Origin: Abditibacterium sp.
GTDB taxonomy: Bacteria; Armatimonadota; Abditibacteriia; Abditibacteriales; Abditibacteriaceae
Assembly: GCA_965199495.1 (NCBI GenBank)
Contig: CBDASK010000003.1
Location: 3,744,001 to 3,808,000 of the forward strand
Direction of reading: 5' to 3'
DNA length: 64,000 nucleotides
Shown here: positions 1 through 64,000 of the stretch, piece after piece
Layout of the letters: every line of letters begins with the position of its first letter
Numbering within the stretch: the first letter of the stretch is position 1
Program-made: the position numbers and the translations under genes
The notes under the pieces: generated by a model
What the model was told of the DNA's origin: nothing
What the model saw: the letters and a program-made list of their open reading frames with translations, nothing else
Databases searched by the model: none

Positions 1-2
1 CT

Positions 3-2291
3 GCAACTGGACCTACCGCAAACCTTAAGGGCGGGCAACTCGTAGGCAACTCGTTGACGCTTTCATCAGCTCTTAGGAGAAGCTCGACAGTCTCGACAGT
101 AATGAATAGTCTTCCTGCCCTTGTTGACACGCTTGGTCCGCAGTCTCCTAGGCCGCAAATTCCTATTCCGCGTGGGTCGCTTGAACCGCTTGTGCCGCTT
201 GCGCCGTATATGCCTTATGTGCCGCTTGAACCACCTTCTAGTCCTACGACTCAGAGTTGCATTATCGCTCTGACAGGGAGTCAAACCATCGCTGAGGGCG
301 ACGTGTTTATGGTGGGAAGCACAGTTCCTTCGGCCAATTTCACCATCATTCAGATATACCCAACATCGAGGGTGACGTGGACGGCGGTAAGTGGTCAGGT
401 GCGCGTGGTATCCAAATCGGCGTCCGCGCTCACTCTGCAACTGACCGATGTTGTCGTGCCAGGATCATCGTCAAACCGCACGACTTTCAACGGCACCATC
501 ACGGCGACGTTTGCGACTTCCAACAGCGCGCCTGCCGACATCGCGCTGTCTAAAGCCAGCGTCTTGGAGAAGCAGGCGGTGGGCACGACGGTCGGCACAT
601 TGTCGGCCACCGATTCCGATGCGGGCGACACTTTCACCTACGCTCTGGCGGCGGGCGAAGGCGATGATGATAACGCTTCGTTTGCCATCAGCGACAATGC
701 GCTCAAGACGGCAGAGGTCTTCGATGCCGCGACCAAAAGCTCGTATTCGATTCGCGTGCGCGTCACCGATGCGGCGGGCGCGACGTTTGAGAAAGCGTTC
801 GTGATCACCGTCATGCGAGAGAACCATGCACCCTCTTTAAGCAACGCGATTTTCGACGCCACGGCAAACACGGCGTTCTCGCAACAACTCGCGGGCACCG
901 ACGCCGATGGTGATGCGCTGACTTATCGCGTGACGGCGGGCAATTTGCCATTTGGTCTGACGCTTTCGGAGCAGGGATTGCTCGCGGGCACTCCGGTAAT
1001 AGATGGTTCACCTGTTGCCACCATTGAGGTTGCCGATGGCAATGGCGGAACTGGCACAGCGCAAATTACAATTATCGTGAAAGCGGCGGTTGTTCCGCCG
1101 ACTTTAGCGCCAACTCTTACGCCGGTTTCGCCCAAGACCAACGACACGTTGACCGTCGCGCCCAACGGCGATGCGGCATCTTACGCTTACCTTTGGAAGA
1201 AAAACGGCGTCGTTATCTCCGGCGAAAGTGGCGCAACACTCAATCTCGCCAAAGCTGGTAACGGTGGCAAAGACGATGTCATCACCTGCGAAGTGACAGC
1301 GACTAATGCGGGCGGCGCATCAGCCACGGCGACGGCACAGGTGACTGTTGCCAACTCGGCGCCCATCGCTATCAGCAGCAAAGGCGAAGTTGACGCCGAC
1401 ACCGAAAAGGCGTTCGTGCTCAACGCCTTGGACGCCGATGGCGATGCGCTCACTTACAAACGCGTCGGTGGCCCGCGCAACGGCGTGACGGCAGATATTC
1501 GCATTGACCCGACCGATGGCAAAACCAAACTGTTCTATAAAAGCCGCAAGTTTTATGGCGGCGTAGACATCATTCGCTTTGTGGTGTTCGACAGCAGCAA
1601 CAAACAATCGAACGAATCCACGCTGGGCATCAACGTGCTTTACACGCCGCCACCGCCCACCAACCGCGCGCCGATTGCGGGCGATACCAACATTGATACT
1701 TACGTCAATACTACGGTCGTCAAAGGCTTGCTCGGCTCCGATCCCGATGGCGACGCGATTACTTTTCGCATCGTGGGTAACGCCAAATACGGCCAGAGCG
1801 AAATCAAGCGCGATAACGATGAGCAATTCAAGCTGTTCTACACCAGTCTCAATCGCTTCTACGGCGACGACCGCGTGACGTATATCGTCACCGACAGTCG
1901 CGGCAAAGAATCGAATTTGGCGACGGTGAACATTCACTTTACCAATCGCGCGCCCCTCGCACAGGGCAATCGCATCGGCGTGGCTTCGGGCGCGCTGGTG
2001 TCGCAATATCTATTCGGGACGGACGAAGATGGCGACGCTTTGACGTTCCGCTTGGTCAACAATCCGCGCTATGGCAAGGGCGAAGTCAAGCTCGACCCGC
2101 AGGGCAAATGGCGGTTTTACTACACGTCGTTGCCGGGCTATGTTGGGCCAGATCAAATTACGTTTATCGCGATTGACCCGATGGGCAAAGAATCATCGGT
2201 TGCGGCCATTGATATTAACGTCGTGCGCGTTGGCGGTTCGGCGTCGGGCGCCTTGCAGCGCGGCGTGGCTCCTTCGAGCGGCGCTTCGTAA
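3..2291 (+). CDS. Secreted/surface protein with cadherin, Ig-like and three Big_9-like repeats; 5' end lies outside the window
   Basis: Frame is open from position 3. Cadherin motifs (ATDSDAGDTFTY, YSIRVRVTD) and three NxAP...DxDGDxLT(Y/F) repeats. Confidence 0.8.
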   Translation, partial: ATGPTANLKGGQLVGNSLTLSSALRRSSTVSTVMNSLPALVDTLGPQSPRPQIPIPRGSLEPLVPLAPYMPYVPLEPPSSPTTQSCIIALTGSQTIAEGDVFMVGSTVPSANFTIIQIYPTSRVTWTAVSGQVRVVSKSASALTLQLTDVVVPGSSSNRTTFNGTITATFATSNSAPADIALSKASVLEKQAVGTTVGTLSATDSDAGDTFTYALAAGEGDDDNASFAISDNALKTAEVFDAATKSSYSIRVRVTDAAGATFEKAFVITVMRENHAPSLSNAIFDATANTAFSQQLAGTDADGDALTYRVTAGNLPFGLTLSEQGLLAGTPVIDGSPVATIEVADGNGGTGTAQITIIVKAAVVPPTLAPTLTPVSPKTNDTLTVAPNGDAASYAYLWKKNGVVISGESGATLNLAKAGNGGKDDVITCEVTATNAGGASATATAQVTVANSAPIAISSKGEVDADTEKAFVLNALDADGDALTYKRVGGPRNGVTADIRIDPTDGKTKLFYKSRKFYGGVDIIRFVVFDSSNKQSNESTLGINVLYTPPPPTNRAPIAGDTNIDTYVNTTVVKGLLGSDPDGDAITFRIVGNAKYGQSEIKRDNDEQFKLFYTSLNRFYGDDRVTYIVTDSRGKESNLATVNIHFTNRAPLAQGNRIGVASGALVSQYLFGTDEDGDALTFRLVNNPRYGKGEVKLDPQGKWRFYYTSLPGYVGPDQITFIAIDPMGKESSVAAIDINVVRVGGSASGALQRGVAPSSGAS

Positions 2292-2305
2292 ATCAGTAAT
2301 AAATA

Positions 2306-2344
2306 GAAAGGGGGCGACTCAGTTGAGTCGCTCCCTTTTGTTTC
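2306..2344 (+). terminator. Intrinsic terminator
   Basis: Hairpin GGGGCGACTC-AGTT-GAGTCGCTCC followed by a T-rich tract. Confidence 0.7.
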
Positions 2345-2454
2345 TGTTGCATCCTCATTTAAAGTTTTATCGTTGGCGTAAAACGCGTTTTTACACTAAA
2401 ACAAAAACAGCCGCCAACTGAAATTCACTTGGCGGCTGTTTCGTTCGGCGAAAA

Positions 2455-3798
2455 CTAATTTTTAATTTCGATGGTGCGGCGTTCGATGTCGGCGCCCAAG
2501 CTTTTGAATTTGCCGACGATGTCCACGTAACCCCGGTCAATATAATGAATCTTGGAGACGCGCGTTTCGCCCTCGGCGCCCAAACCGGCGATGACCAGAG
2601 CCGCGCCCGCGCGCAGGTCGCTCGAAACCACATCGGCGCCCGAAAGTTTGGGCACGCCGCGCACCGAAGCGATGTTGCCGTCGAGAGCCACGTCGCCGCC
2701 CATGCGCGTCAGTTCGGGCAGATAATTGAAGCGGCCATCGTAGAGATTTTCGTTGATCAAACTACGGCCATCCGAGCGCAGCAGCATCGCGACGAGCGGT
2801 GGCTGCAAGTCGGTGGCAAAGCCGGGAAACGGCGCGGTCGAAACGTCAATGGCGCGCAGAGTATGGCGCCGCACCGCGCGTACCCAATCGTGGCCCTGCT
2901 GAATAAAGAGGCCCGCCGCGCTCAGTTTGTCCAGAAAAACCGGCAAATGCGAAGGCGAAATGCCCTTCACCGTCACATCGCCGCCCGCCAGACCGACGGC
3001 GGACAAATAAGTTCCGGCTTCGATGCGGTCGTTGAAAACCGTGTGTTCGGCGCCGTGCAACTCTTTGACGCCTTCGATGGTGATCGTCGAAGTTCCGGCG
3101 CCGAAAACTTTGCCGCCCATCTTGTTCAAAAAGTCGGCCAGGTTGATGACTTCGGGTTCGCGCGCCGCGTTTTCGATGACGGTTTCGCCCTCGGCCAAAC
3201 AGGCCGACATCATGATGTTCACCGTCGTGCCGACGCTTGAGTTTTTCGGCTCCAGATAAATTTTGGCGCCCTCCCACGTCGGCGCGTGCGCGATCATCGC
3301 GCCGTGTTCGATGGTGATTTCGGCGCCCATCGCAGTGAAGGCGTCAATGTGGTAATTGACCGGGCGCGGCCCCAGCACACAGCCACCAGGCAGCGGCACT
3401 TCGGCGCGGCGTAATCTCGCTAAAAGCGGAGCCGCCACATAAAACGAGGCGCGCATGGCGCGAACCAGACCGTCGGGCGCGATGTGCGTGTTGAGCGTGC
3501 TGGCGTCAATCACGACGGCATCGCCTTCGCGGCGCACGCGCGCGCCCAACGATTGCAGCATCTCGCACATCAAGTTGGCATCGGAAATATCGGGCACGTT
3601 GTGCAAAACGCACTCGCCTTTGGCCGCCAAAAGCGCCGCCGTGAGAATCGGCAACGAAGAGTTTTTGGAGCCGGAGACTTCGATGGTGCCATGAAGCTCG
3701 TTGCCGCCGCGAACGGCGATAACTTCGCGGGTTTTGGGTTTGGATTCGGCGCTCGAAACTTCTGGGGTCATGGGAAGGGAAGAGATGGTTTGCGTCAT
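2455..3798 (-). CDS. murA: UDP-N-acetylglucosamine 1-carboxyvinyltransferase
   Basis: SGSKNS, LPGGCVLGPRP, PFPGFATDLQ, DLRAGAAL and HYIDRGY motifs. Start inferred at ATG 3798. Confidence 0.95.
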   Translation of the reverse strand: MTQTISSLPMTPEVSSAESKPKTREVIAVRGGNELHGTIEVSGSKNSSLPILTAALLAAKGECVLHNVPDISDANLMCEMLQSLGARVRREGDAVVIDASTLNTHIAPDGLVRAMRASFYVAAPLLARLRRAEVPLPGGCVLGPRPVNYHIDAFTAMGAEITIEHGAMIAHAPTWEGAKIYLEPKNSSVGTTVNIMMSACLAEGETVIENAAREPEVINLADFLNKMGGKVFGAGTSTITIEGVKELHGAEHTVFNDRIEAGTYLSAVGLAGGDVTVKGISPSHLPVFLDKLSAAGLFIQQGHDWVRAVRRHTLRAIDVSTAPFPGFATDLQPPLVAMLLRSDGRSLINENLYDGRFNYLPELTRMGGDVALDGNIASVRGVPKLSGADVVSSDLRAGAALVIAGLGAEGETRVSKIHYIDRGYVDIVGKFKSLGADIERRTIEIKN

Positions 3799-3947
3799 GT
3801 TGGACTCCTTGGATTGGGATGTTGCTGTGATGAGAACTGCGAGGTTGTGTTGTTGGAAAGGAACGAAGGTGCAACTTTGGGTGAAACCGGCGCAAGTATA
3901 ACGGCTTTGCCGCCGTTGACCGCCTATTTTTCCCAAGTTACTTTGTG

Positions 3948-4703
3948 TCACATCATCGCGACAATCCCAAAACGCCCGGCTTTCCCGTTTTGCCCGCGAT
4001 GCGAAAAAAACAAATCGGCGTCATCTTTCGGGCAAATCTCGCTGGTTTCAATTTGCGTAACTCCGGCACCTTCCAAATCGCGCCGAATCAGCGCGCGCAA
4101 ATCGAGCAGATACTTCTCGCCGCGCGGCTCCAATACGCTTTGGTCGTCGAACATTTCGGCGACTTCCGGCCCAACTTCGAGATTGCGCGCGCACAAACAC
4201 GGCCCGACGCCCGCGCGAACGTTGGCGGCTCGCGCGCCCAATTGCACCATCCTCGCCACGGCGCCCGATGCCACGCCCGCGAGGGCGCCACGCCAGCCCG
4301 CGTGAACGACGGCCAAAACGCGCGCGTCGGGATCGAACAACAAAACCGGCGCGCAATCGGCGACCAAAATTAAGAGCGGCACGCCGCTTTGCGCCGTAAT
4401 TAACGCATCGGTCGCGGGCAACGCCGAATCCCAATCCAAAGCGCCGCGCCCGGCGTGGCTGCACTCAACGACGGCGCACTGCGCGCCGTGAACCTGTTGC
4501 GCGGCGATCAATTTTGCGGCGTCGTAACCCATCGCTGCGGCGAGGGCGCGCCGATTGCGTCGCACGGTTTCGGCCTCGTCGCCGACATGAAAACCGAGGT
4601 TGAGGCTCGCGAAATCGCCTTGAGAAAAGCCGCCTTCGCGCGTGGTGATGGCGTGACGGAAATTGGGAAGATCGGAAAGGTTGGAAAATTGGAGCAGTTG
4701 CAC
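3948..4703 (-). CDS. pgeF: PgeF/YfiH family (laccase-domain) protein
   Basis: TTREGG, LNLGFHVGD, QVHG, ADCAPVL, HAGWRG and FFSHR motifs. GTG start inferred. Confidence 0.9.
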   Translation of the reverse strand: MQLLQFSNLSDLPNFRHAITTREGGFSQGDFASLNLGFHVGDEAETVRRNRRALAAAMGYDAAKLIAAQQVHGAQCAVVECSHAGRGALDWDSALPATDALITAQSGVPLLILVADCAPVLLFDPDARVLAVVHAGWRGALAGVASGAVARMVQLGARAANVRAGVGPCLCARNLEVGPEVAEMFDDQSVLEPRGEKYLLDLRALIRRDLEGAGVTQIETSEICPKDDADLFFSHRGQNGKAGRFGIVAMM

Positions 4704-4713
4704 GCCAGATATT

Positions 4714-4962
4714 TTAATCCACCTGCGCGCGCAATTCCGCGCGTTCTGCGGCGGATAAATCGTGCCAGACGCGGTTTTGCAATGCGCCTTCCAGCACATA
4801 GAGAAACACGATGTTGAGCCGCGACCGCTGGAGTTGCACCAGATCGAACGCGCCGACGCTGCCCAACTCTTCCAGTTGAGCGCGCGTCGTGACGCCGATG
4901 GAAGCCAGCGCCGCCGCGCATTTCGGCCCCAGATTGCGCATTTGCGTGATTTCGGAATTCAT
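4714..4962 (-). CDS. TfoX/Sxy C-terminal domain protein
   Basis: NLGPK...GV...L..LG...LYVLEGAL....W pattern, 82 aa. Confidence 0.8.
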   Translation of the reverse strand: MNSEITQMRNLGPKCAAALASIGVTTRAQLEELGSVGAFDLVQLQRSRLNIVFLYVLEGALQNRVWHDLSAAERAELRAQVD

Positions 4963-4966
4963 AATT

Positions 4967-5686
4967 TTATTTTCGCGTTAACTCGTTCCAGCGACTTGCC
5001 AACAAATTCGCGTATAAAACCGGCAGCAAACCGTAACAGCCCAAGGAATATCCATCGTTGACTTCGATTAACAGCGTGCGCCCATAGGCGGCTATGCCCC
5101 AGTCCATCGAACAGCCACGCGGCAGGTCATCCCACTTTTCAATGGCCGCTTCGACGGGCGCGAAGTCCACTGGCAAACGAAAATCACCTTTATAATGGCG
5201 AAAGCCGACCAATTCGCCGTTGCAGATATAGCCGCGAAACTCGCCCTGAAATTCGACGACATCCGGCCACCAAATCGGCGTTTCATCAGGTAAACCCGCC
5301 GTGCGAATCAGATCGCGATAAGCCCGCGCGACGTGGCCATCGAACAATTTACCGACGATTGGTTTGATGGAAATCGGCGATTTTTCGTCCACGATGCGCT
5401 CGCGAATTTCGCCCAAAGTTGATAGCCCGAACTCGCGACCGGCGAAATGCTCTAAGCCGCGCGGAATCGGTTCGAGTTGCGGTGGCTCTACGCCCAAACT
5501 TCTCAGCGCTCGCCAAATCGTCGGGATACCCGCGACGACCGGCGTTTGCTCGTCCAATGCGAGCGATGCGACATCGGCGGCGACGAACGGGCAGATTTCG
5601 TAGCCCAACGTTTCAAAGCCGCGAAACGCGGTGTATTCGTTGACGCCGCGAAATTGATTTTCGACCTGCTCGATGAAAACTTTCAT
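4967..5686 (-). CDS. ATP-grasp domain protein (DUF4343/R2K-like)
   Basis: IKP...KLFDG, EFRGYI and TLLIEVNDGYSLGCYG motifs. Confidence 0.75.
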   Translation of the reverse strand: MKVFIEQVENQFRGVNEYTAFRGFETLGYEICPFVAADVASLALDEQTPVVAGIPTIWRALRSLGVEPPQLEPIPRGLEHFAGREFGLSTLGEIRERIVDEKSPISIKPIVGKLFDGHVARAYRDLIRTAGLPDETPIWWPDVVEFQGEFRGYICNGELVGFRHYKGDFRLPVDFAPVEAAIEKWDDLPRGCSMDWGIAAYGRTLLIEVNDGYSLGCYGLLPVLYANLLASRWNELTRK

Positions 5687-5710
5687 GGAGCAAATTTAAC
5701 CACAATGGCT

Positions 5711-6923
5711 TCACTCAGGTTTTGGCGCTTCGATGGCGAGCAAAGCCGCGTGCGCCACTGGCATATCGCCCGCATCCAATGCGCGGGCGAAATTGTCTAT
5801 TTTTGCTTGCTGCTGCGCAGTTGCTCGGCTGTCGGTCAACTTCAATAAACGAAGGGCCAACCGCAAATCTTTCTCGACAAACGGAAAATCGGGTTGCGCC
5901 TCGCGTCGCCAGCGCAGAACGGTTTCCAAATCGCCAAACTCCGACGACTGAGACGGCTCGATTTGTGTGCCCTCGCCCCAATCGTTCCACGTCGCGATTT
6001 GCACGAAAGGCGGACTGATTTTTAGCGCGTTTCGCAGCGATTTGCTCAAAGTCTGGCCACCGTCTGCGGGAATAATTCCGTAAGAATCGCGGACTTTGGC
6101 TTCGCCATAAATATCGTGAAAGCGCGGAAATGCCACTGGTAGGACGACTGGCCAATCCCGACTTCGCGCAGCGAAATCTTCCGTCGCTTTCACGCCTTGC
6201 GCGGGAATCGGCCAATCGAAAGCGCCATCGGCTCCCGCGCGGCGACGATGTTCGCTCAAATAAATCGACGGCGTGGCTTGTGCTTTCAGAACCTGTTCCC
6301 ATTCGATGTCGGTTAAGCCGTCGTTGCCGAACGAAAGCCACACCGGTTTGCCCTCTATAGCGCAGATAAGCCGGATTTTGAAACCAATTTTTTCCCAACC
6401 AATGCACTTCATCGGCGGCGTGTTGAACGCGAGCGTCGGCCCCAATTTTTCCGTCTTTCACCAAAATTGGAATCGTCTGGTCTTCGTAGCAGACGGCGAA
6501 TTTCATGTTCAATCGCGCCGCCGTTTGCAAAACCAGTTCGCAGTTGCGATGAATCTGAGCGTAATCGAAATGGTCGGTGCGGCCATACCAATCCACGATA
6601 ACGCCATCAATCCCGGCTAACTTCATCGTGCGCAGATGATACTCGACAATCGCTGCATCGCTCGAATCGTAAGGGCCGATGATCGGATAATAATGCGAGG
6701 CGATGGGGCGTTTGCCGTTGACGACTTGAGTTGGATCGAACGCGTTCATCGTCCAATGCCAACCATAACTTTGGCTTTGTGGCGGCGCGCTAAACCACGG
6801 CATATAGTGCGCGAGCAGCAAAGGGCGCGGCGTGACTTTGGGAGTTTCATTGGCGCGCGCCAATTGGGGCGCAAACGTCACAACCAGCAGCCACAAAAGC
6901 GCGCGAAAACGAAGCAAAAGCAT
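5711..6923 (-). pseudogene. GH99/GH71-like glycoside hydrolase split by a frameshift near 6360
   Basis: N-terminal half (AHYMPWF, YPIIGPYDS, AGIDGVIVDWYG) is in one frame. C-terminal half (GKPVWLSFG, QIATWNDWGEGTQIEP) is in another. Removing one base joins them as ...YLRIEGKPV... Confidence 0.75.
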
Positions 6924-6945
6924 GGAGCAAGTTTGACAGAGAAAA

Positions 6946-8832
6946 TCATTCGCGCCGCAGCAACAATTCCAAATAGGTCTGTAATTGCTCCGCCGCTTTC
7001 TTGTTCATGCCGGGCGCGAGGGCGATTTCTTCGACCGAAGCCGCGCGGATTTTTTGCAGGCTCCCGAAATGTTGCAACAGCGCGTTGCGCCGCGTTTCGC
7101 CGATGCCGGGCACATCGTCCAAAACCGATTTAGTCGCGTCCTTGCCGCGCCGTTTGCGGTGATGCGTAATGGCGAAGCGGTGCGCCTCGTCGCGGATGCG
7201 CTGCAACATGTGCAGCGCTGGAGAATTGCGCGGCAAAGCAATCGGTTCTTTCTGGCCGGGCACAAACAACAGTTCAAACTGTTTGGCCAAACCGGCGACG
7301 GGAATATCCGACAGATTTTTCTCGCGCAACACATCAACAGCCACGCCCAATTGGCCTTTGCCGCCATCAATTAATAATAAATCGGGCAAGGGCAAAAACT
7401 TTTCGTCGCCATCCAAAGCGCGTTGAAAACGGCGTCGCAAGACTTCGCGCATCATCTCGAAATCGTTGGGTTCGGTGCCGCCGGTAATTGCCAACGCGTG
7501 CTTAATCGTGAAATGGCGATAATTTTTCTTGTCCGGTTTGCCGCCGGTGGCGACAACCATCGAGCCGACCGAGTTGGAGCCTTGAATCGTCGAAATATCG
7601 AAACACTCGATGCGTTCGGGCATAACGTCCAATTTCAACTGTTTCTGCAAATCTTCTAACAACGACTGATTGACCTGCGTCGCCGTCGCGTTATACGACA
7701 AATGTTCCTTCAAAGCCTGCGCCGCGTTGGTGTGCGCCAGTTCGACCGAACGCACTTTGTCGCCGCGTTGCGGTCGCCGCACGTCAATTAAGCGGCCCGC
7801 TTTCTCGCTCAGCCATTCGGCGATGGCGGCTTCGTCTTCCAGTTCGACGGGCACTAAAACTTCGCGCGGAATGGCGACCGGGCCTTCGTAATGCTGGCGT
7901 AGAAAGACCGAAATGACTTCGCTGTCTTCGCGCCCTTCGATGTTTTGCAAAAAGAAATGCTGGTCGCCGATGAGTTTGCCGTTGCGCACGATCAGCGTCG
8001 TGACCGAGGCGATGCCCGCTTCGATTTGCAGCCCGATGGCGTCGAATTCTTCGTTGCTTGCCGAAACGACCTGTTGCTTTTCCAACACCGATTGCACCGC
8101 TTCAATGGTATCGCGATAAGTCGCGGCCTGCTCGAATTCCATGTTCGCCGCTGCCTCGCCCATCGCGCTTTCCAGCGATTTCAAAACATCACCGCCGCGC
8201 CCTTCCAGGAAATCTTTCAACTCGCGCGCCTGAAACGCGTAGTTTTCCGGCGAAACCGCCGCGATGCAGGGCGCCGTGCAACGGTTGATATGATATTCCA
8301 AACACGGTTTGTCCAATAATTGCGAAGTGTCGCGCCACGGACAGCCACCGCGCCGGGCACCGCCGATGATGGCGCCCGTTCGCACCTTGAAAACGCGCTT
8401 GGCCAGAGACACCGTCTGGCGCATTTTGCCCGCTCCGGCGTATGGCCCGAAATAAGTCGCTTTGTCGTTGGCGGGCGCGCGCACTTCCAGCAACGCCGGA
8501 TACTTCTCGTTCAAAGTCAGCTTCAAATACGGATAACGCTTGTCGTCTTTAAGCCGGATATTATAAGGCGGCTTGTGCATCTTGACCAGATTATTTTCTA
8601 ATATCAAAGCGTCTTTCTCGGACGCGGTGATGATGGTTTCGATGTCGGTAACGAGTTTGGATAATTTGCGCGTCAGAGGCGAATGTCCGCCGTCTTTATT
8701 GAAATACGAGCGCACGCGGCTTTTGAGACTGCGCGCTTTGCCGATATAAAGAATTTTGCCGTGCTGATCTTTGTGAATGTAAACGCCGGGCGCATCGGGC
8801 AGGGCGGCGAGCTGTTCTTCGAGTGAGGCCAT
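6946..8832 (-). CDS. uvrC: Excinuclease ABC subunit C
   Basis: N-terminal GIY-YIG region (PGVY..LYIGKA), ECFDIS, DGGKGQ, RDEAHRFA and a C-terminal HhH. Confidence 0.97.
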   Translation of the reverse strand: MASLEEQLAALPDAPGVYIHKDQHGKILYIGKARSLKSRVRSYFNKDGGHSPLTRKLSKLVTDIETIITASEKDALILENNLVKMHKPPYNIRLKDDKRYPYLKLTLNEKYPALLEVRAPANDKATYFGPYAGAGKMRQTVSLAKRVFKVRTGAIIGGARRGGCPWRDTSQLLDKPCLEYHINRCTAPCIAAVSPENYAFQARELKDFLEGRGGDVLKSLESAMGEAAANMEFEQAATYRDTIEAVQSVLEKQQVVSASNEEFDAIGLQIEAGIASVTTLIVRNGKLIGDQHFFLQNIEGREDSEVISVFLRQHYEGPVAIPREVLVPVELEDEAAIAEWLSEKAGRLIDVRRPQRGDKVRSVELAHTNAAQALKEHLSYNATATQVNQSLLEDLQKQLKLDVMPERIECFDISTIQGSNSVGSMVVATGGKPDKKNYRHFTIKHALAITGGTEPNDFEMMREVLRRRFQRALDGDEKFLPLPDLLLIDGGKGQLGVAVDVLREKNLSDIPVAGLAKQFELLFVPGQKEPIALPRNSPALHMLQRIRDEAHRFAITHHRKRRGKDATKSVLDDVPGIGETRRNALLQHFGSLQKIRAASVEEIALAPGMNKKAAEQLQTYLELLLRRE

Positions 8833-8920
8833 GAAGGGAGTGTGCTTAAAGACGCGCGTTTAGAGAAGCAAGTCGCGAATAATTTGTTGGCCTATAGCTG
8901 TGTGCCGAGAGCGCGATTTT

Positions 8921-8985
8921 AATAGGACTTACGCAGTGAATTCTTCATTCGTAGCTTTTAAGCTACGAAGGGCGTAAGTCCTATT
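8921..8985. repeat. Short palindromic element with TAGGACTTACGC/GCGTAAGTCCTA ends
   Basis: Terminal inverted repeats plus an internal TTCGTAGCTT/AAGCTACGAA hairpin. Confidence 0.65.
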
Positions 8986-9108
8986 TAAAGGAAAATGAGA
9001 AAATTACAACTATTGCAAAAATGTTTGGGTTGGGCCAAACTCCGCTTCACTTCGTCCCTTTTAGAGAAAGTATCTCGCGGCGATTCTGATCAAATTTCGG
9101 AAATAATT

Positions 9109-9684
9109 ATGCGATATACATCTTGGAAATTGTTGGGCACACTGGCCTTGATGCTCGTTGTTGCGCCCACGATGCTCACGACGGCGCACGCACAGGACGA
9201 CGACACGCAAGCTCAGGTGCAAGATCAGCCCGCGCCCAAAATTACCTTGAAAGTGGGCGATCAAGCGCCCGAAATTTCGGTGGATGGTTGGTGGAACGAA
9301 AAGGCTCCGGAAAAGCGCGCCAAAGGCAAGGTTTACGTTGTTGATTTCTGGGCGAGTTGGTGCGAGCCGTGCCGCGAATCCATGCCGCACATGGCGCAAA
9401 TGCAAGACAAATATGGCGATTACGCGACCTTCATCGGCATCAGCATTGACGAGAATAAAGGCGATGCCATTGATTATCTGAGTTCGCTCGGCCAAGATTT
9501 ACCGATTTATTTCGCGGTGGATAAAGACGGCCAATCGTGGGCGGATTGGGGCACCGCCGCTGGCCGCGACACAATTCCCACGACTTTCATCGTGGACGAA
9601 AACAACAAAATCGCGTGGGTCGGCCATCCGATGGAAGTGGAAGCCACGCTGCGCGATGTGATTTTGAAAAAATTGGCGAAATAG
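9109..9684 (+). CDS. TlpA-like thiol-disulfide reductase
   Basis: Signal peptide, VVDFWASWCEPC and the IPTTFIVD cis-Pro motif. Confidence 0.9.
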   Translation: MRYTSWKLLGTLALMLVVAPTMLTTAHAQDDDTQAQVQDQPAPKITLKVGDQAPEISVDGWWNEKAPEKRAKGKVYVVDFWASWCEPCRESMPHMAQMQDKYGDYATFIGISIDENKGDAIDYLSSLGQDLPIYFAVDKDGQSWADWGTAAGRDTIPTTFIVDENNKIAWVGHPMEVEATLRDVILKKLAK

Positions 9685-9700
9685 CAATCGCGCATCAAAT

Positions 9701-9742
9701 AAAAACGAGCCGCTTCGATTCGATTGAAGCGGCTCGTTTTTT
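9701..9742 (+). terminator. Intrinsic terminator (bidirectional type)
   Basis: AAAAACGAGCCGCTTCGAT...ATTGAAGCGGCTCGTTTTTT. Confidence 0.75.
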
Positions 9743-9810
9743 ATTGCCACCCGTTAGCTGGAATAAAATCGAGTTGATCTTGGTGAATGTAAACTTGAAC
9801 GGTAATTCAA

Positions 9811-10890
9811 ATGAGTAAATCGCTTTGGCTTAGAAATGTTGTTTTGGCAATTTTGCCGTTGCTAATATTTGGGTTTATCTACCGCATTCGGGCCGACCAA
9901 AAGCGCACGCTTTTTTCTCAAAGCAATGTCATTGCTTTAGCTTTCGTCGCCGACACTAACCAACTCGCGGCTTCCACTGGAACGATGGGAGACTTCCAGA
10001 TATGGAATGTGCCATCTCGCAAGTTAATCTCGAAAGGTGGCAGAAATTCTTCTGATCGGGTCGAGGATCAGTTTTTCGGGAAAGGTCTGTTCTTGGCTCA
10101 TTTTGGAAGCGGGTCTCAAATGGAGATACGTGATATGCGAACGGGAAAAGTCGTGCAGACCATCGATTGCAAAAAGGAAATCGAAGCCCAATACCAAAAT
10201 TACGAGGATTTGGGAGCCGGTTACTTATCGAATGACGGAAAGATATTGGCGCTTGTGACTTGGACGCCGCCGAACGATAGAGATGTCCCGTCAAATGGGA
10301 AATTGCGCCTGTGGAATCTACAAAAACACCGACCGATTTGCGTCATTCAAGCCTCTGCGTTGCCGCCAAACTTTAAGCCGGGCGATTATTATATTGCGCC
10401 AGCCATTAGTTCGGTTCGGTTTGCGCCCGACGATAAAAGCATGGCCATTGGGCTGAACAATGGTGAAGTGAGTCTCTGGAGTGTGCCCGCAGGCCAATTG
10501 AAGCATCGCTTGAGCGGACAGCAGAATGCCGTGAAATCCCTGGCCTTTGCACCCGATGGCACTCGCTTGGCCAGTGGTAGCATCGGCGGCATTTTTGACA
10601 AGAGCGTCCGCAACAGCATCAACGTGTGGAATACGCGCCAGGGCGCGCTTTTGTATAGGCTCAATGTGGGAGCAGGCGCAACGGCCTTGACATTTTCGCC
10701 CGATGGAAAATGGGTGGCGAGCGGTGATGAGTGGGGTGGAGCCGCGTTATGGAATATCTCGACGGGCAAGCTAAGAGAACGGCTCAATGGTCATAGCCAA
10801 TGGATTTCAGGTTTGGATTTTTCGTCGGATGGAAAAACTCTGGCAACCGGGAGTTGGGACAAAAAAATCAAGCTATGGCGCATCGAGTAA
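9811..10890 (+). CDS. WD40 repeat protein with N-terminal membrane anchor
   Basis: Repeated (S/A)LAF(A/S)PDG..LASGS and GH...W...WD..IKLW units. Confidence 0.9.
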   Translation: MSKSLWLRNVVLAILPLLIFGFIYRIRADQKRTLFSQSNVIALAFVADTNQLAASTGTMGDFQIWNVPSRKLISKGGRNSSDRVEDQFFGKGLFLAHFGSGSQMEIRDMRTGKVVQTIDCKKEIEAQYQNYEDLGAGYLSNDGKILALVTWTPPNDRDVPSNGKLRLWNLQKHRPICVIQASALPPNFKPGDYYIAPAISSVRFAPDDKSMAIGLNNGEVSLWSVPAGQLKHRLSGQQNAVKSLAFAPDGTRLASGSIGGIFDKSVRNSINVWNTRQGALLYRLNVGAGATALTFSPDGKWVASGDEWGGAALWNISTGKLRERLNGHSQWISGLDFSSDGKTLATGSWDKKIKLWRIE

Positions 10891-10908
10891 ACGTTTACTA
10901 AGCTACCT

Positions 10909-11169
10909 TTATGATTCGTCGCGCGCGAGTTCCGCGCTCCATCGCGCGATTAAATGCAACTTATCGTTGCTCGTTAATTCGTTCGCTGGCGCACCCCATT
11001 TGACGGTGAATTCGGATTGTTCGGCGTCTTTGAGCGTTTTGGGCAATGCCGAGCGCAACTGTTGAACTTTGGCGAAAAACTCTTCTTCGGGCACCAGGCG
11101 TTTGCCCAGAATGCCTTTGCTTTCTTCGACTAATTGTTCGAGTTCGTTAATGATGCGGAGAACGTTCAT
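10909..11169 (-). CDS. Short, possibly truncated homolog of a conserved coiled-coil protein (often annotated ATPase)
   Basis: N-terminus NVLRIINELEQLVEESK..GKRLV.EEEF...QQLRSALP; similarity appears to end after KDAEQ. Confidence 0.4.
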   Translation of the reverse strand: MNVLRIINELEQLVEESKGILGKRLVPEEEFFAKVQQLRSALPKTLKDAEQSEFTVKWGAPANELTSNDKLHLIARWSAELARDES

Positions 11170-11323
11170 GTGCGATTGATTGGCAGTTTGCCTTGTATTG
11201 GCGGCAATAAAAACGGTAGCGAGACGCACGATTTTTGGTAAATTCATCTTTCGCGACTTTATCGCGGTTTTGCATGACGTTCACATTTCCCCATTCCCAA
11301 TTTGCGTCCAATGGAGATTCGCA

Positions 11324-11980
11324 ATGACGCCGCGTCGCATTTTATTATTGGGGCCGCCGGGCAGCGGCAAAGGCACGCAGTCGGTGCGCGTGGCTGCACA
11401 TCTCGGCATAGCGCACATAGCCACGGGTGACCTGTTCCGTGCGGAAATCGCCGCGCAAACCGAATTGGGCGTTTTGGCCGATAGTTTTATCGCGCACGGC
11501 AATTTGGTGCCCGACGAAGTGACTAATGAAGTCGTGCGCGAACGTTTGGCTCAATCCGATGCGCAGGGTTTCGTGTTGGACGGTTATCCGCGAACGTTGG
11601 ATCAAGCGCGCGCTTTGGAAGCGAATTTAAATTCGATTGAGCGTCCGCTCGACGGCGCGTTTTTGATTGATGTGCCCGACGAAAATATCGTGCAACGCGC
11701 GATTGGGCGCGTGTTGTGTCCGGGTTGCGGCGCGATTTATCATTTGCAGTTCAAGCCGCCTTCTGTTGCGGGCATTTGCGATAACTGTCGCAACGTTTTG
11801 GTCGTGCGCGACGACGATACGCCTTCAACCGTTAGGCACCGGTTGGCGGTTTATCATCGGATTACGGCGCCGGTGATCGAGTTTTATAAAGCAAAAGATT
11901 TGCTGAAAAGTGTGAATGGCGTGGGGACTCCCGATGAAATCACTCAATTGCTGCTTGCGCAAATCGCGCGGAGTTGGTAG
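11324..11980 (+). CDS. adk: Adenylate kinase with zinc LID
   Basis: GPPGSGKGTQ, LDGYPRT, CPGC...CDNC and RDDD motifs. Confidence 0.95.
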   Translation: MTPRRILLLGPPGSGKGTQSVRVAAHLGIAHIATGDLFRAEIAAQTELGVLADSFIAHGNLVPDEVTNEVVRERLAQSDAQGFVLDGYPRTLDQARALEANLNSIERPLDGAFLIDVPDENIVQRAIGRVLCPGCGAIYHLQFKPPSVAGICDNCRNVLVVRDDDTPSTVRHRLAVYHRITAPVIEFYKAKDLLKSVNGVGTPDEITQLLLAQIARSW

Positions 11981-12067
11981 AATTATCCCCTTGGCGCCCC
12001 CAAAGATTTTTTACGGCCCTTAATTGTGGCTGTTGCGCCGGGAGTAAAGCAAACAAATTTCGTAGAT

Positions 12068-12286
12068 ATGGCAAAAGATTCAGGAGTAGAAGTCGAAGGC
12101 CGCGTGGTGGAAACCCTCCCCAACGCGACTTTTCGTGTGGAACTTGAAGCAGGGCATGAGGTTTTGGCACATGTGTCGGGCCGGATGCGCCGCAACTTCA
12201 TCAAAATTCTGACCGGCGACCGCGTGTTGATCGAACTCAACGTCAACGATTTGACCCGTGGCCGCATCCTTTACCGCTACAAATAA
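12068..12286 (+). CDS. infA: Translation initiation factor IF-1
   Basis: [30 protein letters not shown]. Confidence 0.97.
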
Positions 12287-12432
12287 AAATCTCGCACCCT
12301 GCTCGGTGGCATAGAGAAAATGAAGAACGGTTTGTATTCTAACGGACTATTCAAATTTTCTTTGTTTTCTCCGCGCGGATCGTTTCTGCGCGAGATTGAA
12401 GTTTGCGATTTTCCAAAAATCACGGAAAAATC

Positions 12433-12549
12433 ATGCAAGTTCGCACTTCTGTTAAACCGCGCTGCGTCAATTGTCGCGTCATTCGCCGTCATGGCAAAGT
12501 GATGGTCATCTGCAGCGCCGTCAAAAAGCACAAACAGCGCCAAGGCTAA
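12433..12549 (+). CDS. rpmJ: 50S ribosomal protein L36 (absent from the ORF track)
   Basis: Translated by hand: [38 protein letters not shown]. Confidence 0.95.
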
Positions 12550-12633
12550 TTGCAGCCACGCGCACTCGAACCAACCCGCGCACGTTCATGTAAATCGTAA
12601 GATTTGCCGCCGAGCGCACAATTTACCTCAATT

Positions 12634-13008
12634 ATGGCACGTATTGCTGGCATTGATTTGCCCCGCGACAAGCGGCTTGAAACCGCTCTCACCTACATCT
12701 TTGGCATCGGCCCCTCGCTCGCCAAAGAGATCATCACCAAATCTGAAATCGCCGAAAATCCGCGCGTGCGCGATTTGTCTGAAGCCGACGCCGCGCGTTT
12801 GCGCGAAATCGTCGAGCAGGATTACCGCGTCGAAGGCGACCTCAAGCGCCTCGTCAACGGCGACATCAAGCGCCTGATGGAAATTCAGGCCTATCGTGGC
12901 ATCCGCCATCGTCGCGGATTGCCGGTGCGCGGTCAGCGCACCAAGACCAACGCGCGCACCCGCAAAGGCCCGCGCAAAACCGTCGGCGTTAAAAGGACGA
13001 AGAAATAA
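12634..13008 (+). CDS. rpsM: 30S ribosomal protein S13
   Basis: [10 protein letters not shown] and [19 protein letters not shown]. Confidence 0.97.
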
Positions 13009-13013
13009 AGTCG

Positions 13014-13183
13014 AGCGTCGCTTCGCGCCCCTGTCATTCTGAGCGAAGTGAGGCACGAACGCAGTCGAAGAATCCAGCACGTTTTAGCTGTTGCGTAATT
13101 TCGCAGGGCTTTTCACTTCATGGATTCTTCGACTACGTTCGTGCCTCACTTCGCTCAGAATGACAGGGGCGCGAAGCGACGCT
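13014..13183. repeat. REP-like palindromic element, family A (GTCATTCTGAGC...GAAGAATCC), copy 1
   Basis: Inverted arms about 13014-13076 and 13121-13183. Same core at 24978 and 38631. Confidence 0.85.
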
Positions 13184-13200
13184 GATTACCTCACATCATT

Positions 13201-13584
13201 ATGGCAGAACCTCGTCAATCACGGCGTGCGAAGAAAGCTGCGGCTCGCGGCCAGGTCTTCATTCAAAGCACGTTCAATAATACCATCGTCACCATCACCG
13301 ACGGTGAAGGCAACTCGTTCGGTTGGGCTTCGGCTGGCACCGTCGGTTTCAAAGGCACCAAAAAGGGCACGCCCTTCGCCGCGCAAGTCGCCGCGTCCAA
13401 TCTGGCGCGCCGCGCCGCCGAAGCGGGCATGAAGCGCGTTGACATCTTCGTCAAAGGCCCCGGTAGCGGACGCGAAACCGCGATTCGCGCGATTCAGGCT
13501 TCCGGTTTGGAAGTCGGCTCGATCCGCGACGTGACGCCGATTCCGCACAACGGTTGCCGCCCCAAAAAGCGTCGCCGCGTGTAG
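13201..13584 (+). CDS. rpsK: 30S ribosomal protein S11
   Basis: [20 protein letters not shown] and [12 protein letters not shown]. Confidence 0.97.
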
Positions 13585-13585
13585 T

Positions 13586-13712
13586 TGGCAAGGAACAAGT
13601 GGCAAGGAGCAGGGAATAAGGGAGGGAAAAGCAGATTGTAGCGCGACGAGAAATCGCAAAGCGCATTGCCTCCAAATTTCTGTCCTTGTTCCTTGCCACT
13701 TGTTCCTTGCCC
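13586..13712. repeat. Inverted heptamer-periodic repeat element (AAGTGGCAAGGA.CAGGGAA)
   Basis: Purine-rich 7-nt periodic arm followed by its complement. Same family at 32360-32462. Confidence 0.7.
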
Positions 13713-13818
13713 CATTAACAACCTGCGCCGGTAAAACAGGCGCGCGCGACTCTTAACCAAGCACGCGCGACCCAAGCCCGGCGCCGAACAACAAACAGGA
13801 AAGAACAAAATTTAAATT

Positions 13819-14433
13819 ATGGCTCGATATACAGGCCCAGTGGGCAAAGTGAGTCGCCGTCTTGGTTTCGGCATCTCAGAAAAAGGCGATCGGATTCTCA
13901 AAAAGCGGCCCAATCCGCCGGGTATGCACGGTCACAACGGCCCGCCCCGCAAACAGTCGGATTACTCGTTGCGTTTGGCCGAGAAACAGAAAGCGCGCTA
14001 CGCTTACGGAATGCTCGAAAAGCAGTTCCGCCGCACCTTTATGGAAGCGAAGCGGATGCAGGGAGAAACCGGTTCCAACTTCTTCTCGTTGTTAGAGCGC
14101 CGTTTGGATAACGTGGTTTATCGCATGGGCTTGGCTTCGACGCGCGCTCAGGCGCGCCAGCTTGTGAACCACGGCCACATCATCGTCAATGGTCGCAAAA
14201 CCGACATCGCTTCGTATTCGGTGAAAATCGGCACACAGATTAGCGTGCGCCCGCAGAGCCGCAACACGACTTACTTTAAGGAACACGCCGAGGGCGGCGC
14301 CAGCCGTAATCGCGTTCCGGGTTGGATTTCGATGGACGGCGATATGAGCGGAACCGTGCAGTCTTTGCCGCGCCGCGAAGACGCCGAACCCGACATCAAC
14401 GATCTGTTCATCGTTGAGTTCTACTCGCGTTAA
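13819..14433 (+). CDS. rpsD: 30S ribosomal protein S4
   Basis: [27 protein letters not shown] and IVEFYSR. No zinc cysteines. Confidence 0.97.
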
Positions 14434-14574
14434 GGAAAAGCGGAAACACATCTTGTCGAATAACCCGATTGTCTCAATCGGGTTATTGCGATGCCAGAAG
14501 GTTCTTTTGTTTCGACGGAATTAACGAGAAGTAAATGACCTTGCTGAGAAACAGTTAGGGCTATTAATTAAACT

Positions 14575-15555
14575 ATGCTGACAACCAATCAGGGTTCGGC
14601 TCCCAAAGTCAACGCGATGGCGGGCGCCAACGACCGTTACGCGAAATTCACCGTTTCCCCGCTTCCCAAAGGCTACGGCCACACGCTCGGAGCTTCGCTG
14701 CGCCGCATTTTGCTTTCGTCCATCGAAGGCATTTCGATCACGGCGATTCAGGTTCAGGGCGTGCAGCACGAGTTCACGACGTTGCCCGGCATCGTCGAGG
14801 ACATGATGGAAATCGTGCTCAACCTGAAAGAAATTTCGGTGCGCTCACCTAACGGTCGCCTCGAAGGCCCCGTGGCTGCTCGCATCGACAAAGTCGGCGA
14901 AGGTCGCGTGACCGCCGCCGATGTGCAATTGCCAAGTGGCGTGCAGATGGTTTCGCCCGAAAAACCGATTTGCACCTTGAGCAAACCCGACGCGCGTTTC
15001 GACGCCGTTATCACCATCGAAGCTGGCGTTGGCTACGTTCCTGCGAGCTTGCAGGAACGCGGCAAAACTATCGGCACGATTCCGATTGATGCCAATTACT
15101 CGCCGGTTACGCGCGTCAACTATTACGTTGAACCCACGCGCGTCGGCCAACAGACCGAGTTGGATCGCCTGGTTCTGGAAGTTCATACCAACGGAACTTT
15201 GACGCCCTCTGCGGCTTTGGCGCAAGCGGCGGGCATCATGACGAGTTATCTCGGATTGTTCACCGGCATGGAAGGCGGCGTCGAAATTCTGCCCGTCCCC
15301 GGTGCCGAGCCAACCGCCAGTCGTGCGCGCGACATCAAAATTGATGATCTCGATTTCAGCAACCGCACTTACAACTGTTTGAAACGTCAGGGCATCGAAA
15401 CGCTCGAAGAGTTGGCCGGTTACAACGAGGAAGAGCTGATGAACATTCGCAACTTCGGACAGAAGTCGCTGGATGAAGTCATCGAGAAGCTCAAAGAATA
15501 CAACATGGACTTGCGTCCCGCCGCCAGCGCCGACGCCGAGGAATACGCGATTTAA
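14575..15555 (+). CDS. rpoA: RNA polymerase alpha subunit
   Basis: GYGHTLGASLRRILLSS, DANYSPV, SNRTYNCLKR and IRNFGQKS. Confidence 0.97.
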   Translation: MLTTNQGSAPKVNAMAGANDRYAKFTVSPLPKGYGHTLGASLRRILLSSIEGISITAIQVQGVQHEFTTLPGIVEDMMEIVLNLKEISVRSPNGRLEGPVAARIDKVGEGRVTAADVQLPSGVQMVSPEKPICTLSKPDARFDAVITIEAGVGYVPASLQERGKTIGTIPIDANYSPVTRVNYYVEPTRVGQQTELDRLVLEVHTNGTLTPSAALAQAAGIMTSYLGLFTGMEGGVEILPVPGAEPTASRARDIKIDDLDFSNRTYNCLKRQGIETLEELAGYNEEELMNIRNFGQKSLDEVIEKLKEYNMDLRPAASADAEEYAI

Positions 15556-15559
15556 TCGC

Positions 15560-15667
15560 AGGGTGACAGGTGGCAAGTCTCAGGTGACAGGGAGTGGAGA
15601 GCCAGTCTTCGCGACGAACTTTCTAATCTTCTCCACTTGAAACTTGTCACCTGTTACCTGCCACCCT
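15560..15667. repeat. Inverted heptamer-periodic repeat element (AGGTGAC/AGGTGGC type)
   Basis: AGGGTGACAGGTGGCAAGTCTCAGG and its complement CTTGAAACTTGTCACCTGTTACCTGCCACCCT. Confidence 0.65.
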
Positions 15668-15678
15668 AAAGGAGAAAT

Positions 15679-16167
15679 ATGCGACATAAAGTAGGAAAGC
15701 GCAAGCTGAACAAACCGACCGATCAGCGAATGGCGCTCTTAAAAAACCAGGTGCAGGCGTTGTTCATGCACGAGCGTTTGGTCACGACCGAAGCGCGCGC
15801 CAAAGAAGTGCGTTCGCTCGCGGAAAAGCTGATCACGCGCGCCAAAGTCGATACCTTGGCCAACCGCCAGCAGGTCGAGAAATACATCCAGAAGCCGCCG
15901 ATGCCGACGGAAACCAAATACAAATTCGCCGAGCGCAAAGCGCGCAATCCCTATGCGGTGCGCAAAAGCGTGACGGTGAAAAAGTGGCGCGATATGGAGC
16001 ATCCCGAACGCGAGATTCTGGAGAAACTCTTCACCGACATCGCCCCGCGCTACGCGGGCCGCGCCAAAGACGCCCCCGGCGGCAACGGCGGCTACACCCG
16101 CATCGTGAAGCTGCCCGCCCGTCGCGGCGACGCCGCCCCCACAGCCGTGCTGTTGTTAGTCGAGTAA
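15679..16167 (+). CDS. rplQ: 50S ribosomal protein L17 with an internal insertion
   Basis: MRHK, TTEARAKEVR..AEKLIT and GGYTRIVKL..RRGDAA. Confidence 0.95.
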   Translation: MRHKVGKRKLNKPTDQRMALLKNQVQALFMHERLVTTEARAKEVRSLAEKLITRAKVDTLANRQQVEKYIQKPPMPTETKYKFAERKARNPYAVRKSVTVKKWRDMEHPEREILEKLFTDIAPRYAGRAKDAPGGNGGYTRIVKLPARRGDAAPTAVLLLVE

Positions 16168-16211
16168 TCGTGCGACGTGGCTGCTGTTGAGGACGCGGAA
16201 ATTTGCGGGAT
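16162..16211 (+). repeat. 50-bp segment (rplQ last codon, stop and downstream DNA) duplicated at 22059-22107
   Basis: GAGTAATCGTGCGACGTGGCTGCTGTTGAGGACGCGGAA(A)TTTGCGGGAT; the two copies differ by one A. Confidence 0.95.
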
Positions 16212-16307
16212 AACGCTGATGTGAATCGGTGTTATCCCGCGAGCTTGCAGTGATTTGCGTGCGGTTCGCACGAAGCGAAGGCGACATCGCTATGACGAAA
16301 CTTATTG

Positions 16308-16313
16308 TATAAT
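16308..16313 (+). promoter_or_regulatory. Putative -10 box for a leaderless transcript of the cargo gene
   Basis: TATAAT lies 7 nt upstream of the in-frame ATG at 16321. Confidence 0.45.
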
Positions 16314-16320
16314 GAAAGAC

Positions 16321-17808
16321 ATGAATAAAACCGACTTGAGCTCCATGTATTCTTTGTTCCATTGTGCAGATACTGGCATTGGTGCATTTGCAGTAGAAGG
16401 AATGCATGATAAAGTTCACGAGCATCTTAGCCACCTTGATCAAAAATCTCTGACTAAAGTTCAATTGAACCAACTATTTGTGTTATCCAACGCAGGTAGC
16501 GTGTCGGACGGATTCTTTCAATATTACTGGTGCACAATTCCTGAACACACTTATGATGTAGAGAAAATACGCTACTATAACAAAGGCTTAGACATCAAGA
16601 ACATAGCCAAGCCGGAGATACTGTCTCACGATCATTTGCGGTGGGGTTTATATCGGTTTTACGTAGATGCTCTTCTCTACTTCGGCAATATTTCTGATGC
16701 TTTTGCTGCACTTCGTTCAATAAGTTTCGTAGAGTTGACCGAGTTTTTTGCCCAGAAGCGTTTTGATACAGAATCTATCAAGAATAGGGGGCCGTCTCTT
16801 GATCTTCAAAAAATCATCAAAGATGATAGATACTTGATTTCAGAAATGGTTTGTAAGAACTTCGGCGATTTGACCATTGATGGTGACTTACCCGCAGATA
16901 AAGACAATCTCAGAGAGAAATTTCTGAGACTTTATCGTGAGCGCGCGAAAAAAGGAAAAGGCTCTGTCCCCTTCAAATTGTTGATTGCCGACATTTTAAG
17001 AGAGGAAAAAAGTAATCCTAACCAATTAACGCTCTCTTTCGATGAACTTCTTGAGGACGTCATATCTGATGAGAGCGACCTCATTAAGAAATTCGATGGC
17101 CTACTGACAAAATACTCAAACGCTCGGCAAAAGGCACAACAGAATACCGATCTATATCTTTCAATGGTAAACGACCTTGATATATATGTCGCTACAAGTA
17201 TGCGAACTCGCCAGAATTTCCGCGAAATGGCTGACACTTGTGACGCTATCTTTCGAAGCGAAAATTTGAAAGATTTGCACTTGCGCTACTTCGACCCGAC
17301 GATGAGCGCGGCACGTGGACATGAAGACAAAGGATTGATTGAGTGCTTAATGGTTAAGTGCGCAAAAGTCGTTATTTACACAGCAGGTGAGAAAGAGAGT
17401 TATGGAAAAGATGCTGAAGCTGCTATGGCACTCAGCCTCGGAAAACCAGTTATCTTCCACTGCGATGAAAATGCAAAAGATGACTTTTACAAAAATGTTC
17501 ACCCATTGTCGAGATTGATTGATTTTCGTTCGGGAGTTGCAGTTGGGGCAATTGTATCGAGTAGTATCGTTGACACGACAGAAATTTTGCGGCGTATATT
17601 TTCCAACGAGATGGAGTATGAGATTAAGCATCATGATTCTCGTGATGGTTATCTTAAACTTCACGAAAAGCTGACGGGCTCAGTTGTAAGATTACAAACT
17701 GAAGATCCTTTGCTAACAACGACGTTTTGGAACAATTATCATAAACGCCAGCCTGGAAAATATATCACGCTCGCGGCAGGTAAAGAAGCTGAACGACTTC
17801 AAGAGTGA
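16321..17808 (+). CDS. Low-GC inserted gene with a C-terminal nucleoside 2-deoxyribosyltransferase (NDT)-like domain
   Basis: AT-rich codons unlike its neighbours. C-terminal DIYVATS...FDP...AKVVIY...SYGKDAEAAMALSLGKPVIF resembles the NDT/RCL signature. Confidence 0.6.
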   Translation: MNKTDLSSMYSLFHCADTGIGAFAVEGMHDKVHEHLSHLDQKSLTKVQLNQLFVLSNAGSVSDGFFQYYWCTIPEHTYDVEKIRYYNKGLDIKNIAKPEILSHDHLRWGLYRFYVDALLYFGNISDAFAALRSISFVELTEFFAQKRFDTESIKNRGPSLDLQKIIKDDRYLISEMVCKNFGDLTIDGDLPADKDNLREKFLRLYRERAKKGKGSVPFKLLIADILREEKSNPNQLTLSFDELLEDVISDESDLIKKFDGLLTKYSNARQKAQQNTDLYLSMVNDLDIYVATSMRTRQNFREMADTCDAIFRSENLKDLHLRYFDPTMSAARGHEDKGLIECLMVKCAKVVIYTAGEKESYGKDAEAAMALSLGKPVIFHCDENAKDDFYKNVHPLSRLIDFRSGVAVGAIVSSSIVDTTEILRRIFSNEMEYEIKHHDSRDGYLKLHEKLTGSVVRLQTEDPLLTTTFWNNYHKRQPGKYITLAAGKEAERLQE

Positions 17809-17816
17809 TGTCTTCC

Positions 17817-18599
17817 ATGCGACGAATCGCCTTAACTGTGGCCTACGACGGCACGCCCTGGTGCGGATCGCAACGCCAGCAGAATGGGCGCACGATTCAG
17901 GGCGAAATCGAAGGCGCGCTGGAAACCCTGCTCAAAGCAGCCACGCCGATCTCGATGGCGGGGCGCACCGATAGAGGCGTGCACGCGCGCGGGCAAGTCG
18001 CCGCGTTCGAGACGCCGAATCGCTCGCTCCCGACCGAGCGATTCGATTTGGCGTTGAACGGAAAACTCCCGCGCTCGATTCGGGTGCGCGAGCCGCGCGA
18101 GGTGCCAGAGCGTTGGCATCCGCGCTTTGACGCGACAGGGCGGGTTTACGTTTATCGGTTGCAAATTGGCGACGAAAACCCGTTGACGCGGCAAATCGCC
18201 GCGAGTTGGACGAAACAGTTAGACTACTCTGCCGCACGCGAGGCGAGCCGGGCTTTCATCGGAAGGCACGACTTCAAAGCGTGGCAATCGGCGGGCAGTC
18301 CGATGCCGACGACGGTGCGCTGCGTGCGGCGCATCGAGTTCCGAGAAACGGCGGCTTTCGGGTCGCCGCTCTGGGAAATAGAAATTGAGGCCGACGCGTT
18401 TTTGTATCAGATGGTGCGAAACATCGTCGGCGCGCTGATCGAAGCCGGACGAGGCCGATTGGACGCGGATGCGATTCGGGCGTTGACGCTGGGACGGGAC
18501 AGAACCAAATGTCCGGCCCCGGCGCCGCCGCAGGGATTGTGTCTGGAGCAAGTGATTTACGGAGAAAGAGAGAAAACTGATGGCAAGCATTCAACCTAA
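17817..18599 (+). CDS. truA: tRNA pseudouridine(38-40) synthase
   Basis: [26 protein letters not shown] and APPQGLCL. Confidence 0.95.
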
Positions 18600-19041
18600 A
18601 ACCTACCACGCCAAACCCGGCGAAGTCGAGCGCAACTGGTATGTCATTGACGCAGACGGCCAAACCGTCGGGCGCATCGCATCGCGCATCGCGCACATTC
18701 TGCGCGGCAAGCACAAACCGCAGTTCACCCCGTCCATTGACGTGGGCGATTTCGTGATCGTGCTCAACGCCGAGAAGATCGTGTTCAAGGGCGACAAAAT
18801 GGACGATAAAATCTATTATCGCACTACGACGCGTCCCGGCTCGATGAAGAAGATCAACGCGCGTTCGTTGTTGGAAAAGAACCCGACGAAGATTCTGGAA
18901 GACGCGATCTGGGGCATGGTTCCGCACAACACGCTGGGCCGCCAACAGATCCGCAAACTGCACGTTTATGCGGGCGATTCGCATCCGCACAACGCGCAAA
19001 ACCCGCAGGTTCTGGAACCCTCCGCCATCGGCGTGGGCTGA
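18580..19041 (+). CDS. rplM: 50S ribosomal protein L13
   Basis: [17 protein letters not shown] and HPHNAQ. Confidence 0.97.
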
Positions 19042-19051
19042 AAAATTTCGG

Positions 19052-19150
19052 ATTTCACACAAAGATACTAAGATCACACAAAGAGGCACAAAGGGTTTTC
19101 ATTCATTCTCTTTGTCTCCTTTGTGCGAACTTTGTTTCTTTGTGTGAAAT
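19052..19150. repeat. Inverted short-period (CACAAAG) repeat element
   Basis: ATTTCACACAAAGA...CACAAAG arm and complementary CTTTGTG...TCTTTGTGTGAAAT arm. Confidence 0.65.
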
Positions 19151-19184
19151 GATCGAAGCAACTGTTTGGATAACGAAAAACATT

Positions 19185-19571
19185 ATGGCAGAAACATATT
19201 ATGGCACCGGCAAACGCAAAGATGCGGTTGCACGCGTGTATCTCACGCCCGGATCGGGCACGATGACCGTCAACGGCAAGCCGTTGGACGAATACTTCAC
19301 GCGCATTTTCTCGCAGCAACTCGCCAAAAGCTCTTTGGCCATCGCTGGCGAGCAGACCTTCGACATCAAAGTTTTCTGCAACGGCGGCGGCATCAACGGC
19401 CAGGCCGGTGCGGTCAAGCACGGCATTGCCAAATGCTTGGTCGCGATGAACGAAGAGTTGCGCGGCGGACTGCGCGAAATCGGCGCCCTGACGCGCGACT
19501 CGCGCGTCAAAGAGCGCAAGAAATATGGCCGCAAACGCGCGCGCCGTGGCTTCCAGTTCTCGAAACGCTAA
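19185..19571 (+). CDS. rpsI: 30S ribosomal protein S9
   Basis: GTGKRKDAVARV, GGGINGQAGA and ERKKYG...QFSKR. Confidence 0.97.
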   Translation: MAETYYGTGKRKDAVARVYLTPGSGTMTVNGKPLDEYFTRIFSQQLAKSSLAIAGEQTFDIKVFCNGGGINGQAGAVKHGIAKCLVAMNEELRGGLREIGALTRDSRVKERKKYGRKRARRGFQFSKR

Positions 19572-19591
19572 AGTTTGCGAGGGCAAACGCG

Positions 19592-19624
19592 AAAAACCGC
19601 GACCAATTTTGGTCGCGGTTTTTT
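19592..19624 (+). terminator. Intrinsic terminator of the ribosomal operon
   Basis: AAAAACCGCGACCAA/TTGGTCGCGGTTTTTT. Confidence 0.8.
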
Positions 19625-19806
19625 GTTTTGGGATAGAAAAAATACAAATAACCGAGCTGAGCCGTCTTTCACTTTAATTTTATGAATTCGGGCGTTCTTC
19701 ATAAGAAATTCAAAATCAAATTTGAGAGATTCTATTGCCAAAACTTGAAACATTCCAAAGGGTTTGTTAAGTTTGAAATGACTTATTCATTTCAATTTTT
19801 CAGAGT

Positions 19807-20358
19807 ATGCCACCTCTCTTTCTTTTGTTCGTGCTTTCGGTAGCCATCGGCTCAAATTACGCCTCAAACGGCACCAACTCGAAATTTGCGGCGCCACACA
19901 CAACCGGTTTATCTGCCGCGAAAACGCAGAGTGCGCTTCCGATTTCGCTCTCCGATGCAACCACGGCGCCGCCAGCAATTGCTCTGATTGAGGCGGACGC
20001 GGCAGGATTGCTGATGCCGTCGGAAACCGATGCGCCGATTCTGGTGAAATACTGGGCATCGGAGAAAACCGAATTATTGCCCGGCGACGTGGCTGCTCTG
20101 ATCGAGCAGAAAGCCGATGCGCCGCTTGAAACGCAAACTGTCGCCGAATTTTTTAAGAACGCCGCGACAATTGAAGACTGGATGAGCGACGATGAAAAAG
20201 CGACGGCGCAGAAATTTCAAAAATTGATCGTCACTTTGCAAACCCAATTGGATAATTCTCACGTTTATCTATTTGGCGAGCGCGAGCGCACCGTCGTCGT
20301 TATCGGCAAAGTCAAAGGAGGTTTTGGCGGCGTCGTGACGTTGGTTGTCGAGACTTGA
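19807..20358 (+). CDS. Nuclease A inhibitor (NuiA) family protein
   Basis: GLLMPSETDAP, FF...DW...E.....KF..L..TL and C-terminal VVET. Confidence 0.8.
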   Translation: MPPLFLLFVLSVAIGSNYASNGTNSKFAAPHTTGLSAAKTQSALPISLSDATTAPPAIALIEADAAGLLMPSETDAPILVKYWASEKTELLPGDVAALIEQKADAPLETQTVAEFFKNAATIEDWMSDDEKATAQKFQKLIVTLQTQLDNSHVYLFGERERTVVVIGKVKGGFGGVVTLVVET

Positions 20359-20521
20359 AGCGTGCTTCCGCCTTTGTCCTATTGAACACACAATAATTGG
20401 CGGCGGACAAACCGCACTAACTACAACAACTTTAAATCGTTATGCCTTGCGCGCGGCGCGATGATGTCTTAAACCCGCTTGGCCCCAAATCGGCTCTTTT
20501 ACCGGCGCCTCTGGCCTTCTT

Positions 20522-22045
20522 ATGTCTGATTCCCCACAAACTTCTCCTCGCAACGGTTCGCGGCAATCGCCTTCCTGCGTTATGACGATCTTCGGCGCGA
20601 CCGGCGATTTGACCAAACGCAAGCTCATTCCCGCTATCTACGATTTGGCCTGCCAGAAACTTTTGCCCGACGAATTCGCCATCGTCGGTTATGGTCGGCG
20701 CCCGCAGGACGAAACCGAATTCCGCAAAGGTCTGGGCGAAGGCGCCAAAGAGTTTTCGCGCCTCGATTGGAACGAGGAAACTTGGAATTGGTTGTCGGAG
20801 CGCATTTTCTATCAGCCCGGCGGCTACGGCGATCACGATTCTCATGAAGCACTCGAAACGCGTTTGAACGAAATCGCCGAGAAGTTTGGTATCGGCAATC
20901 ATCGTTTGTATTATCTCTCGATTCCGCCCGAAGAGTTCGCGCCCGTTATCGAGAATATCGGCAAAATCCGCCAAGAACATCGCGAAAAAACCGGCGACAG
21001 AGACGCGTGGCGCCGCATCATCGTCGAGAAACCGTTCGGCCAAGATTTGGATTCGGCGCGCAAACTCAACGCGCTGTTGGCGAGGTATTTCAAAGAACCC
21101 GAAGTTTTCCGCATTGACCATTATCTGGGCAAAGAGACTGTCCAGAACATCCTGACTTTGCGTTTTGGCAACATCATCTGGGAGCCGGTCTGGAATAATC
21201 ATTATATTGATCACGTTCAAATCGTGGTATCGGAGAAGGTTGATGTCGGCCAGCGCGCCGGTTACTACGAGTCGTCGGGCGCGCTGCGCGATATGGTCGT
21301 CAACCACATGTTTCAGGTGATGAGTCTGGTTTGCATGGAGCCGCCGACGAGTTTGGCCGCCGACGACGTGCGCGACGAGAAACTCAAGGTTTTGCGCGCC
21401 GTCGAGAAGATGACGCCGACCGAGATTTTGGACAACACGATTCGCGGCCAATACACCGGCTACCGCGAGGCCGAGGGCGTCGCGCCCGATTCCAATACCG
21501 AAACTTATGTCGCGCTGAAACTCGAAATTGATAACTGGCGTTGGGCGGGCGTGCCGATTTATCTGCGTCACGGCAAAGCCTTGGAAGAACGCGTTTCGGA
21601 AGTCGTGATTCGTTGGAAAGACGTGCCGAGCGTGTTGTTCAATGAGGAGCCGGAGAACGCGCTCAAGAGCAATATGTTGGTGATGCGGATTCAGCCGCAC
21701 GACGGTTTTGCTTTGCGCATCAACGCCAAAGTGCCCGGCGGCAACGAGATTCGCGACGTGCGCATGAATTTCGATTACGCCGAAACTTTCGGTGCCGAGC
21801 CGCCCGAAGCCTACGAACGTTTGCTGCACGACGCTCTGATCGGCGATTCGACGTTGTTCACGCGGCGCGACGAAAGCGAGGCGGCATGGGGCATCGTTGA
21901 CCCGATTTTGGAAGCGTGGAAAGACGCGGGCGCGCCCGATTTCTACCAGAAGGGCAGTTGGGGGCCAAAAGAAGCCGACGACTTTTTGTCGCGCGATGGT
22001 CGCCGTTGGCACAAGCCACCGGCGGACACGTTGAAGGGAAAATAA
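20522..22045 (+). CDS. zwf: Glucose-6-phosphate 1-dehydrogenase
   Basis: GATGDL, EKPFG, RIDHYLGKE and WRWAGVP. Confidence 0.97.
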   Translation: MSDSPQTSPRNGSRQSPSCVMTIFGATGDLTKRKLIPAIYDLACQKLLPDEFAIVGYGRRPQDETEFRKGLGEGAKEFSRLDWNEETWNWLSERIFYQPGGYGDHDSHEALETRLNEIAEKFGIGNHRLYYLSIPPEEFAPVIENIGKIRQEHREKTGDRDAWRRIIVEKPFGQDLDSARKLNALLARYFKEPEVFRIDHYLGKETVQNILTLRFGNIIWEPVWNNHYIDHVQIVVSEKVDVGQRAGYYESSGALRDMVVNHMFQVMSLVCMEPPTSLAADDVRDEKLKVLRAVEKMTPTEILDNTIRGQYTGYREAEGVAPDSNTETYVALKLEIDNWRWAGVPIYLRHGKALEERVSEVVIRWKDVPSVLFNEEPENALKSNMLVMRIQPHDGFALRINAKVPGGNEIRDVRMNFDYAETFGAEPPEAYERLLHDALIGDSTLFTRRDESEAAWGIVDPILEAWKDAGAPDFYQKGSWGPKEADDFLSRDGRRWHKPPADTLKGK

Positions 22046-22058
22046 GAAGGCGGAATTT

Positions 22059-22107
22059 GAGTAATCGTGCGACGTGGCTGCTGTTGAGGACGCGGAATTT
22101 GCGGGAT
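22059..22107 (+). repeat. Second copy of the rplQ 3' junction segment
   Basis: Matches 16162-16211 with one indel. Confidence 0.95.
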
Positions 22108-22145
22108 GATAAAATTGTTCTAACGCGAAGGTTTGGAGGTTATTC

Positions 22146-22583
22146 ATGAAAATACCATCTTTTTTTGCAACCGTTGCGGTTATCTGCTTTGGTCAAGTTG
22201 CGATGGCTGATAACAAATCAGACAACGAATTGAAAATTTTGGCTTCAAGAACCAAACTTATGGTCACGGGGCGGGCAGTCTCCAAACCAGAGTTAAGCCC
22301 AATAGGTGTGGGTTATTTGATTTTCGACTTCAGGTTTCAGGCCACACAGGTTTTAAAAGGTGTAATGCCGACATCGAAGAAACTTTTTGTGGAATTCGAC
22401 GCTCCGAAGGATTACCGAAGCGAGCCTTATAAGCTCCCAACTCCACCAGTAAAAGTTGGAATACCTTACATTTTGTTTTTGCATGACAAGGGGGCAGGAA
22501 ACATTCCGAGGTGGAAAGTTGTTGGTATTCGTCCTTACAGCTATCAATTGGTGAAGAAACTGAGACAATTGCATGCTTTGTAA
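22146..22583 (+). CDS. Low-GC hypothetical secreted protein
   Basis: GGAGGT ribosome-binding site, signal-peptide-like N-terminus, AT-rich codons. Confidence 0.7.
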   Translation: MKIPSFFATVAVICFGQVAMADNKSDNELKILASRTKLMVTGRAVSKPELSPIGVGYLIFDFRFQATQVLKGVMPTSKKLFVEFDAPKDYRSEPYKLPTPPVKVGIPYILFLHDKGAGNIPRWKVVGIRPYSYQLVKKLRQLHAL

Positions 22584-22631
22584 TAGTAGCAGAGCAAACC
22601 GTTCCAACAACCGCCTAAACCGGAAACGCAA

Positions 22632-22763
22632 ATACGACCAATCGCTTTAACTGTCGCCTACGACGGCACGGACTTGTGCGGAGCGCAACGTCAGCACAAT
22701 GGGCGCGCGATTCAGGGCGAAATCGAAGGCGCGCTGGAAAGTTTGCTCCAAGACACCACCTAA
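22632..22763 (+). pseudogene. truA: Diverged truA 5' fragment (about 43 codons, start codon ATA)
   Basis: [40 protein letters not shown] aligns with tru[41 protein letters not shown]. Confidence 0.9.
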
Positions 22764-22769
22764 ATCAAC

Positions 22770-23486
22770 ATGAATTCCGAAATTATTATTGCCGAAGATA
22801 GCGCGCAACTCGTTGAAATGTTGGCGGCGCGCCTCGTCATGACCGCGCGCCAGTGCATTGATGAACGCGGCTCGTTTTCGCTGGCGCTGTCGGGCGGTTC
22901 GACGCCCAAAGCGCTTTATCAAAAATTGGCTTCTCCGCAGTGGAAATCGCAAATTGATTGGGCGAACTGCGACATCGTCTTTGGCGACGACCGCGCCGTG
23001 GCTGCGGATGACGCGTTGTCGAATTATCGCATGGCGCGCGAAACGTTATTGGATTTCGTTCCGGCGCGTATATATCGCATCGCAACTGAATCGGACGATT
23101 TGGAAAAAGCGGCGGCGGATTATGACAAGGTTTTGCGTGGGTTGGGCGGGCGTTTGGATGTCGTTTTGCTGGGCCTTGGCGACGATGGTCATACGGCGTC
23201 GCTGTTTCCGGGTTCGCCGCAATTGGACGTTCACGATAAGTGGGTGACGGCCACGCCGGTCGCTTCGTTGGAGCCGCACGTTCGGCGCGTGACTTTTACC
23301 TTCGATTGCATCAATGCGGCGCGGCACATTTGGTTTTTGGCCGTCGGCGTGGGCAAATCCGAGCGCGTTTACGATGTATTGCGCGGATCGAAAAATATCG
23401 CGAAATGGCCCGCGCAGGGCGTTAATCCGCAAAGCGGCGAGTTAGTCTGGTTCTTAGATGAGGCGGCAGCGCGCGATTTGGATTGA
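22770..23486 (+). CDS. pgl: 6-phosphogluconolactonase
   Basis: ALSGGSTPK, FGDDRAV, LLGLGDDGHTASLFP and WFLDEAAA. Confidence 0.95.
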   Translation: MNSEIIIAEDSAQLVEMLAARLVMTARQCIDERGSFSLALSGGSTPKALYQKLASPQWKSQIDWANCDIVFGDDRAVAADDALSNYRMARETLLDFVPARIYRIATESDDLEKAAADYDKVLRGLGGRLDVVLLGLGDDGHTASLFPGSPQLDVHDKWVTATPVASLEPHVRRVTFTFDCINAARHIWFLAVGVGKSERVYDVLRGSKNIAKWPAQGVNPQSGELVWFLDEAAARDLD

Positions 23487-23517
23487 ACAGTGGAAAATCA
23501 AGCTGATTTACAATCCC

Positions 23518-23553
23518 AAAAAGGCCGCAACGTTTGCACGTTGCGGCCTTTTC
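23518..23553. terminator. Bidirectional intrinsic terminator
   Basis: AAAAAGGCCGCAACG...CGTTGCGGCCTTTT between convergent genes. Confidence 0.8.
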
Positions 23554-23566
23554 GTTTGTCACCAAT

Positions 23567-24238
23567 TTACGCCACGATATAGGGCGCGATTAATGTCGTG
23601 ACTTGATCGGTTGTGAGCGGCGATTCGTAATATCGCGGTGCGAAATCGAAGCCCGCGAGCGAACGCAAAATCGCGGCGTGTTGCGCTTCAGCGCCGTAAA
23701 TTGAAGCGGCGGCTTTGCGAATATCGTCGCTCTGGATGGAGCCGACGGCGCCCAGATAGGCGCCGATGCCGATCTCTTCGAGCGTGTAGCCGAGCCACGC
23801 GAATGTGATGGGCGACAAAAACACGCTCGCCGGGAACTGAAAACTGGGCGTTTCAGGCACGGTTTGGCCCGCGCCCGTTAAAACGGCTTCGAGAGCTTGG
23901 ACGTGAGAGGCTTCGGCCCCCGCGATTTGTTGCGTCAGCTCGAACGCGCGCGCGGGCAAATAGGCTTTGTCTCCGTGGGCCGCCACGACCTGCGCATAAA
24001 ACGCGGCTTCCAAACGCTCCATCGTTAACGCGAATTTCACGATGTCGAGGTCGCCCGTAGGCGTCGCCATCGTGGTCGCCGGTTCCAGCATCATCTGTTT
24101 TTTCGCGTCCATGTCCGCCGTGGCTGGTTGGGCGTGGCCAGATTTGGCCGCCAATAAAAGTGCGGCGGCGCCGACACCAGCAGCGCTGGCTTGAGCCAAA
24201 GCGCCTCGGCGCGAAATATTTTGTGGGGTATTATTCAT
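23567..24238 (-). CDS. Tat-exported ferritin-like domain protein
   Basis: SRRG twin-arginine signal; ALTMERLEAAFY, EASHV, EEIGIGAY and EAQH motifs. Confidence 0.85.
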   Translation of the reverse strand: MNNTPQNISRRGALAQASAAGVGAAALLLAAKSGHAQPATADMDAKKQMMLEPATTMATPTGDLDIVKFALTMERLEAAFYAQVVAAHGDKAYLPARAFELTQQIAGAEASHVQALEAVLTGAGQTVPETPSFQFPASVFLSPITFAWLGYTLEEIGIGAYLGAVGSIQSDDIRKAAASIYGAEAQHAAILRSLAGFDFAPRYYESPLTTDQVTTLIAPYIVA

Positions 24239-24240
24239 AT

Positions 24241-24900
24241 TTAAATCTCGGTGCCGAAGCCGAATTTGCTCAAAGTTTTGCCGACTTCCTGAACCGAGAG
24301 CGGCGTGACATAAGTATCGAACGGGCTGAGTCCGGCCATTTCTTTGAGCATCGCCTGATGGCGATTTTGCACGCCCGCCAGCGCGGCAATTGCCTGAACG
24401 ATGTCGGCTTTGCCGCCTTTGCCAACGATGCCATGAAACGCGCCAACTGCCGTAGATTTAATCGTGATGGCCGAAGCGAAAAACTTCTCGCGCGAGGCGT
24501 AATTGGTGTTCATCTGGAAGTTCGGCTCCATCTGCGACGAAGGCATCGTCGCGCGTGAGGGCATCAGGCCGCGTTGCGCGCGCGCGGCGCTAAACCAGCG
24601 CGCCTGATCGCCGTCTTGCGTCGCGATTGTGAGCAAGGCTTTGCCTTCGCCCGGCGTCAACGGGTCAATGAGGCCGGAACGGAGCGCGCGCGAGAAAAAT
24701 TGATTTTGGAAAAATTGCACGTTTTCCAAAAACTTGAGTTCGGAGGCCAAACCCAAATCGAGCGCGCGCGCGGGCAGGGCGGGCAGGGCAATGGCCGCCG
24801 CACCAGCCACGGCGCCCAATGCCAGAAAACTGCGCCGCGTCGTGGCGGGCGAAACCGAATTGGGTTCGGTTGAGAGAGTGAGATCGGGAAATTCCGTCAT
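24241..24900 (-). CDS. Tat-exported degenerate ferritin-like protein
   Basis: TRRSFL signal. Layout parallels the adjacent gene, but the E/H ligands are mostly replaced. Confidence 0.55.
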   Translation of the reverse strand: MTEFPDLTLSTEPNSVSPATTRRSFLALGAVAGAAAIALPALPARALDLGLASELKFLENVQFFQNQFFSRALRSGLIDPLTPGEGKALLTIATQDGDQARWFSAARAQRGLMPSRATMPSSQMEPNFQMNTNYASREKFFASAITIKSTAVGAFHGIVGKGGKADIVQAIAALAGVQNRHQAMLKEMAGLSPFDTYVTPLSVQEVGKTLSKFGFGTEI

Positions 24901-24977
24901 AATGCTCCTCGAAAGAGGTGCCTCAATTTTAACCGATTGGGAGATAAACTCCAACTTTAGTTGTTTTGTGGGAATGA

Positions 24978-25143
24978 TTCAGTTTCTCCTCCCTGTCATT
25001 CTGAGCGCAGTGAGGCACGAACGAAGTCGAAGAATCCATAACTTTGAAGTCTCTTCAAACGCGCGCGGCGCCCCGGACGCACTGGATTCTTCGACTTCGT
25101 TCGTGCCTCACTGCGCTCAGAATGACAGGGAGGAGAAACTGAA
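24978..25143. repeat. REP-like palindromic element, family A, copy 2
   Basis: Inverted arms with core GTCATTCTGAGCGCAGTGAGGCACGAACGAAGTCGAAGAATCCA. Confidence 0.85.
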
Positions 25144-25172
25144 CCATTCCGTTTTGTGAACATCTCGCCGCT

Positions 25173-28100
25173 TTATCCGACAGTCATTTCGACCTGCGCA
25201 TAACCCATTTTGTCGCGCGACAATTGATAGCGATGGCCGAAAAAATCCTGCACATCGTTTTGATGCGAGACGACAATAATGCGCCCACCTTTCAATTCGT
25301 GCTCGCTCAGATGGCGCAGGTTATCCACCATCAAACCGCGATTTTCTTCGTCCAAGGCGCCAAAACCTTCGTCAATCACGAGCGTGTTCATCGGCGCGCC
25401 GCCCGCCGCCATTTGGCCAATGGCAATCGCCAGACTAATCGCCACGCGAAACCGTTCGCCACCGCTGAGCGCATCGAAAGTGCGCTGCGCGCCGCCGCGC
25501 GCCAAATCGCGCGCGATGATTTCGAGTTCTTTGTCTTTATCGTCCTCACCCGCTTCGCGCAAATCAATTTGCCATTGGCCTTTCGATAAACGCCCCAAAA
25601 TCTTGTTAGCCGCGCCGCGCAAGTTTTCCTGCGCCTGCTTGATGATGCGCGCCTGCAAACCGTCGCGCCCCAACGCCTCGGCCAGTTCATTGTCGCGGCC
25701 AAACTCGACTTGCGCCTCGTTGCGGCCTGTTTCGGCGCGTTCCCATGTCGCGCGCGCCTGACGCGTCTCAATTAAATTCTCACGCGCGTTTTGCAATGCG
25801 TCTTCCGCGTTATCTAATTCGGCACGCGCTTGATTTAACGCCGTTTGCGCCCGCTCGACTTCGATGCGATGTTCGATGGGAATCGCCGCGATTTGATCTC
25901 GCAAAAACTGGATTTCGCTTTCCAAATCGCGCACGCGTTGCCGCGCCTGCGCCAGTTCGCCCGCGCGTGCAGCCACGGCGCCCAAATCGTTGGTGCGCGC
26001 GCTTAAATCGTTCAACTTTCCGTCTTCATGCGCGGCAGCGTCTTCGCGCCAACGCGGCGCAAGTCCGTCGAGTTGCGCGTTTAATTCGGCGTTCGCTTTC
26101 CGCGCGACATCCAATTTTTGCGCTTCCAACGCCGCCGCGAGTTTCGCGTTGTTCTGCGCTTCCGTCAAATCGTCGCGCGCTTTTTGCTGCCGATGTTGCG
26201 CGTCTTGCGCTTCGTCTTGCGCCGCTTTCAATCCTGCGTTCGCGTGCTGCAAAACGCTCTGCAAATCGTCTTGCAATTCGCCAATTAAGCGGCGTTTCGC
26301 GTCGTCCCAAGCGGGCAAACGCCGCAGTTGGTCGCGATTCGCTTTCGCCGTGGCTTGTGTTTGCAACTCGACATTGCGCGCCTTTTGCAAAGCGCGCCAA
26401 TCGTCTTCGATTGTCACAGGTTCCTGCCGAGAAAGTCGCTGTTCCAGCGTGCCCAAATCTTCGCGTGCCCACTCGCCCGCGTCAGCGCGCGCCATCGTTA
26501 ATTCGCGGCTTTTCTCGTTCATATCGCGCTGTGCTGCTTCGAGTTGCGCTTCGGTTTTGCCCGCGATTTTGTCCGCTTTATCAAACTCGGCGCGCGCGTT
26601 TTTTTCGGTTTGCGCGCGCGCTTTTTTATCTGTTTCCAAAGCGCGTAATTCGCCTTCGATTTCGCCCAAGCGCGCTTGCCACTTTTCAATTTCGCGGCGC
26701 AACATTTCGCGTTCGTGCGCAATCCGTTCGCACGCATCCGAACCGTTGGAACCGTCGAGCGTTGAGCCGCAAGTCGGACATTCGTCGGCGTCTTGCAATT
26801 CGTCGCGCGCGCGCAAAATTTCGCGATTCAATTCTAATTTGGCCGCTAACTTTGCGCGTTGCGTTTTGAGTTCTTCGTCCGCGCCATCCAATTCGCCGTG
26901 CGCTTGCCGCGCCTTTTTCCACGTCGCTTCAGCACTTTTCGCATTTTGCGCGGCGATTTCGCCCGCTTTTTGCGCGTCATTGGCCGCATTTTGCGCGGTC
27001 GTCAACTTTCGCGATGCTTGCTCAAGCGGGCGCACTTTTGCGATTATCGCGTTCAAATCCTCGATTTGCGCGCGCCGCGCTTCGATATTTTCCGCTTGAT
27101 TCAACCAAACGCGATGCGGTTCTAATGCGCGCTCACAAGCAGCCACGGCGGCTTCCAACTCTTCGATTTGCGCCAACGTTTCGGCATCTCTTTGCGCGTT
27201 GGCGCCGTCCAATTCGGCCTGTTTCGCGCGCAATTGCGCTTGCATCAAAGCGTCGGCGGCGAGTTCGCTTTGCGCCCGCGTTTGTTCCACGAACGGCGCC
27301 AATTCGCGTTCTTTGATTTGCGCGTTTTCCCGTTCCGCGCGCGCCGGTTCCAACTCTACTTCGGCGCCCGACAACGCGCGCCGCGCCGCGCCGATGGAAC
27401 GGAGCGACGGCAAAATCGCGTTCAATTCGTCACGTTCCGTCACAGCTTGTTCGATGATTTCGGCATCAGCCAAAATCGCCGCGTCATCGCTTTGCCGCGC
27501 GATTTTAGCATCAACTTGCGTTTGCCAATCCGCCGCTAAAATTGCGTCATCGCACAGCTTTTGCGCGCGCTTGGCCGTTTCCCCCAATTTACCAACGCGC
27601 GTTTGCGCATTGGTCGCGAGTTGTTCGGCGCGCGTCAAATCTTCGGGCGAAACCGGCGCGCAGTTTTGCAATTGCGTCTCCTTAATTTTAAGTTCGACCC
27701 GCGATTGGTTGCGTCGCGCGTTGGCGGCGGCGCTGATTTTTTCGTATACGCTCAGGTCGAGCAGTTCCATCAATTGATCGCGGCGTTCGCGCGGCGTCGC
27801 GCGCAAAAAACGGTCGGCGCGGCCCTGTTCTAAAATCACCGACGAGACAAAATTTTCGTAAGAAACTTTGAGCGTGCGCTCCGCCCAATCGCGGATTTTG
27901 CCGACGTTTTCTTCAACAACCCAACGGTTTTCGCTTTCGCGCCAGCGCGAAACTTCGGCCCACGAACTCGAATGTCCGTCGCGATTTTTCTTGAGTTTCA
28001 GGCGCCGCTTGATCAAATAACGCTCGCCGTTTGCTTCCAATTCGACCTCGACGTTTGCCGCCATGCTGCGGTCGTTGACGAGTTTGGCCAATTGTCCGCC

Positions 28101-28286
28101 GCGCGCCTTATCGAAGAGCGCGAATGTAATCGCGTCGAAAACCGAGCTTTTGCCGCTACCGTTGGCTCCGTGCATCAGCCACAAATTCGACTCGCGAAAA
28201 TCGAGGTCAATCGGCGCAATGGCGCCGTCAATTTCCCGTCCATAATGGGCCAAAAAGCCCTGCAAACTAACGCGATTTAACTTCAT
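25173..28286 (-). CDS. sbcC: SbcC/Rad50 SMC-like ATPase
   Basis: Walker A GANGSGKS, CPTC zinc hook, LSGGE and IDEGFGALD. Confidence 0.9.
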   Translation of the reverse strand: MKLNRVSLQGFLAHYGREIDGAIAPIDLDFRESNLWLMHGANGSGKSSVFDAITFALFDKARGGQLAKLVNDRSMAANVEVELEANGERYLIKRRLKLKKNRDGHSSSWAEVSRWRESENRWVVEENVGKIRDWAERTLKVSYENFVSSVILEQGRADRFLRATPRERRDQLMELLDLSVYEKISAAANARRNQSRVELKIKETQLQNCAPVSPEDLTRAEQLATNAQTRVGKLGETAKRAQKLCDDAILAADWQTQVDAKIARQSDDAAILADAEIIEQAVTERDELNAILPSLRSIGAARRALSGAEVELEPARAERENAQIKERELAPFVEQTRAQSELAADALMQAQLRAKQAELDGANAQRDAETLAQIEELEAAVAACERALEPHRVWLNQAENIEARRAQIEDLNAIIAKVRPLEQASRKLTTAQNAANDAQKAGEIAAQNAKSAEATWKKARQAHGELDGADEELKTQRAKLAAKLELNREILRARDELQDADECPTCGSTLDGSNGSDACERIAHEREMLRREIEKWQARLGEIEGELRALETDKKARAQTEKNARAEFDKADKIAGKTEAQLEAAQRDMNEKSRELTMARADAGEWAREDLGTLEQRLSRQEPVTIEDDWRALQKARNVELQTQATAKANRDQLRRLPAWDDAKRRLIGELQDDLQSVLQHANAGLKAAQDEAQDAQHRQQKARDDLTEAQNNAKLAAALEAQKLDVARKANAELNAQLDGLAPRWREDAAAHEDGKLNDLSARTNDLGAVAARAGELAQARQRVRDLESEIQFLRDQIAAIPIEHRIEVERAQTALNQARAELDNAEDALQNARENLIETRQARATWERAETGRNEAQVEFGRDNELAEALGRDGLQARIIKQAQENLRGAANKILGRLSKGQWQIDLREAGEDDKDKELEIIARDLARGGAQRTFDALSGGERFRVAISLAIAIGQMAAGGAPMNTLVIDEGFGALDEENRGLMVDNLRHLSEHELKGGRIIVVSHQNDVQDFFGHRYQLSRDKMGYAQVEMTVG

Positions 28287-29448
28287 TTTCGACTTCCTCC
28301 AAAATACTTAACGTCTTTTTTTGCAAAATATCTAAATCGGTGCGTTCGATAAACCGTTCGCCGATATAATCCATCGCCGTCGCTTTCCAATCGCGCGGCG
28401 CGAAATTCTCACGTTCGCTCACTTCGCTGTTTTCGTTGACCGAAACGCAATCCAAAACGCGCGGACACAACTCGTAAACGCGCCGCCGCGCGCCAACGGC
28501 ATCGTCGGCTCCGGCACAATCGAGCGTGACATGAACGAACGCGGTTTGATAATTGGGATAGCGTGCGGGCAACTCTTCGATGTCGTTGGCATGAATCTTA
28601 ATGTCTGTAAAGGGCGTCGCCGGAAGTTGCAGCCACGTCGCCGTGGCTGCATAGTTGTCGGCGCGGTCGGCGCCGATTTCGACCAGATAAACGCCGCGTT
28701 GCGGATCGTGCCGTTCGCCGCGATTGTAGCGATCCAAGTTGCCCGAATAGTAACACGGCACGACGCATTCGCCGCCTATTTTTTGCGGCTGATGAATATG
28801 TCCGAGCGCGATATAACTGACATTGCGCGGCAAATCGGCGGTGCCGATGCGCAGACCGGGCGTGTAAGACAATTCCATTTCCGACGGCGTTTTTACGCCC
28901 GCGACCGTGACGTGCCCGATGAAAACGGCGGGCTTGGAATCGTCGAAATTGGCCGCGATTTTCGCGACCTGCGCCGCGTAACCGGCGCTCATCGAAGCGT
29001 CGCGGTCGTCGTCGTGAGCGTCTTGATATTCGCGTGCATAACGCGCCAAAACGTCACGCGACGGGTAGGGCATCGCGCCCCACTGCACGCCGCACATCTC
29101 GAAATTTTCCGGCTGCTCGATGACATGCAATCGCGAAATCGCCTCGCCTTCGAGCGCCAAAAGCGCGCGCATCATCTGCAAATGTTCGGGCGTATCGTGG
29201 TTGCCCGACATCAAAACCACGTTCAACCCGCGCTCGATATGCGGCTTGAGCAAATCCGTCAAGCGTTTGGTCAGCGCCGCCAATCCGGTGCGCTTCTCGA
29301 AAACATCGCCCGCCACGACGAGGGCACAAACTTCATGTTGTTCGCATAATTCCAAGATTCGTTCGACCTGCGCGAACTGAATGTCGGTCAAATCGTGGGT
29401 GCCCAATCGCAAACCCAAATGCCAATCGCCGGTATGGATAAATTTCAT
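28267..29448 (-). CDS. sbcD: SbcD/Mre11 nuclease
   Basis: HTGDWHLG, AGDVF, GNHD and YIALGHIH. Confidence 0.9.
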   Translation of the reverse strand: MKFIHTGDWHLGLRLGTHDLTDIQFAQVERILELCEQHEVCALVVAGDVFEKRTGLAALTKRLTDLLKPHIERGLNVVLMSGNHDTPEHLQMMRALLALEGEAISRLHVIEQPENFEMCGVQWGAMPYPSRDVLARYAREYQDAHDDDRDASMSAGYAAQVAKIAANFDDSKPAVFIGHVTVAGVKTPSEMELSYTPGLRIGTADLPRNVSYIALGHIHQPQKIGGECVVPCYYSGNLDRYNRGERHDPQRGVYLVEIGADRADNYAATATWLQLPATPFTDIKIHANDIEELPARYPNYQTAFVHVTLDCAGADDAVGARRRVYELCPRVLDCVSVNENSEVSERENFAPRDWKATAMDYIGERFIERTDLDILQKKTLSILEEVENEVKSR

Positions 29449-29545
29449 CGTAAGTTTAAAATGGTTTCCAAGTATTCACTAATGAGGATGAATTCACAAG
29501 CGCATCCACAAAAACGCCCCGCGAAAGAAATCGCGAGGCGTTGGC

Positions 29546-30523
29546 TTACAAATTCATCTGCGCCAACTGCGTCAGATAACGGTCGCCCCGGTCGCACAAA
29601 ATCGTGGTAACGACGGCGTTTTCGCCGCGCTCGTCCAGTTCGCGCGCGACTTTCATGGCAGCCCAGACCGCCGCGCCCGCCGAAAAGCCGACGAATAAAC
29701 CTTCTTCTTCGGCTAAGCGCGCTTGCATATTATAAGCGTCTTCGGTGTCGGCTTCGATTTTTCGGTCGTGCGCGTGGGGGTTGTAAATGCCCGGCACAAT
29801 CGAGGTTTCCATGTGCTTCAAACCTTCGATGCCGTGCATCGCGTTGTCCGGTTCGACGGCGATGATGCACACGTCGGGATTGACTTCTTTGAGATAACGC
29901 GCCGTGCCCATCAAGGTGCCGCTCGTGCCCAGCGTCGCCAGAAAGTGCGTCACGCGATGATCGGTTTGCTCCCAGATTTCGGGGCCGGTGCCGAGATAGT
30001 GCGCTTCGGGGTTGGCTTCGTTGTTGTATTGATCGGGCTTGAAATACAAATCGGGATTCTCTTCGTAAATCTCGCGAGCTTTCAAAATCGCGCCATCCGA
30101 GCCGTCGAAGGCCGAGCTTAACACCATTTCGGCGCCATACATTTTGACAATCGCGCGGCGTTCGGGCGAGACGTTACCCGGCATCACGAGTTTGACTTTG
30201 TAGCCCAGCGCCGCGCCCAACATAGCGTAGGCGATGCCCGTATTGCCCGAAGTCGAATCGAGAATAATTTTGTCCGGCGTTAAGGCGCCCGACTCCAGGC
30301 CACGGCGCATCATATTAAAGGCGGCGCGGTCTTTGACGCTGCCCGCCGGGTTCATATATTCGGCTTTGGCATAGACCTCGACGTGCCGTAAATCCTTCGT
30401 GATATTATTGAGGCGAATGAGCGGCGTATTGCCGATTAAGTCAACGATGGACACGTCGCTATCCAGACGCCGTTGCGGATCGGCGAGTTGCGGGGGAGCA
30501 GAAATCATGGGGTTATTAACCAT
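29546..30523 (-). CDS. cysM: PLP-dependent cysteine synthase (CysM/CysK family)
   Basis: IGNTPL, NPAGSVKDR, TSGNTG, GTSGT and DRGDRY. Confidence 0.85.
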   Translation of the reverse strand: MVNNPMISAPPQLADPQRRLDSDVSIVDLIGNTPLIRLNNITKDLRHVEVYAKAEYMNPAGSVKDRAAFNMMRRGLESGALTPDKIILDSTSGNTGIAYAMLGAALGYKVKLVMPGNVSPERRAIVKMYGAEMVLSSAFDGSDGAILKAREIYEENPDLYFKPDQYNNEANPEAHYLGTGPEIWEQTDHRVTHFLATLGTSGTLMGTARYLKEVNPDVCIIAVEPDNAMHGIEGLKHMETSIVPGIYNPHAHDRKIEADTEDAYNMQARLAEEEGLFVGFSAGAAVWAAMKVARELDERGENAVVTTILCDRGDRYLTQLAQMNL

Positions 30524-30971
30524 TTTTTATCGTCACGGGTTCCTCAACGATAGATTCGGGAATTTGGCGTCCAGTAATTTTAAACGAGCGCGGTTCGGGA
30601 TTTTCGGGGTCGCGCAGCGAAACGATGAGATACGAATAGCCGGGAAAAATCAGTTCGTCGCCGGTTTCGTCCCAGTGCGCGCGCGCGACATCGGTTTTCG
30701 ATGGGTAGGGCACGGTCGCCGGATGCGTGTGATAAATGCCGACGATTTCCAAATCGCGCGCGCGCGCATCGGCGTCAATTTTCATGTATTGCAAACCGTC
30801 CATCGAATAGGTCGTTTCCTGCGGATCGGTCGAATCCACGCGATGAATTTCGGAAACCGTGGCATCGTCGCCGTCGCGGTGCCCGACGAGCAATCCGCAA
30901 ATTTCGAGCGGTTTGCCTTCGCGTCCGTGTTCGATAATTTTCTGGTAATCTTCGTTGGAAAGAGTAAGCAT
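30516..30971 (-). CDS. JAMM/M67 metallopeptidase (Mec-like)
   Basis: EICGLL and IYHTHP....PS.TD JAMM motif. Confidence 0.9.
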   Translation of the reverse strand: MLTLSNEDYQKIIEHGREGKPLEICGLLVGHRDGDDATVSEIHRVDSTDPQETTYSMDGLQYMKIDADARARDLEIVGIYHTHPATVPYPSKTDVARAHWDETGDELIFPGYSYLIVSLRDPENPEPRSFKITGRQIPESIVEEPVTIKNG

Positions 30972-30985
30972 AAAGGTATGAGGAG

Positions 30986-31194
30986 AGCGTTACAATTGGC
31001 CCCCTCCCCAGCCCTCCCCGTGCCAGGAGAGGGAGCCACGTCGAAGTCGTTATTAATTTTCGCAACTTGCTTTCACGGTGTAGGACGGCGCCGTTTTGAA
31101 ACGCCCAAGTTAGTTCCGAAAACGATTGACGTCCGAAACGTAGCTCCCTCTCCCGGCACGGGGGAGGGCTGGGGTGGGGGCCAATCGTAACGCT
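30986..31194. repeat. Palindromic element (CCCCTCCCCAGCCCTCCCC...GGGAG family)
   Basis: Inverted arms about 30986-31041 and 31138-31194. Confidence 0.8.
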
Positions 31195-32353
31195 AATCGG
31201 TTTTCATCGCTTCTATCAAAACTTGCGCCACTTCGGGCCGCGTGAATTCGGGCGGTGGCTGCTGTCCGTCCATCAACATCTGGCGGACTTTGGTGCCGGA
31301 TAACGCCCACTTCTCGGCATCCGAAGGCAAAGTTTTATCGGTGCCCATGCAACCAACCGTGGGGCTATAATACGCGTGATCGAAAAGCATCGGCGTAATG
31401 CCTAATTCTTGCGGCTCGAACTCGTCGAAGATATATTGCGCGTCGCGCGTGCCGTAATAGTTGCCGACGCCCGCATAATCGCGCCCAACGATGAAATGCG
31501 TGCAACCGTAATTTTTGCGCACAATCGCGTGATGAACCGCCTCGCGCGGCCCGGCGCTGCGCATCACGGCAGGGAAAGCCGAAAGCATCACGCGGTCGCG
31601 CGGATAATAATTATCCAACAAAACTTCGTAGCACTTCATGCGTGCGTCGGGCGGAATCACGCCCTCTTCGCGCGGCGCGAAAAGCGGATGAATCAGCAAA
31701 CCGTCCATCGTTTCCAAAGCGCATTTAGTGATATATTCGTGCGCGCGATGAATCGGATTTTGCGTTTGGAAACCGACGATTTTGCGCCAGCCACGTTGAG
31801 CGAAGGCGCGGCGCATCTGCTGCGGAGTTAAACGTTGGCCGGGAAACGAATCGTCCACGCGCTCCTGCAAAACCTGAATTGGCCCGGCCAGATGAATCTC
31901 GCCGCGCCGATAAAGCGCGCGCACGCCGGGATGCGCGTCCTCGGATGTGCGATAAACCAACTGCGCCTCGCGCTCGCGGTTATAGCGGTAAATCTCTTCC
32001 AAATCCATCACCGCCAAGATGTTCTCGAACTTGTCAACCAAGGCAATCGAATCGCCAATGTTGAGCAATTCGGCTTCATCTTGCGTGACAGCCAAAGTAA
32101 TCGGAATCGTCCACGGCAAACCGTTGGCGAGCCGTTTATTGACGACGACGTTATCGTAATCGGCGCGGCCCATGAAACCGCGCAACGGCGAAAACGCGCC
32201 GTTGCCGATGAGTTCCAAATCGGACAAACGCCGGTCGGCCAGATGAATTTTGGTTAAAGTTTGCGCGCGTTGTCGCAACTCATCGGCGGCGTGGCTGCTA
32301 ACAAAACGATTGACGAGTTGGCCGCCGTGCGGAGTAATTTCGGTCTGTAACAT
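31193..32353 (-). CDS. sat: Sulfate adenylyltransferase-like protein with altered motifs
   Basis: PHGGQLVNR, GAFSPLRGFM, HRAHE, GPREA and LSGTKVR; QTQN and GRDYAG variants. Confidence 0.85.
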   Translation of the reverse strand: MLQTEITPHGGQLVNRFVSSHAADELRQRAQTLTKIHLADRRLSDLELIGNGAFSPLRGFMGRADYDNVVVNKRLANGLPWTIPITLAVTQDEAELLNIGDSIALVDKFENILAVMDLEEIYRYNREREAQLVYRTSEDAHPGVRALYRRGEIHLAGPIQVLQERVDDSFPGQRLTPQQMRRAFAQRGWRKIVGFQTQNPIHRAHEYITKCALETMDGLLIHPLFAPREEGVIPPDARMKCYEVLLDNYYPRDRVMLSAFPAVMRSAGPREAVHHAIVRKNYGCTHFIVGRDYAGVGNYYGTRDAQYIFDEFEPQELGITPMLFDHAYYSPTVGCMGTDKTLPSDAEKWALSGTKVRQMLMDGQQPPPEFTRPEVAQVLIEAMKTD

Positions 32354-32359
32354 TTTTAT

Positions 32360-32462
32360 AAGGGACAAGTGGCAAGGAACAGGGAACAAGGGGCGACAAA
32401 GAAGCTGTTTTCGGAGAGCTAAATCGTAGACCTTGTCCCTTGTTCCCTGTTCCTTGCCACTT
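32360..32462. repeat. Inverted heptamer-periodic repeat element (same family as 13586-13712)
   Basis: AAGGGACAAGTGGCAAGGAACAGGGAACAAGGG and complementary CCTTGTCCCTTGTTCCCTGTTCCTTGCCACTT. Confidence 0.7.
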
Positions 32463-32955
32463 AATTCAAAACCGCCAAACGTTGAATTCCGCGTTCGCGA
32501 TAGGTGCGAATCGGCACGCCGTATTGTTCTTCCTGGCGGCGCAAAAGTTCGGCGAGCGTTAAGCCTTTCAACACGGTTTCGATGGCGGTTTGGAGTTCCT
32601 GCCACACTTCCTGCACCGCGCACGAACCCGACGCGCCGCAACTCGCCGTGGCTGGTGATTTGGCGCCCGAATCTTCGCCCACACAAATCATCGGCTCGAA
32701 GCCGCCTTCGAGCGCCACCAGGGCATCGTAAGCGGTAATATCTTCGGGCGCTTTGGCCAAGAAATAACCGCCCTGCGCGCCGCGTTTGCTTTTGATAAGT
32801 CCGGCACTTTTGAGCGCGGGCACGATCTGTTCGAGATAATCGAGCGAAATCTGCTGGCGCTCCGCGATGTCGCGGAGCGAAAGCGATTGACCCTCGTCCA
32901 TGCCCATCTCCATCAAAGCGCGCAACCCATATTCACCGCGTGTCGAAATTTTCAT
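32461..32955 (-). CDS. Rrf2 family regulator (CymR/IscR-like)
   Basis: MKISTRGEYGLRAL, YLEQI, SKRGAQGGY and three C-terminal cysteines. Confidence 0.9.
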   Translation of the reverse strand: MKISTRGEYGLRALMEMGMDEGQSLSLRDIAERQQISLDYLEQIVPALKSAGLIKSKRGAQGGYFLAKAPEDITAYDALVALEGGFEPMICVGEDSGAKSPATASCGASGSCAVQEVWQELQTAIETVLKGLTLAELLRRQEEQYGVPIRTYRERGIQRLAVLN

Positions 32956-33042
32956 ATCCTTAAGAGTAAACCCGAATCAATTCAACGGGTCGCCGCTTCG
33001 CCCGTTCCGCTCGCCCCCGCTTTTGGCGCGCCCTTTCTGCTT

Positions 33043-33384
33043 ATGACGCATTTCGTTTCCCCTCGATTAGACACCGCCGTGCAAGACCCCGAATCCGACG
33101 TTTTGACGATTCCCGAAATTATCCCCGACCTGGACGACGGCGACAGCAGCCACGGCGCCTTTCGCGTGATTCTCTACGACGACGATTGGCATCCGATTAA
33201 TCAGGTTATCGAGCAAGTGATGAAAGCCTGCGAGTGCGGCAAAATGAAAGCGATCAAAATCACGCTCGACGCCCATCGCAAAGGCCGCGCGGTTTGCTTT
33301 AAAGGCGGTCGCGGCAAATGCCACAAAGTCGCGCGCGTCTTGCGCGAAATTCGCTTGCAATGCGAAGTGGATTCGGACGATTAA
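33043..33384 (+). CDS. clpS: ClpS adaptor protein
   Basis: FRVILYDDDWH, AHRKGRAV. Confidence 0.75.
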   Translation: MTHFVSPRLDTAVQDPESDVLTIPEIIPDLDDGDSSHGAFRVILYDDDWHPINQVIEQVMKACECGKMKAIKITLDAHRKGRAVCFKGGRGKCHKVARVLREIRLQCEVDSDD

Positions 33385-33394
33385 CGTTTTCTTT

Positions 33395-33492
33395 CGTAGA
33401 GACACCGACTTGTCTTGTCTAAAACGTAAATGAATCCGCTAAATTTAGCGGGAGCTTCAACGTTTTAGACACGATAAATCGGTGTCTCTACG
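33395..33492. repeat. GTAG-type REP doublet
   Basis: CGTAGAGACACCGA...TGTCTAAAACG / CGTTTTAGACA...TCGGTGTCTCTACG. Confidence 0.75.
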
Positions 33493-33508
33493 CCTAAATT
33501 CAAAATTA

Positions 33509-34198
33509 ATGCCTTCAACTCTCGAACTCGCGCCCGCTATCGAAGCGAATTTGCGCGAGCTGATCGCCGATTTGCTCGATTACAACACGCGCGTCAACCT
33601 GACTTCGATTCGTGACCCCGAAGCCGCGTGGAACAAACATATCCTCGATTCGCTGCAAGGCTTAACAACGCGCCTTTTCGACGGCAATTTAAACGTCGTG
33701 GATGTCGGCGCTGGCCCCGGTTTCCCCGGTTTGCCGCTCGCCCTCGCGCGTCCGGGCGAACTGCGCCTGACCTTCATCGAATCGGTCAATAAAAAATGCG
33801 AGTTCATTCGCCAGATGAATAATAAGTTTCGTCTGGGCGCGCGCGTTTTTAACGAACGCGCCGAGATTGTAGGCCAAGATTATCGGTATCGCGCCAAGTT
33901 CGATGTCGCCACGGCGCGGGCCGTTGGCAGCTTAACCGAAGTCGCCGAATTGACGATGCCGTTTGTGGCGCCGCATGGTTACGCGGTTTTGTGGCGCGGC
34001 AAAGACGCTCCCGCCGAAGCGCGCGAGTTCAAATGGCCGCTTTCCCGTTTGGGCGGCGTGGTTCAAGACGTGATTCCCTACCAATTGCCCGATTCGGATA
34101 TGACTTATCATCTGACGATTATCCAGAAGAAATCGCCGACACCCAAAACCTTCCCGCGCGCCGTCGGCGTGCCGAAGAAAGAACCGTTGAGCAAATAA
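33509..34198 (+). CDS. rsmG: 16S rRNA m7G527 methyltransferase
   Basis: NLTSI, KHILDS, DVGAGPGFPG, ARAV and TPKTFPR.VGVP.K.PL. Confidence 0.93.
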   Translation: MPSTLELAPAIEANLRELIADLLDYNTRVNLTSIRDPEAAWNKHILDSLQGLTTRLFDGNLNVVDVGAGPGFPGLPLALARPGELRLTFIESVNKKCEFIRQMNNKFRLGARVFNERAEIVGQDYRYRAKFDVATARAVGSLTEVAELTMPFVAPHGYAVLWRGKDAPAEAREFKWPLSRLGGVVQDVIPYQLPDSDMTYHLTIIQKKSPTPKTFPRAVGVPKKEPLSK

Positions 34199-34241
34199 AA
34201 AAAGCGCCGTCCGAAATTATCGGGCGGCGCTCTCATTTGTT

Positions 34242-34793
34242 TTACGCGAAAATCTCGTCAACTTCCATCGCCCAGCCGGGCAACGCATCTCCGGCGTGGC
34301 TGCTGTCGCCGCGACGAAATATCTGCGGCGCCTGTCCCGGCAGATGCAGCGTGACGACGTTTTCGCCCAACAAATCTACGTCCCACACGGCGCGCGTGCC
34401 CGCCGCGAAATAATCCGCGATTTTCTGCGCGATGGCACGCTCGGCGGCGGGGCCGTAATCGTTTTCGCTGCGCACTTCGACGGCGAAAACTGGCGCGCCT
34501 TCGACAGCGCCCATTTTTCCGTCGCGCGGCCCAAGAATATATGCGGCGTCTGCACAAAACGATTTGCGGTTAGTTAAATCAACGCGAAAGGCCACGGTGC
34601 CGCCCAATGCGCGCCCGCTTTTGGTTCGGCGGGCGTAGCGGTCGAGCGCCATCAGAATTTCTGCTTTGGCCAACGCGGGCAAAAATCCGTCGGATTCTCC
34701 GCAAACGATTTCGCCATTGACGATTTCGGCTTTGCCGTCAATTTTCATCAATTGATCGAAAAGTTCATCGTCCTTTGCAGTGCGAATCGGCAT
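34242..34793 (-). CDS. Uma2 family endonuclease
   Basis: AEIVNGEIV, APVFAVEVRS and YFAAG...VW.VD. Confidence 0.85.
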   Translation of the reverse strand: MPIRTAKDDELFDQLMKIDGKAEIVNGEIVCGESDGFLPALAKAEILMALDRYARRTKSGRALGGTVAFRVDLTNRKSFCADAAYILGPRDGKMGAVEGAPVFAVEVRSENDYGPAAERAIAQKIADYFAAGTRAVWDVDLLGENVVTLHLPGQAPQIFRRGDSSHAGDALPGWAMEVDEIFA

Positions 34794-34819
34794 AATGAAT
34801 CGAAGGATATAGAAGTTCG

Positions 34820-36214
34820 TTACTCAATCGTGAATGTGACCGTCGAAGAGACGGCGCGCGAGCCGTCGGGTTGAATCGCGATGAGTTGCGCGGTATGCTG
34901 ACCTTCGATGAGGCGTTCGCGCGGGACGGTGACGCGGAACGGTTGCGTGTTTTTAATCGCGATGGTTTGTCCGTCAACTTGCCAGATGAGGCCGCGCGTT
35001 TCCATGCCGAGCGGCAGTTGCGCCCACAGTTCCAGATCGCTGGTGATGACGTCGCCGTTTTTCAGGCCGCGCAGGAACGGTTCCGTTATCGTCGCGGCGA
35101 TGGCGCCGTTGGTCGCCAGAATATCTTCATCGTCGGGGCCGTGCAAAACCAAACCGTTATTGCCCAAGGTTGTGCCCGTTTTGTTGGGGGTTGCCCATTC
35201 GTTGGGATTGAAATAGACCTGACTCAAAAAATGCGGATCGGCGACCAACTGGCGATAGGTCGCGAGCATTCGGCCATCGGCGAGCAGCGAGTAATTGTTG
35301 TTGGCCAGCCCGGCGCTCACCGTATCGAAGGAAAGCCAGTTGACCGATTTAACGCGCGGATAATCGTCGCGCAGCGCCCCGTAAAAGCGCTTGGCCTTTT
35401 CGATGGCCCACTCGACGGTTTCGCTGCCGACGCCCTTGCACCAAATCGTGGCGGCGTATTCCGAAATATGAACCGGTTTACGGTCGCCATAAAGCGTGTA
35501 AACCTGCTTCAAAAAATCCACCGGGTCTTCGTTCATCGCGACCTGCGCCGGGTCGCCGTTGTGAACGTAAACCGAATAGATATTGACGCCGACCCAATCC
35601 ACCCATTCGTCGCCGGGATAAAAGTCGGGAATCAAGCGTTCGGGTTCGGCAAACGGCGTCCACACCATCGCCACGTTGGGCGCCTCTTCCTTCATCACGC
35701 GCGAGACGAGCGCGAACTTCTCTTTATAAAGCGCGATGTAATCGGTCGCCCCCGCGCCGTAACGCTTTTTGCCCCACTCGCCGTTCATCTCCGACGCCCA
35801 ACGCAGAAAGATCGGCTTTTTGGTGCGCGCCGCGTCGCGCGCCCACGCGCGCAAGTAAGCGTCATCTTTGACTTCCTGCAAACCATCGTTTGGCTCGAAC
35901 GCGATGTGCGGCGCGGCGCCGTTACGCGCGACTTTATTGAACCAATCGGCGGGAAACGGGCGCCCATAACCGACGTAGGTGAAGTAGGACGCGTGCTTTT
36001 TCTTGGTCAAATCTTCAAACGCCGGAATGTTGCCCTGAACGTTGGAATCGCGCTCGATGAACGCGCCGATATAGCAACCTTTGGCCGGTTCAAACTTGGC
36101 CAAGTTTCCCGGCGTGGCTGCTGCGCCAATGGCGGCGCGTGCCCTGCGCGGCAACGCGGCCAGAGCGGCAGCGGCGGCGGTCGAAGCGAGAAAAGCACGG
36201 CGAGTGTTCATCAT
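34820..36214 (-). CDS. Tat-exported GH26-like glycoside hydrolase
   Basis: TRRAFL signal, FLRWASEMNGEW, FYPGDEWVDWVG and KPVHISEY. Confidence 0.85.
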   Translation of the reverse strand: MMNTRRAFLASTAAAAALAALPRRARAAIGAAATPGNLAKFEPAKGCYIGAFIERDSNVQGNIPAFEDLTKKKHASYFTYVGYGRPFPADWFNKVARNGAAPHIAFEPNDGLQEVKDDAYLRAWARDAARTKKPIFLRWASEMNGEWGKKRYGAGATDYIALYKEKFALVSRVMKEEAPNVAMVWTPFAEPERLIPDFYPGDEWVDWVGVNIYSVYVHNGDPAQVAMNEDPVDFLKQVYTLYGDRKPVHISEYAATIWCKGVGSETVEWAIEKAKRFYGALRDDYPRVKSVNWLSFDTVSAGLANNNYSLLADGRMLATYRQLVADPHFLSQVYFNPNEWATPNKTGTTLGNNGLVLHGPDDEDILATNGAIAATITEPFLRGLKNGDVITSDLELWAQLPLGMETRGLIWQVDGQTIAIKNTQPFRVTVPRERLIEGQHTAQLIAIQPDGSRAVSSTVTFTIE

Positions 36215-36396
36215 GTGGGCGCTTCGTTGGACGGTTGCGGGCGAAGCGGGTTGCTGTTGGGACGAGAAATCGAAACTCAGCAGGGAAATTGCGGCGCAAA
36301 AACGATTTTGCAAAGGTAAACTAAAACATTGCCAACGCTTAGTCCGGGTGAATCTTATCTGTTAAAATAATCGGGTTCTCCTACTGCTCAAAATTT

Positions 36397-38628
36397 ATGG
36401 CCGTTTCCTCTTCACCGCCTTCGCTTCACGCGCCTCCCTCCGAAACTCTCGTCGAAAAACCGATGGGCATTTCCCTGCGCGCCATCTTGCTTTCGTTGGG
36501 GCTGGCGTTTTTCTTCGGCTATATTATCCCGATTGTGGACATGAAAATGCGCAACACCTTTTTGGGTGCCACGCATCTGCCGCCGGGCGCCGTCGCCGTT
36601 CTGGTGATTTTGCTTTTGACGGTGAATCCGCTTTTGACGCTGATTTCGCGTCAAAAATCGCGCATCTCGTTGGTGTTTGGCGCGCTCATCGCCTTTGCCG
36701 CGCTGTCAGGATTTTTCTTTACGCGCGGAAATACGGGCAGCCTGTTATTCTGGCTGTTTGGCGCGGGCGCCGTGTTGATGCTATTGACGCTCGCGCTCAA
36801 TCTGGGCCGCCAACCGTTGTCGCGCAATGAGATTCTCACAGTTTATATTTCGTGTTTGTTTTCGACTTTGGCGCCCGGACACGGCGCCGAAAACGTGTTT
36901 GTCGTCAACTTGATTGGCCCATTTTATTACGCGACGCGCGAGAACAAATATCTCGATTTCATGGTGCCTTATATGAAACCGTGGATGACGCCAGCGATTG
37001 ATCCAGCCACCGGCGGTTACAGCGAGGCGCGCAAAGCGGTCATTGACGGTTGGTTCAACAATTCGGCGACGGGACAGGTGCCGTGGGGCGCGTGGCTGGT
37101 GCCGTTGTTGGTGTGGGGCAGCGCCATCGCGTTGATGTATCTCATGATGGCGTGTTTAAGCGTGATGATTCGCAAGCAGTGGGCGCAAAACGAGGCGCTG
37201 GCGTTTCCGCTTTTGCGCTTGCCGCTCGAACTGACCGAAGATGTATACAATGCTAACAACAGCGCGGTTATCGGCGGCTTTTTCCGCAATGGCCTGATGT
37301 GGATCGGGTTTGGCATCGCGGTTTTCATTCAGCTCTTGCGCGGGTTGCACGGCTATTTTCCCGATGTGCCCGATTTCCCGCTCAGCATTGATACCGCCCC
37401 GCTTTTCACCGAGGCGCCGTGGAACCAAATCGGCGGCGCGCCGGTTTTGGTGTGGCCGGTTATCGTGGGCATCACCTATCTGCTCACGGCGGAAATTTCG
37501 TTTTCGTTTTGGTTCTTTTTCTGGTTCATCAAGTTCCAACTCGTCGGCGCCTATTTGCTGGGTTACCCAACGGGCGCGTTGCCGCAACCGATTGGTGCCA
37601 TCGGCGGCAACTCCAAAGCGACTTTCACGTTTTATCAGGAAATTGGCTGTTATCTGGCCTACGTCGGCATCATCGTTTATACCGGGCGCGAGCATCTCAA
37701 ACATATCGTGCTGCGCGGATTGGGCCGCCGCCGCGCCGAGGCCGACGAGGCCAACGAAGCGATGAGTTATCCTCTGGCGTTCTGGGGTTTTGTGGTCTCG
37801 TTCGCGCTTTTGGTGGGTTGGAGCATCGCGGCGGGCCTGAGTCCGGTTTTGGCGTTTGGCATCTGGGCGCTTTATGTCGTCATTATTCTGGCGTTGACGC
37901 GCATCATCGCCGAGGCGGGCATTTTGTTCGTGCAGCAGGGCTGGGTTCCGCTCGGCACAATCGGCCAAATTTTTGGCGCCGGTCAGGGCCATTGGCTATT
38001 GGGCGCATCGTCGTTGCCCGCCGCCGCCACGATTCAGGGCGCCTTGATGACCGATTTGCGCGGATTTATCATGCCGTCGTTTATTCAGGGCTTTAAGTTG
38101 GCGCACGACCGCAAAATCGCGTTGCGCCCACTTTTGGTTTTGATGCTCGCCTGTTCGTTAATTACGATGGCAATGGGCGTTTACATGAACGTAAAGTTGG
38201 GTTACGGACAGGGTGGATTGTCGCTTGATGCTTGGTATGCGGGCGCGGCCTCGGAGATTCCCGCCAAGTCGAGCGCCAGTCTGATCAAAGGCGTAAAAGA
38301 CGCCAGCACTTGGAATTTGGTGTGGGTGGCGCTGGGCCTCGCTTTGACCTACGGCATGATGCTGGCGCGCTCGCGATTCGCTTGGTTTCCGCTCCATCCG
38401 ATTGGTCTGCTCATCGCGCAGACTTACCCGATTGCCGCCGTCTGGTTTTCAGTATTTCTGGGCTGGATGTTCAAAGTTCTCATCACCAAGTTTGGCGGCA
38501 CGGATTCCTATCGCAAAGGCGTGCCCTTGTTTTTGGGGCTGGCGCTGGGCGATGTGATGATGATGCTGTTCTGGCTGGTCATTGACGGCTGGCAGGGCAA
38601 AACCGGCCACAAACTCATGCCGGGATAA
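36397..38628 (+). CDS. Large polytopic membrane protein (DUF6785/DUF6784-like), paralog 1
   Basis: Many hydrophobic segments; QW...E.L.FP and WFPLHPIG motifs; paralog at 55498-57567. Confidence 0.75.
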   Translation: MAVSSSPPSLHAPPSETLVEKPMGISLRAILLSLGLAFFFGYIIPIVDMKMRNTFLGATHLPPGAVAVLVILLLTVNPLLTLISRQKSRISLVFGALIAFAALSGFFFTRGNTGSLLFWLFGAGAVLMLLTLALNLGRQPLSRNEILTVYISCLFSTLAPGHGAENVFVVNLIGPFYYATRENKYLDFMVPYMKPWMTPAIDPATGGYSEARKAVIDGWFNNSATGQVPWGAWLVPLLVWGSAIALMYLMMACLSVMIRKQWAQNEALAFPLLRLPLELTEDVYNANNSAVIGGFFRNGLMWIGFGIAVFIQLLRGLHGYFPDVPDFPLSIDTAPLFTEAPWNQIGGAPVLVWPVIVGITYLLTAEISFSFWFFFWFIKFQLVGAYLLGYPTGALPQPIGAIGGNSKATFTFYQEIGCYLAYVGIIVYTGREHLKHIVLRGLGRRRAEADEANEAMSYPLAFWGFVVSFALLVGWSIAAGLSPVLAFGIWALYVVIILALTRIIAEAGILFVQQGWVPLGTIGQIFGAGQGHWLLGASSLPAAATIQGALMTDLRGFIMPSFIQGFKLAHDRKIALRPLLVLMLACSLITMAMGVYMNVKLGYGQGGLSLDAWYAGAASEIPAKSSASLIKGVKDASTWNLVWVALGLALTYGMMLARSRFAWFPLHPIGLLIAQTYPIAAVWFSVFLGWMFKVLITKFGGTDSYRKGVPLFLGLALGDVMMMLFWLVIDGWQGKTGHKLMPG

Positions 38629-38630
38629 AT

Positions 38631-38846
38631 TGGGATAACGGATAACGGATAATGAATAACGGATGGCAGATTTCGGATTGTCATTCTGAGCGTAGAGAGG
38701 CACGAACGAAGTCGAAGAATCCACGGTGTGCGACTAAACTTTGCTTTTGTCGAAGCCGTTACGTCATGGATGCTTGCGACTTCGTTCGTGCCTCTCTACG
38801 CTCAGAATGACAATCCGAAATCTGCCATCCGTTATCCGCTATCTGA
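38631..38846. repeat. REP-like palindromic element, family A, copy 3, with heptamer (GGATAAC) flanks
   Basis: Family A core flanked by ATAACGGATGGCAGATTTCGGATT and its complement. Confidence 0.85.
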
Positions 38847-38957
38847 GATATTTTTGTCGAACCCAAGCGCCGATATTCCGTCCATCGGCGCGTTAATTCT
38901 TTTGCCAATCGCGCCGTTCGAGCGACTTTTCGCAAACCTCCGCATCTAACTTTCTCC

Positions 38958-40010
38958 ATGAAACCCTTGCTTTTCGCTCTGGCCCTGACGGGTTTACCTC
39001 TTCTGAGCAGCACTTCGATCTCTTACGCCGCACCCAAACCTGCGACGGCTCCCGCAACTCCGCCCGCTCCCAAAGCGGGCGTGGCCCCGGCACCAGCCAC
39101 GGCGACGCCGAGCAATGGCGTGGCCGCCGATGTCAATGGCGACAAAATTATGTTGGCCGATCTCAACCGGCAAATTGACGACATCAAAGCAAGCGAGCCG
39201 TCGTTGCAGACCAACTCGGCGGACGCGACTCAGGCGCTTTCCAATATTCGCTCGCAGATGCTCGACGATTTGATCGTGCGCAAACTGCTCAGTCAGGAAG
39301 CGCGCCGCCGCAATATCACCACCAAACCCGCCGATGTGGATGCTTTAATTGAGCAAACCAAGAAGCAGTTCAAAACGCCCGCCGAATTTAATGCGTGGCT
39401 GGCTGACCGAGGCGTCAGTGCTGGCGAACTGCGCACTGTTTTGACGGAAGAAGTCTCGATGGACGAATTGACCGCGCAGATCACTTCGGACGTGACGGTT
39501 TCCGATGACGACATGGCTACTTACTATCGCGCTAACCCCGACCAATTTACCGTTCAACCCGCCGTGAAAGTCCGCCACATTCTGTTGGCCGTCAACCCTT
39601 CGGCCTCGGCTGCCGACAAAGAGGCCGTGCGCAAGCGCGCGCAAAATTTGGTCGCCCAACTCAAAAAAGGCGCCGACTTCGCCACGCTCGCTAAGAGCAA
39701 TTCCGATGACATCGGCACCAAAGACGATGGCGGTCTATTGCCGATCTTCGAGCGCGGTCGCATGGAAAAACCGTTTGAAGACGCGGCGTTTGGCGGCAAA
39801 AAAGGCGACATCGTTGGCCCCATCGAAACCGGTTATGGCATGCACATCATCAAAATCGAAGAAGTTTTGCCGCAGAAAATCATCGAATTGAAAGATGTGA
39901 AAGACGATCCGCGTTTGAAAGCCCTGATTCTGCGCGCTAAAAAGCAGGACAAGTTCGATGCGTTCGTCGCCGGATTAAAGGCGAGCGCGAAAATCAATAA
40001 GTATGTGTAA
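38958..40010 (+). CDS. SurA/PrsA-like parvulin peptidyl-prolyl isomerase
   Basis: VKVRHIL, DFATLAK..SDD, FEDAAF and GMHIIK. Confidence 0.9.
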   Translation: MKPLLFALALTGLPLLSSTSISYAAPKPATAPATPPAPKAGVAPAPATATPSNGVAADVNGDKIMLADLNRQIDDIKASEPSLQTNSADATQALSNIRSQMLDDLIVRKLLSQEARRRNITTKPADVDALIEQTKKQFKTPAEFNAWLADRGVSAGELRTVLTEEVSMDELTAQITSDVTVSDDDMATYYRANPDQFTVQPAVKVRHILLAVNPSASAADKEAVRKRAQNLVAQLKKGADFATLAKSNSDDIGTKDDGGLLPIFERGRMEKPFEDAAFGGKKGDIVGPIETGYGMHIIKIEEVLPQKIIELKDVKDDPRLKALILRAKKQDKFDAFVAGLKASAKINKYV

Positions 40011-40084
40011 ATTTGGGTGTGCCAAATGAAAACGCCGGGCCAATTGAAATTTGGCCCGGCGTTTTCGGTTTTTACGGCTCAAAT

Positions 40085-41113
40085 CTACCGCGCCGCCAAC
40101 GAATGTCCAGCTTTGGCGCTTTGAACCGCCAAATCCAAAATCTGAATCGGGCGCCGCGCCAACTGCGCGTCAATAACCAGAGGCGCGCCGTCCACCAAAT
40201 GGTCGCGCACGTTTTCATAATAACGCTGGCCTTCATCGGCGGGATGCGCCATTTGCGTGACGGTAAATTTGCCGTCTTTGTGTTGGTAAAGTTTGGAATT
40301 CGGGCCGTCCAAGACCAGCGTGCCTTTGGTGCCGGTAATTTCGACCCAACCGTCTTTGCCTTTGCTGTCCACAGATGTCATCGAAAGCGTCAGCCACGGG
40401 CCATTTTCAAAGCGCGCCAAAACGAACGCCTCGTCTTCGTTGGCGTCGCCTTTCCACGCGGTTTGCGGCCCCCAATGCCCGTGAAACGCCACGCCGCTCA
40501 CTTCGCTCAAAGGCGCGTCAATCAATTGCAGCGAGTATTCGAGCAGATGCACGCCCCAGTCATATAAAATACCGCCCGAAATCGTGCGGCTGGTGCGCCA
40601 CCAATCGCCGGGTTTGCCGTAGCCGCCCATGTGACATTCGATGCGCACGATGTCGCCGATAATTTTCTGATTTTTGACCAACTCCACCGCCTGCAAAATG
40701 CGGCCATCCCAGTGGCGATTGTGATACGCCGAAATCATCGTATCGGACGCCGTGGCTGCTTCGATCATCGCGTCCACTTCTTCCAGAGTAATCGCGAGCG
40801 GTTTTTCCGAAACGACGTGACGCCCGGCACGCAGACATTGCAACGCGAGCGGTGCGTGCGTGTTGTGCGGCGTAATTAGCGTGACCAAATCTACGTCCGA
40901 ATTGGCGAGCATCTCTTCAACCGTGGCGTAAGTTTCGATGCCGGGAAAGTCTTGCGTTGCCACATCCAAACGCGCGGCGTCAAGTTCGACGACGGCAAGC
41001 GGCGTCATGCCCGCCGCTTGCATTTGCTTCAAATGTTGGCGACCCATATTGAAAGCGCCGCCATAACCCACGACGCCGACGCGAATATCGGCGGGAGAAG
41101 AATAATTTTTCAT
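40085..41113 (-). CDS. Gfo/Idh/MocA oxidoreductase
   Basis: VGVVGYG, TPHNTH, SEKP and GGILYDWGVH. Confidence 0.9.
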   Translation of the reverse strand: MKNYSSPADIRVGVVGYGGAFNMGRQHLKQMQAAGMTPLAVVELDAARLDVATQDFPGIETYATVEEMLANSDVDLVTLITPHNTHAPLALQCLRAGRHVVSEKPLAITLEEVDAMIEAATASDTMISAYHNRHWDGRILQAVELVKNQKIIGDIVRIECHMGGYGKPGDWWRTSRTISGGILYDWGVHLLEYSLQLIDAPLSEVSGVAFHGHWGPQTAWKGDANEDEAFVLARFENGPWLTLSMTSVDSKGKDGWVEITGTKGTLVLDGPNSKLYQHKDGKFTVTQMAHPADEGQRYYENVRDHLVDGAPLVIDAQLARRPIQILDLAVQSAKAGHSLAAR

Positions 41114-41191
41114 AGAAATTTGGAGAAAAGCAGTCTAACGCGAAAATTATGCCCTCAAGCGCGAAATTTTAGTCGAATCGAACCCACCTTT

Positions 41192-43066
41192 TTAGCGGCC
41201 ATCGTAATGATAATTGAAGCGCGCGTTGGGCGCGACATCGCCGTAAGAGTAGAAATCCATAATATCGGGCGCATCAGAAAACGCGTTGTCAGCCCACTTG
41301 AAGTCGAATTTGACCGGCGATTTGTCCAACTTCAACAATCGGCGTGGCACGGTGATTTGCAGTTCGTTGCCGCGCATCGCGTAGGAAACTGGCTGCGGCG
41401 CGTTCCATTCATATTCGCCGCCGACGTTGGCTTCGATTGTCGTCGAATTGTCGCCGCGTGGTGCGCCGTTGATGCGGAAATCGTAGCCGTGCCAGCCGGT
41501 TTTCGGGTTACAGTCGGCGTCCACGAAAAGCTGCATCCAATTGGCGCCCGTGCGCGGCGAAAGCGCCGCGCGCGCGCGGACGTAAAAGTAAACGTTATCG
41601 CGGTCGAAGCTGACTTTGCTGCCCGTGATGTCGTTGCGCGCGCTGTCGTTGACATAGCGAATATCGGGCACGCCCGCCACGAAATCGCGTTTGGCGATGT
41701 CGCTGACGGTATCGGAAAAGTCCGGCTGCACCGCGCGCCACGAAGCGAAGCTGTTGATCGTGCGCGGCGGCGACGCCGTGGCTGGCGCTTCCATGCCTTT
41801 GTAGCGGCGCATATTGGCGACGAACTGCCAATAATAATCGTCGCCGTAACCGCCCTTCATCGGCTCCAAATCGCGGTTGAACTGCTGGTTAAATTCGTCC
41901 ACGATGTGCCCTTGGCCTTCGACGGTCGTGCGCCCCAGCATCACGACGCCGGGCGTGTTCCACACGCTGGCGCGCCACTCGTTCCAGCCGGTCACCAGCA
42001 GCATCGGCGGCGCGACTTCGAGCGCGCGATTCCACATATTCTGAAAGAAAACACCTTTGGCCGCATCGGGCAAAGTCCAGTTGGGCGCGTAATCTTCTTC
42101 GTCGTAAGTCTTGCCCTCGACCGCGCTCACGCCGCCATCGGCCAAGTTTTGCCAGATTGGACCGCCCAGACTTTTGTTGACGACGAGCTGTTCGGGCTTG
42201 CCGTCCGCATCAACAGCCACCGGCGCGTTGTAGCCGTGAATGAAACGCCATTTCGTCGGTTCTTTGGCCGCGTCCTGAAATGCCCACGTCGGACGAAAAG
42301 TGAAATAACTCTGAATTTCCGGCAACAGCGCTGCGTCCTGTCCTTTTCGCAATTTGGTGCCGTCGGTGATGAGCGGCGACATCAGCAAAGGTTTGCCCTT
42401 CCACTGAAACCACATATCTTGATATTTATCCGGCTTATACCATTTAGTATAGAGATCATAAACTTTCCATTCCGGTTCGGAATTGAGGAAAAAGGTAAGT
42501 TTGGGAACGGCGACGCCATTGTTTTTCAAATCGCGCGCGACATCCATGAATGCTTGCAATTCGGGTTCGTAAAGCGAGCCGTTGGTATAATCCAAAAATA
42601 GAAAATCGACTCCGGCGTCGGAGAGCATCATCAATTGTTTGCGAATGACCCACGGATCGGTTGAGCGATAGTAACCGAAAATCGGCTCGGCCCAGTAGAA
42701 CGTCGGGAAATCGGGTGTGCCGGGCGCATGAGCGGTAAAATCTTTGAAATAGGGCCGCGTCGCCAGATATTTAGTCAGATCGTATTGAGCGTTGGGCAAC
42801 CAGCGGTCGTCGCCGTGCCATTCCCAATAAAACATCCCGACCACGCGATTGGGTTTGGGCGCGCCAACTTGCGCGTAAGTCGGCAAGCTGCGCCCCAGAT
42901 CGTCGGTCGCCACTTGGTCGGCGTTAGAAATAGCGATGGGCGCCGTATTTTGCGCGTGCGCGGCGGTTACCAGCAAGCCCGAAAGCAGAAGTAAAGGGTA
43001 TTTTTTAGAGAATGATAAAATCCTTTCGTGGGAACTCGACTTGTTTTTGGTTTTGATGTCGGACAT
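41192..43066 (-). CDS. Secreted GH99/GH71-like glycoside hydrolase
   Basis: ATDDLGRSLP, VGMFY, WAEPIFGYY, DAGVDFLFLDYTN and TGWNEW. True start may be downstream. Confidence 0.65.
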   Translation of the reverse strand: MSDIKTKNKSSSHERILSFSKKYPLLLLSGLLVTAAHAQNTAPIAISNADQVATDDLGRSLPTYAQVGAPKPNRVVGMFYWEWHGDDRWLPNAQYDLTKYLATRPYFKDFTAHAPGTPDFPTFYWAEPIFGYYRSTDPWVIRKQLMMLSDAGVDFLFLDYTNGSLYEPELQAFMDVARDLKNNGVAVPKLTFFLNSEPEWKVYDLYTKWYKPDKYQDMWFQWKGKPLLMSPLITDGTKLRKGQDAALLPEIQSYFTFRPTWAFQDAAKEPTKWRFIHGYNAPVAVDADGKPEQLVVNKSLGGPIWQNLADGGVSAVEGKTYDEEDYAPNWTLPDAAKGVFFQNMWNRALEVAPPMLLVTGWNEWRASVWNTPGVVMLGRTTVEGQGHIVDEFNQQFNRDLEPMKGGYGDDYYWQFVANMRRYKGMEAPATASPPRTINSFASWRAVQPDFSDTVSDIAKRDFVAGVPDIRYVNDSARNDITGSKVSFDRDNVYFYVRARAALSPRTGANWMQLFVDADCNPKTGWHGYDFRINGAPRGDNSTTIEANVGGEYEWNAPQPVSYAMRGNELQITVPRRLLKLDKSPVKFDFKWADNAFSDAPDIMDFYSYGDVAPNARFNYHYDGR

Positions 43067-43400
43067 AAAGCCTTGCTACACGACAGAAATTGAAGATCGC
43101 TTTAAAATCTTGAAGAGTGTCGCCACCGGAAGCTCTCTTTTGCTATGTAGCGATATAGTCTGCCCAAAATACGGTTTTTCTAAACAGCGCATCCTTTGGA
43201 AATCGGGGAATAACGCGTGTTGCAAACCGCGAAAGAAAATTCGTTCCTACCGAAAGCAAAAGCATTAAATGAATTGCGCGAGTTGGTATTGCGCTGAATT
43301 TCTATAAACTCCCCAGCGTTTGAGGTTGACAAACTTTGCTCCACGCATTAAAATCTTCTCTTGCGCCGAAACGAAGGGTTTTTTTTCCGAGGGCGCTTGT

Positions 43401-43472
43401 GCCGGTGTAGCTCAGTGGTAGAGCAGCTGTTTTGTAAACAGCCGGTCGGGGGTTCAATTCCGTCCACCGGCT
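43401..43472 (+). tRNA. tRNA-Thr(TGT)
   Basis: Cloverleaf; anticodon arm GCTGT-TTTGTAA-ACAGC. Confidence 0.95.
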
Positions 43473-43512
43473 TTGTCGGAGCCAAATCCGACATTTGATA
43501 ATTTGGGTTTTC

Positions 43513-43594
<82 letters not shown>

Positions 43595-43644
43595 CTTTAA
43601 TATCCTTTTTGTTGTAAAATAGAAGGGTATTGGCGGTTTAAGTC

Positions 43645-43716
43645 GCCGCTGTAGCTCAGTGGTAGAGCGCATTCTTGGTAAGAATGAGGTCGAGAGTCCG
43701 ATTCTCTCCAGTGGCT
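43645..43716 (+). tRNA. tRNA-Thr(GGT)
   Basis: Anticodon arm CATTC-TTGGTAA-GAATG; T-loop TCCGATT. Confidence 0.9.
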
Positions 43717-43749
43717 TTCTCATAGCGTCCGCCGCGCTATGAGATTTAT

Positions 43750-43822
43750 GCAGGCGTAATTCAGTTGGTAGAATGTTGGTCTCCAAAACCAAATGTCGTG
43801 GGTTCGAGTCCTACCGCCTGTG
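43750..43822 (+). tRNA. tRNA-Trp(CCA), copy 1
   Basis: Anticodon arm TTGGT-CTCCAAA-ACCAA; acceptor GCAGGCG/CGCCTGT; G73. Confidence 0.9.
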
Positions 43823-43860
43823 CGTGAATTTTGAAAATGAGTCGAAAGCCAAGGCTCAAT

Positions 43861-43933
43861 ACGGGCGTAGCTCAGTTGGTAGAGCATCGGTCTCCAAAAC
43901 CGAGTGTCGCGGGTTCGATCCCTGCCGCCCGTG
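43861..43933 (+). tRNA. tRNA-Trp(CCA), copy 2
   Basis: Anticodon arm TCGGT-CTCCAAA-ACCGA; acceptor ACGGGCG/CGCCCGT; G73. Confidence 0.95.
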
Positions 43934-43948
43934 TCATCGCAAAACTTC

Positions 43949-44078
43949 AATCAGAAGTTAGACGTTGGAAAATTAGAAAAAGTGCGAGTGAAAACTGGAA
44001 AAAGCGTCTTTAATTGGCGCCTAATCCGAGTTTCAGGCGTCACTTAAAACTTCTCATTTCCCACATCTAACTTCTGAT
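43949..44078. repeat. Inverted heptamer-periodic repeat element
   Basis: AATCAGAAGTTAGACGTTGGAAAATTAGAA and complementary TTCTCATTTCCCACATCTAACTTCTGATT. Confidence 0.6.
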
Positions 44079-44103
44079 TTGTTTTGTGTGGGAGAGGCAT
44101 CTT

Positions 44104-44487
44104 ATGGCCATCGTTAAAACCACAACCAGAGAAAACGGCAAAGGCGGCGGTTCCGGCGAAACAACCGAAACCACCGTGCCCATTGACCGCACCAAATCGG
44201 TCGTCCGTCAAGGAGGTTCGCCGACCGGGCGCCCCATGCGCACGCCGGGCGTCATCCAACGTCCGCAGCAAAGCACCTCCAAACCCGCGAGTCCCAAAGA
44301 TTTCATTACTGACACCATTACTGAACTCAAACGGGTCGTGTGGCCAACCAAAGAAGAGCGCATTTCGGGCACCATCGTGACCATCGGTTTGCTGCTGTTC
44401 TTCGCGATTTATATCGCGGGGTTGGATTCTCTGGCACGCGTTATTTTCGTTGGTTTAGGTATTCTCCCCTCGGACACGCTGCAATAA
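44104..44487 (+). CDS. secE: Preprotein translocase SecE with a long N-terminal extension
   Basis: ELKRVVWPTKEE plus one TM helix; lies upstream of nusG. Confidence 0.9.
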   Translation: MAIVKTTTRENGKGGGSGETTETTVPIDRTKSVVRQGGSPTGRPMRTPGVIQRPQQSTSKPASPKDFITDTITELKRVVWPTKEERISGTIVTIGLLLFFAIYIAGLDSLARVIFVGLGILPSDTLQ

Positions 44488-44560
44488 TTGAAGATTGAAA
44501 GGGCGCTCGGTGCGAAAGCTCCGCGCGTTTTTTCGCGCCTCCCAGACGGAGTAACCTCTC

Positions 44561-45103
44561 ATGAAACAATGGTATGCCGTGCATACGTATGCCGGACAGG
44601 AAGATAAAGTTCAACAGAACATCGAAAAGCGCAGTGAAGCCGTCGGGCTTCACACGCGCATTTCGCGCGTCATCGTGCCGACCGAAGAGGTTAAATCTCT
44701 GCGCGGCGGCAAGACCGTGACGCTGAAAAAGAAAATCTTCCCCGGCTACGTTTTGGTCGAGATGGACATGGACGACGAAACTTGGCATTTCATCCGCCAG
44801 ACCGTCGGCGTGACCGGATTTCTCGGCCAAGTCACCGGCACCGCGTCGCGCCCGGCTCCGCTGCAACCCGGCGAAGTCGAGCGATTGATTGGCGGTGGCT
44901 CCGAGGACGGCATCGAAGCCACGACGACGGCGTTCTATAATACGGGCGACCATGTCAACGTGACCGCCGGGCCGTTCGCTGGTAGCGAAGGTCACATTAC
45001 CGAAGTGGATGCCGCTGGCGAGAAGTTGAAAGTCGTGATTCAGTTGTTCGGGCGCGAAATGCCGATTGATCTGGATTTCGTGAGCGTGGAACGAGTGAGT
45101 TAG
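44561..45103 (+). CDS. nusG: Transcription factor NusG
   Basis: WYAVHTYAGQE, FPGYVLVEM and KOW GPFAG. Confidence 0.96.
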   Translation: MKQWYAVHTYAGQEDKVQQNIEKRSEAVGLHTRISRVIVPTEEVKSLRGGKTVTLKKKIFPGYVLVEMDMDDETWHFIRQTVGVTGFLGQVTGTASRPAPLQPGEVERLIGGGSEDGIEATTTAFYNTGDHVNVTAGPFAGSEGHITEVDAAGEKLKVVIQLFGREMPIDLDFVSVERVS

Positions 45104-45108
45104 ATTCT

Positions 45109-45219
45109 AATGCGATGTAAAATCGCAGCCAAGGAAGTCGTCGGCCTTCGCCGACAGGTTGAGCTTTCTTTTGTCGGCGAAGGCCGACGACTTCCTTGGC
45201 TGCGATTTTACATCGCATT
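45109..45219. repeat. Perfect 48-bp inverted repeat
   Basis: 45109-45156 is the exact reverse complement of 45172-45219. Confidence 0.95.
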
Positions 45220-45290
45220 GAAATATACAAAACGCGAGGGAGAGCCGTTAAAAAGCTCGAATTTACACCTGGCGTTTACAGGAAGCAACA

Positions 45291-45716
45291 ATGGCAAAGA
45301 AAGTCACCGGCTTTATTAAGCTGCAATTACCCGCAGGCGGCGCGACGCCCGCACCGCCCGTTGGCCCGGCTCTGGGTCAGCACGGCGTGAACATCATGCA
45401 GTTCGTCAAAGCCTACAACGAACAGACGGCGGCCCAATCCGGCTCCATCATTCCGGTCGAAATCACGGTTTATCAGGATCGCTCGTTCACCTTCATCACC
45501 AAGACGCCGCCTGCGGCTGACTTGTTGAAGAAGGCGGCGGGCATTCCCAAAGGCAGCGACAATCCGCTCAAGAACAAAGTCGGCACAATTTCCCAAGATA
45601 AATTGAAAGAATTGGCCGAACTGAAAATGAAAGATTTGAACGCCAACGACATTGACGCGGCGATGAAAATCTTGGCTGGAACCGCCCGTTCGATGGGCAT
45701 TGAGGTGGCGAAATAA
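45291..45716 (+). CDS. rplK: 50S ribosomal protein L11
   Basis: [15 protein letters not shown] and GTARSMGI. Confidence 0.97.
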
Positions 45717-46414
45717 TGGCAAGCAAACACGGAAAACGCTATCGCGCCCTGACCGAGAAATATGATCTCGAACAGTTTTATCCGCTCGCCGAAGCAATGA
45801 CGATGGTCAAAGAGACCGCGACCGCCAAGTTCGACGAAGCCGTTGATGTCACCATCGTTTTGGGCATTGACGCGCGCAAAGGCGACCAGCAGGTTCGCGG
45901 CACGATTACTCTGCCCAACGGAACCGGCAAGACGCCGCGCGTTGTTGCCATCGCTCGCGGCGAAGCAGCCACGGCGGCGGAAGAGGCCGGAGCCGACGCG
46001 GTTGGCGCCGAAGACATCATCGCGCAGATCGAGAAAGACGAGCTGCAATTCGACGTTTTGGTCGCCACGCCCGACATGATGCGTTTATTGGCGCGTCTGG
46101 GCAAAAAACTCGGCCCACGGATGCCCAACGCGAAAAGCGGCACGGTCGGCCCCAATATCGGTTCGATTGTTTCGGATCGCAAAAAAGGCCAGATCGAATA
46201 TCGCAACGAACCCAAAGCGGCGGTCGTTCACTCCATCGTGGGCAAATCGTCGTTCGAGGCCGAGGCGTTGGTCGAGAACACGCGCGCTTTGATTCAGGCG
46301 CTGCAACGCTCGAAGCCTTCGAGCGCCAAAGGCACTTATTTACGTTCGGTGACTCTGTCTTCGACGATGGGGCCGGGCGTCAAAGTCGAAGCGGCGCCGC
46401 TTCGCCAGCAGTAA
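45716..46414 (+). CDS. rplA: 50S ribosomal protein L1
   Basis: AKFDE, QQVRG...LPNGTGK and SSTMGPG. Confidence 0.97.
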   Translation: MASKHGKRYRALTEKYDLEQFYPLAEAMTMVKETATAKFDEAVDVTIVLGIDARKGDQQVRGTITLPNGTGKTPRVVAIARGEAATAAEEAGADAVGAEDIIAQIEKDELQFDVLVATPDMMRLLARLGKKLGPRMPNAKSGTVGPNIGSIVSDRKKGQIEYRNEPKAAVVHSIVGKSSFEAEALVENTRALIQALQRSKPSSAKGTYLRSVTLSSTMGPGVKVEAAPLRQQ

Positions 46415-46437
46415 AGTAACGAGGAGACTTCATCATT

Positions 46438-46968
46438 ATGGTAGCTAAAAAATACAAGGATAAAGAAGCGCTCGTTGAAGAACTGCGCGAGAAGTTGAGT
46501 CAGGCGACCGCCGTTGTCGTCACCGAATATCGCGGTTTGAAAGCCGGCGATTTGGTGACGCTGCGTTCGGGTTTACGCGAGGCCAACGTTGAACTGCGCA
46601 TCGTCAAAAACACGTTGTTGCGCCGCGCCACAGAAGGCACGCCGCTCCACGATATGACGCTGACGCTCCAAGGCCCCAGCGCCGTGGCTCTCGCTTTTGG
46701 CGAGGCTTCGGAAGCGGCCAAAAAACTCGATGAGAACGCCGGAAAGCTCGCCGCTTTCAATCTGAAAGGCGGCGTCATCGAAAGCATGATCGTCAATGGC
46801 GACCAAGTCGCCGCGATTGCGAAACTGCCCTCCAAGTTGGAGTTGCAGGCCAAAGCCGTAGGCGCTCTGCAAGGCCCATTGTCTGGATTTGTATTCACTC
46901 TGAACGCCGTGTTGTCGAATTTCGTCGGCACGCTTCAGGCGAAGATAGACGCAGAAGCCGCGTCGTAA
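46438..46968 (+). CDS. rplJ: 50S ribosomal protein L10
   Basis: EYRGL, VKNTL and AKLPSK.EL. Confidence 0.95.
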   Translation: MVAKKYKDKEALVEELREKLSQATAVVVTEYRGLKAGDLVTLRSGLREANVELRIVKNTLLRRATEGTPLHDMTLTLQGPSAVALAFGEASEAAKKLDENAGKLAAFNLKGGVIESMIVNGDQVAAIAKLPSKLELQAKAVGALQGPLSGFVFTLNAVLSNFVGTLQAKIDAEAAS

Positions 46969-47026
46969 AATAAGGTTTCAGAATAGCGCTTAATTTGGCC
47001 GAAGGTAGAGGTTTGAGGTGAGCATA

Positions 47027-47186
47027 GCTCACACCCCCTCTATCCTTCGGACATCTCCCCCTCCGAAAGGGGGAGAGGCGGCGTGACAATCGGCACTGGT
47101 GTTACAATTGTAGCGGCGATGTCGAGGGTTAGAGCGCCTCTCCCCCTTTCGGAGGGGGAGATGTCCGAAGGACAGAGGGGGTGAGC
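47027..47186. repeat. Palindromic element (CCCCCTC..TCC..CGGACATCTCCCC family)
   Basis: Inverted arms 47027-47080 and 47135-47186. Confidence 0.8.
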
Positions 47187-47247
47187 GCGCGTCCACTTCA
47201 ATCTCTAAAATTAAAACTTTCGTCCCGCGCAAGGAAAATACAACAAC

Positions 47248-47634
47248 ATGGCAAGCGAAAAGATTCAAGGCATTCTCGACACCGTCGGTGGCCTCTCCGT
47301 TCTCGAACTCAACGAACTCGTTAAAGAATTGCAAGAGCAGTGGGGCGTCACCGCCGCCGTTGCTGGCCCCGCCGTGGCTGCGGCTGGCCCCGCCGAGGCC
47401 GCTCCCGCCGCCGAAGAGCAGACCGAATTCGACGTTATCTTGAAAGATGTCGGCGCTCAGAAGATTCAGGTCATCAAAGCGATCCGCGAAGTGCAGCCGA
47501 CCTTGGGCTTGAAAGAGGCCAAAGAAGTCGCCGACAACGCGCCCAAAGCCGTTGCCGAGGCCGTGACCAAAGAAGACGCCGAGAAAATGAAAGAGAAACT
47601 CGAAGCCGCCGGTGCGACTGTCGAACTCAAATAG
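47248..47634 (+). CDS. rplL: 50S ribosomal protein L7/L12
   Basis: [17 protein letters not shown] and AGATVELK. Confidence 0.97.
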
Positions 47635-47656
47635 TTTTTTCGTCTTCGGACAAACG

Positions 47657-47697
47657 AAAAGGACGCAACGGCGAAAGTCGTTGCGTCCTTTTTTGTT
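47657..47697. terminator. Intrinsic terminator after rplL
   Basis: AAAAGGACGCAACGGC-GAAA-GTCGTTGCGTCCTTTTTT. Confidence 0.85.
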
Positions 47698-47768
47698 TAA
47701 ATTTCAAAAGCGGACAACCTTGAAGCGCCCGCGCGTCTGGAGGCTTTTGGTGTGCAAAAAATCTGGAG

Positions 47769-48791
47769 TTAAGAAGCCGGAAGTGTGATTTTCTCGATGG
47801 TTTTGGGGACGAATTCGCGGTCAATCAAATCGCGCATTGAAACCGGTTTTTTCAAGATGCCAGCTTGGAGCGCGGCGTCGGCGATTTCCTGCAAATCGGC
47901 GTTGGTCGGCGTGAGCATTCGATAGGAAACGCGGTCGGGCGGCGTGGTGAGAACGTAGCGAACCAAGGATTCTTTCTGACGAAAAAAGGGCGCGGCGATT
48001 TTGGCGGCTTCGAGGCGATGCGTTTCCGCCCATTCGCCGCTTTCGGCGATGCCACGCACCAAGTCGCGCACGACTTCGGGCCGTTCGGCGATCAATTTTT
48101 CGTGAACGACAAGAGCGCACGAAATGAAATGCGGCCAGATGTCCTTGGCATAATAAAGCACGCGGCCCGTTTTGTCCATTTCGGCTTTGGCGGCGAAGGG
48201 TTCGCCGACGAAATAAGCGTCAATGGCGCCCGTCGCGAGTGCGCCGGGCATATCGGGCGGCGCCATTTCCACGAATTTAATCTCATCGGACGCGACGTTT
48301 TGGCGCTGCATCAACGCGCGCACGACCAAGTATTGGTTGGAGTATTTGCTCGGAATGGCGAAGGTCTTGCCGCGCAAACCGCGCAAATCCCGCGTCGGAT
48401 TATTTTTGGCGACGACGATTTCCGAGCCATCGCGGTGGCCGAGGTAAACGATTTTGACGGGCACGCCTTGCTCGCGCAGTTTCATGGCGAGCGGCACGAT
48501 CATAAAAGTCGCCTGAATCCGTTCGGATTTAAGCGCATCCACGACGGTCGGAAAATCGGTGAAACGGTGCGATTCAAAATGATTGGCGGCGCCGCTGGTT
48601 TTGGTCGCGTAATCGGTGACGGGACACGTCAAATGGCACGTCACCGGCAAAAAACCAACGGCGATGTCCTGATGCTTTTGTGCGCTCGCGACAGGCACAA
48701 GCGGGTGATTCCACGGCTTGAAGTGCAAAACCGCCAAGGCCGCCGTAAGAGCCACGCCGGTTAGAATCGGTTGAATAAGAGGGTTTTTCAT
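47769..48791 (-). CDS. ABC substrate-binding protein (NrtA/CmpA/SsuA-like)
   Basis: VGFLPVTCHL, LGHRDGS, MAPPDM and VGEPF. Confidence 0.85.
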   Translation of the reverse strand: MKNPLIQPILTGVALTAALAVLHFKPWNHPLVPVASAQKHQDIAVGFLPVTCHLTCPVTDYATKTSGAANHFESHRFTDFPTVVDALKSERIQATFMIVPLAMKLREQGVPVKIVYLGHRDGSEIVVAKNNPTRDLRGLRGKTFAIPSKYSNQYLVVRALMQRQNVASDEIKFVEMAPPDMPGALATGAIDAYFVGEPFAAKAEMDKTGRVLYYAKDIWPHFISCALVVHEKLIAERPEVVRDLVRGIAESGEWAETHRLEAAKIAAPFFRQKESLVRYVLTTPPDRVSYRMLTPTNADLQEIADAALQAGILKKPVSMRDLIDREFVPKTIEKITLPAS

Positions 48792-48842
48792 AGTTTTCCG
48801 TTTTTTGTCGCTGGTTTTTATTCGACCCGCAGGCGGCTTAAT

Positions 48843-49565
48843 TCAAACATCGCTCAGGCCCATTTCGTCGAGAATCTGCTTGACGGCGTTGACTACGACG
48901 GTATCGGTGACGGCGCGTGGGCGCGGCGTTGGAATGGAAACTTCGCAGCAAATGCGCGCCGGGCGCGCCGACAAAACCAAGATGCGGTCGGCCATTTGCG
49001 CGGCTTCTTCGATGTCGTGGGTGACAAAAATGACCGTGCGCGGGCGTTCTTGGAGCAGACGCGCGAATTCGCTACGCAGCCTCAATCGCGTGAGATAATC
49101 GAGCGCGGAAAACGGTTCGTCGAGCAGCAAAACGTCGGTTTCTCCGGCCAAGGCGCGCGCGATTTCGACGCGCTGACGCATGCCGCCCGACAGTTGATGC
49201 GGGAAATTCTCGCCAAAATCGGCGATGCCCACCAACGCCAGTAATTCGGCGATTTGATTTTGGCGCTGCTGTTGGCTCTTAATGTGGCGCAAACCGAGTT
49301 CGATGTTTTCCGCCGCGCTCATCCACGGCAAAAGCCCGTCGCTCTGGAAAACCATGCGCGTTTTGCCGTCGCGCCGCACCGTCCCCGACGAGGGCGCGTC
49401 GTGGCCGGAAAGCAAATTTAACAGCGTGGTTTTGCCGCAACCCGAAGGCCCGACGACCGCGACGAACTCGCCGCGCGCGATTTCCAAATTCAAATCGGCG
49501 AAAACTTCGAGCGCGCCAAAACGCCGCGCGACGTTTTGCAATTGCAAGATCGGTTTAGCGTTCAT
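48843..49565 (-). CDS. ABC ATPase (NitT/TauT family)
   Basis: GPSGCGKT, LSGGMRQR, DEPFSALD and VTHD. Confidence 0.92.
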   Translation of the reverse strand: MNAKPILQLQNVARRFGALEVFADLNLEIARGEFVAVVGPSGCGKTTLLNLLSGHDAPSSGTVRRDGKTRMVFQSDGLLPWMSAAENIELGLRHIKSQQQRQNQIAELLALVGIADFGENFPHQLSGGMRQRVEIARALAGETDVLLLDEPFSALDYLTRLRLRSEFARLLQERPRTVIFVTHDIEEAAQMADRILVLSARPARICCEVSIPTPRPRAVTDTVVVNAVKQILDEMGLSDV

Positions 49566-50334
49566 AACCCCACCTCACGCTCGGAATGCGCGTCAATCGA
49601 AGCAACAACCGGTCGAGGCCCACGCCAATGATGCCGATAACTAACATATTGGCTACTAAAAGTTCGGGCGCGAGCGCGTTGCGCGCGTCCACGATGGCGA
49701 AACCTAAACCATCCTGAGCGCCATTGGTTTCCGCCGCGACGACGACGACCCAAGCGATGCCCGCCGTCACGCGCAGTGTCGTGATGAGTTGCGGCAAAAT
49801 CGCGGGTAAGGTGATTTGCATGAGTTTTTGGCGCCCGCGCAAATCGTAGTCGCGCGCCACGCGAAAATAGACGTTGGGAATGGTATCAACTGCCGCAATC
49901 GTCGCCAGCACGATGGGGAAAAACGTGGACAGAAAAATCAGGAAAATCGCCGAAGCATCGCCGATGCCGAACCACAAAATGGCGAATCCGAGCCAGGCGA
50001 GCGGCGACAGCGAACGGAAAAAATTGACGCCCGGCAAAAACGCCGCGCGCGCGAGGGCAATTTGGCCCAATCCCAAACCGCACGGCACGCCGAGTAGCGT
50101 TCCCAATCCAAAACCCGCCGCGACGCGAAAAAGCGAGGCGATGGTGTCGTTCCAAAGCCGTCCGGCGCGCCATTCCTCGCCCAATCCGGCCCAAACAGCG
50201 GCGGGCGAAGGAAACAGCGTGGCCACAAAAACGCCCGTCGCCGACAAAATTTGCCACAGCATTAGCGCCAACGCGCCCACTAAGACGGGCAAAAACCAAC
50301 GGGCAAGACGGTCGCGCGCGCGCAAATCAGGCAT
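49555..50334 (-). CDS. ABC permease (NitT/TauT family)
   Basis: FPSP, SLFRV, PLAW and AWVVVVAAE. Confidence 0.9.
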   Translation of the reverse strand: MPDLRARDRLARWFLPVLVGALALMLWQILSATGVFVATLFPSPAAVWAGLGEEWRAGRLWNDTIASLFRVAAGFGLGTLLGVPCGLGLGQIALARAAFLPGVNFFRSLSPLAWLGFAILWFGIGDASAIFLIFLSTFFPIVLATIAAVDTIPNVYFRVARDYDLRGRQKLMQITLPAILPQLITTLRVTAGIAWVVVVAAETNGAQDGLGFAIVDARNALAPELLVANMLVIGIIGVGLDRLLLRLTRIPSVRWGYER

Positions 50335-50492
50335 GGCAATCTATTTTATCAGCTTAATTAACCGAGAATTGGTTGCAAGTGTGTCAGGCAGTTTTGAAAA
50401 CGTATTTGAGGCTCACTCTGAGAGACTGTGTTCAAATATAGTAAATCCAACGGTGGTCTATTCGCGCATAAAGAGAAATCCAGTTTGCAGAA

Positions 50493-51359
50493 TTAATCAC
50501 AGCGCCAATTCACTAAATCGTCGCTCCACGCCAAACCCAGCGCCGCGCCATGCGGCGCTTCGCGGTCACCGTGAAAGAACATCGTCCAGCGACCTTTAAC
50601 ATGATTCGTTTCTAAAACCATCGGCGCCGTTGGCCCACCCGATGCCCACGATAATGTGGGAAAATCGAGATAACGAACATCACGCCAATCGAGCAAGTTC
50701 GTCGAGCGCGCGAAGCCGATACCGCGCCCATCGCGGCAGGGCGCGAAGAACATTATCCATTCGTCGTGGTGGCGAATGACGCAGGGATTTTCGACGGTTG
50801 AACCGTCGGGCGTTTGGGCGGCGCTCAAAACTGGCCGCGCATCGCTGGCTTCGCTCCACGACTTCAAATCGGGCGAAACCAATAATCCCAATTGGCCATC
50901 GCTTTTGTAAAAGCACCAAAATTTATCGTCGTGCTGCAACAGATAGGGATCGATTTGTCGCTTCGATTTGCACCAGTTGGAGGAGCAGCCACCGGGCTGC
51001 AAGAGAGCGGGCGCTTCCCAGTTTTCGCCGTCGCGACTGCGCATTGTCCACAACCGCGAGTTGTCGTTGCCATAGGCCGAAGTGCCCGTCGTCGGATAGG
51101 ATTGTAGACACAAAATCCGATTGTCGCCCACGCGAATCACGTTGCCGGGCGATGAAAAATTTAAACCCGTCTCAGTCAGGCGGCGTGGCTGTGACCAATG
51201 TTCTAAATCGCGACTTTTCACGACATCAAGGTAAAGCCGGTAACCCGCGTCGTCGTGTTCGACGACGGTATGGAAGCAATGATAATAATCGTTGTGGAAA
51301 AAGACTGCTGGATCGCGCAGGGCGGCGCGCGGTTCGTGGTCTAAAAATGGATTGGGCAT
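50493..51359 (-). CDS. Five-bladed beta-propeller glycosidase (GH32/43/130-like)
   Basis: LRDPAVF, IDPYL, ENPCV and WSDDLVNW repeats. Confidence 0.75.
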   Translation of the reverse strand: MPNPFLDHEPRAALRDPAVFFHNDYYHCFHTVVEHDDAGYRLYLDVVKSRDLEHWSQPRRLTETGLNFSSPGNVIRVGDNRILCLQSYPTTGTSAYGNDNSRLWTMRSRDGENWEAPALLQPGGCSSNWCKSKRQIDPYLLQHDDKFWCFYKSDGQLGLLVSPDLKSWSEASDARPVLSAAQTPDGSTVENPCVIRHHDEWIMFFAPCRDGRGIGFARSTNLLDWRDVRYLDFPTLSWASGGPTAPMVLETNHVKGRWTMFFHGDREAPHGAALGLAWSDDLVNWRCD

Positions 51360-51455
51360 CGCACGAGAGTTTGACTTCGAGCGCGCGATAAATTCTGGGC
51401 GATTTGGTAAACCAAAAAATTTTATTCGACTAAACTTATCGGCAGTTTTACATTT

Positions 51456-52424
51456 ATGCCTTTTATCCAACGCGCCGCGTTTTGGTTAGCCATGCCCGTT
51501 TTTTGCGGCGCCGCCCATGCCGCGTCGCCCGCCGAGGCGCCGCCTATTCAGGCTATCACGCTGCAAACTTACGATGATCCGTGGCCCAAAGCGGTTGCGC
51601 GCGAGCGCGACATCGCCAACAATCTCTACTCGCAAACTTTGGAGCCGTTCGATTACGCCGCGTCGCAGGTCACGATTTCTTACCAACGCACGCAGAAGCA
51701 CGCTTATTTTAGCGGCCACATCTCGGCGCGCGGGCTGAAGCCTAATTTCGCTTATCAACTCAAGCTCGCGGGCAAGCCGATTTTTGGCAACCGCGGGACG
51801 GGCACGGCGACTTCTTACATCGAAGCGAGTTCGCTCTACGCTGGCGCGACTCCGATTGTTCACATCGTCAACGATGAAAATGGCGCTCCGACGCCGATTA
51901 ATGGTGACGATTGGACGAATCAACAGTTAGGTTACGCGGGCCGTTGGTGGGACGACAGCCACGCGCCCACGACCAACTTGAATGACGCGTATTTTGAGCG
52001 CAATACTCCCTATCTCACGATTTACGGCTACATTTTTATGGGCGATTTCATTACCGATGCCAACGGCAACGCCGAAGCCGATGTGAATGGGGCGCACTCG
52101 TATCATATTACGTGGCAGGACGGGCAGGACAACGCCACCAAAGACGTGAAATTTGGGACGTTCAAGGTTGCGAGCGCGCCGCCATTCTACGGTTACAAAT
52201 TCGATATTTACCCGCGCAAAGTCAGACTTTGGTATGAATACGAGAAAGGCCGCGCGCACGATGTAAAGCTCGCGCCCGGCACTTATCATTGCCGCTTGCT
52301 GGTCACCGAAGAGGCTTTTCATACGGCGGGCGGTTTGTGGGGCGGCGTCTGGAAAACCGTGTTGGCGACCGAAACCAACGACTCCAATCCGGCCAACGAT
52401 TTGACTTTCGTCATCGGAAATTGA
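51456..52424 (+). CDS. Hypothetical secreted protein
   Basis: AHA-type signal peptide and host-like codon usage. Confidence 0.65.
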   Translation: MPFIQRAAFWLAMPVFCGAAHAASPAEAPPIQAITLQTYDDPWPKAVARERDIANNLYSQTLEPFDYAASQVTISYQRTQKHAYFSGHISARGLKPNFAYQLKLAGKPIFGNRGTGTATSYIEASSLYAGATPIVHIVNDENGAPTPINGDDWTNQQLGYAGRWWDDSHAPTTNLNDAYFERNTPYLTIYGYIFMGDFITDANGNAEADVNGAHSYHITWQDGQDNATKDVKFGTFKVASAPPFYGYKFDIYPRKVRLWYEYEKGRAHDVKLAPGTYHCRLLVTEEAFHTAGGLWGGVWKTVLATETNDSNPANDLTFVIGN

Positions 52425-52437
52425 GCGTGATTTAAAA

Positions 52438-53217
52438 ATGTCAACGCTTCGTTTCGCCGTTGCCGGCGATGTTCACGGCGACCATTGGAAAATGATCGGT
52501 TTGCTATCGGGCTGGGAAAAATCGCGTAAAAAGTCGCTCGATTTCGTGTTGCAAGTCGGCGATTTCGAGCCGCACCGCGATGAAGCCGATTTAGCGACGA
52601 TGGCCGCGCCCGCCAAATATCGCGACTTGGGCGATTTTCCAATTTTCGGGCGCGGTGAAGCCAGTTTTCCGTGGCCAATTACTTTTATCGGTGGCAATCA
52701 CGAGCCTTACGGCTGGCTCGAAACTTTGCCCAATGGCGGACAAATCGCGCCCAATTGCTATTACATTGGGCGCGCGAACGTGGTCGAAATCGGCGACTTG
52801 AAAGTCGCCGGATTGAGCGGAATATTTCAGTCGCCTTTGTTCAAAGCAACGCGGCCCGATGTTGCGCAATTCGGTCGTAAATCGAACAAAGATTGGATCG
52901 GCTGGAACGAAGGCGACATCGAGAAATTATTAACTCTGGGCCGCGCCGACATCTTTTTATTGCACGAATGGCCGGTTGAATTTGGTGACAATCAACGCCA
53001 CTTCGCCGACGTGGCTGCTCGCGGGTGGATCGAACTGGCGCTGGAATCTTTGCGGCCCCAATTGATTTTTTGCGGGCATTTGCATCATCGTCTGCGCAGC
53101 GCGGCGCGCGTGAATGGCATCACTGTTCCGGTTGAATGTCTGGTGCAAGTTTCGTCGGGGCGCGATTCGTTTGCGGTTTTCGAGCGCGAAAATGACGAAT
53201 GGCGCGAACTCGATTAG
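52438..53217 (+). CDS. Metallophosphoesterase similar to RNA lariat debranching enzyme Dbr1
   Basis: GDVHG, GDF, MAAPAKYR, FIGGNHE, GG.IAPN.YY.G, GLSGIF, DIFLLHEWP and GHLH. Confidence 0.85.
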   Translation: MSTLRFAVAGDVHGDHWKMIGLLSGWEKSRKKSLDFVLQVGDFEPHRDEADLATMAAPAKYRDLGDFPIFGRGEASFPWPITFIGGNHEPYGWLETLPNGGQIAPNCYYIGRANVVEIGDLKVAGLSGIFQSPLFKATRPDVAQFGRKSNKDWIGWNEGDIEKLLTLGRADIFLLHEWPVEFGDNQRHFADVAARGWIELALESLRPQLIFCGHLHHRLRSAARVNGITVPVECLVQVSSGRDSFAVFERENDEWRELD

Positions 53218-53269
53218 GAGTTCGCGCCATTTTGGTTTGCGTTGATAGCCCTTAGCAGTGCGAAGGCTA

Positions 53270-53349
53270 CAAGGGCGGGGCTTGCGCCTCCTTCCAAGCG
53301 GGGCGCGAAGAGAAGTCCCGATTGGAAGGAGGCGCAAGCCCCGCCCTTG
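53270..53349. repeat. REP-like doublet (AGGGCGGGGCTTGCGCC)
   Basis: CAAGGGCGGGGCTTGCGCCTCCTTCCAA and its exact complement. Confidence 0.8.
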
Positions 53350-53388
53350 AACAGGTGTAGCCAATCTAAATGTGAAGGGCTATATTCC

Positions 53389-54447
53389 TCAGTTGCTAAA
53401 ACGTCCCTCGAAATTCTCGCCCGCCGATGTCAAGGCGCGTTCGCCGGTACCATCCAAATTCGAGGTTTGGATTTGGCCGCGTCCGTCGTTGGCGTTGCTG
53501 GCCAGATAAATCAAACGATTATCCGGGCTGAAGCTGGGCTGGCTGCGATAGGCGAAGCCATTGCCCGCGTTGAAGCTGGTTGACGCGGGCGTGCCATCGA
53601 GATTGCGCAGCGAAATCGTGCTGGCGCCCGCCGTCTCGACGGTGACGGCCAACGTCTGACCATTGCGCGAAAACGCCGGTTGAAGATAACGCTCGCTCGC
53701 ATTGTTGTCGCTGACCAAAAGCGGGCGCTGGCCGGTGCCATTGGAATTCATAATGTAAACGCCGCGCGAGCTGTTGCGCACCGAATAAAACGCGATGCTG
53801 CGGCTATCGCTCGTCCATGCGGGTTGCGAGTCTTCGCCGATGTTGTCGGTGATGACCGCTTGATTATCGCCAGTGATGTCCATGACCGCGATGTTTTTGC
53901 TGCCGCCGCGCGTGGTCGTCCACGCGATTTTGGTTCCGTCGGGCGAAACTGTCGGCTCGGTGTCGTCGGGCGCGAAATCGCCTGTGTCGTTGGTATAAGC
54001 CTTGACATTCGTGCCGTCGGCGCGCGCGGTGAAAATTTCGTAATTGGCGATGTTGGCGCCATTGGGCCGATTGGAACTCCACACAATGCGCGCGCCGTTG
54101 GGCGCAATCGTCGGGTCGCGCTCTTCATCGGTCGAGTTCAGCGCGCTAAATTCGCGTTGATTGTTGCCCTGCGCGTCCATCAGAAAAATGTCGGGCGTGC
54201 CGTTGCGCGTCGAAACGAAACCGATTTGTCCGTTCAGCGAAACCGGCCCCATTGTCGGCGTCGGCGTGGGATTGACGGGCGTTGGCGTTGGCTGGCCCGG
54301 TATTGGCGTCGGCGTCGGTTGGCCGGGAATTGGCGTGGCTGTTGGGTGCGGGGCCGACGGGCCGCTCCCGCCACCGCCGCAACCGGCGATGAGAAAACTG
54401 GCGGCGAAAAGGCTGGTGCCCACAGAAGTAATCATTTGAAATTTCAT
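53389..54447 (-). CDS. TolB-like (PD40) beta-propeller lipoprotein with Pro/Thr linker
   Basis: IAGC lipobox, PTPTP repeats and P..SPDG..IA repeats. Confidence 0.85.
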   Translation of the reverse strand: MKFQMITSVGTSLFAASFLIAGCGGGGSGPSAPHPTATPIPGQPTPTPIPGQPTPTPVNPTPTPTMGPVSLNGQIGFVSTRNGTPDIFLMDAQGNNQREFSALNSTDEERDPTIAPNGARIVWSSNRPNGANIANYEIFTARADGTNVKAYTNDTGDFAPDDTEPTVSPDGTKIAWTTTRGGSKNIAVMDITGDNQAVITDNIGEDSQPAWTSDSRSIAFYSVRNSSRGVYIMNSNGTGQRPLLVSDNNASERYLQPAFSRNGQTLAVTVETAGASTISLRNLDGTPASTSFNAGNGFAYRSQPSFSPDNRLIYLASNANDGRGQIQTSNLDGTGERALTSAGENFEGRFSN

Positions 54448-54540
54448 TGGAGTTATAAAGGCGTCTCAATTATTTTGCGATTTTTGTGAAAACTTGTCAA
54501 GCTAAAGTTTGCTTTTTGGCTTCTGCCATACTTTAGTGCG

Positions 54541-55398
54541 ATGTCTTCTGATTCATGGGCCGTCGAGTGTAGCCACGTCGAGTTCGCGCCGCCGGGTTTA
54601 AATCTTCCGGGTTTGTCCGATTTCTCGCTGCAAGTCGCACAAGGCGAAATCGTGGTTTTGCTGGGCGAATCCGATTCGGGCAAAACGGCGGCGCTGCGCC
54701 TCATCAACGCTTTGACGATGCCAGATAACGGCGAAGTTTGGGTCGAAGGCCGCGCGATAAGCGAATGGAACGCCATCGAATTGCGCTGTCAAATCGGCAC
54801 AGTTTTGCAGGACGACTGCTTATTTTCCCACTTTTCGGTCGCCCAAAACGTCGCGTTGGTGCCCGAATTGTTGGGCTGGGAGCGCGCCAAAATCGAAGCG
54901 CGCACCCGCGAAATGTTGGAATTAGTCAATCTGCTGCCCGATCAATTCGCGGCCCAGTTTCCAGCTCAACTGTCGAACAGCCAGCGCCAACGCGTCGGCA
55001 TCGCGCGCGCACTGGCCGCGAATCAATCCGTTTTATTATTGGATGAACCTTTCGGTAATCTCGACCCTTTGGCACGAGAGAACTTGCGCGACGACTTTGC
55101 GCAGTTACGCCGCAAGTTGAACGTAACCGCGATCTTCGCGACGCAAGATTTGCGCGAGGCGTTATTGTTGGGCGATAAAATCGCGTTGCTGCGAGAGGGT
55201 AAATTAACGTTTTTCGGCACGCCACAACAGTTCGCTCTGACCGACAACCCCGACGCCGTGGCTTATCGCGCCACGATGGATTTGCCCGCATGGATGATGG
55301 CCGATGAAGGCGTGGACGAAACTGAAGAAATCGTCAAAGAACCGGGACTGCGCGCGAAGTTAAAGCGCGCGGGCAGACGGTTAAAAGCGAAATTTTAG
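54541..55398 (+). CDS. Orphan ABC ATPase (osmoprotectant type) with degenerate motifs
   Basis: GESDSGKT, LSNSQRQR, DEPFG and ATQD. Confidence 0.8.
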   Translation: MSSDSWAVECSHVEFAPPGLNLPGLSDFSLQVAQGEIVVLLGESDSGKTAALRLINALTMPDNGEVWVEGRAISEWNAIELRCQIGTVLQDDCLFSHFSVAQNVALVPELLGWERAKIEARTREMLELVNLLPDQFAAQFPAQLSNSQRQRVGIARALAANQSVLLLDEPFGNLDPLARENLRDDFAQLRRKLNVTAIFATQDLREALLLGDKIALLREGKLTFFGTPQQFALTDNPDAVAYRATMDLPAWMMADEGVDETEEIVKEPGLRAKLKRAGRRLKAKF

Positions 55399-55497
55399 GT
55401 TTGCGCAGTGGCAGAAAACCTACCGCTCCCTATAACTCCAAAATTCCGCCGCGATTTCGGTGGGCGTTGGAGCGATAGTCTTCATTGAAATTAAATG

Positions 55498-57567
55498 CTA
55501 ATTCGGCATTAGCAAATGGCCGACGCGTCCGTTTAAACCGTCAACGGCCAGCCAGAACAGCATCATCGTTACGTCGCCCAGCGCTAACCCCAAAAAGCCC
55601 GGCATCGCTTTGCGATAGGAATCGTTGCCGCCAAAACGCGTGATCAAAGTTTTGGCGAGCCAGCCCAGAAAGAACGAGAACCAGAACATCTGCGCCGCGA
55701 ACGTCAGGCTGAGCAGATAGCCAATCGGGTGAAACGGAAACCACGCGAAGCGGCTGCGCATCAGCATCATGCCCCACGTCAGGGCGGCGCCGATGCACAG
55801 CCACAGCCAGTTTGTGACGGGCGCGGTCGCTTTGTCTTGCATAATGTTCTCGGTGAATTTCGCCGGGCTTTGCGATAAAAATTCGCGCGCCCAACTGCTG
55901 GTCAGCGACAAACCGCCGTTTTCGTAGCCCAATCGCACCACCATCCACAAACTCATGCCAAGCGAAATCAGCGTGACGACTGAGATCAATTTCAATAGTG
56001 GACGAGCCGGAATTTTGTTGTCGTGCGCCAACTTGAAACTATGCACGAACGACGGCATAATGAACGCGCGCATATGAAAAATCAGCCCGGCCTGTACGAA
56101 CGATGCGGGCACCAAGCCCGCCGTGGCTCCTGTCAGCCAACCCAAACTCGATGGCAACAGCCGGTTAATCGCGTTGAGCGGATACATATCGTGCAACAAA
56201 AACAAGACGCCGCCCTCGACGGCCATGCGCGATAGAACAATCGCGAACACCAGATAACTCGCCCACAACGTCAGAGCTATGTCGAATCTAACGCCCAGCA
56301 CAAGGGTAAAACCGATGAGAAAAGCAAAAGACAGCGCGAAACCCCAGAACGCCGCCGGATACGATAATGCCTCGGTTCCCTCGTCGGCGCGCGCGCGTTC
56401 GCGGCCAAAGGCGCGGCGCAAAATATGTTTGGCGTGTTCGCGCCCGGTGTAGACCACCAAAAATGTGTAGGCCAGATAAGCGCCGTAAACCTGAAAACCC
56501 TGAAACAATTTGCCGGGAAAAGTCAGCGCCGCGTCGGGCAGAGTTGACGGCATGAAACCGGTGTAGTAGGCGCCGATCATCTGGAACTTCATGAACAAAT
56601 AGAAGAACCACAACGAAAACGAAACTTCTGAAGTTAGCAAATATGTGATGCCGACTGCAATCGGAAAGACCGAAACGTTGACCCAGCCCAACTGATTCCA
56701 CGGCGCTTCGGTAAATAAACTGCCCGTGTCAATGCCGAGCGGAAAATCCGGCACGTCGGGAAAGTAAAGGTGCAAACCGCGCATCAATTGAATGAAAACC
56801 GCGATGCCAAAACCGATCCACATCATCGGATTGCGGAAGAATCGCCCGAACGTCCCAAATTTGTCGGGTTCGTCCATGTCCTCGACCATCTGCAACGGCA
56901 ACTTGAGCAGGGGAAACGAAAGCGCCTCGTTTTGCGCCCACTGCTGGCGCAGCATCACGCTCAGGCACGCCAGCATAATGTAAATCGCCAGAATCGCCAG
57001 CGTCCACACCGCCAAAGGCAAAAGCCACGCCGCCCACGGAATCGAAGCGCCGGGCCGCAAACCCTCATACCAACCGGCGACAACCGTCTGATTATAAGCG
57101 CCCGTGGCTGGATCAATCGAAGGCGTCATCCACGGTTTCATCGCCGGTTGCAGAAATTCGAGCCATTTGTTTTCGCGCGTCGCATAATAAAACGGCGCGA
57201 TGAGAACTGGAACGATCAAATTTTCGGCGCCGTGCCCCGGCACCAGACTGGAAAACAAACACGAAATATAAACCGTCAGCGCTTCGTTGCGCGTGAAAGA
57301 TAATTTTTTGGAAAGCGTGCGCACGAGCGGATTGACCAGCAAAACCAAAATCAACAACGCGCCGATGGCGCCCGGCGGCAGGTGCGTGCCGCCCAAAAAC
57401 GTGTTGAGCAGTTTGAAATCAATGACCGGCAGCAAATATCCCAGCACGAACGCCAGCGCGATGCAAATGGCGATGACGCGAAACGAGATGCCGCGCTCGC
57501 GCGCCGTGCGGTTATCGCTGTTGGCTTGAGTGGCAGATTGCGGCGCGGAGGCGAAAGGGGCTTGCAT
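55498..57567 (-). CDS. Large polytopic membrane protein (DUF6785/DUF6784-like), paralog 2
   Basis: Shares HLPPGA, PGHGAEN, PFYYATRENK and QWAQNEAL.FPLL with 36397-38628. Confidence 0.75.
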   Translation of the reverse strand: MQAPFASAPQSATQANSDNRTARERGISFRVIAICIALAFVLGYLLPVIDFKLLNTFLGGTHLPPGAIGALLILVLLVNPLVRTLSKKLSFTRNEALTVYISCLFSSLVPGHGAENLIVPVLIAPFYYATRENKWLEFLQPAMKPWMTPSIDPATGAYNQTVVAGWYEGLRPGASIPWAAWLLPLAVWTLAILAIYIMLACLSVMLRQQWAQNEALSFPLLKLPLQMVEDMDEPDKFGTFGRFFRNPMMWIGFGIAVFIQLMRGLHLYFPDVPDFPLGIDTGSLFTEAPWNQLGWVNVSVFPIAVGITYLLTSEVSFSLWFFYLFMKFQMIGAYYTGFMPSTLPDAALTFPGKLFQGFQVYGAYLAYTFLVVYTGREHAKHILRRAFGRERARADEGTEALSYPAAFWGFALSFAFLIGFTLVLGVRFDIALTLWASYLVFAIVLSRMAVEGGVLFLLHDMYPLNAINRLLPSSLGWLTGATAGLVPASFVQAGLIFHMRAFIMPSFVHSFKLAHDNKIPARPLLKLISVVTLISLGMSLWMVVRLGYENGGLSLTSSWAREFLSQSPAKFTENIMQDKATAPVTNWLWLCIGAALTWGMMLMRSRFAWFPFHPIGYLLSLTFAAQMFWFSFFLGWLAKTLITRFGGNDSYRKAMPGFLGLALGDVTMMLFWLAVDGLNGRVGHLLMPN

Positions 57568-57651
57568 AAATTGGGTTGTGGATTATAACAGTCTGGCAGA
57601 ATTGCAGTTATTCGTCACTCAAACTTTCATAAGCCATAACTCGCGTCCCCA

Positions 57652-58866
57652 TTAATTTTTATTCGCGCGCCCGTTCCCAAACGCTGCGCTGGCGCGTTTG
57701 ACAATCGCGATGACGGCGTCCTCGTCTTTCGAGGCGCCCGGATACAAATCGAAACTGTTGCCGGGATACCATTGCCAGAGTACCGTAATCGGAACGTTGG
57801 CCTTCGCCGTGGCTGCGAGGGCGCTCGCGAAATAATCCTGCTGGAATTGCGGGCTATAAGCCAACACTTTGCTACCGGGCAAGCGGCGGTCGAGCGACAA
57901 ACCCCATTCTTCGACCATGAAAGGTTTGCCGATTTGGTCGGCGTAACTTTTGTAAACGCCCAGATTTTTCCATTCGCCCAAGGGCAACTCGAACGGGTAG
58001 GGCGGCGCGAGCGGCTGCTTCAACTTTTTTAATTCGTCGTCAATGTTGGGATAGATATGCACCGACGCGAAATCAATATTTTTGTCCGCCCACAACGTTT
58101 TCCAGTAAGGCTGCCCGCTTTTGTCGCGGACGGGGCCGTCGGGCGAAACATGGAGCAAACCGCCCGCGTTGACCAGATGATTTGGATCGTTGCGTTTCAA
58201 TTCCGCCGCCGCGCGGTGAATGAAGCTCAAATAATTATCGACATCGCGCGATTCATCGGCCAAATTCAGCGTTTTATCTTCGTGGTAGCGCAAACCAAAC
58301 GGCACGATTTCGCCTGTAATCGAGTAACCCAGAATCGTCGGATCGTCCTTGTAAACGCGCTTGTTGATGCTGTTAACGCGATTGGGCGTGCGCGTATAAA
58401 TCGGTTTTAAGCGCTCGAAATTCGCCGGGTCGGTGATGTCGAACGGCGGTTTGGAATGGCGCCCGGTTTCGTAGGTCAGTGTGCTGAAATCAATGATGAC
58501 TTTCATGTTCTCCTGACGAGCCACGTCCAGTAACAAGTCCATGCGCTGCCAGACCGCTTCGGACAAATGATGATTCAAATCGCCATCGTTGAAGTCATAA
58601 ATCAGGGAAGTCGCGCGAAACAGCGAAAAGCCCGCGTTTTTGGCATCGCGAAAAATGCGCAGCACCTGCACGCGCGAAGTCGGGTTGCGCGCGACGCAAA
58701 GCTGATAACTGGTGAAGCCCAGCGCTTTGTATTCGTGTTCGTTGAGCCGAAACTGGTTGCCCTCGACGCCCACGAAATTGCGTTTCGCGGGCGTGGCGTG
58801 CGCGCCGGTTAAAAGCGAACCCAGTAAAATGGCGCAGAGCAGAAAAGAAAATTTTCTAAATAACAT
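57652..58866 (-). CDS. GH5-like glycoside hydrolase (mannanase-like)
   Basis: YKDDPTIL, DPNHLV, IDFASVHIYP and GKPFMVEEWG. Confidence 0.8.
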   Translation of the reverse strand: MLFRKFSFLLCAILLGSLLTGAHATPAKRNFVGVEGNQFRLNEHEYKALGFTSYQLCVARNPTSRVQVLRIFRDAKNAGFSLFRATSLIYDFNDGDLNHHLSEAVWQRMDLLLDVARQENMKVIIDFSTLTYETGRHSKPPFDITDPANFERLKPIYTRTPNRVNSINKRVYKDDPTILGYSITGEIVPFGLRYHEDKTLNLADESRDVDNYLSFIHRAAAELKRNDPNHLVNAGGLLHVSPDGPVRDKSGQPYWKTLWADKNIDFASVHIYPNIDDELKKLKQPLAPPYPFELPLGEWKNLGVYKSYADQIGKPFMVEEWGLSLDRRLPGSKVLAYSPQFQQDYFASALAATAKANVPITVLWQWYPGNSFDLYPGASKDEDAVIAIVKRASAAFGNGRANKN

Positions 58867-59016
58867 AGAGATTGCTAAAACGATTTTGCGGAGGTTGTTA
58901 AAGACCTTAGTTTCCCCGATTTGTTGCGGTGAATTTCAGATTGAATCGAGGGTATTTTTAAATTGGGTTTGAGTCAGTAGCGCGAAGCGGGGCGAGAAAC
59001 GTATCCTACAAAGGGC

Positions 59017-60024
59017 ATGGAATCGCAAAAAGTCGCTGTTTTGGGCGCGGGCAGTTGGGGCACCGCTTTGGCGTGTCTGGCGGCGCGCAACGGTCACGAT
59101 GTCGCGCTGTGGGCGCGCGACGAAAATTTGGTCGCCGCCATCAATCGCGAGGGCGCCAACCCTAAATATCTGCCTGGTGCCGACCTCAAAAACGTGCGCG
59201 CCAGCGCCGAATTGGACGAAGTTTTGAGCGGCGCGCAGTGGATTATTTCCGCCGTGCCGTGCGCGGGCGTGCCCGCCTTGGCGCCGCTCGTCGGGCAGTT
59301 GCGCGCGCGCGATGCGGTTGTGGTGAGTGGAACCAAAGGTTTGCATCCCGAAACCGGCGCGCGTGCCCAACAGTTGTGGTGCGCGGGCGCCGATTTGGGA
59401 AACGAACATTACGCGGCGCTGTCGGGGCCGAATTTGGCGCGCGAAATCGCGGCGGGCGTGCCGACTTCGTCGGTCGTGGCTTCGCTCTCAGCCACGACGG
59501 CTGACCGCGCGCAGGATTTGTTCACTTCGCAACTGTTTCGCGTTTATACCAACACCGATTTGTTGGGCGTCGAGCTGGGCGGCGCCTTGAAAAACGTTGT
59601 GGCGATTGCCGCCGGGATTTGCGACGGCTTCGAGTTCGGCGACAACGCCAAAGCTGCTTTGATGACGCGTCACTGGCGCGAGATGACGCGTCTGGCCGTC
59701 GCGTGCGGCGCGCGCGAAACCACGCTCTTTGGCCTGAGCGGAGTGGGCGACTTATTTGCAACCTGCGCCAGCCCGCACTCGCGCAATCACTCTTTGGGCG
59801 AGCGTCTGGGGCGCGGCGAAAACTTGGACGATGCGCGGCGCGAAGTCATGCAAGTCGTTGAAGGCGTGCATACCGCGCGCGCCGCACTCAATTTGGCGCG
59901 TAAACACGGCGAGGAGTTGCCAGTGACACAGCAATTGGCCGCCGTTTTGTTCGAGGGCCAACCGGTGCGCGAAGCGATTGGCGCGCTGATGAACCGGCGC
60001 GGCAAAGCCGAAATCGAGGATTGA
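59017..60024 (+). CDS. gpsA: NAD(P)H-dependent glycerol-3-phosphate dehydrogenase
   Basis: GAGSWGTALA, SGPNLAREI, GGALKNV, GDNAKAAL and SRN. Confidence 0.96.
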   Translation: MESQKVAVLGAGSWGTALACLAARNGHDVALWARDENLVAAINREGANPKYLPGADLKNVRASAELDEVLSGAQWIISAVPCAGVPALAPLVGQLRARDAVVVSGTKGLHPETGARAQQLWCAGADLGNEHYAALSGPNLAREIAAGVPTSSVVASLSATTADRAQDLFTSQLFRVYTNTDLLGVELGGALKNVVAIAAGICDGFEFGDNAKAALMTRHWREMTRLAVACGARETTLFGLSGVGDLFATCASPHSRNHSLGERLGRGENLDDARREVMQVVEGVHTARAALNLARKHGEELPVTQQLAAVLFEGQPVREAIGALMNRRGKAEIED

Positions 60025-60066
60025 TCCATCGTCCCGTCCGTAATACCAAAAGGAACCAAAACAAAA

Positions 60067-60480
60067 ATGTCAGATACCAATATTAAAAGCAAAGGCGATG
60101 TCGTGGACGAAGTGGCGGCGCTGGTTGATATGCCGCAGACCAAAGTGGACGCGGTTTTAAAAGCGTTTGTCGAAACAATCAAGCGTCAGGCGGCGAGTGG
60201 CGGCGAAACGCGCATGGTCGGCTTCGGTTCGTTCAAAGTCACGCATCGCGCGTCGCGCACCTCGCGCAATCCGCAAACCGGCGAGCCAATCGAAGTCGGC
60301 GCGCACAACGCGATTCGATTCGTGCCGGGTCAAGCCCTCAAAGACGCGGCGACTTCGTCTTTCCAAGACGCGGCGCCCAAAGCCAAGCCCGCCAAAGCGA
60401 AAAAAGCGCCTGACGAAGCCGCAAATGTCGTTCAGGCCGAAGCGAAGAAAGAGAAGAAAACCAAAAAGAAAAAAGCGTAG
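60067..60480 (+). CDS. HU family DNA-binding protein with Lys/Ala-rich tail
   Basis: GFGSF, RNPQTGE and F.PG..LK, followed by PKAKPAKAKK...KKKA. Confidence 0.92.
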   Translation: MSDTNIKSKGDVVDEVAALVDMPQTKVDAVLKAFVETIKRQAASGGETRMVGFGSFKVTHRASRTSRNPQTGEPIEVGAHNAIRFVPGQALKDAATSSFQDAAPKAKPAKAKKAPDEAANVVQAEAKKEKKTKKKKA

Positions 60481-60528
60481 GATCGCGCGATTTGACACGG
60501 CGCGGGCCAACGCGTTTAAAATTAAAAC

Positions 60529-61491
60529 GTGGATTTATTAACCCCTTCGCTGCCTCTGATCGAGGCGCTCCAACGTTATCGCTGGCTCGCCGAGCCGATG
60601 AAACTGTTTTCGTTTCTCGGCTCGGAACTTTTTTTTCTGCTGCTGTTGCCGCTGGTTTATTGGAACATCAACCGTCGCGTCGGCGCGCGATTGGGACTTT
60701 TATTTATCGGCAACGTTTTGATTAACGATTGGATTAAAGTCATCTTCGCGATGCCGCGTCCGTTTTGGTCGCAGGGCATCGCGCAGTTGGCGTCCAAGCC
60801 CGAAGTCACGTTTGGCTTTCCGTCGGGCCACGCGCAAAACACCGCCGCGATCTGGACTTTTTTGGCGCTGCAAACCAAACGCCCGCGCTTGTGGGTAATT
60901 TTATCGTTCGCGCTTTTAGTTTTAGTCGCGCTTTCGCGAATGTTCGTCGGCGCCCATTATCCGCTCGACGTGGTCGGCGGCGCCATTTTTGGCTATTTAT
61001 TACTGGGAATTTTTCTGCGCGCCGAGCGACCGTTATTGCGGTGGCTGGGGCCAACGTTGCCACGGCGCCTTGGATTTTTAGTTGTGTCGTGCATTATATT
61101 GAGCCTATTTTATTGGCTGGCCGCGCGCCGTTTGGTTGTGCCCTCGCCAAACTCGCCCGCCTTCGAGACCTATATTGAATCCATCAATGGCGTGAACTTC
61201 GCCAAACGCGTCGGCGCGTTGTTTGGCATGGGCAGTGGCTTGATACTCGCGTTTCGCATCGTGCCGTTTGCCATCGAAGCGACGCTCGTCCAAAAAATCG
61301 CGCGTTTCGTCGTTGGCATTGGCGGTTTGATGATTGTTCGCGCGGCGACTTCCAAACTGTTGCCCGACAATGGGCCGTGCGCGTTTACCGGTTATTTTCT
61401 GTTGACGTTTTGGGTGACTCTCGTTGCGCCGCTGATTTTTACGCGCTTAAAGTTGATGCAACTCGAAGCGCGCGAGCCAGTCGCCGCGTAA
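60529..61491 (+). CDS. PAP2 family phosphatase
   Basis: K....PRP, FPSGHA and SRMFVGAHYPLD. Confidence 0.92.
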   Translation: MDLLTPSLPLIEALQRYRWLAEPMKLFSFLGSELFFLLLLPLVYWNINRRVGARLGLLFIGNVLINDWIKVIFAMPRPFWSQGIAQLASKPEVTFGFPSGHAQNTAAIWTFLALQTKRPRLWVILSFALLVLVALSRMFVGAHYPLDVVGGAIFGYLLLGIFLRAERPLLRWLGPTLPRRLGFLVVSCIILSLFYWLAARRLVVPSPNSPAFETYIESINGVNFAKRVGALFGMGSGLILAFRIVPFAIEATLVQKIARFVVGIGGLMIVRAATSKLLPDNGPCAFTGYFLLTFWVTLVAPLIFTRLKLMQLEAREPVAA

Positions 61492-61592
61492 ATGCGCCGA
61501 CTGAGAACTCAATCCTAAACACTTGCCAACGCACCGCGCGTGGGTGCGATTTGTCCAACGAATGGCGCATCATTTTTGCAGCGCCCGCCGCC

Positions 61593-63806
61593 ATGAACTC
61601 TCGATTCTTTATTTCTGCTCTTGGTTTATCGTTGGCCCTGATGCCCGCCGCGCGCGCGCAGGGCGTACTCGATCCCGGTGTGGTTAATCCGTTGGGCCGC
61701 AATCCCGTCGTTGGTGCGCCCGGTCAGACCGATATGACGGGCGACGTGGCTGCTCCCGCGCGTCCGACCAATGTCGTGAACATTAACGCGAATAATCTGG
61801 CAAATTTGCCGACATTGCTCAACAGTGCTGGCGCGATTTCGCTGGGCGTTTATGCCGAAGATTTGGACAAAAATCCCGCCGCGCGCGACGCCTTATTGAA
61901 CTATGTCGGGCAGGGCGGAACGGTATTTTTGCATACCGATGCTGCGCGTTTGTTTGGCTATCGCACCGTGGCCGCGCGCGAAACCACGAATCGGCAAGTC
62001 GGCCAACTTTATGGGCGCGCGCGCGCGGCAGTGCCGTTTGGAACTGTCCCGCTTTTGTGGAACGATGGCGCTAACGCGGAGCGCGGCCCCGTTCGCGCAC
62101 CCGGCATCAACAACGTGTTTTATACGCTGCGTGCGGGCGATGATTTGGTCATTGACCATCCGGCGGGCACGCCGTTGTTGCAGGTCAGCGGCAGTGGCTC
62201 GAACAGTCCGCTTTACGCGGCGGCGATTGCGCCTTATGGCGCGGGCTGGGCGGTTTTTACGCCCGATTTCATTGACCAAAAGCGTGGCGATGGCGCCGCT
62301 TTCGCGCGCAATTTATTGAAGTTGGTCGGCGGCTCGCGCTACGTCGGCGTTTCGCAGGCCGCCATCGGGAGCGGCGACGGATTGTTGGCGGCGCTCAGTC
62401 GGGCTGCGCAAAACGGCAACGGCCAGAGCGCGCCTTTGCCAGGTTTTGGCACCAATTTGCCGACAGCCCGCGTAAATAACGGCGCCGTGATGGGCCAAGC
62501 GCCCGCCGCCTTGCAAAACGAGCAAATCATAATGAAAGGAAACGCGCCGGTGCCGCCGGAAACTGCAGCCACGGCGCCAACGGACATGTCGGCGCCCGGC
62601 CCGGTTTTGCTGCTGACGCGCAACGAAGCCACGGCGTTTGGCACGGCCTTACAAAACGAGCCGCAGGGACGCGGCGCGGTGGCCCTCGCGATTTTGCGCG
62701 CGCGCGTCGCGTTGCTCAATGGCGATGCGCAAGCGGCGCAAACGCAACTGGCGTTGGCCGATCGTCTGGCGCCCAGCACGGGCGAAACTCAATTTTTGCG
62801 CGGCGCGGCGGCTATTGCGGGCGCGACTTTCATCGGTTCTGTCTCGCCCGACCGCGCGAGTAGCGCCAATTTGGCGGCCAATTCGTTCGCGGCGGCGGGC
62901 CGCGCCAAGCCCTATTTTCTGGCGCCCGGTTCGGCCAACGGCGTGTTTTTCGACAATATCACTGGCGCCAATCTCAATTCGCTGGGCGCGCAGATCAATC
63001 GGTTTTCGCAGGTTCTGGGATTGGAGCCGCCGCTCTCGCTCGTTGTTGGCAATGGCGCTTCGGCGGTAACGATTCGCTATTTCGATGGCGATAGCGCGGT
63101 GCCTTTCGTGCAACGCGCCGCCGCCGAATTGGCGAGTTCCGAGCTGTTTAGCGGATTGGTGGACGGTCAGGAAATTCTGCTGTTTCCCACGCCCGAACTT
63201 TACCAGCGTTATCGCGCCGCCGCCGGTTTGGAGCAGCAAAATGTGCCGCTCCCGGCGGCCTCGCTGGGCGATGTGGTGGATGGACGCATTTTGATGGTTT
63301 CGATTCCCGCCGCGCGCCCGATTGCCGTTGGCCCCGGCGGCGTGCCGCGCCCGCTACCATTGCGGGCCACCAGCGCGAATTTGCTGGCGCGCTTCGAGAC
63401 CTACGCGCTCTTCGATTCTTATGTCGGCGATAGCAATGGTCGCATTCCGTCGTGGATGGTGCTGGGACTTTCGACGCTGGCCGATTTGACGCTCAATGGC
63501 GACACGCTCAGCGCGCAATACGATCAGGAATTGCGCCGCTATGCGGCAACGGGCAATCTGCTGGCGCCGCGCCAATTCGACGCGCAGTTGGGCGAGTCTT
63601 CGGTATTGGCGCTGGCGCAATCCACGGCCATTATGCGCTATTTCTATGCGCGCTTTGGCGCGGGCAACGTCGCCGAAACCATCCAGCGCATCGGCGCCGG
63701 TCAAAGCGTGGACGACGCGCTCACAGCCACGACGGGCCTCAACGAGTTGGGATTGTTCCGCGAATGGCGCAACGCCCAGTTTGAGGGACTCAATTTGCCC
63801 AATTAA
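61593..63806 (+). CDS. Secreted protein with a C-terminal peptidase MA-like domain
   Basis: Signal peptide; C-terminal IP.W...GL...; YF...FG; AL...TG pattern. Confidence 0.55.
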   Translation: MNSRFFISALGLSLALMPAARAQGVLDPGVVNPLGRNPVVGAPGQTDMTGDVAAPARPTNVVNINANNLANLPTLLNSAGAISLGVYAEDLDKNPAARDALLNYVGQGGTVFLHTDAARLFGYRTVAARETTNRQVGQLYGRARAAVPFGTVPLLWNDGANAERGPVRAPGINNVFYTLRAGDDLVIDHPAGTPLLQVSGSGSNSPLYAAAIAPYGAGWAVFTPDFIDQKRGDGAAFARNLLKLVGGSRYVGVSQAAIGSGDGLLAALSRAAQNGNGQSAPLPGFGTNLPTARVNNGAVMGQAPAALQNEQIIMKGNAPVPPETAATAPTDMSAPGPVLLLTRNEATAFGTALQNEPQGRGAVALAILRARVALLNGDAQAAQTQLALADRLAPSTGETQFLRGAAAIAGATFIGSVSPDRASSANLAANSFAAAGRAKPYFLAPGSANGVFFDNITGANLNSLGAQINRFSQVLGLEPPLSLVVGNGASAVTIRYFDGDSAVPFVQRAAAELASSELFSGLVDGQEILLFPTPELYQRYRAAAGLEQQNVPLPAASLGDVVDGRILMVSIPAARPIAVGPGGVPRPLPLRATSANLLARFETYALFDSYVGDSNGRIPSWMVLGLSTLADLTLNGDTLSAQYDQELRRYAATGNLLAPRQFDAQLGESSVLALAQSTAIMRYFYARFGAGNVAETIQRIGAGQSVDDALTATTGLNELGLFREWRNAQFEGLNLPN

Positions 63807-64000
63807 GTGAATCGAGCCAATCCCAAATGGTTATCGCGAAAAACTGTTGCTTGCAATCCGCATTAAACGGGCGCGCAACGCGACGAGAAATTCGCGTTCT
63901 AAAAGGCTCAACAACGCGTTGCGAACGCGCTTAACCCTTGCGATGAAATCTTCGTCTTCCCCGCCCCGCGACTGCGCTGGTATCGCCCCTCAACTCACCG

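Follow-up and report, generated by a model that had tools for sequence, protein, structure and literature searches.

A genome-wide, lineage-specific word spaced strand by strand in Abditibacterium

Copies of the word in the window

The window (the whole 64,000-nucleotide stretch of DNA that was analysed) contains adk, sbcD, a glycerol-3-phosphate dehydrogenase gene and low-GC genes, and the 8-mer CGTGGCTG recurs along it on both strands (Table 1). The initial annotation had counted at least 42 copies, about 24 on the + strand and 18 on the - strand, and these counts and all its positions proved exact. It had also reported that about 30 copies extend further; we found that 30 copies reach CGNCGTGGCTG and that 21 of the 42 extend to CGNCGTGGCTGC. 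Across the genes of the chromosome all six reading frames are used, in line with its remark on different frames, and the encoded peptides are mostly xVAA, [AT]AT[AP], xSH and xWL. Other observations made there held as well: no copy lies in the low-GC genes at 9811-10890, 16255-17808 and 22146-22583, both proposed inverted pairs are present and fold as hairpins, and the copy at 12553 indeed lies outside called genes. Between neighbouring copies, the smallest gap on the + strand is 357 bp and all others are at least 705 bp, and the smallest on the - strand is 1158 bp. In addition, two of the tag-free ORFs adjoin a direct repeat of about 53 bp, of which no further copy was found on the chromosome.

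Table 1. Coordinates of the word and associated features in the window
Feature	Position	Strand	Details
CGTGGCTG core, 24 copies, part 1	4454..61752	+	starts 4454, 11389, 14871, 16176, 20088, 22073, 22997, 24119, 28642, 32290, 32647, 34295
CGTGGCTG core, 24 copies, part 2	4454..61752	+	starts 36113, 37091, 39394, 40751, 41777, 47373, 51184, 53010, 54334, 57103, 57808, 61745
CGTGGCTG core, 18 copies (read CAGCCACG on +), part 1	1321..63731	-	starts 1321, 5112, 7338, 12553, 17938, 24804, 25970, 27140, 28630
CGTGGCTG core, 18 copies (read CAGCCACG on +), part 2	1321..63731	-	starts 31788, 33147, 39094, 40391, 45966, 51956, 59489, 62566, 63724
Overlapping inverted pair (28630/28642) within sbcD	28629..28650	.	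5' CG common to both copies; hairpin z -5.1
Inverted near-pair (59475/59489) within glycerol-3-phosphate dehydrogenase gene	59475..59496	.	7-mer core on +, 8-mer on -; hairpin z -3.3
Copy outside called genes	12553..12560	-	adk to next called ORF
Direct repeat (~53 bp), copy 1	16161..16213	+	contains 12-mer; upstream of tag-free low-GC orphan ORF 16255/16312-17808
Direct repeat (~53 bp), copy 2	22058..22110	+	upstream of tag-free low-GC orphan ORF 22146-22583

Enrichment and spacing on the chromosome

The chromosome (contig C3) carries 3,083 copies of CGTGGCTG, 1525 and 1558 on the two strands, or about 0.65 per kb. It ranked first among 8-mers by z-score with Markov models of orders 2-5 (3091 copies observed, 237-1428 expected). 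In the called genes, the 8-mer occurs 2810 times, against 268 ± 14 in a synonymous-codon shuffle and 684 when the null was a dicodon model trained on these genes, and CGVCGTGGCTG occurs 1926 times, against 57 and 136, respectively. Thus, the enrichment persisted over the codon-preserving shuffle that had been proposed as a check, at 10-fold for the 8-mer and 34-fold for the longer form. The refined consensus is CG[ACG]CGTGGCTG(C)(W). Its core, CGTGGCT, is strict, with 2179 perfect copies against 4-132 per single substitution at its seven positions, and the flanks are graded; perfect copies likewise dominate in the sampled DUS of Neisseria (1319 vs 0-92). Coding sequence holds 91% of the sites, and their density is 0.34 per kb between genes versus 0.72 within them; short intergenic spacers have 126 copies where 8.5 are expected. 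Inverted pairs closer than 30 bp are in 2-4-fold excess, 17 of them intergenic, and the terminator-like ones sit between convergent genes. The 26-bp context of a site is common to another site in just 13 of 3083 cases. A check for replichore bias placed 1074 of 2112 sites on the leading strand (51%), compared with 299 of 380 for KOPS, by which the origin was located in agreement with dnaA at C3:2027255.

The initial annotation had read the word as an undescribed self-DNA uptake or protein-binding signal of this lineage. The genome-wide and lineage-specific part of this reading stood. The orientation-neutral spacing expected of a plain DUS was not observed; exclusion was seen on the same strand only. 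Pairs 50-500 bp apart numbered 37 on the same strand and 205 on opposite strands (213 expected for each). Same-strand pairs made up 52 of 316 close pairs, against 158 ± 9 under label permutation, with a minimum of 126 across 2000 runs. The same-strand ratio was 0.04-0.13 below 300 bp, 0.25 at 300-500 bp, 0.68 at 750-1000 bp and about 1 past 1.5 kb. New here is this exclusion between copies of the same orientation to about 1.5 kb, without any between opposite ones, so that each strand is tiled independently; it follows that the signal probably acts on single strands. The pattern recurs in the related genome G011 (same 20/65, opposite 65/66 observed/expected). The direction of transcription is irrelevant (sense-sense 11/94, antisense-antisense 5/73, sense-antisense 152/166), and a match or mismatch at the variable base makes no difference to the spacing. 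Clustering is the rule for frequent 10-mers (median ratio 1.35), and with the motif masked none of 6324 other 6-8-mers was spaced (best z -2.6). The Neisseria DUS sample was mildly and almost orientation-neutrally spaced (same 188/272, opposite 220/272). The Pasteurellaceae USS sample gave 42/86 and 63/86, and among USS singles the same signature was seen in weaker form (25/40 and 44/40, P = 0.03). Same-strand-only spacing was stronger here than in either sample (P = 2e-5 for DUS, P = 0.026 for USS); thus, an assignment as DUS in the strict sense is not warranted. The reach of the exclusion agrees with the conversion tracts of 1,127-1,728 nt given for Neisseria in the cited part of PMC2397512.

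The word also leaves traces in codons and proteins. The rare alanine codon GCT follows C-GTG in 1784 of 3007 cases, compared with 14570 of 149070 overall. Across 211 ortholog pairs with untagged relatives, residue identity is 52% at motif codons (269/522) versus 66% at amino-acid-matched ones, and the tripeptides ATA (60 vs 23), DVA (49 vs 25) and AWL (15 vs 5) are raised. Known uptake sequences are described, in the portion of PMC2817400 cited, as lying at poorly conserved residues and raising their tripeptides. Furthermore, the depletion in islands that had been proposed as a check was observed, with 0.19 copies per kb in 5-kb bins below 50% GC versus 0.61-0.72 in bins of at least 53% GC. 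Solitary low-GC ORFs hold 8 sites in 80.8 kb and are flanked by an approximately twofold pile-up of sites. The smaller contigs are poor in the word (C2, 6 copies in 64.6 kb; C1, 2 in 24.7 kb). G011 retains 169 of 249 sites, compared with a retention of 33-57% among 11 control words. From 15 to 1500 bp around the sites, third-position divergence from G011 stays flat (0.25-0.26), and no 5'/3' asymmetry in composition or divergence was found there.

Distribution in the family and known systems

The word is carried by one three-genome clade of Abditibacterium (G000, G004 and G011), that is, by 3 of 151 genomes of the phylum. Seven other genomes of the family have different, GTACT-based tags, which are palindromes (G014, G018, G032-G035) or inverted pairs (G017; G004 also has inverted pairs). 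The family words are CGTGGCTG, GCAAGTACTTGC, TCGAGTACTCGA and TCGACCGTACT. The word turns over between species and its density is maintained. G011 holds 1838 copies of the 11-mer. In G004, many copies lie inside a repeated GTAG-type hairpin pair, which we take to be a REP element.

DUS of Neisseriaceae, read by the minor pilin ComP, and USS of Pasteurellaceae are the closest comparison (PMC3630211, PMC7811141 and PMC2397512, each in part). All of their hallmarks at the level of sequence are present. Like them, the word is a non-palindromic 9-12-mer at about one per 1-1.5 kb on both strands and in all reading frames, with a strict core, graded flanks, raised tripeptides, lineage dialects, recently acquired genes without the word, inverted pairs at gene ends, and competence genes present. 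Unlike them, it belongs to an unrelated phylum, and has an unrelated sequence, and its same-strand-only exclusion is far stronger and longer than in the samples. It also differs from the Neisseria word in being mostly coding and sparser between genes. A search for competence genes, suggested earlier, found comEA, comEC, dprA and pilB/T/C/D intact by Pfam, and comF by motif only. These genes do not discriminate tagged from untagged genomes (comEC in 27/27 and comEA in 25/27 of the family). Pilin-like genes number 24, almost all of which look like the DUF1559 type, and a ComP-like receptor was not identified. In the ComEC of the clade, an Arg-rich loop is inserted in the DNA-binding OB fold (23/24 sequences) and the nuclease metal ligands are lost. 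These changes were not found in GTACT-tagged G014, G017, G032 and G035, and untagged G003 and G009 have degenerate nuclease motifs as well. The clade is long-branched, and private changes are expected in any of its genes.

HIP1 and the alternative palindromes of cyanobacteria likewise occur at hundreds to thousands per Mb, with quasi-regular spacing and lineage-specific switches, and a link of HIP1 to transformation has been proposed (PMC4390886 and PMC13756078, in part). The GTACT palindromes of the family resemble them, whereas CGVCGTGGCTG is not palindromic, and among C5, N6/N4 and MmeI-like candidates no matching methyltransferase common to its three genomes was found. Chi, the signal of RecBCD/AddAB, is a short non-palindromic word acting strand-specifically, as this word would; unlike Chi, it has no leading-strand preference, and RecB, AddA and AddB were not found in the three genomes. 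KOPS and REP/REPIN are also abundant short chromosomal words, but KOPS is polar in this genome, and the copies in G000 are scattered, lie mostly in coding sequence and do not share flanks, from which G004 differs in part.

Candidate explanations for the word

On the sequence evidence, we give about even chances to the word being a lineage-specific, uptake-type self tag that is driven by natural transformation and has a strand-specific reader. The tag would be maintained by transformation together with recombination, if the two strands of a donor molecule were handled as separate routes at some step. At such a step, the strand drawn in through ComEC could be engaged or nicked, or the single strand could be protected or loaded with RecA after import. 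The word-bearing strand would then be transmitted more often, and new copies would spread until that strand had a copy within the length of a recombination tract; copies on the opposite strand would have no effect. The relatives might satisfy the same two-strand need with palindromes or inverted pairs. The altered ComEC of the clade and a pilus or periplasmic protein are candidate readers, and a strand-specific reader may also act inside the cell. Uptake by H. influenzae is independent of USS orientation according to the cited part of PMC1939737. Given this and the mild spacing of the DUS sample, the strength observed here is not what a plain DUS mechanism would predict.

In the literature cited here, sequence-specific uptake tags are described from only two families, Neisseriaceae and Pasteurellaceae, and HIP1 is described from cyanobacteria. 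What drives the spread of such words is an old question, and this one small family offers natural replicates: four words, some palindromic and some not, sister lineages with and without a tag, and a genome that lost a candidate reader. Tentatively, there could be an undescribed self tag of the whole family, in which each strand needs its own copy every 1-2 kb, the word was switched or re-invented several times, always without AddAB, and a single-strand reader of a new kind (the transformation channel or a Dna2-like nuclease-helicase) would make uptake sequences, HIP1 and Chi different forms of a single recombination signal acting at the level of the strand. For sorting USS, DUS or any new genome-wide word by mechanism, same-strand-only spacing offers a simple statistic. 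Should transformation be gated by the tag, the tag would also be a practical key to genetics in the lineage.

Possible, with clearly lower probability than the uptake-type tag, is a Chi-like repair tag that lacks replichore bias, its reader being a Dna2-like nuclease-helicase that would take the place of AddAB. A two-ended break, for example after drying, would leave two ends, each requiring, within about 1 kb, a site in its own orientation, which predicts same-strand-only spacing directly. AddAB/RecBCD was not found in any of the 10 tagged genomes, and the three carriers have a single UvrD-family gene (about 800 aa); among untagged congeners, 10/10 have an AddA-like helicase and 9/10 an AddB-like nuclease. 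However, AddAB was likewise not found in five untagged genomes (G016, G031, G036, G037 and G038), and its correlation with the tags is weak, since both change just 1-3 times on the tree. The candidate reader is a 1421-aa Fe-S PD-(D/E)xK nuclease and SF1B helicase of Dna2/Bad type (C3:4111365-4115630). Its gene is present in 3/3 tagged and 0/10 untagged genomes of the genus and also in G017, and a further 21 clusters, 62-89% identical, point to a core gene of the clade, but it is missing from 6 of the 7 GTACT-tagged genomes and intact in G016, where 55 kb yielded no tag. In G011, it is a pseudogene (N-terminal half gone, one TGA, one frameshift), and within orthologous DNA G011 is poorer in sites, with 41 private sites versus 80 in G000 (P = 0.0005) and 129/56 perfect/one-mismatch sites versus 170/44 (P = 0.028). 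Nevertheless, G011 keeps its 11-mers, one control word shows a similar asymmetry (95 vs 65, P = 0.02), and G004, although its gene is intact, falls below G011 in dispersed perfect sites (20 vs 55 within the DNA orthologous to G000). Relatives of the window span all 30 bins in one lichen run and one rock run, which speaks for the repair tag. C1 and C2 have not taken up the word, which speaks against it. Bad is a processive 5'-3' helicase-nuclease, and the abstract of PMC7430649 reports no sequence specificity for it.

It is unlikely that the word is a polar site at which a protein that organises the chromosome or tracks along DNA (a nucleoid protein, SMC or translocase) binds or loads and which must be spaced regularly on each strand. 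A structural role was proposed from spacing for USS and HIP1 in the cited parts of PMC1939737 and PMC13756078. Even spacing, graded flanks, the indifference to transcription and the pile-up beside solitary low-GC ORFs, as though gaps were compensated, agree with such a site. Known organising sites are palindromic (matS, SBS, parS) or replichore-polar (KOPS), but CGTGGCTG is neither, although KOPS is polar in the same genome; no candidate protein was found, and word switching among lineages would better fit self-recognition.

Less likely still is a one-strand methylation mark for strand choice in mismatch repair, or a HIP1-like methylation ratchet. With methylation on one strand only, the two strands would have to be covered independently; mutS and mutL are both encoded, and the other family tags contain GTAC and resemble the HIPs of PMC4390886 (cited in part). 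However, a survey of C5, N6/N4 and MmeI-like candidates found no fitting methyltransferase common to the three genomes: the orphan N6/N4 enzyme, present in 22/27 genomes, was not found in G004; none of 5 others, G011 and G004 included, yielded the MmeI-like enzyme; and no C5 enzyme is shared with G000. The top N6 match in G000, beside a restriction-type gene, is presumably a DpnA-like enzyme, and the G011 and G004 matches score similarly. The flat third-position divergence also speaks against this mark.

Finally, it is very improbable that the word is a by-product, whether of bias in codons or peptides, of a mobile repeat, of terminators or of selection against direct repeats lying close together: alanine-rich peptides are common and G004 copies often lie in the repeated hairpin pair, but the word stands 10-34-fold above codon shuffles, is mostly coding with rarely shared context, and keeps a spacing that is independent of the variable base and is seen in no other 6-8-mer, while frequent 10-mers cluster instead.

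Abundance and distribution of the tag word

The count of 42 copies of the 8-mer CGTGGCTG in the window, made in the initial annotation, was confirmed (24 on the + and 18 on the - strand). In addition, 30 of the 42 copies extend to CGNCGTGGCTG, as had been estimated, and 21 contain the 12-mer. On the chromosome there are 3083 copies, and CGTGGCTG has the top z-score among all 8-mers at Markov orders 2 to 5. The source assembly comprises 4.8 Mb in three contigs, with the window at G000:C3:3744001-3808000, and the genes were our own calls (3578, 82% coding), which partly miss low-GC genes. The enrichment survived a codon-preserving null: the word occurs 2810 times in genes vs 268 ± 14 in ten synonymous-codon shuffles, and the 11-mer CGVCGTGGCTG occurs 1926 times in genes vs 57 after such shuffling. 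When a dicodon model trained on those genes served as the null, the excess was still 4-fold for the 8-mer and 14-fold for the 11-mer. The strict core is CGTGGCT, and the flanking positions are graded. The only Rfam matches in the window were five tRNAs.

Three genomes showed enrichment of the word, out of 13 in the genus, 31 in the class, and 151 in a sample of the phylum. There were 2180 copies of CGNCGTGGCTG in the genome of the window (G000), 1838 in G011, and 739 in G004, vs 17-59 in the other ten genus genomes. These three genomes form one clade (RpoA tree 100/100; ComEA tree 100/99). The word is a real, clade-specific, genome-wide tag. Metagenomes extend the clade, with 24 ComEC clusters at 67-86% identity. 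The sole named ComEC match was Abditibacterium utsteinense (46% identity over residues 100-260); on this basis the genus is taken as Abditibacterium, and Chloroflexota, suggested by inspection of the 16S gene, was discarded. No tag emerged from de novo word searches of G002, G006, G007, G009, G010, G012, G013, and G038 (100 kb each), G031 (78 kb), or G016 (55 kb). In G001, G003, G005, G008, G015, G036, and G037, the check covered the known words only, over 11-17 kb. Among viral loci longer than 4 kb, the top tag density was 0.35 per kb in a first set of 77 and 0.47 per kb among the at least 80 matches listed in a second, values that rest on few copies, seed match included. No clearly tagged virus was found among the viral loci listed.

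Uptake-sequence traits and same-strand spacing

After C-GTG, GCT, a rare Ala codon, accounts for 59% of cases vs 10% overall; the word thus runs counter to normal codon usage. At motif codons, residues match those of untagged relatives in 52% of cases vs 66% expected. The word is scarce in low-GC islands and on both small contigs, and inverted pairs closer than 30 bp show a 2-4-fold excess, some being hairpins between convergent genes. G011 keeps 68% of sites vs 33-57% for control words, and its third positions agree at 247 of 292 vs 217 expected; those of G004 do not exceed background (166 of 262 vs 180). Turnover is visible, with 25 of 88 sites common to G004; the three-way alignment of the tagged genomes spans 9 kb. 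These codon, residue, island, conservation, and inverted-pair traits, together with the lack of replichore bias given below, agree with uptake sequences as described in the available portions of PMC2817400, PMC2397512, and PMC1939737. Furthermore, the competence genes comEA, comEC, and dprA and a pilB/T/C/D cluster are intact.

Copies in the same orientation avoid each other up to about 1.5 kb. Only 52 of 316 pairs 40-600 bp apart lie on the same strand, vs 158 ± 9 under strand-label permutation, and the ratio for opposite-strand pairs stays near 1. This exclusion is present on both replichores and in sense and antisense copies, is unaffected by a match at the variable base, and includes the bare 8-mer and CGVCGTGGCT[ACT]; most mid-core mutants, in low counts, are without it. 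It recurs in 600 kb of G011, is absent from five control 8-mers, and is shown by no other frequent 6-8-mer. GC3, skews, and divergence show no asymmetry around the sites, and +...- pairs at 0.3-1.5 kb exceed -...+ pairs slightly but not significantly (347 vs 305). Avoidance of direct repeats through deletion was rejected as an explanation. Upstream flanks of foreign-gene insertions hold 15 sense sites vs 5.3 expected in a post hoc test on our own ORF calls. A polar rule for such insertions was rejected: over the range of thresholds, the increase extends to three of the four flank classes, and the excess is therefore read as gap compensation.

In the known uptake tags, DUS pairs 50-500 bp apart gave 188/272 same-strand and 220/272 opposite-strand (913 kb of Neisseria loci), and USS pairs gave 42/86 and 63/86 (592 kb from metagenome loci dense in USS, with 58 of the 75 retained and redundancy trimmed), both samples being biased because they are centred on inverted pairs. 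After masking inverted pairs, the USS values were 25/40 and 44/40. The spacing in G000 differs from DUS (p=2e-5) and from USS (p=0.026), and USS itself tilts in the same direction (p=0.03). In USS spacing work, Karlin et al. 1996 reportedly treated the two strands separately, and the same-strand signature may already be known for USS. The available text of PMC1939737 credits to Karlin et al. 1996 the even spacing of USS.

Such spacing suggests a reader that works at the strand level. What a copy contributes may saturate separately on each strand; therefore, the reader would act on one strand or directionally, with a reach comparable to a recombination tract. The uptake-sequence reading of the initial annotation agreed with every sequence-level test but one, namely orientation-neutral spacing, which was not found. 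Since neutral spacing fails and both a receptor and a role in uptake are putative, we do not class the word with DUS or USS, and Chi, HIP1, KOPS, and REP are set aside because their defining features fail. We give about an even chance that it is a strand-specific tag linked to transformation. The literature searched on uptake sequences beyond the two families, tag spacing, HIPs, Chi-like words, and Abditibacterium or Armatimonadota gave nothing on CGTGGCTG or the lineage, and supplementary oligomer tables could list the words; related work appears in portions of PMC3630211, PMC7811141, PMC4390886, 10.1101/2025.10.24.684340, PMC13756078, and PMC7430649.

Candidate readers and rival explanations

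If the tag is linked to transformation, ComEC is a candidate reader. Both comEC and comEA occur across the family, tagged or not. In 23 of 24 ComEC sequences of the clade, an Arg-rich loop is inserted in the OB fold, and residues 211-219 are modelled between two strands. Parts of PMC12455585 and PMC13539106 describe DNA binding by this fold at the channel entrance, and a pneumococcal ComEC nuclease domain that is likely inactive, with EndA doing the job. The nuclease domain of the clade has lost metal ligands (TRSDAAH replaces H-x-D-x-D-H, and two later histidines are gone); degenerate motifs also occur in untagged G003 and G009, and ComEC is ordinary in the genomes tagged with GTACT words. 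ComEA and an EndA-like nuclease (present in 5/5 genomes tested) were rejected as readers because no clade-specific feature was seen in them. A NuiA-like nuclease inhibitor gene lies distant from the EndA/NucA-like nuclease gene.

A Chi-like repair tag is possible though rather unlikely. No RecBCD/AddAB was found in ten tagged genomes (three of them 63-87% complete), and an AddA-like helicase is present in 10/10 untagged congeners and G015; it is also missing from five untagged genomes. Within the genus, a Dna2-like nuclease-helicase was found only in the three tagged genomes. In G011 it is a pseudogene, and the tag sites of that genome seem to have decayed in part. Across the family the gene does not track tags. 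Relatives of the protein, about 40% identical, occur in Chloroflexota, Planctomycetes, and Armatimonadota. The replichore bias proposed as a sign of a Chi-like site is absent (1074 of 2112 sites on the leading strand; origin, adjoining dnaA, and terminus placed by KOPS, 299 of 380 leading), which rules out Okazaki priming or a classical Chi/KOPS role. A chromosome-organising site is improbable. That the word marks methylation is very improbable: no methyltransferase of fitting type (C5, N6/N4, MmeI-like candidates) is common to the tagged clade, and divergence is flat around sites. A by-product is scarcely credible for a word in such excess. A small remainder of the probability is assigned to none of these readings.

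In separate observations, GTAC is strongly avoided (observed/expected 0.01-0.11) in G000, G004, G006, G007, G011, and G038 and not in G002, G010, and G012 (0.76-0.90). An orphan N6/N4 methyltransferase was not found in the latter three; G004, in which it was likewise not found, is an exception to the pattern. CTAG is also avoided in G000 (0.04). Genes for a Druantia DruE-like and an XPB-like helicase are present, the latter adjoining a Tfb2/WYL protein beside mutS.

Other tag words and repeats

Other genera of the family have words of their own. RAGTACTY palindromes number 2695-4371 each in G014, G018, G032, G033, G034, and G035, vs 0-117 in the other 21 family genomes. The consensus is GCAAGTACTTGC in G014 and (WWTC)GAGTACTC(GAWW) in G035; at 15 of 73 sites in G014, perfect arms of at least 10 further bases lengthen the palindrome. 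These HIP-like tags outside cyanobacteria are worth separate study. Meanwhile, 100 kb of G017 holds 96 half-sites of TCGAWWTCGACCGTACTY, 60 of them within inverted pairs. Under-dispersion below 0.5-1 kb was seen in 4/4 sampled genomes with other words. One palindrome or pair serves both strands together, which fits the per-strand reading of the tag; GTACT words and CGTGGCTG are compared here without a claim of homology.

Coordinates of the features discussed
Feature	Location	Form
GTACT palindromes (GCAAGTACTTGC; TCGAGTACTCGA)	G014, G018, G032-G035, loci L479-L488, L504-L508	evenly spaced
Fourth word TCGAWWTCGACCGTACTY	G017, loci L494-L498	single or as 26-bp palindromic pair
GTAG-type hairpin repeat with core word	G004, loci L053-L062	inverted pairs, short spacers
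Direct repeat holding the 12-mer	window 16161-16213 and 22058-22110	~53 bp
Dna2-like Fe-S PD-(D/E)xK nuclease + SF1B helicase	G000:C3:4111365-4115630; G011:C5:36235-38455	1421 aa in G000; pseudogene in G011
NuiA-like inhibitor gene	window 19807-20358	
EndA/NucA-like nuclease	G000:C3:2980250	
Orphan N6/N4 methyltransferase	G000:C3:1807692	
DruE-like helicase	G000:C3:976554-981911	
XPB-like helicase	G000:C3:2195630-2200171	
16S gene	G000:C3:1860971-1862487	single

In G004, many CGTGGCTG copies lie inside a repeated inverted hairpin pair, which is REPIN-like and whose first 12 bases recur 25 times over 200 kb; this core-bearing hairpin was not seen as a repeat family in G000 or G011. The main contig of G000 (C3) has about 157 GTAG-type hairpins, another hairpin family of 119 copies (six within the window), and a CRISPR-like family of 131 copies with a constant unit of about 28 bp and unique flanks. 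Each copy of the direct repeat lies directly upstream of a low-GC orphan ORF without a Pfam match, and these ORFs are inserted after rplQ and zwf. Finally, the 16S and 23S genes of G000 appear unlinked, because called protein-coding genes start within about 400 bp after the 16S gene.

Follow-up and report, generated by a model that had tools for sequence, protein, structure and literature searches.

Between zwf and pgl in this Abditibacterium genome (G000), the end of rplQ and the beginning of truA recur as short copies around a gene unrelated to the one that separates rplQ and truA themselves. This raises the questions of whether the rplQ-truA junction is a slot whose cargo can be replaced, and of how a second version of it came to stand elsewhere. 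The window that we analysed, a stretch of 64,000 nucleotides (G000:C3:3744001-3808000), contains both loci, and coordinates below are those of the window unless a contig is named. We find that the zwf-pgl module is a real but decaying relic of an rplQ-truA slot allele, made up of a lone integron attI site and one captured gene; most likely it is a local duplication that has since collapsed, and not a programmed exchange device.

Layout of the two modules and variation of the slot

The features of the native slot and of the ectopic module are as follows.

15679..16167 (+), rplQ, ORF, single copy; left flank of the native slot
16162..16245 (+), head of the native slot: rplQ end, motif at 16173-16183, and an attI-derived core turned hairpin, without an intact G/TT
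16312..17808 (+), native cargo, 498 aa from ATG (517 from TTG at 16255), 41% GC
17817..18599 (+), truA, right flank of the native slot; motif at 17938-17948 (-)
18580..19571 (+), rplM and rpsI, single-copy ORFs between the two modules
20522..22045 (+), zwf, ORF; the ectopic module begins 4-13 nt past its stop
22050..22059 (+), 10-bp repeat at the left joint; second copy at 22092-22101
22059..22107 (+), copy of the rplQ end and slot head, from self-comparison; motif inside, at 22070-22080
22096..22119 (+), orphan integron attI core; G/TT crossover at 22117/22118; 3 mismatches in 24 to the intI-adjacent attI
22118..22621 (+), integron-type gene cassette (leader, ORF, degenerate attC 5' half), from sequence comparison
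22146..22583 (+), 145-aa ORF with a signal-peptide-like N terminus
22589..22621 (+), degenerate attC 5' half, conserved AAC altered, 3' half missing; 12.5 bits
22632..22763 (+), 5' piece of truA lacking a start, about 41 codons closed by TAA; decayed, different allele
22770..23486 (+), pgl, ORF

Comparison of the genome with itself bears out the near-identical, once-gapped copy of the rplQ end that the first-pass annotation had described: 22059-22107 and 16162-16211 agree in 49 of 50 nt, with a single gap, and the final 12 nt of this copy belong to the integron attI. The start-less copy of truA is likewise present (22632-22752 against 17817-17937, 106 of 121 nt identical), except that strong similarity ends near 22752-22759 and not at 22763. 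The two copies of the left flank are 5.9 kb apart and those of the right flank 4.8 kb, in direct orientation. The genome-wide flank search that had been recommended yields two significant copies of each flank, resident and ectopic, with no third in the 4.8-Mb genome (one full truA and one fragment), and a fuzzy search with the DNA immediately flanking the ectopic cargo found no further copy. The 10-bp repeat lies at 22050 and 22092 as reported, and is possibly a small duplication left by the joint. The motif noted in the left flank and, inverted, in truA is indeed at 22070-22080 and 17938-17948, but it is no peculiarity of these flanks, being a genome-wide word with 28 copies in the window against 0.19 expected. 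The unequal divergence of the flanks, which had been remarked on, loses its significance when decay is treated apart from allele difference, since some 3.3 decay changes are expected in 50 nt and one was seen (P ~0.16).

Both cargos are of low GC, 42.5% for the 145-aa ORF and 41.1% for the native cargo against 56-62% for zwf, pgl and truA, and there is no DNA similarity between them, as had been stated. No homologues of the 145-aa protein were found; it belongs to no Pfam or PADLOC family and shows no sequence similarity to the first cargo of the related metagenome contig L071, and its gene was found in none of the 30 relatives searched, native slots included; a protein language model gives a lead towards TIMP-like small proteins. 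No Pfam or PADLOC family was found for the native cargo either, for which a nucleoside deoxyribosyltransferase-like C-terminal domain is a weak lead; it falls in unnamed clusters (atlas 0.93) and could be a defence gene. The 145-aa ORF, the truA piece and pgl (22146-22770) share one reading frame, separated by stops, which is probably chance (1 in 9). Elsewhere in the window are REP-like intergenic hairpins of several families (13014-13183, 24971-25150, 38648-38843 and 33395-33492) and a 2-kb inverted pair (36466-38588 and 55538-57492, 70-81% identity) that probably represents paralogous genes. The gene caller misses some short low-GC genes, the 145-aa cargo among them, and misplaces starts, which affects the intergenic shares and gene-end scar calls reported below.

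Misassembly had been named as an outcome that would overturn the module. This is probably a metagenome assembly, for MAG stands in the titles of its two nearest relatives, and confirmation is incomplete in that no listed contig of run X20, which may be the source sample, bridges the outer joints on the zwf and pgl sides. The X20 contigs are nevertheless exact over both cargos: one of 670 nt equals 22068-22737 and one of 1,665 nt equals 16182-17846, each with no differences, at depths of 38.5 and 41.4, like their flanks, and depth is even over all 30 bins. Run X1, from another study (depth 5), contains a contig in which 22667 is connected to 17923, and 17970, by way of 28 additional letters, to 22761; this is a longer, differently eroded or internally deleted truA piece ahead of pgl, and the joint of the truA piece to pgl is thereby seen in a second study. 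Zero cover over either cargo in runs X1-X3 was not counted as absence. The comparison drew on X1-X3 and X20, shares being small in runs X4-X19. Since collapsed reads could not yield the 12% divergence between the truA copies, an assembly artefact is hardly credible.

The suggestion that rplQ-truA is a swappable slot holds within one clade. G000, G004, G011 and L071 group together in rpoA and rpsI trees (18 rows, support 100/100), and slot variability was compared across these species and their relatives. The four in-clade junctions seen in full are 1.6-2.4 kb long with a different cargo each, against 9-309 nt and no cargo in all 26 junctions scored outside the clade; scoring left out G005, in which both genes are cut, and L019, L074 and L075, which are without rplQ. 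Tabulation across relatives, as had been advised, also brought out extra flank copies. The order in G011 is rplQ, cargo, a truA piece of 65 codons, two small genes, an rplQ piece from codon 101, cargo and truA; L071 is arranged similarly, with 54 truA codons, an antitoxin-like gene plus a PIN gene, and rplQ from codon 99. In contig L085 a truA piece of 87 codons is fused straight to the last 12 codons of rplQ, and in G004 the rplQ end is copied internally. These tandem copies have four different breakpoints. A breakpoint fixed by the inverted motif in truA, which had been entertained with the proviso that it might be chance, does not fit truA pieces ending at codons 54, 65 and 87, and the motif is rejected as a breakpoint signal. 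None of the 14 other zwf-pgl loci contains pieces of rplQ or truA; the zwf-pgl gap is about 95 nt in G004 and G011 and 0.9-1.0 kb in three motif-less genomes, and G011 shares the order rpsI, zwf, pgl.

L071 has, in addition, a duplicate of rpsI around a methylase-containing cargo: codons 8-128 are repeated around a DNA methylase gene and a 399-aa gene (L071:8319-11523), a possible restriction-modification pair. Two small genes for coiled-coil-like products of 65 and 85 aa, assigned to no family, occur as a pair at differing positions in the slots of three clade members (L031:8052-8518, L032:2150-2616 and L085:488-954). One genome bin, G008, holds two rpoA-rplQ-truA loci (L033 and L034), through contamination or duplication.

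Integron sites in and around the slot

Cassette exchange without an integrase, as had been supposed, is not what the locus suggests, for the cargo sits at a copy of attI and the genome carries an intact intI. This gene (C3:4211948-4212880; 384 bits against a cut-off of 265, zero stops) is the only one above the cut-off and lies 446 kb from the ectopic attI, not adjoining the site at 22096-22119. Upstream of it, on the opposite strand, are an attI, one cassette and an attC; the whole (G000:C3:4211063-4212880) is a complete integron with a single ankyrin-like cassette. When the intI-adjacent attI core was used as sole seed, a genome scan allowing up to 5 mismatches returned five matches, namely the seed itself, C3:3151504, C3:3988708, the window site and one weak site. 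The window site differs at three of 24 positions, one of which turns the conserved AAC into AAA, and a match with three mismatches has by arithmetic a chance of about 0.002 per genome. In G000, G011 and G006 the attI core and the intI match are separated by 163-171 nt.

The cassette leader starts at the crossover TT (22118), with the ATG at 22146, and resembles the leaders of other cassettes of the family. The ectopic site has no complete foldable attC, only a degenerate 5' half and then the truA piece; because 270 chromosome sites score as high as its 12.5 bits, the evidence for this half rests on its occurring at the expected place, within 25 positions of the stop, and the attC profile was trained on a set that had spurious rows and included L071. 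The native slot of L071 has the same anatomy in clearer form: the rplQ end is followed in turn by the motif, an attI-like core, a cassette, a clear half attC and truA, and the first bases of the half attC complement the start of the cassette. The slot heads of G000, G011 and L085 have the same core start followed by a hairpin, and attC was not seen with the native cargos of G000 and G004 or the first cargos of G011 and L071. The ectopic attI may or may not still accept cassettes.

A degenerate attI pattern gave 34 matches in 12 of 46 genomes and none for the reversed control. Among the 30 matches examined, four have a full intI upstream, four a remnant and 22 none within 1.0-1.5 kb; orphan attI sites occur in motif-less relatives too and are thus a family-wide feature, not a property of the clade. 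They were recorded (L237-L266) in G003, G004, G005, G006, G007, G009, G011, G013, G019, G021 and G025, with up to seven matches in G006 and two sites in G004, which has no intI match. In G000 the matches at C3:3151504 and 3988708 each head cassettes with full attC and no intI, an arrangement that qualifies as CALIN/SALIN; these two platforms (3149110-3151505 with at least two cassettes, 3988100-3988710 with one) lie directly behind housekeeping gene ends.

CALIN and SALIN are integron cassettes without a neighbouring integrase (PMC4889954; bioRxiv 10.1101/2022.09.11.507474), and mobilisation of CALIN in trans has been proposed (PMC9668308). The zwf-pgl module is like them in having a cassette-type gene away from intI, with intI elsewhere in the genome. 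It is unlike them in that it keeps an attI core and only a degenerate half of attC, and would not be so called, and in that its attI is joined to the end of a housekeeping gene, with which it was copied. Two of these sources (PMC4889954; 10.1101/2022.09.11.507474) state that most integrons have no known attI and that no search is made for it, so that standard integron scans would miss the slot.

Exchange between species and the origin of the copy

Between G000 and G004, identity at 4-fold degenerate sites is 92-95% for rplQ (92%), truA (95%) and rplM, compared with 73-83% for rpsD, rpoA and rpsI and 67-75% for zwf and pgl; among 227 orthologues in a 500-kb sample of G004, with a median of 0.69, truA ranks first, rplM third and rplQ fourth. 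These sequence comparisons indicate that rplQ-truA-rplM was recently exchanged between species, in line with the earlier suggestion of a swappable slot. A second likely exchange tract with cargo is G000:C3:884221-892784, where ileS and one gene of the neighbouring scar cargo come 7th and 8th among the 227. The truA piece in the G011 slot differs at 3 of 120 nt from the truA of L071 and at 15 from G011's own truA. That in the window differs at 15 of 120 nt from the resident truA, at 18 from that of G004 and at 28-36 from other clade alleles; like G011 it retains the ancestral Asp14, which is replaced by Pro in the resident gene (two changes), it has at least five changes at positions conserved across the genus, and its pN is 0.16 against a pS of 0.23. 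The piece would thus be an older or foreign allele, since decayed, and with the anatomy shared by the native slot of L071 the capture of a relative's allele looks to have been correctly called.

Comparison of G000 with itself also revealed many short direct repeats of gene ends around accessory-gene stretches of 0.4-6 kb, involving what we take, from our own reading of the translations, to be metH, ffh, ilvD, ilvC, topA, carB, pckA and ileS. In 15 hand-picked scar fragments pS is 0.35 (130/369) and pN 0.10 (129/1,269), which shows that their divergence took place in working alleles. A tile-by-tile count of terminal hits gave 30 for G000 (4.7 Mb), 4 for G004 (0.5 Mb) and 2 for four motif-less genomes together (1.6 Mb). 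Filtering leaves about 20 in G000, one in G004 and one in the motif-less set (P 0.009 against that set), but the filter was chosen after the output had been seen and G004 shows no excess (1 in 0.5 Mb), and the link of the scar excess to the motif clade is suggestive only. In G016, which has no motif, the 3' end and terminator of rpsI are duplicated (L050:8878-9858).

We propose the following course of events. An attI without an integrase gene, whose sequence is present today, would at some time have come to lie behind rplQ in this clade, where IntI encoded elsewhere would load cassettes and make the slot variable. The identities above indicate that slot alleles pass as entire units from one species to another, through homologous recombination in rplQ, truA and rplM. 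Where only a single crossover took place, or one end was joined illegitimately, a piece of a flanking gene would be duplicated around the cargo, producing the tandem truA-rplQ arrays of the relatives and the approximately 20 gene-end scars of G000. In the window, a single crossover with a donor fragment that extended from the rplQ end to the zwf end would have made a tandem duplication carrying the slot allele of the donor. Loss of everything between truA codon ~42 and the pgl leader would then have removed the redundant genes and kept the cassette. The cassette may have arrived with the donor allele or have entered later at the moved attI; it cannot be told which. The DNA would enter by natural transformation biased by an uptake sequence of the clade, with the core CGTGGCTG, a function for which we consider the odds about even. 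To this five-step explanation as a whole we give a probability of about 0.62.

Two other accounts of the copy deserve consideration. Were the short flanks working homology arms, through which a storage site would trade cassettes with rplQ-truA as the site of expression in a programmed, integrase-free manner, as the first-pass annotation had offered as an option, one would understand that both arms are present, that both native arms carry the motif and that the left arm is 98% identical, and the tandem arrays of relatives could resolve to either allele without loss of an essential gene. A crossover between the two sites in the window would, however, remove the single-copy rplM and rpsI, the loss of which is presumably lethal; there is only one ectopic copy in the genome, breakpoints vary, the right arm has changed at genus-conserved positions, and none of the 14 other zwf-pgl loci carries pieces. 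We regard such a device as very unlikely. A one-off duplication in this genome, with neutral decay, an unrelated cassette insertion and no foreign allele, would agree with the piece being nearest to its own truA and with its high pN, yet the retained Asp14, the recurrence of the same duplication in four relatives, and an attI form of the ectopic slot head that differs from the resident form make it highly improbable; exchange with the G004 lineage has affected the resident block too, and the piece may be the older resident allele. The collapsed duplication of a slot allele remains our preferred reading. It has to accommodate the absence of the cassette gene from native slots and from the 30 relatives, among which no donor was found, as well as the weak half attC and the altered AAC of the attI.

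To our knowledge minimal mobile elements have no site-specific recombination site or mobility gene, whereas the rplQ-truA slot carries an attI core. Those of Neisseria, as set out in the accessible part of PMC3787668, are otherwise similar in their variable content between conserved flanking genes and in recombination within the flanks; they differ in that exchange here is between species, that the slot contains attI, that failed exchanges leave tandem copies of gene ends, and that an ectopic copy exists. With respect to the joints, single-crossover integration and HFIR (PMC3240628) and merodiploids made by transformation (PMC3784515) also combine one homologous end with one illegitimate joint, and single crossovers of recircularised fragments left duplications of 109-950 bp in E. 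coli (PMC3240628). Here only fixed scars are seen, and canonical HFIR, in the part of that study available, usually deletes resident DNA and does not duplicate it (PMC3240628), which counts against our explanation.

A genome-wide word resembling an uptake sequence

The motif carried by both native arms belongs to a word, CG[ACG]CGTGGCTG, with 2,113 copies in G000, 1,776 in G011 and 720 in G004 and no more than 132 in any of the other 58 of 61 genomes. The reversed control has 27 copies in G000, and variants with a single change in the core have 0-18 against 276. The core is 8-11-fold over its reversed control in G000, G004 and G011 (2,676-3,503 copies), and the highest ratio in the remaining 248 of 251 genomes of the phylum is 5.5, with 274 copies. 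G153, G058 and G129 have core ratios of 4.5-5.5 at low counts (34-274). A 15-mer dialect, in which the core is shared, occurs 1,288 times in G004, three times in G000 and not at all in G011, G006 or G009; all three copies in G000 are within 500 nt of local duplications, which amount to 3.2% of the chromosome, two of them within 100 nt and one inside.

Copies in G000 are divided evenly between the strands (1,045/1,067) and show no polarity by replichore (350/367 and 695/700), although the replichores are uncertain because GC skew is weak; a Chi- or KOPS-like polarity is rejected by these counts. Their spacing is more even than random (variance/mean 0.84 per 5 kb). Contigs C1 and C2, which are of lower GC and probably mobile elements, have one copy in 89 kb against 40 expected, and density per 5 kb is 0.25 below 48% GC and 2.1-2.4 above 52%. 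Two of the six reading frames hold 1,523 of the 1,966 coding copies in G000, and amino-acid identity at word sites is 0.51-0.52 against 0.65-0.67 overall. Against outgroups 255 of 290 coding copies are gap-free, on which ground spread as an inserted REP element is rejected for coding copies; many DUS arise by recombination and face gaps, according to the accessible text of PMC2397512, so a gap-free origin is not a defining test. Close pairs are mostly inverted (51 against 2 in G000, 42 against 7 in G004 tiles). The intergenic share of core copies is 44% in G004 and 7% in G000, and the intergenic copies of G004 often form inverted pairs, conserved hairpins that resemble REP elements.

The word thus has most of the sequence hallmarks of the self-DNA uptake tags of Neisseria and Haemophilus and is a candidate DNA uptake sequence. 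Such sequences have been described from two proteobacterial families only, by the account in the available part of 10.1101/2025.10.24.684340, and our literature search, which left subscription journals mostly outside its reach, met no paper on such a word in the Abditibacterium group. With the DUS of Neisseriaceae and the USS of Pasteurellaceae (10.1101/2025.10.24.684340; PMC3630211; PMC2397512; PMC7371117; PMC2817400), as portrayed in the accessible portions of those papers, it shares thousands of copies of a short asymmetric word on both strands, dialects with a common core, inverted pairs, favoured reading frames, placement at poorly conserved residues, scarcity in foreign DNA and a foreign dialect that marks acquired DNA. 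It is unlike them in its unrelated sequence and phylum, its lower density (1 per 2.2 kb for the 11-mer), its scarcity of terminator pairs in G000, the single variable position that it contains, and in being known from sequence alone. The 7% of G000 copies that are intergenic, compared with about half in terminators in the known families as far as these sources go, speaks against our reading.

It is also possible, although unlikely, that the relic and its integron cassette are as described while the word is unrelated to DNA uptake, being for example a binding site of a chromosome-organising or repair protein or the product of a methylase-linked drive, with slot alleles moved by transduction, conjugation or unbiased transformation. 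The low intergenic share in G000 would suit this, as would the REP-like hairpins of G004 with Y1 transposase genes present, and the existence of orphan attI and of a gene-end duplication in genomes without the motif; Y1 transposases are, however, equally common in motif-less genomes. A search for the receptor family ComP (PF16732) gave no match in five genomes and none in 14 controls either, and is uninformative. The lack of replichore polarity, the non-palindromic word, its two dialects on a shared core, the depletion in small contigs and the gap-free coding copies, which are hence not inserted elements, count against this alternative. The competence genes present, comEC, a ComEA-type HhH gene, dprA, secretins and 47 pilin-type N termini, are not specific to the clade; comEC is found in motif-less relatives as well, in 20 of 21 genomes in all, and does not single the clade out. 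Further points against our explanation are that the clade in which motif and slot cargo go together amounts to one evolutionary event, and that orphan attI sites, and in G016 a duplicated rpsI end, occur without the motif.

The component parts are of known kinds; their arrangement is new. The zwf-pgl copy is in itself a relic of modest interest. In the fullest form of our interpretation, which we put forward tentatively and at somewhat less than even odds, the clade would have evolved its own DNA uptake sequence, independently of Neisseriaceae and Pasteurellaceae, which has split into dialects and become coupled to a distributed integron; a distant IntI would load lone attI sites behind housekeeping genes, and transformation would trade loaded slots between species, each rplQ-truA arm bearing an uptake word, leaving the zwf-pgl module and some 20 gene-end scars as its footprint. 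A hypervariable slot in a ribosomal protein operon can, it appears, be an integron docking site, and here a candidate uptake word is accompanied by independent signs of exchange between species. As the word is found in three sister species and lacking in nine congeners, its origin, its receptor and its effect on recombination are open to close comparison.
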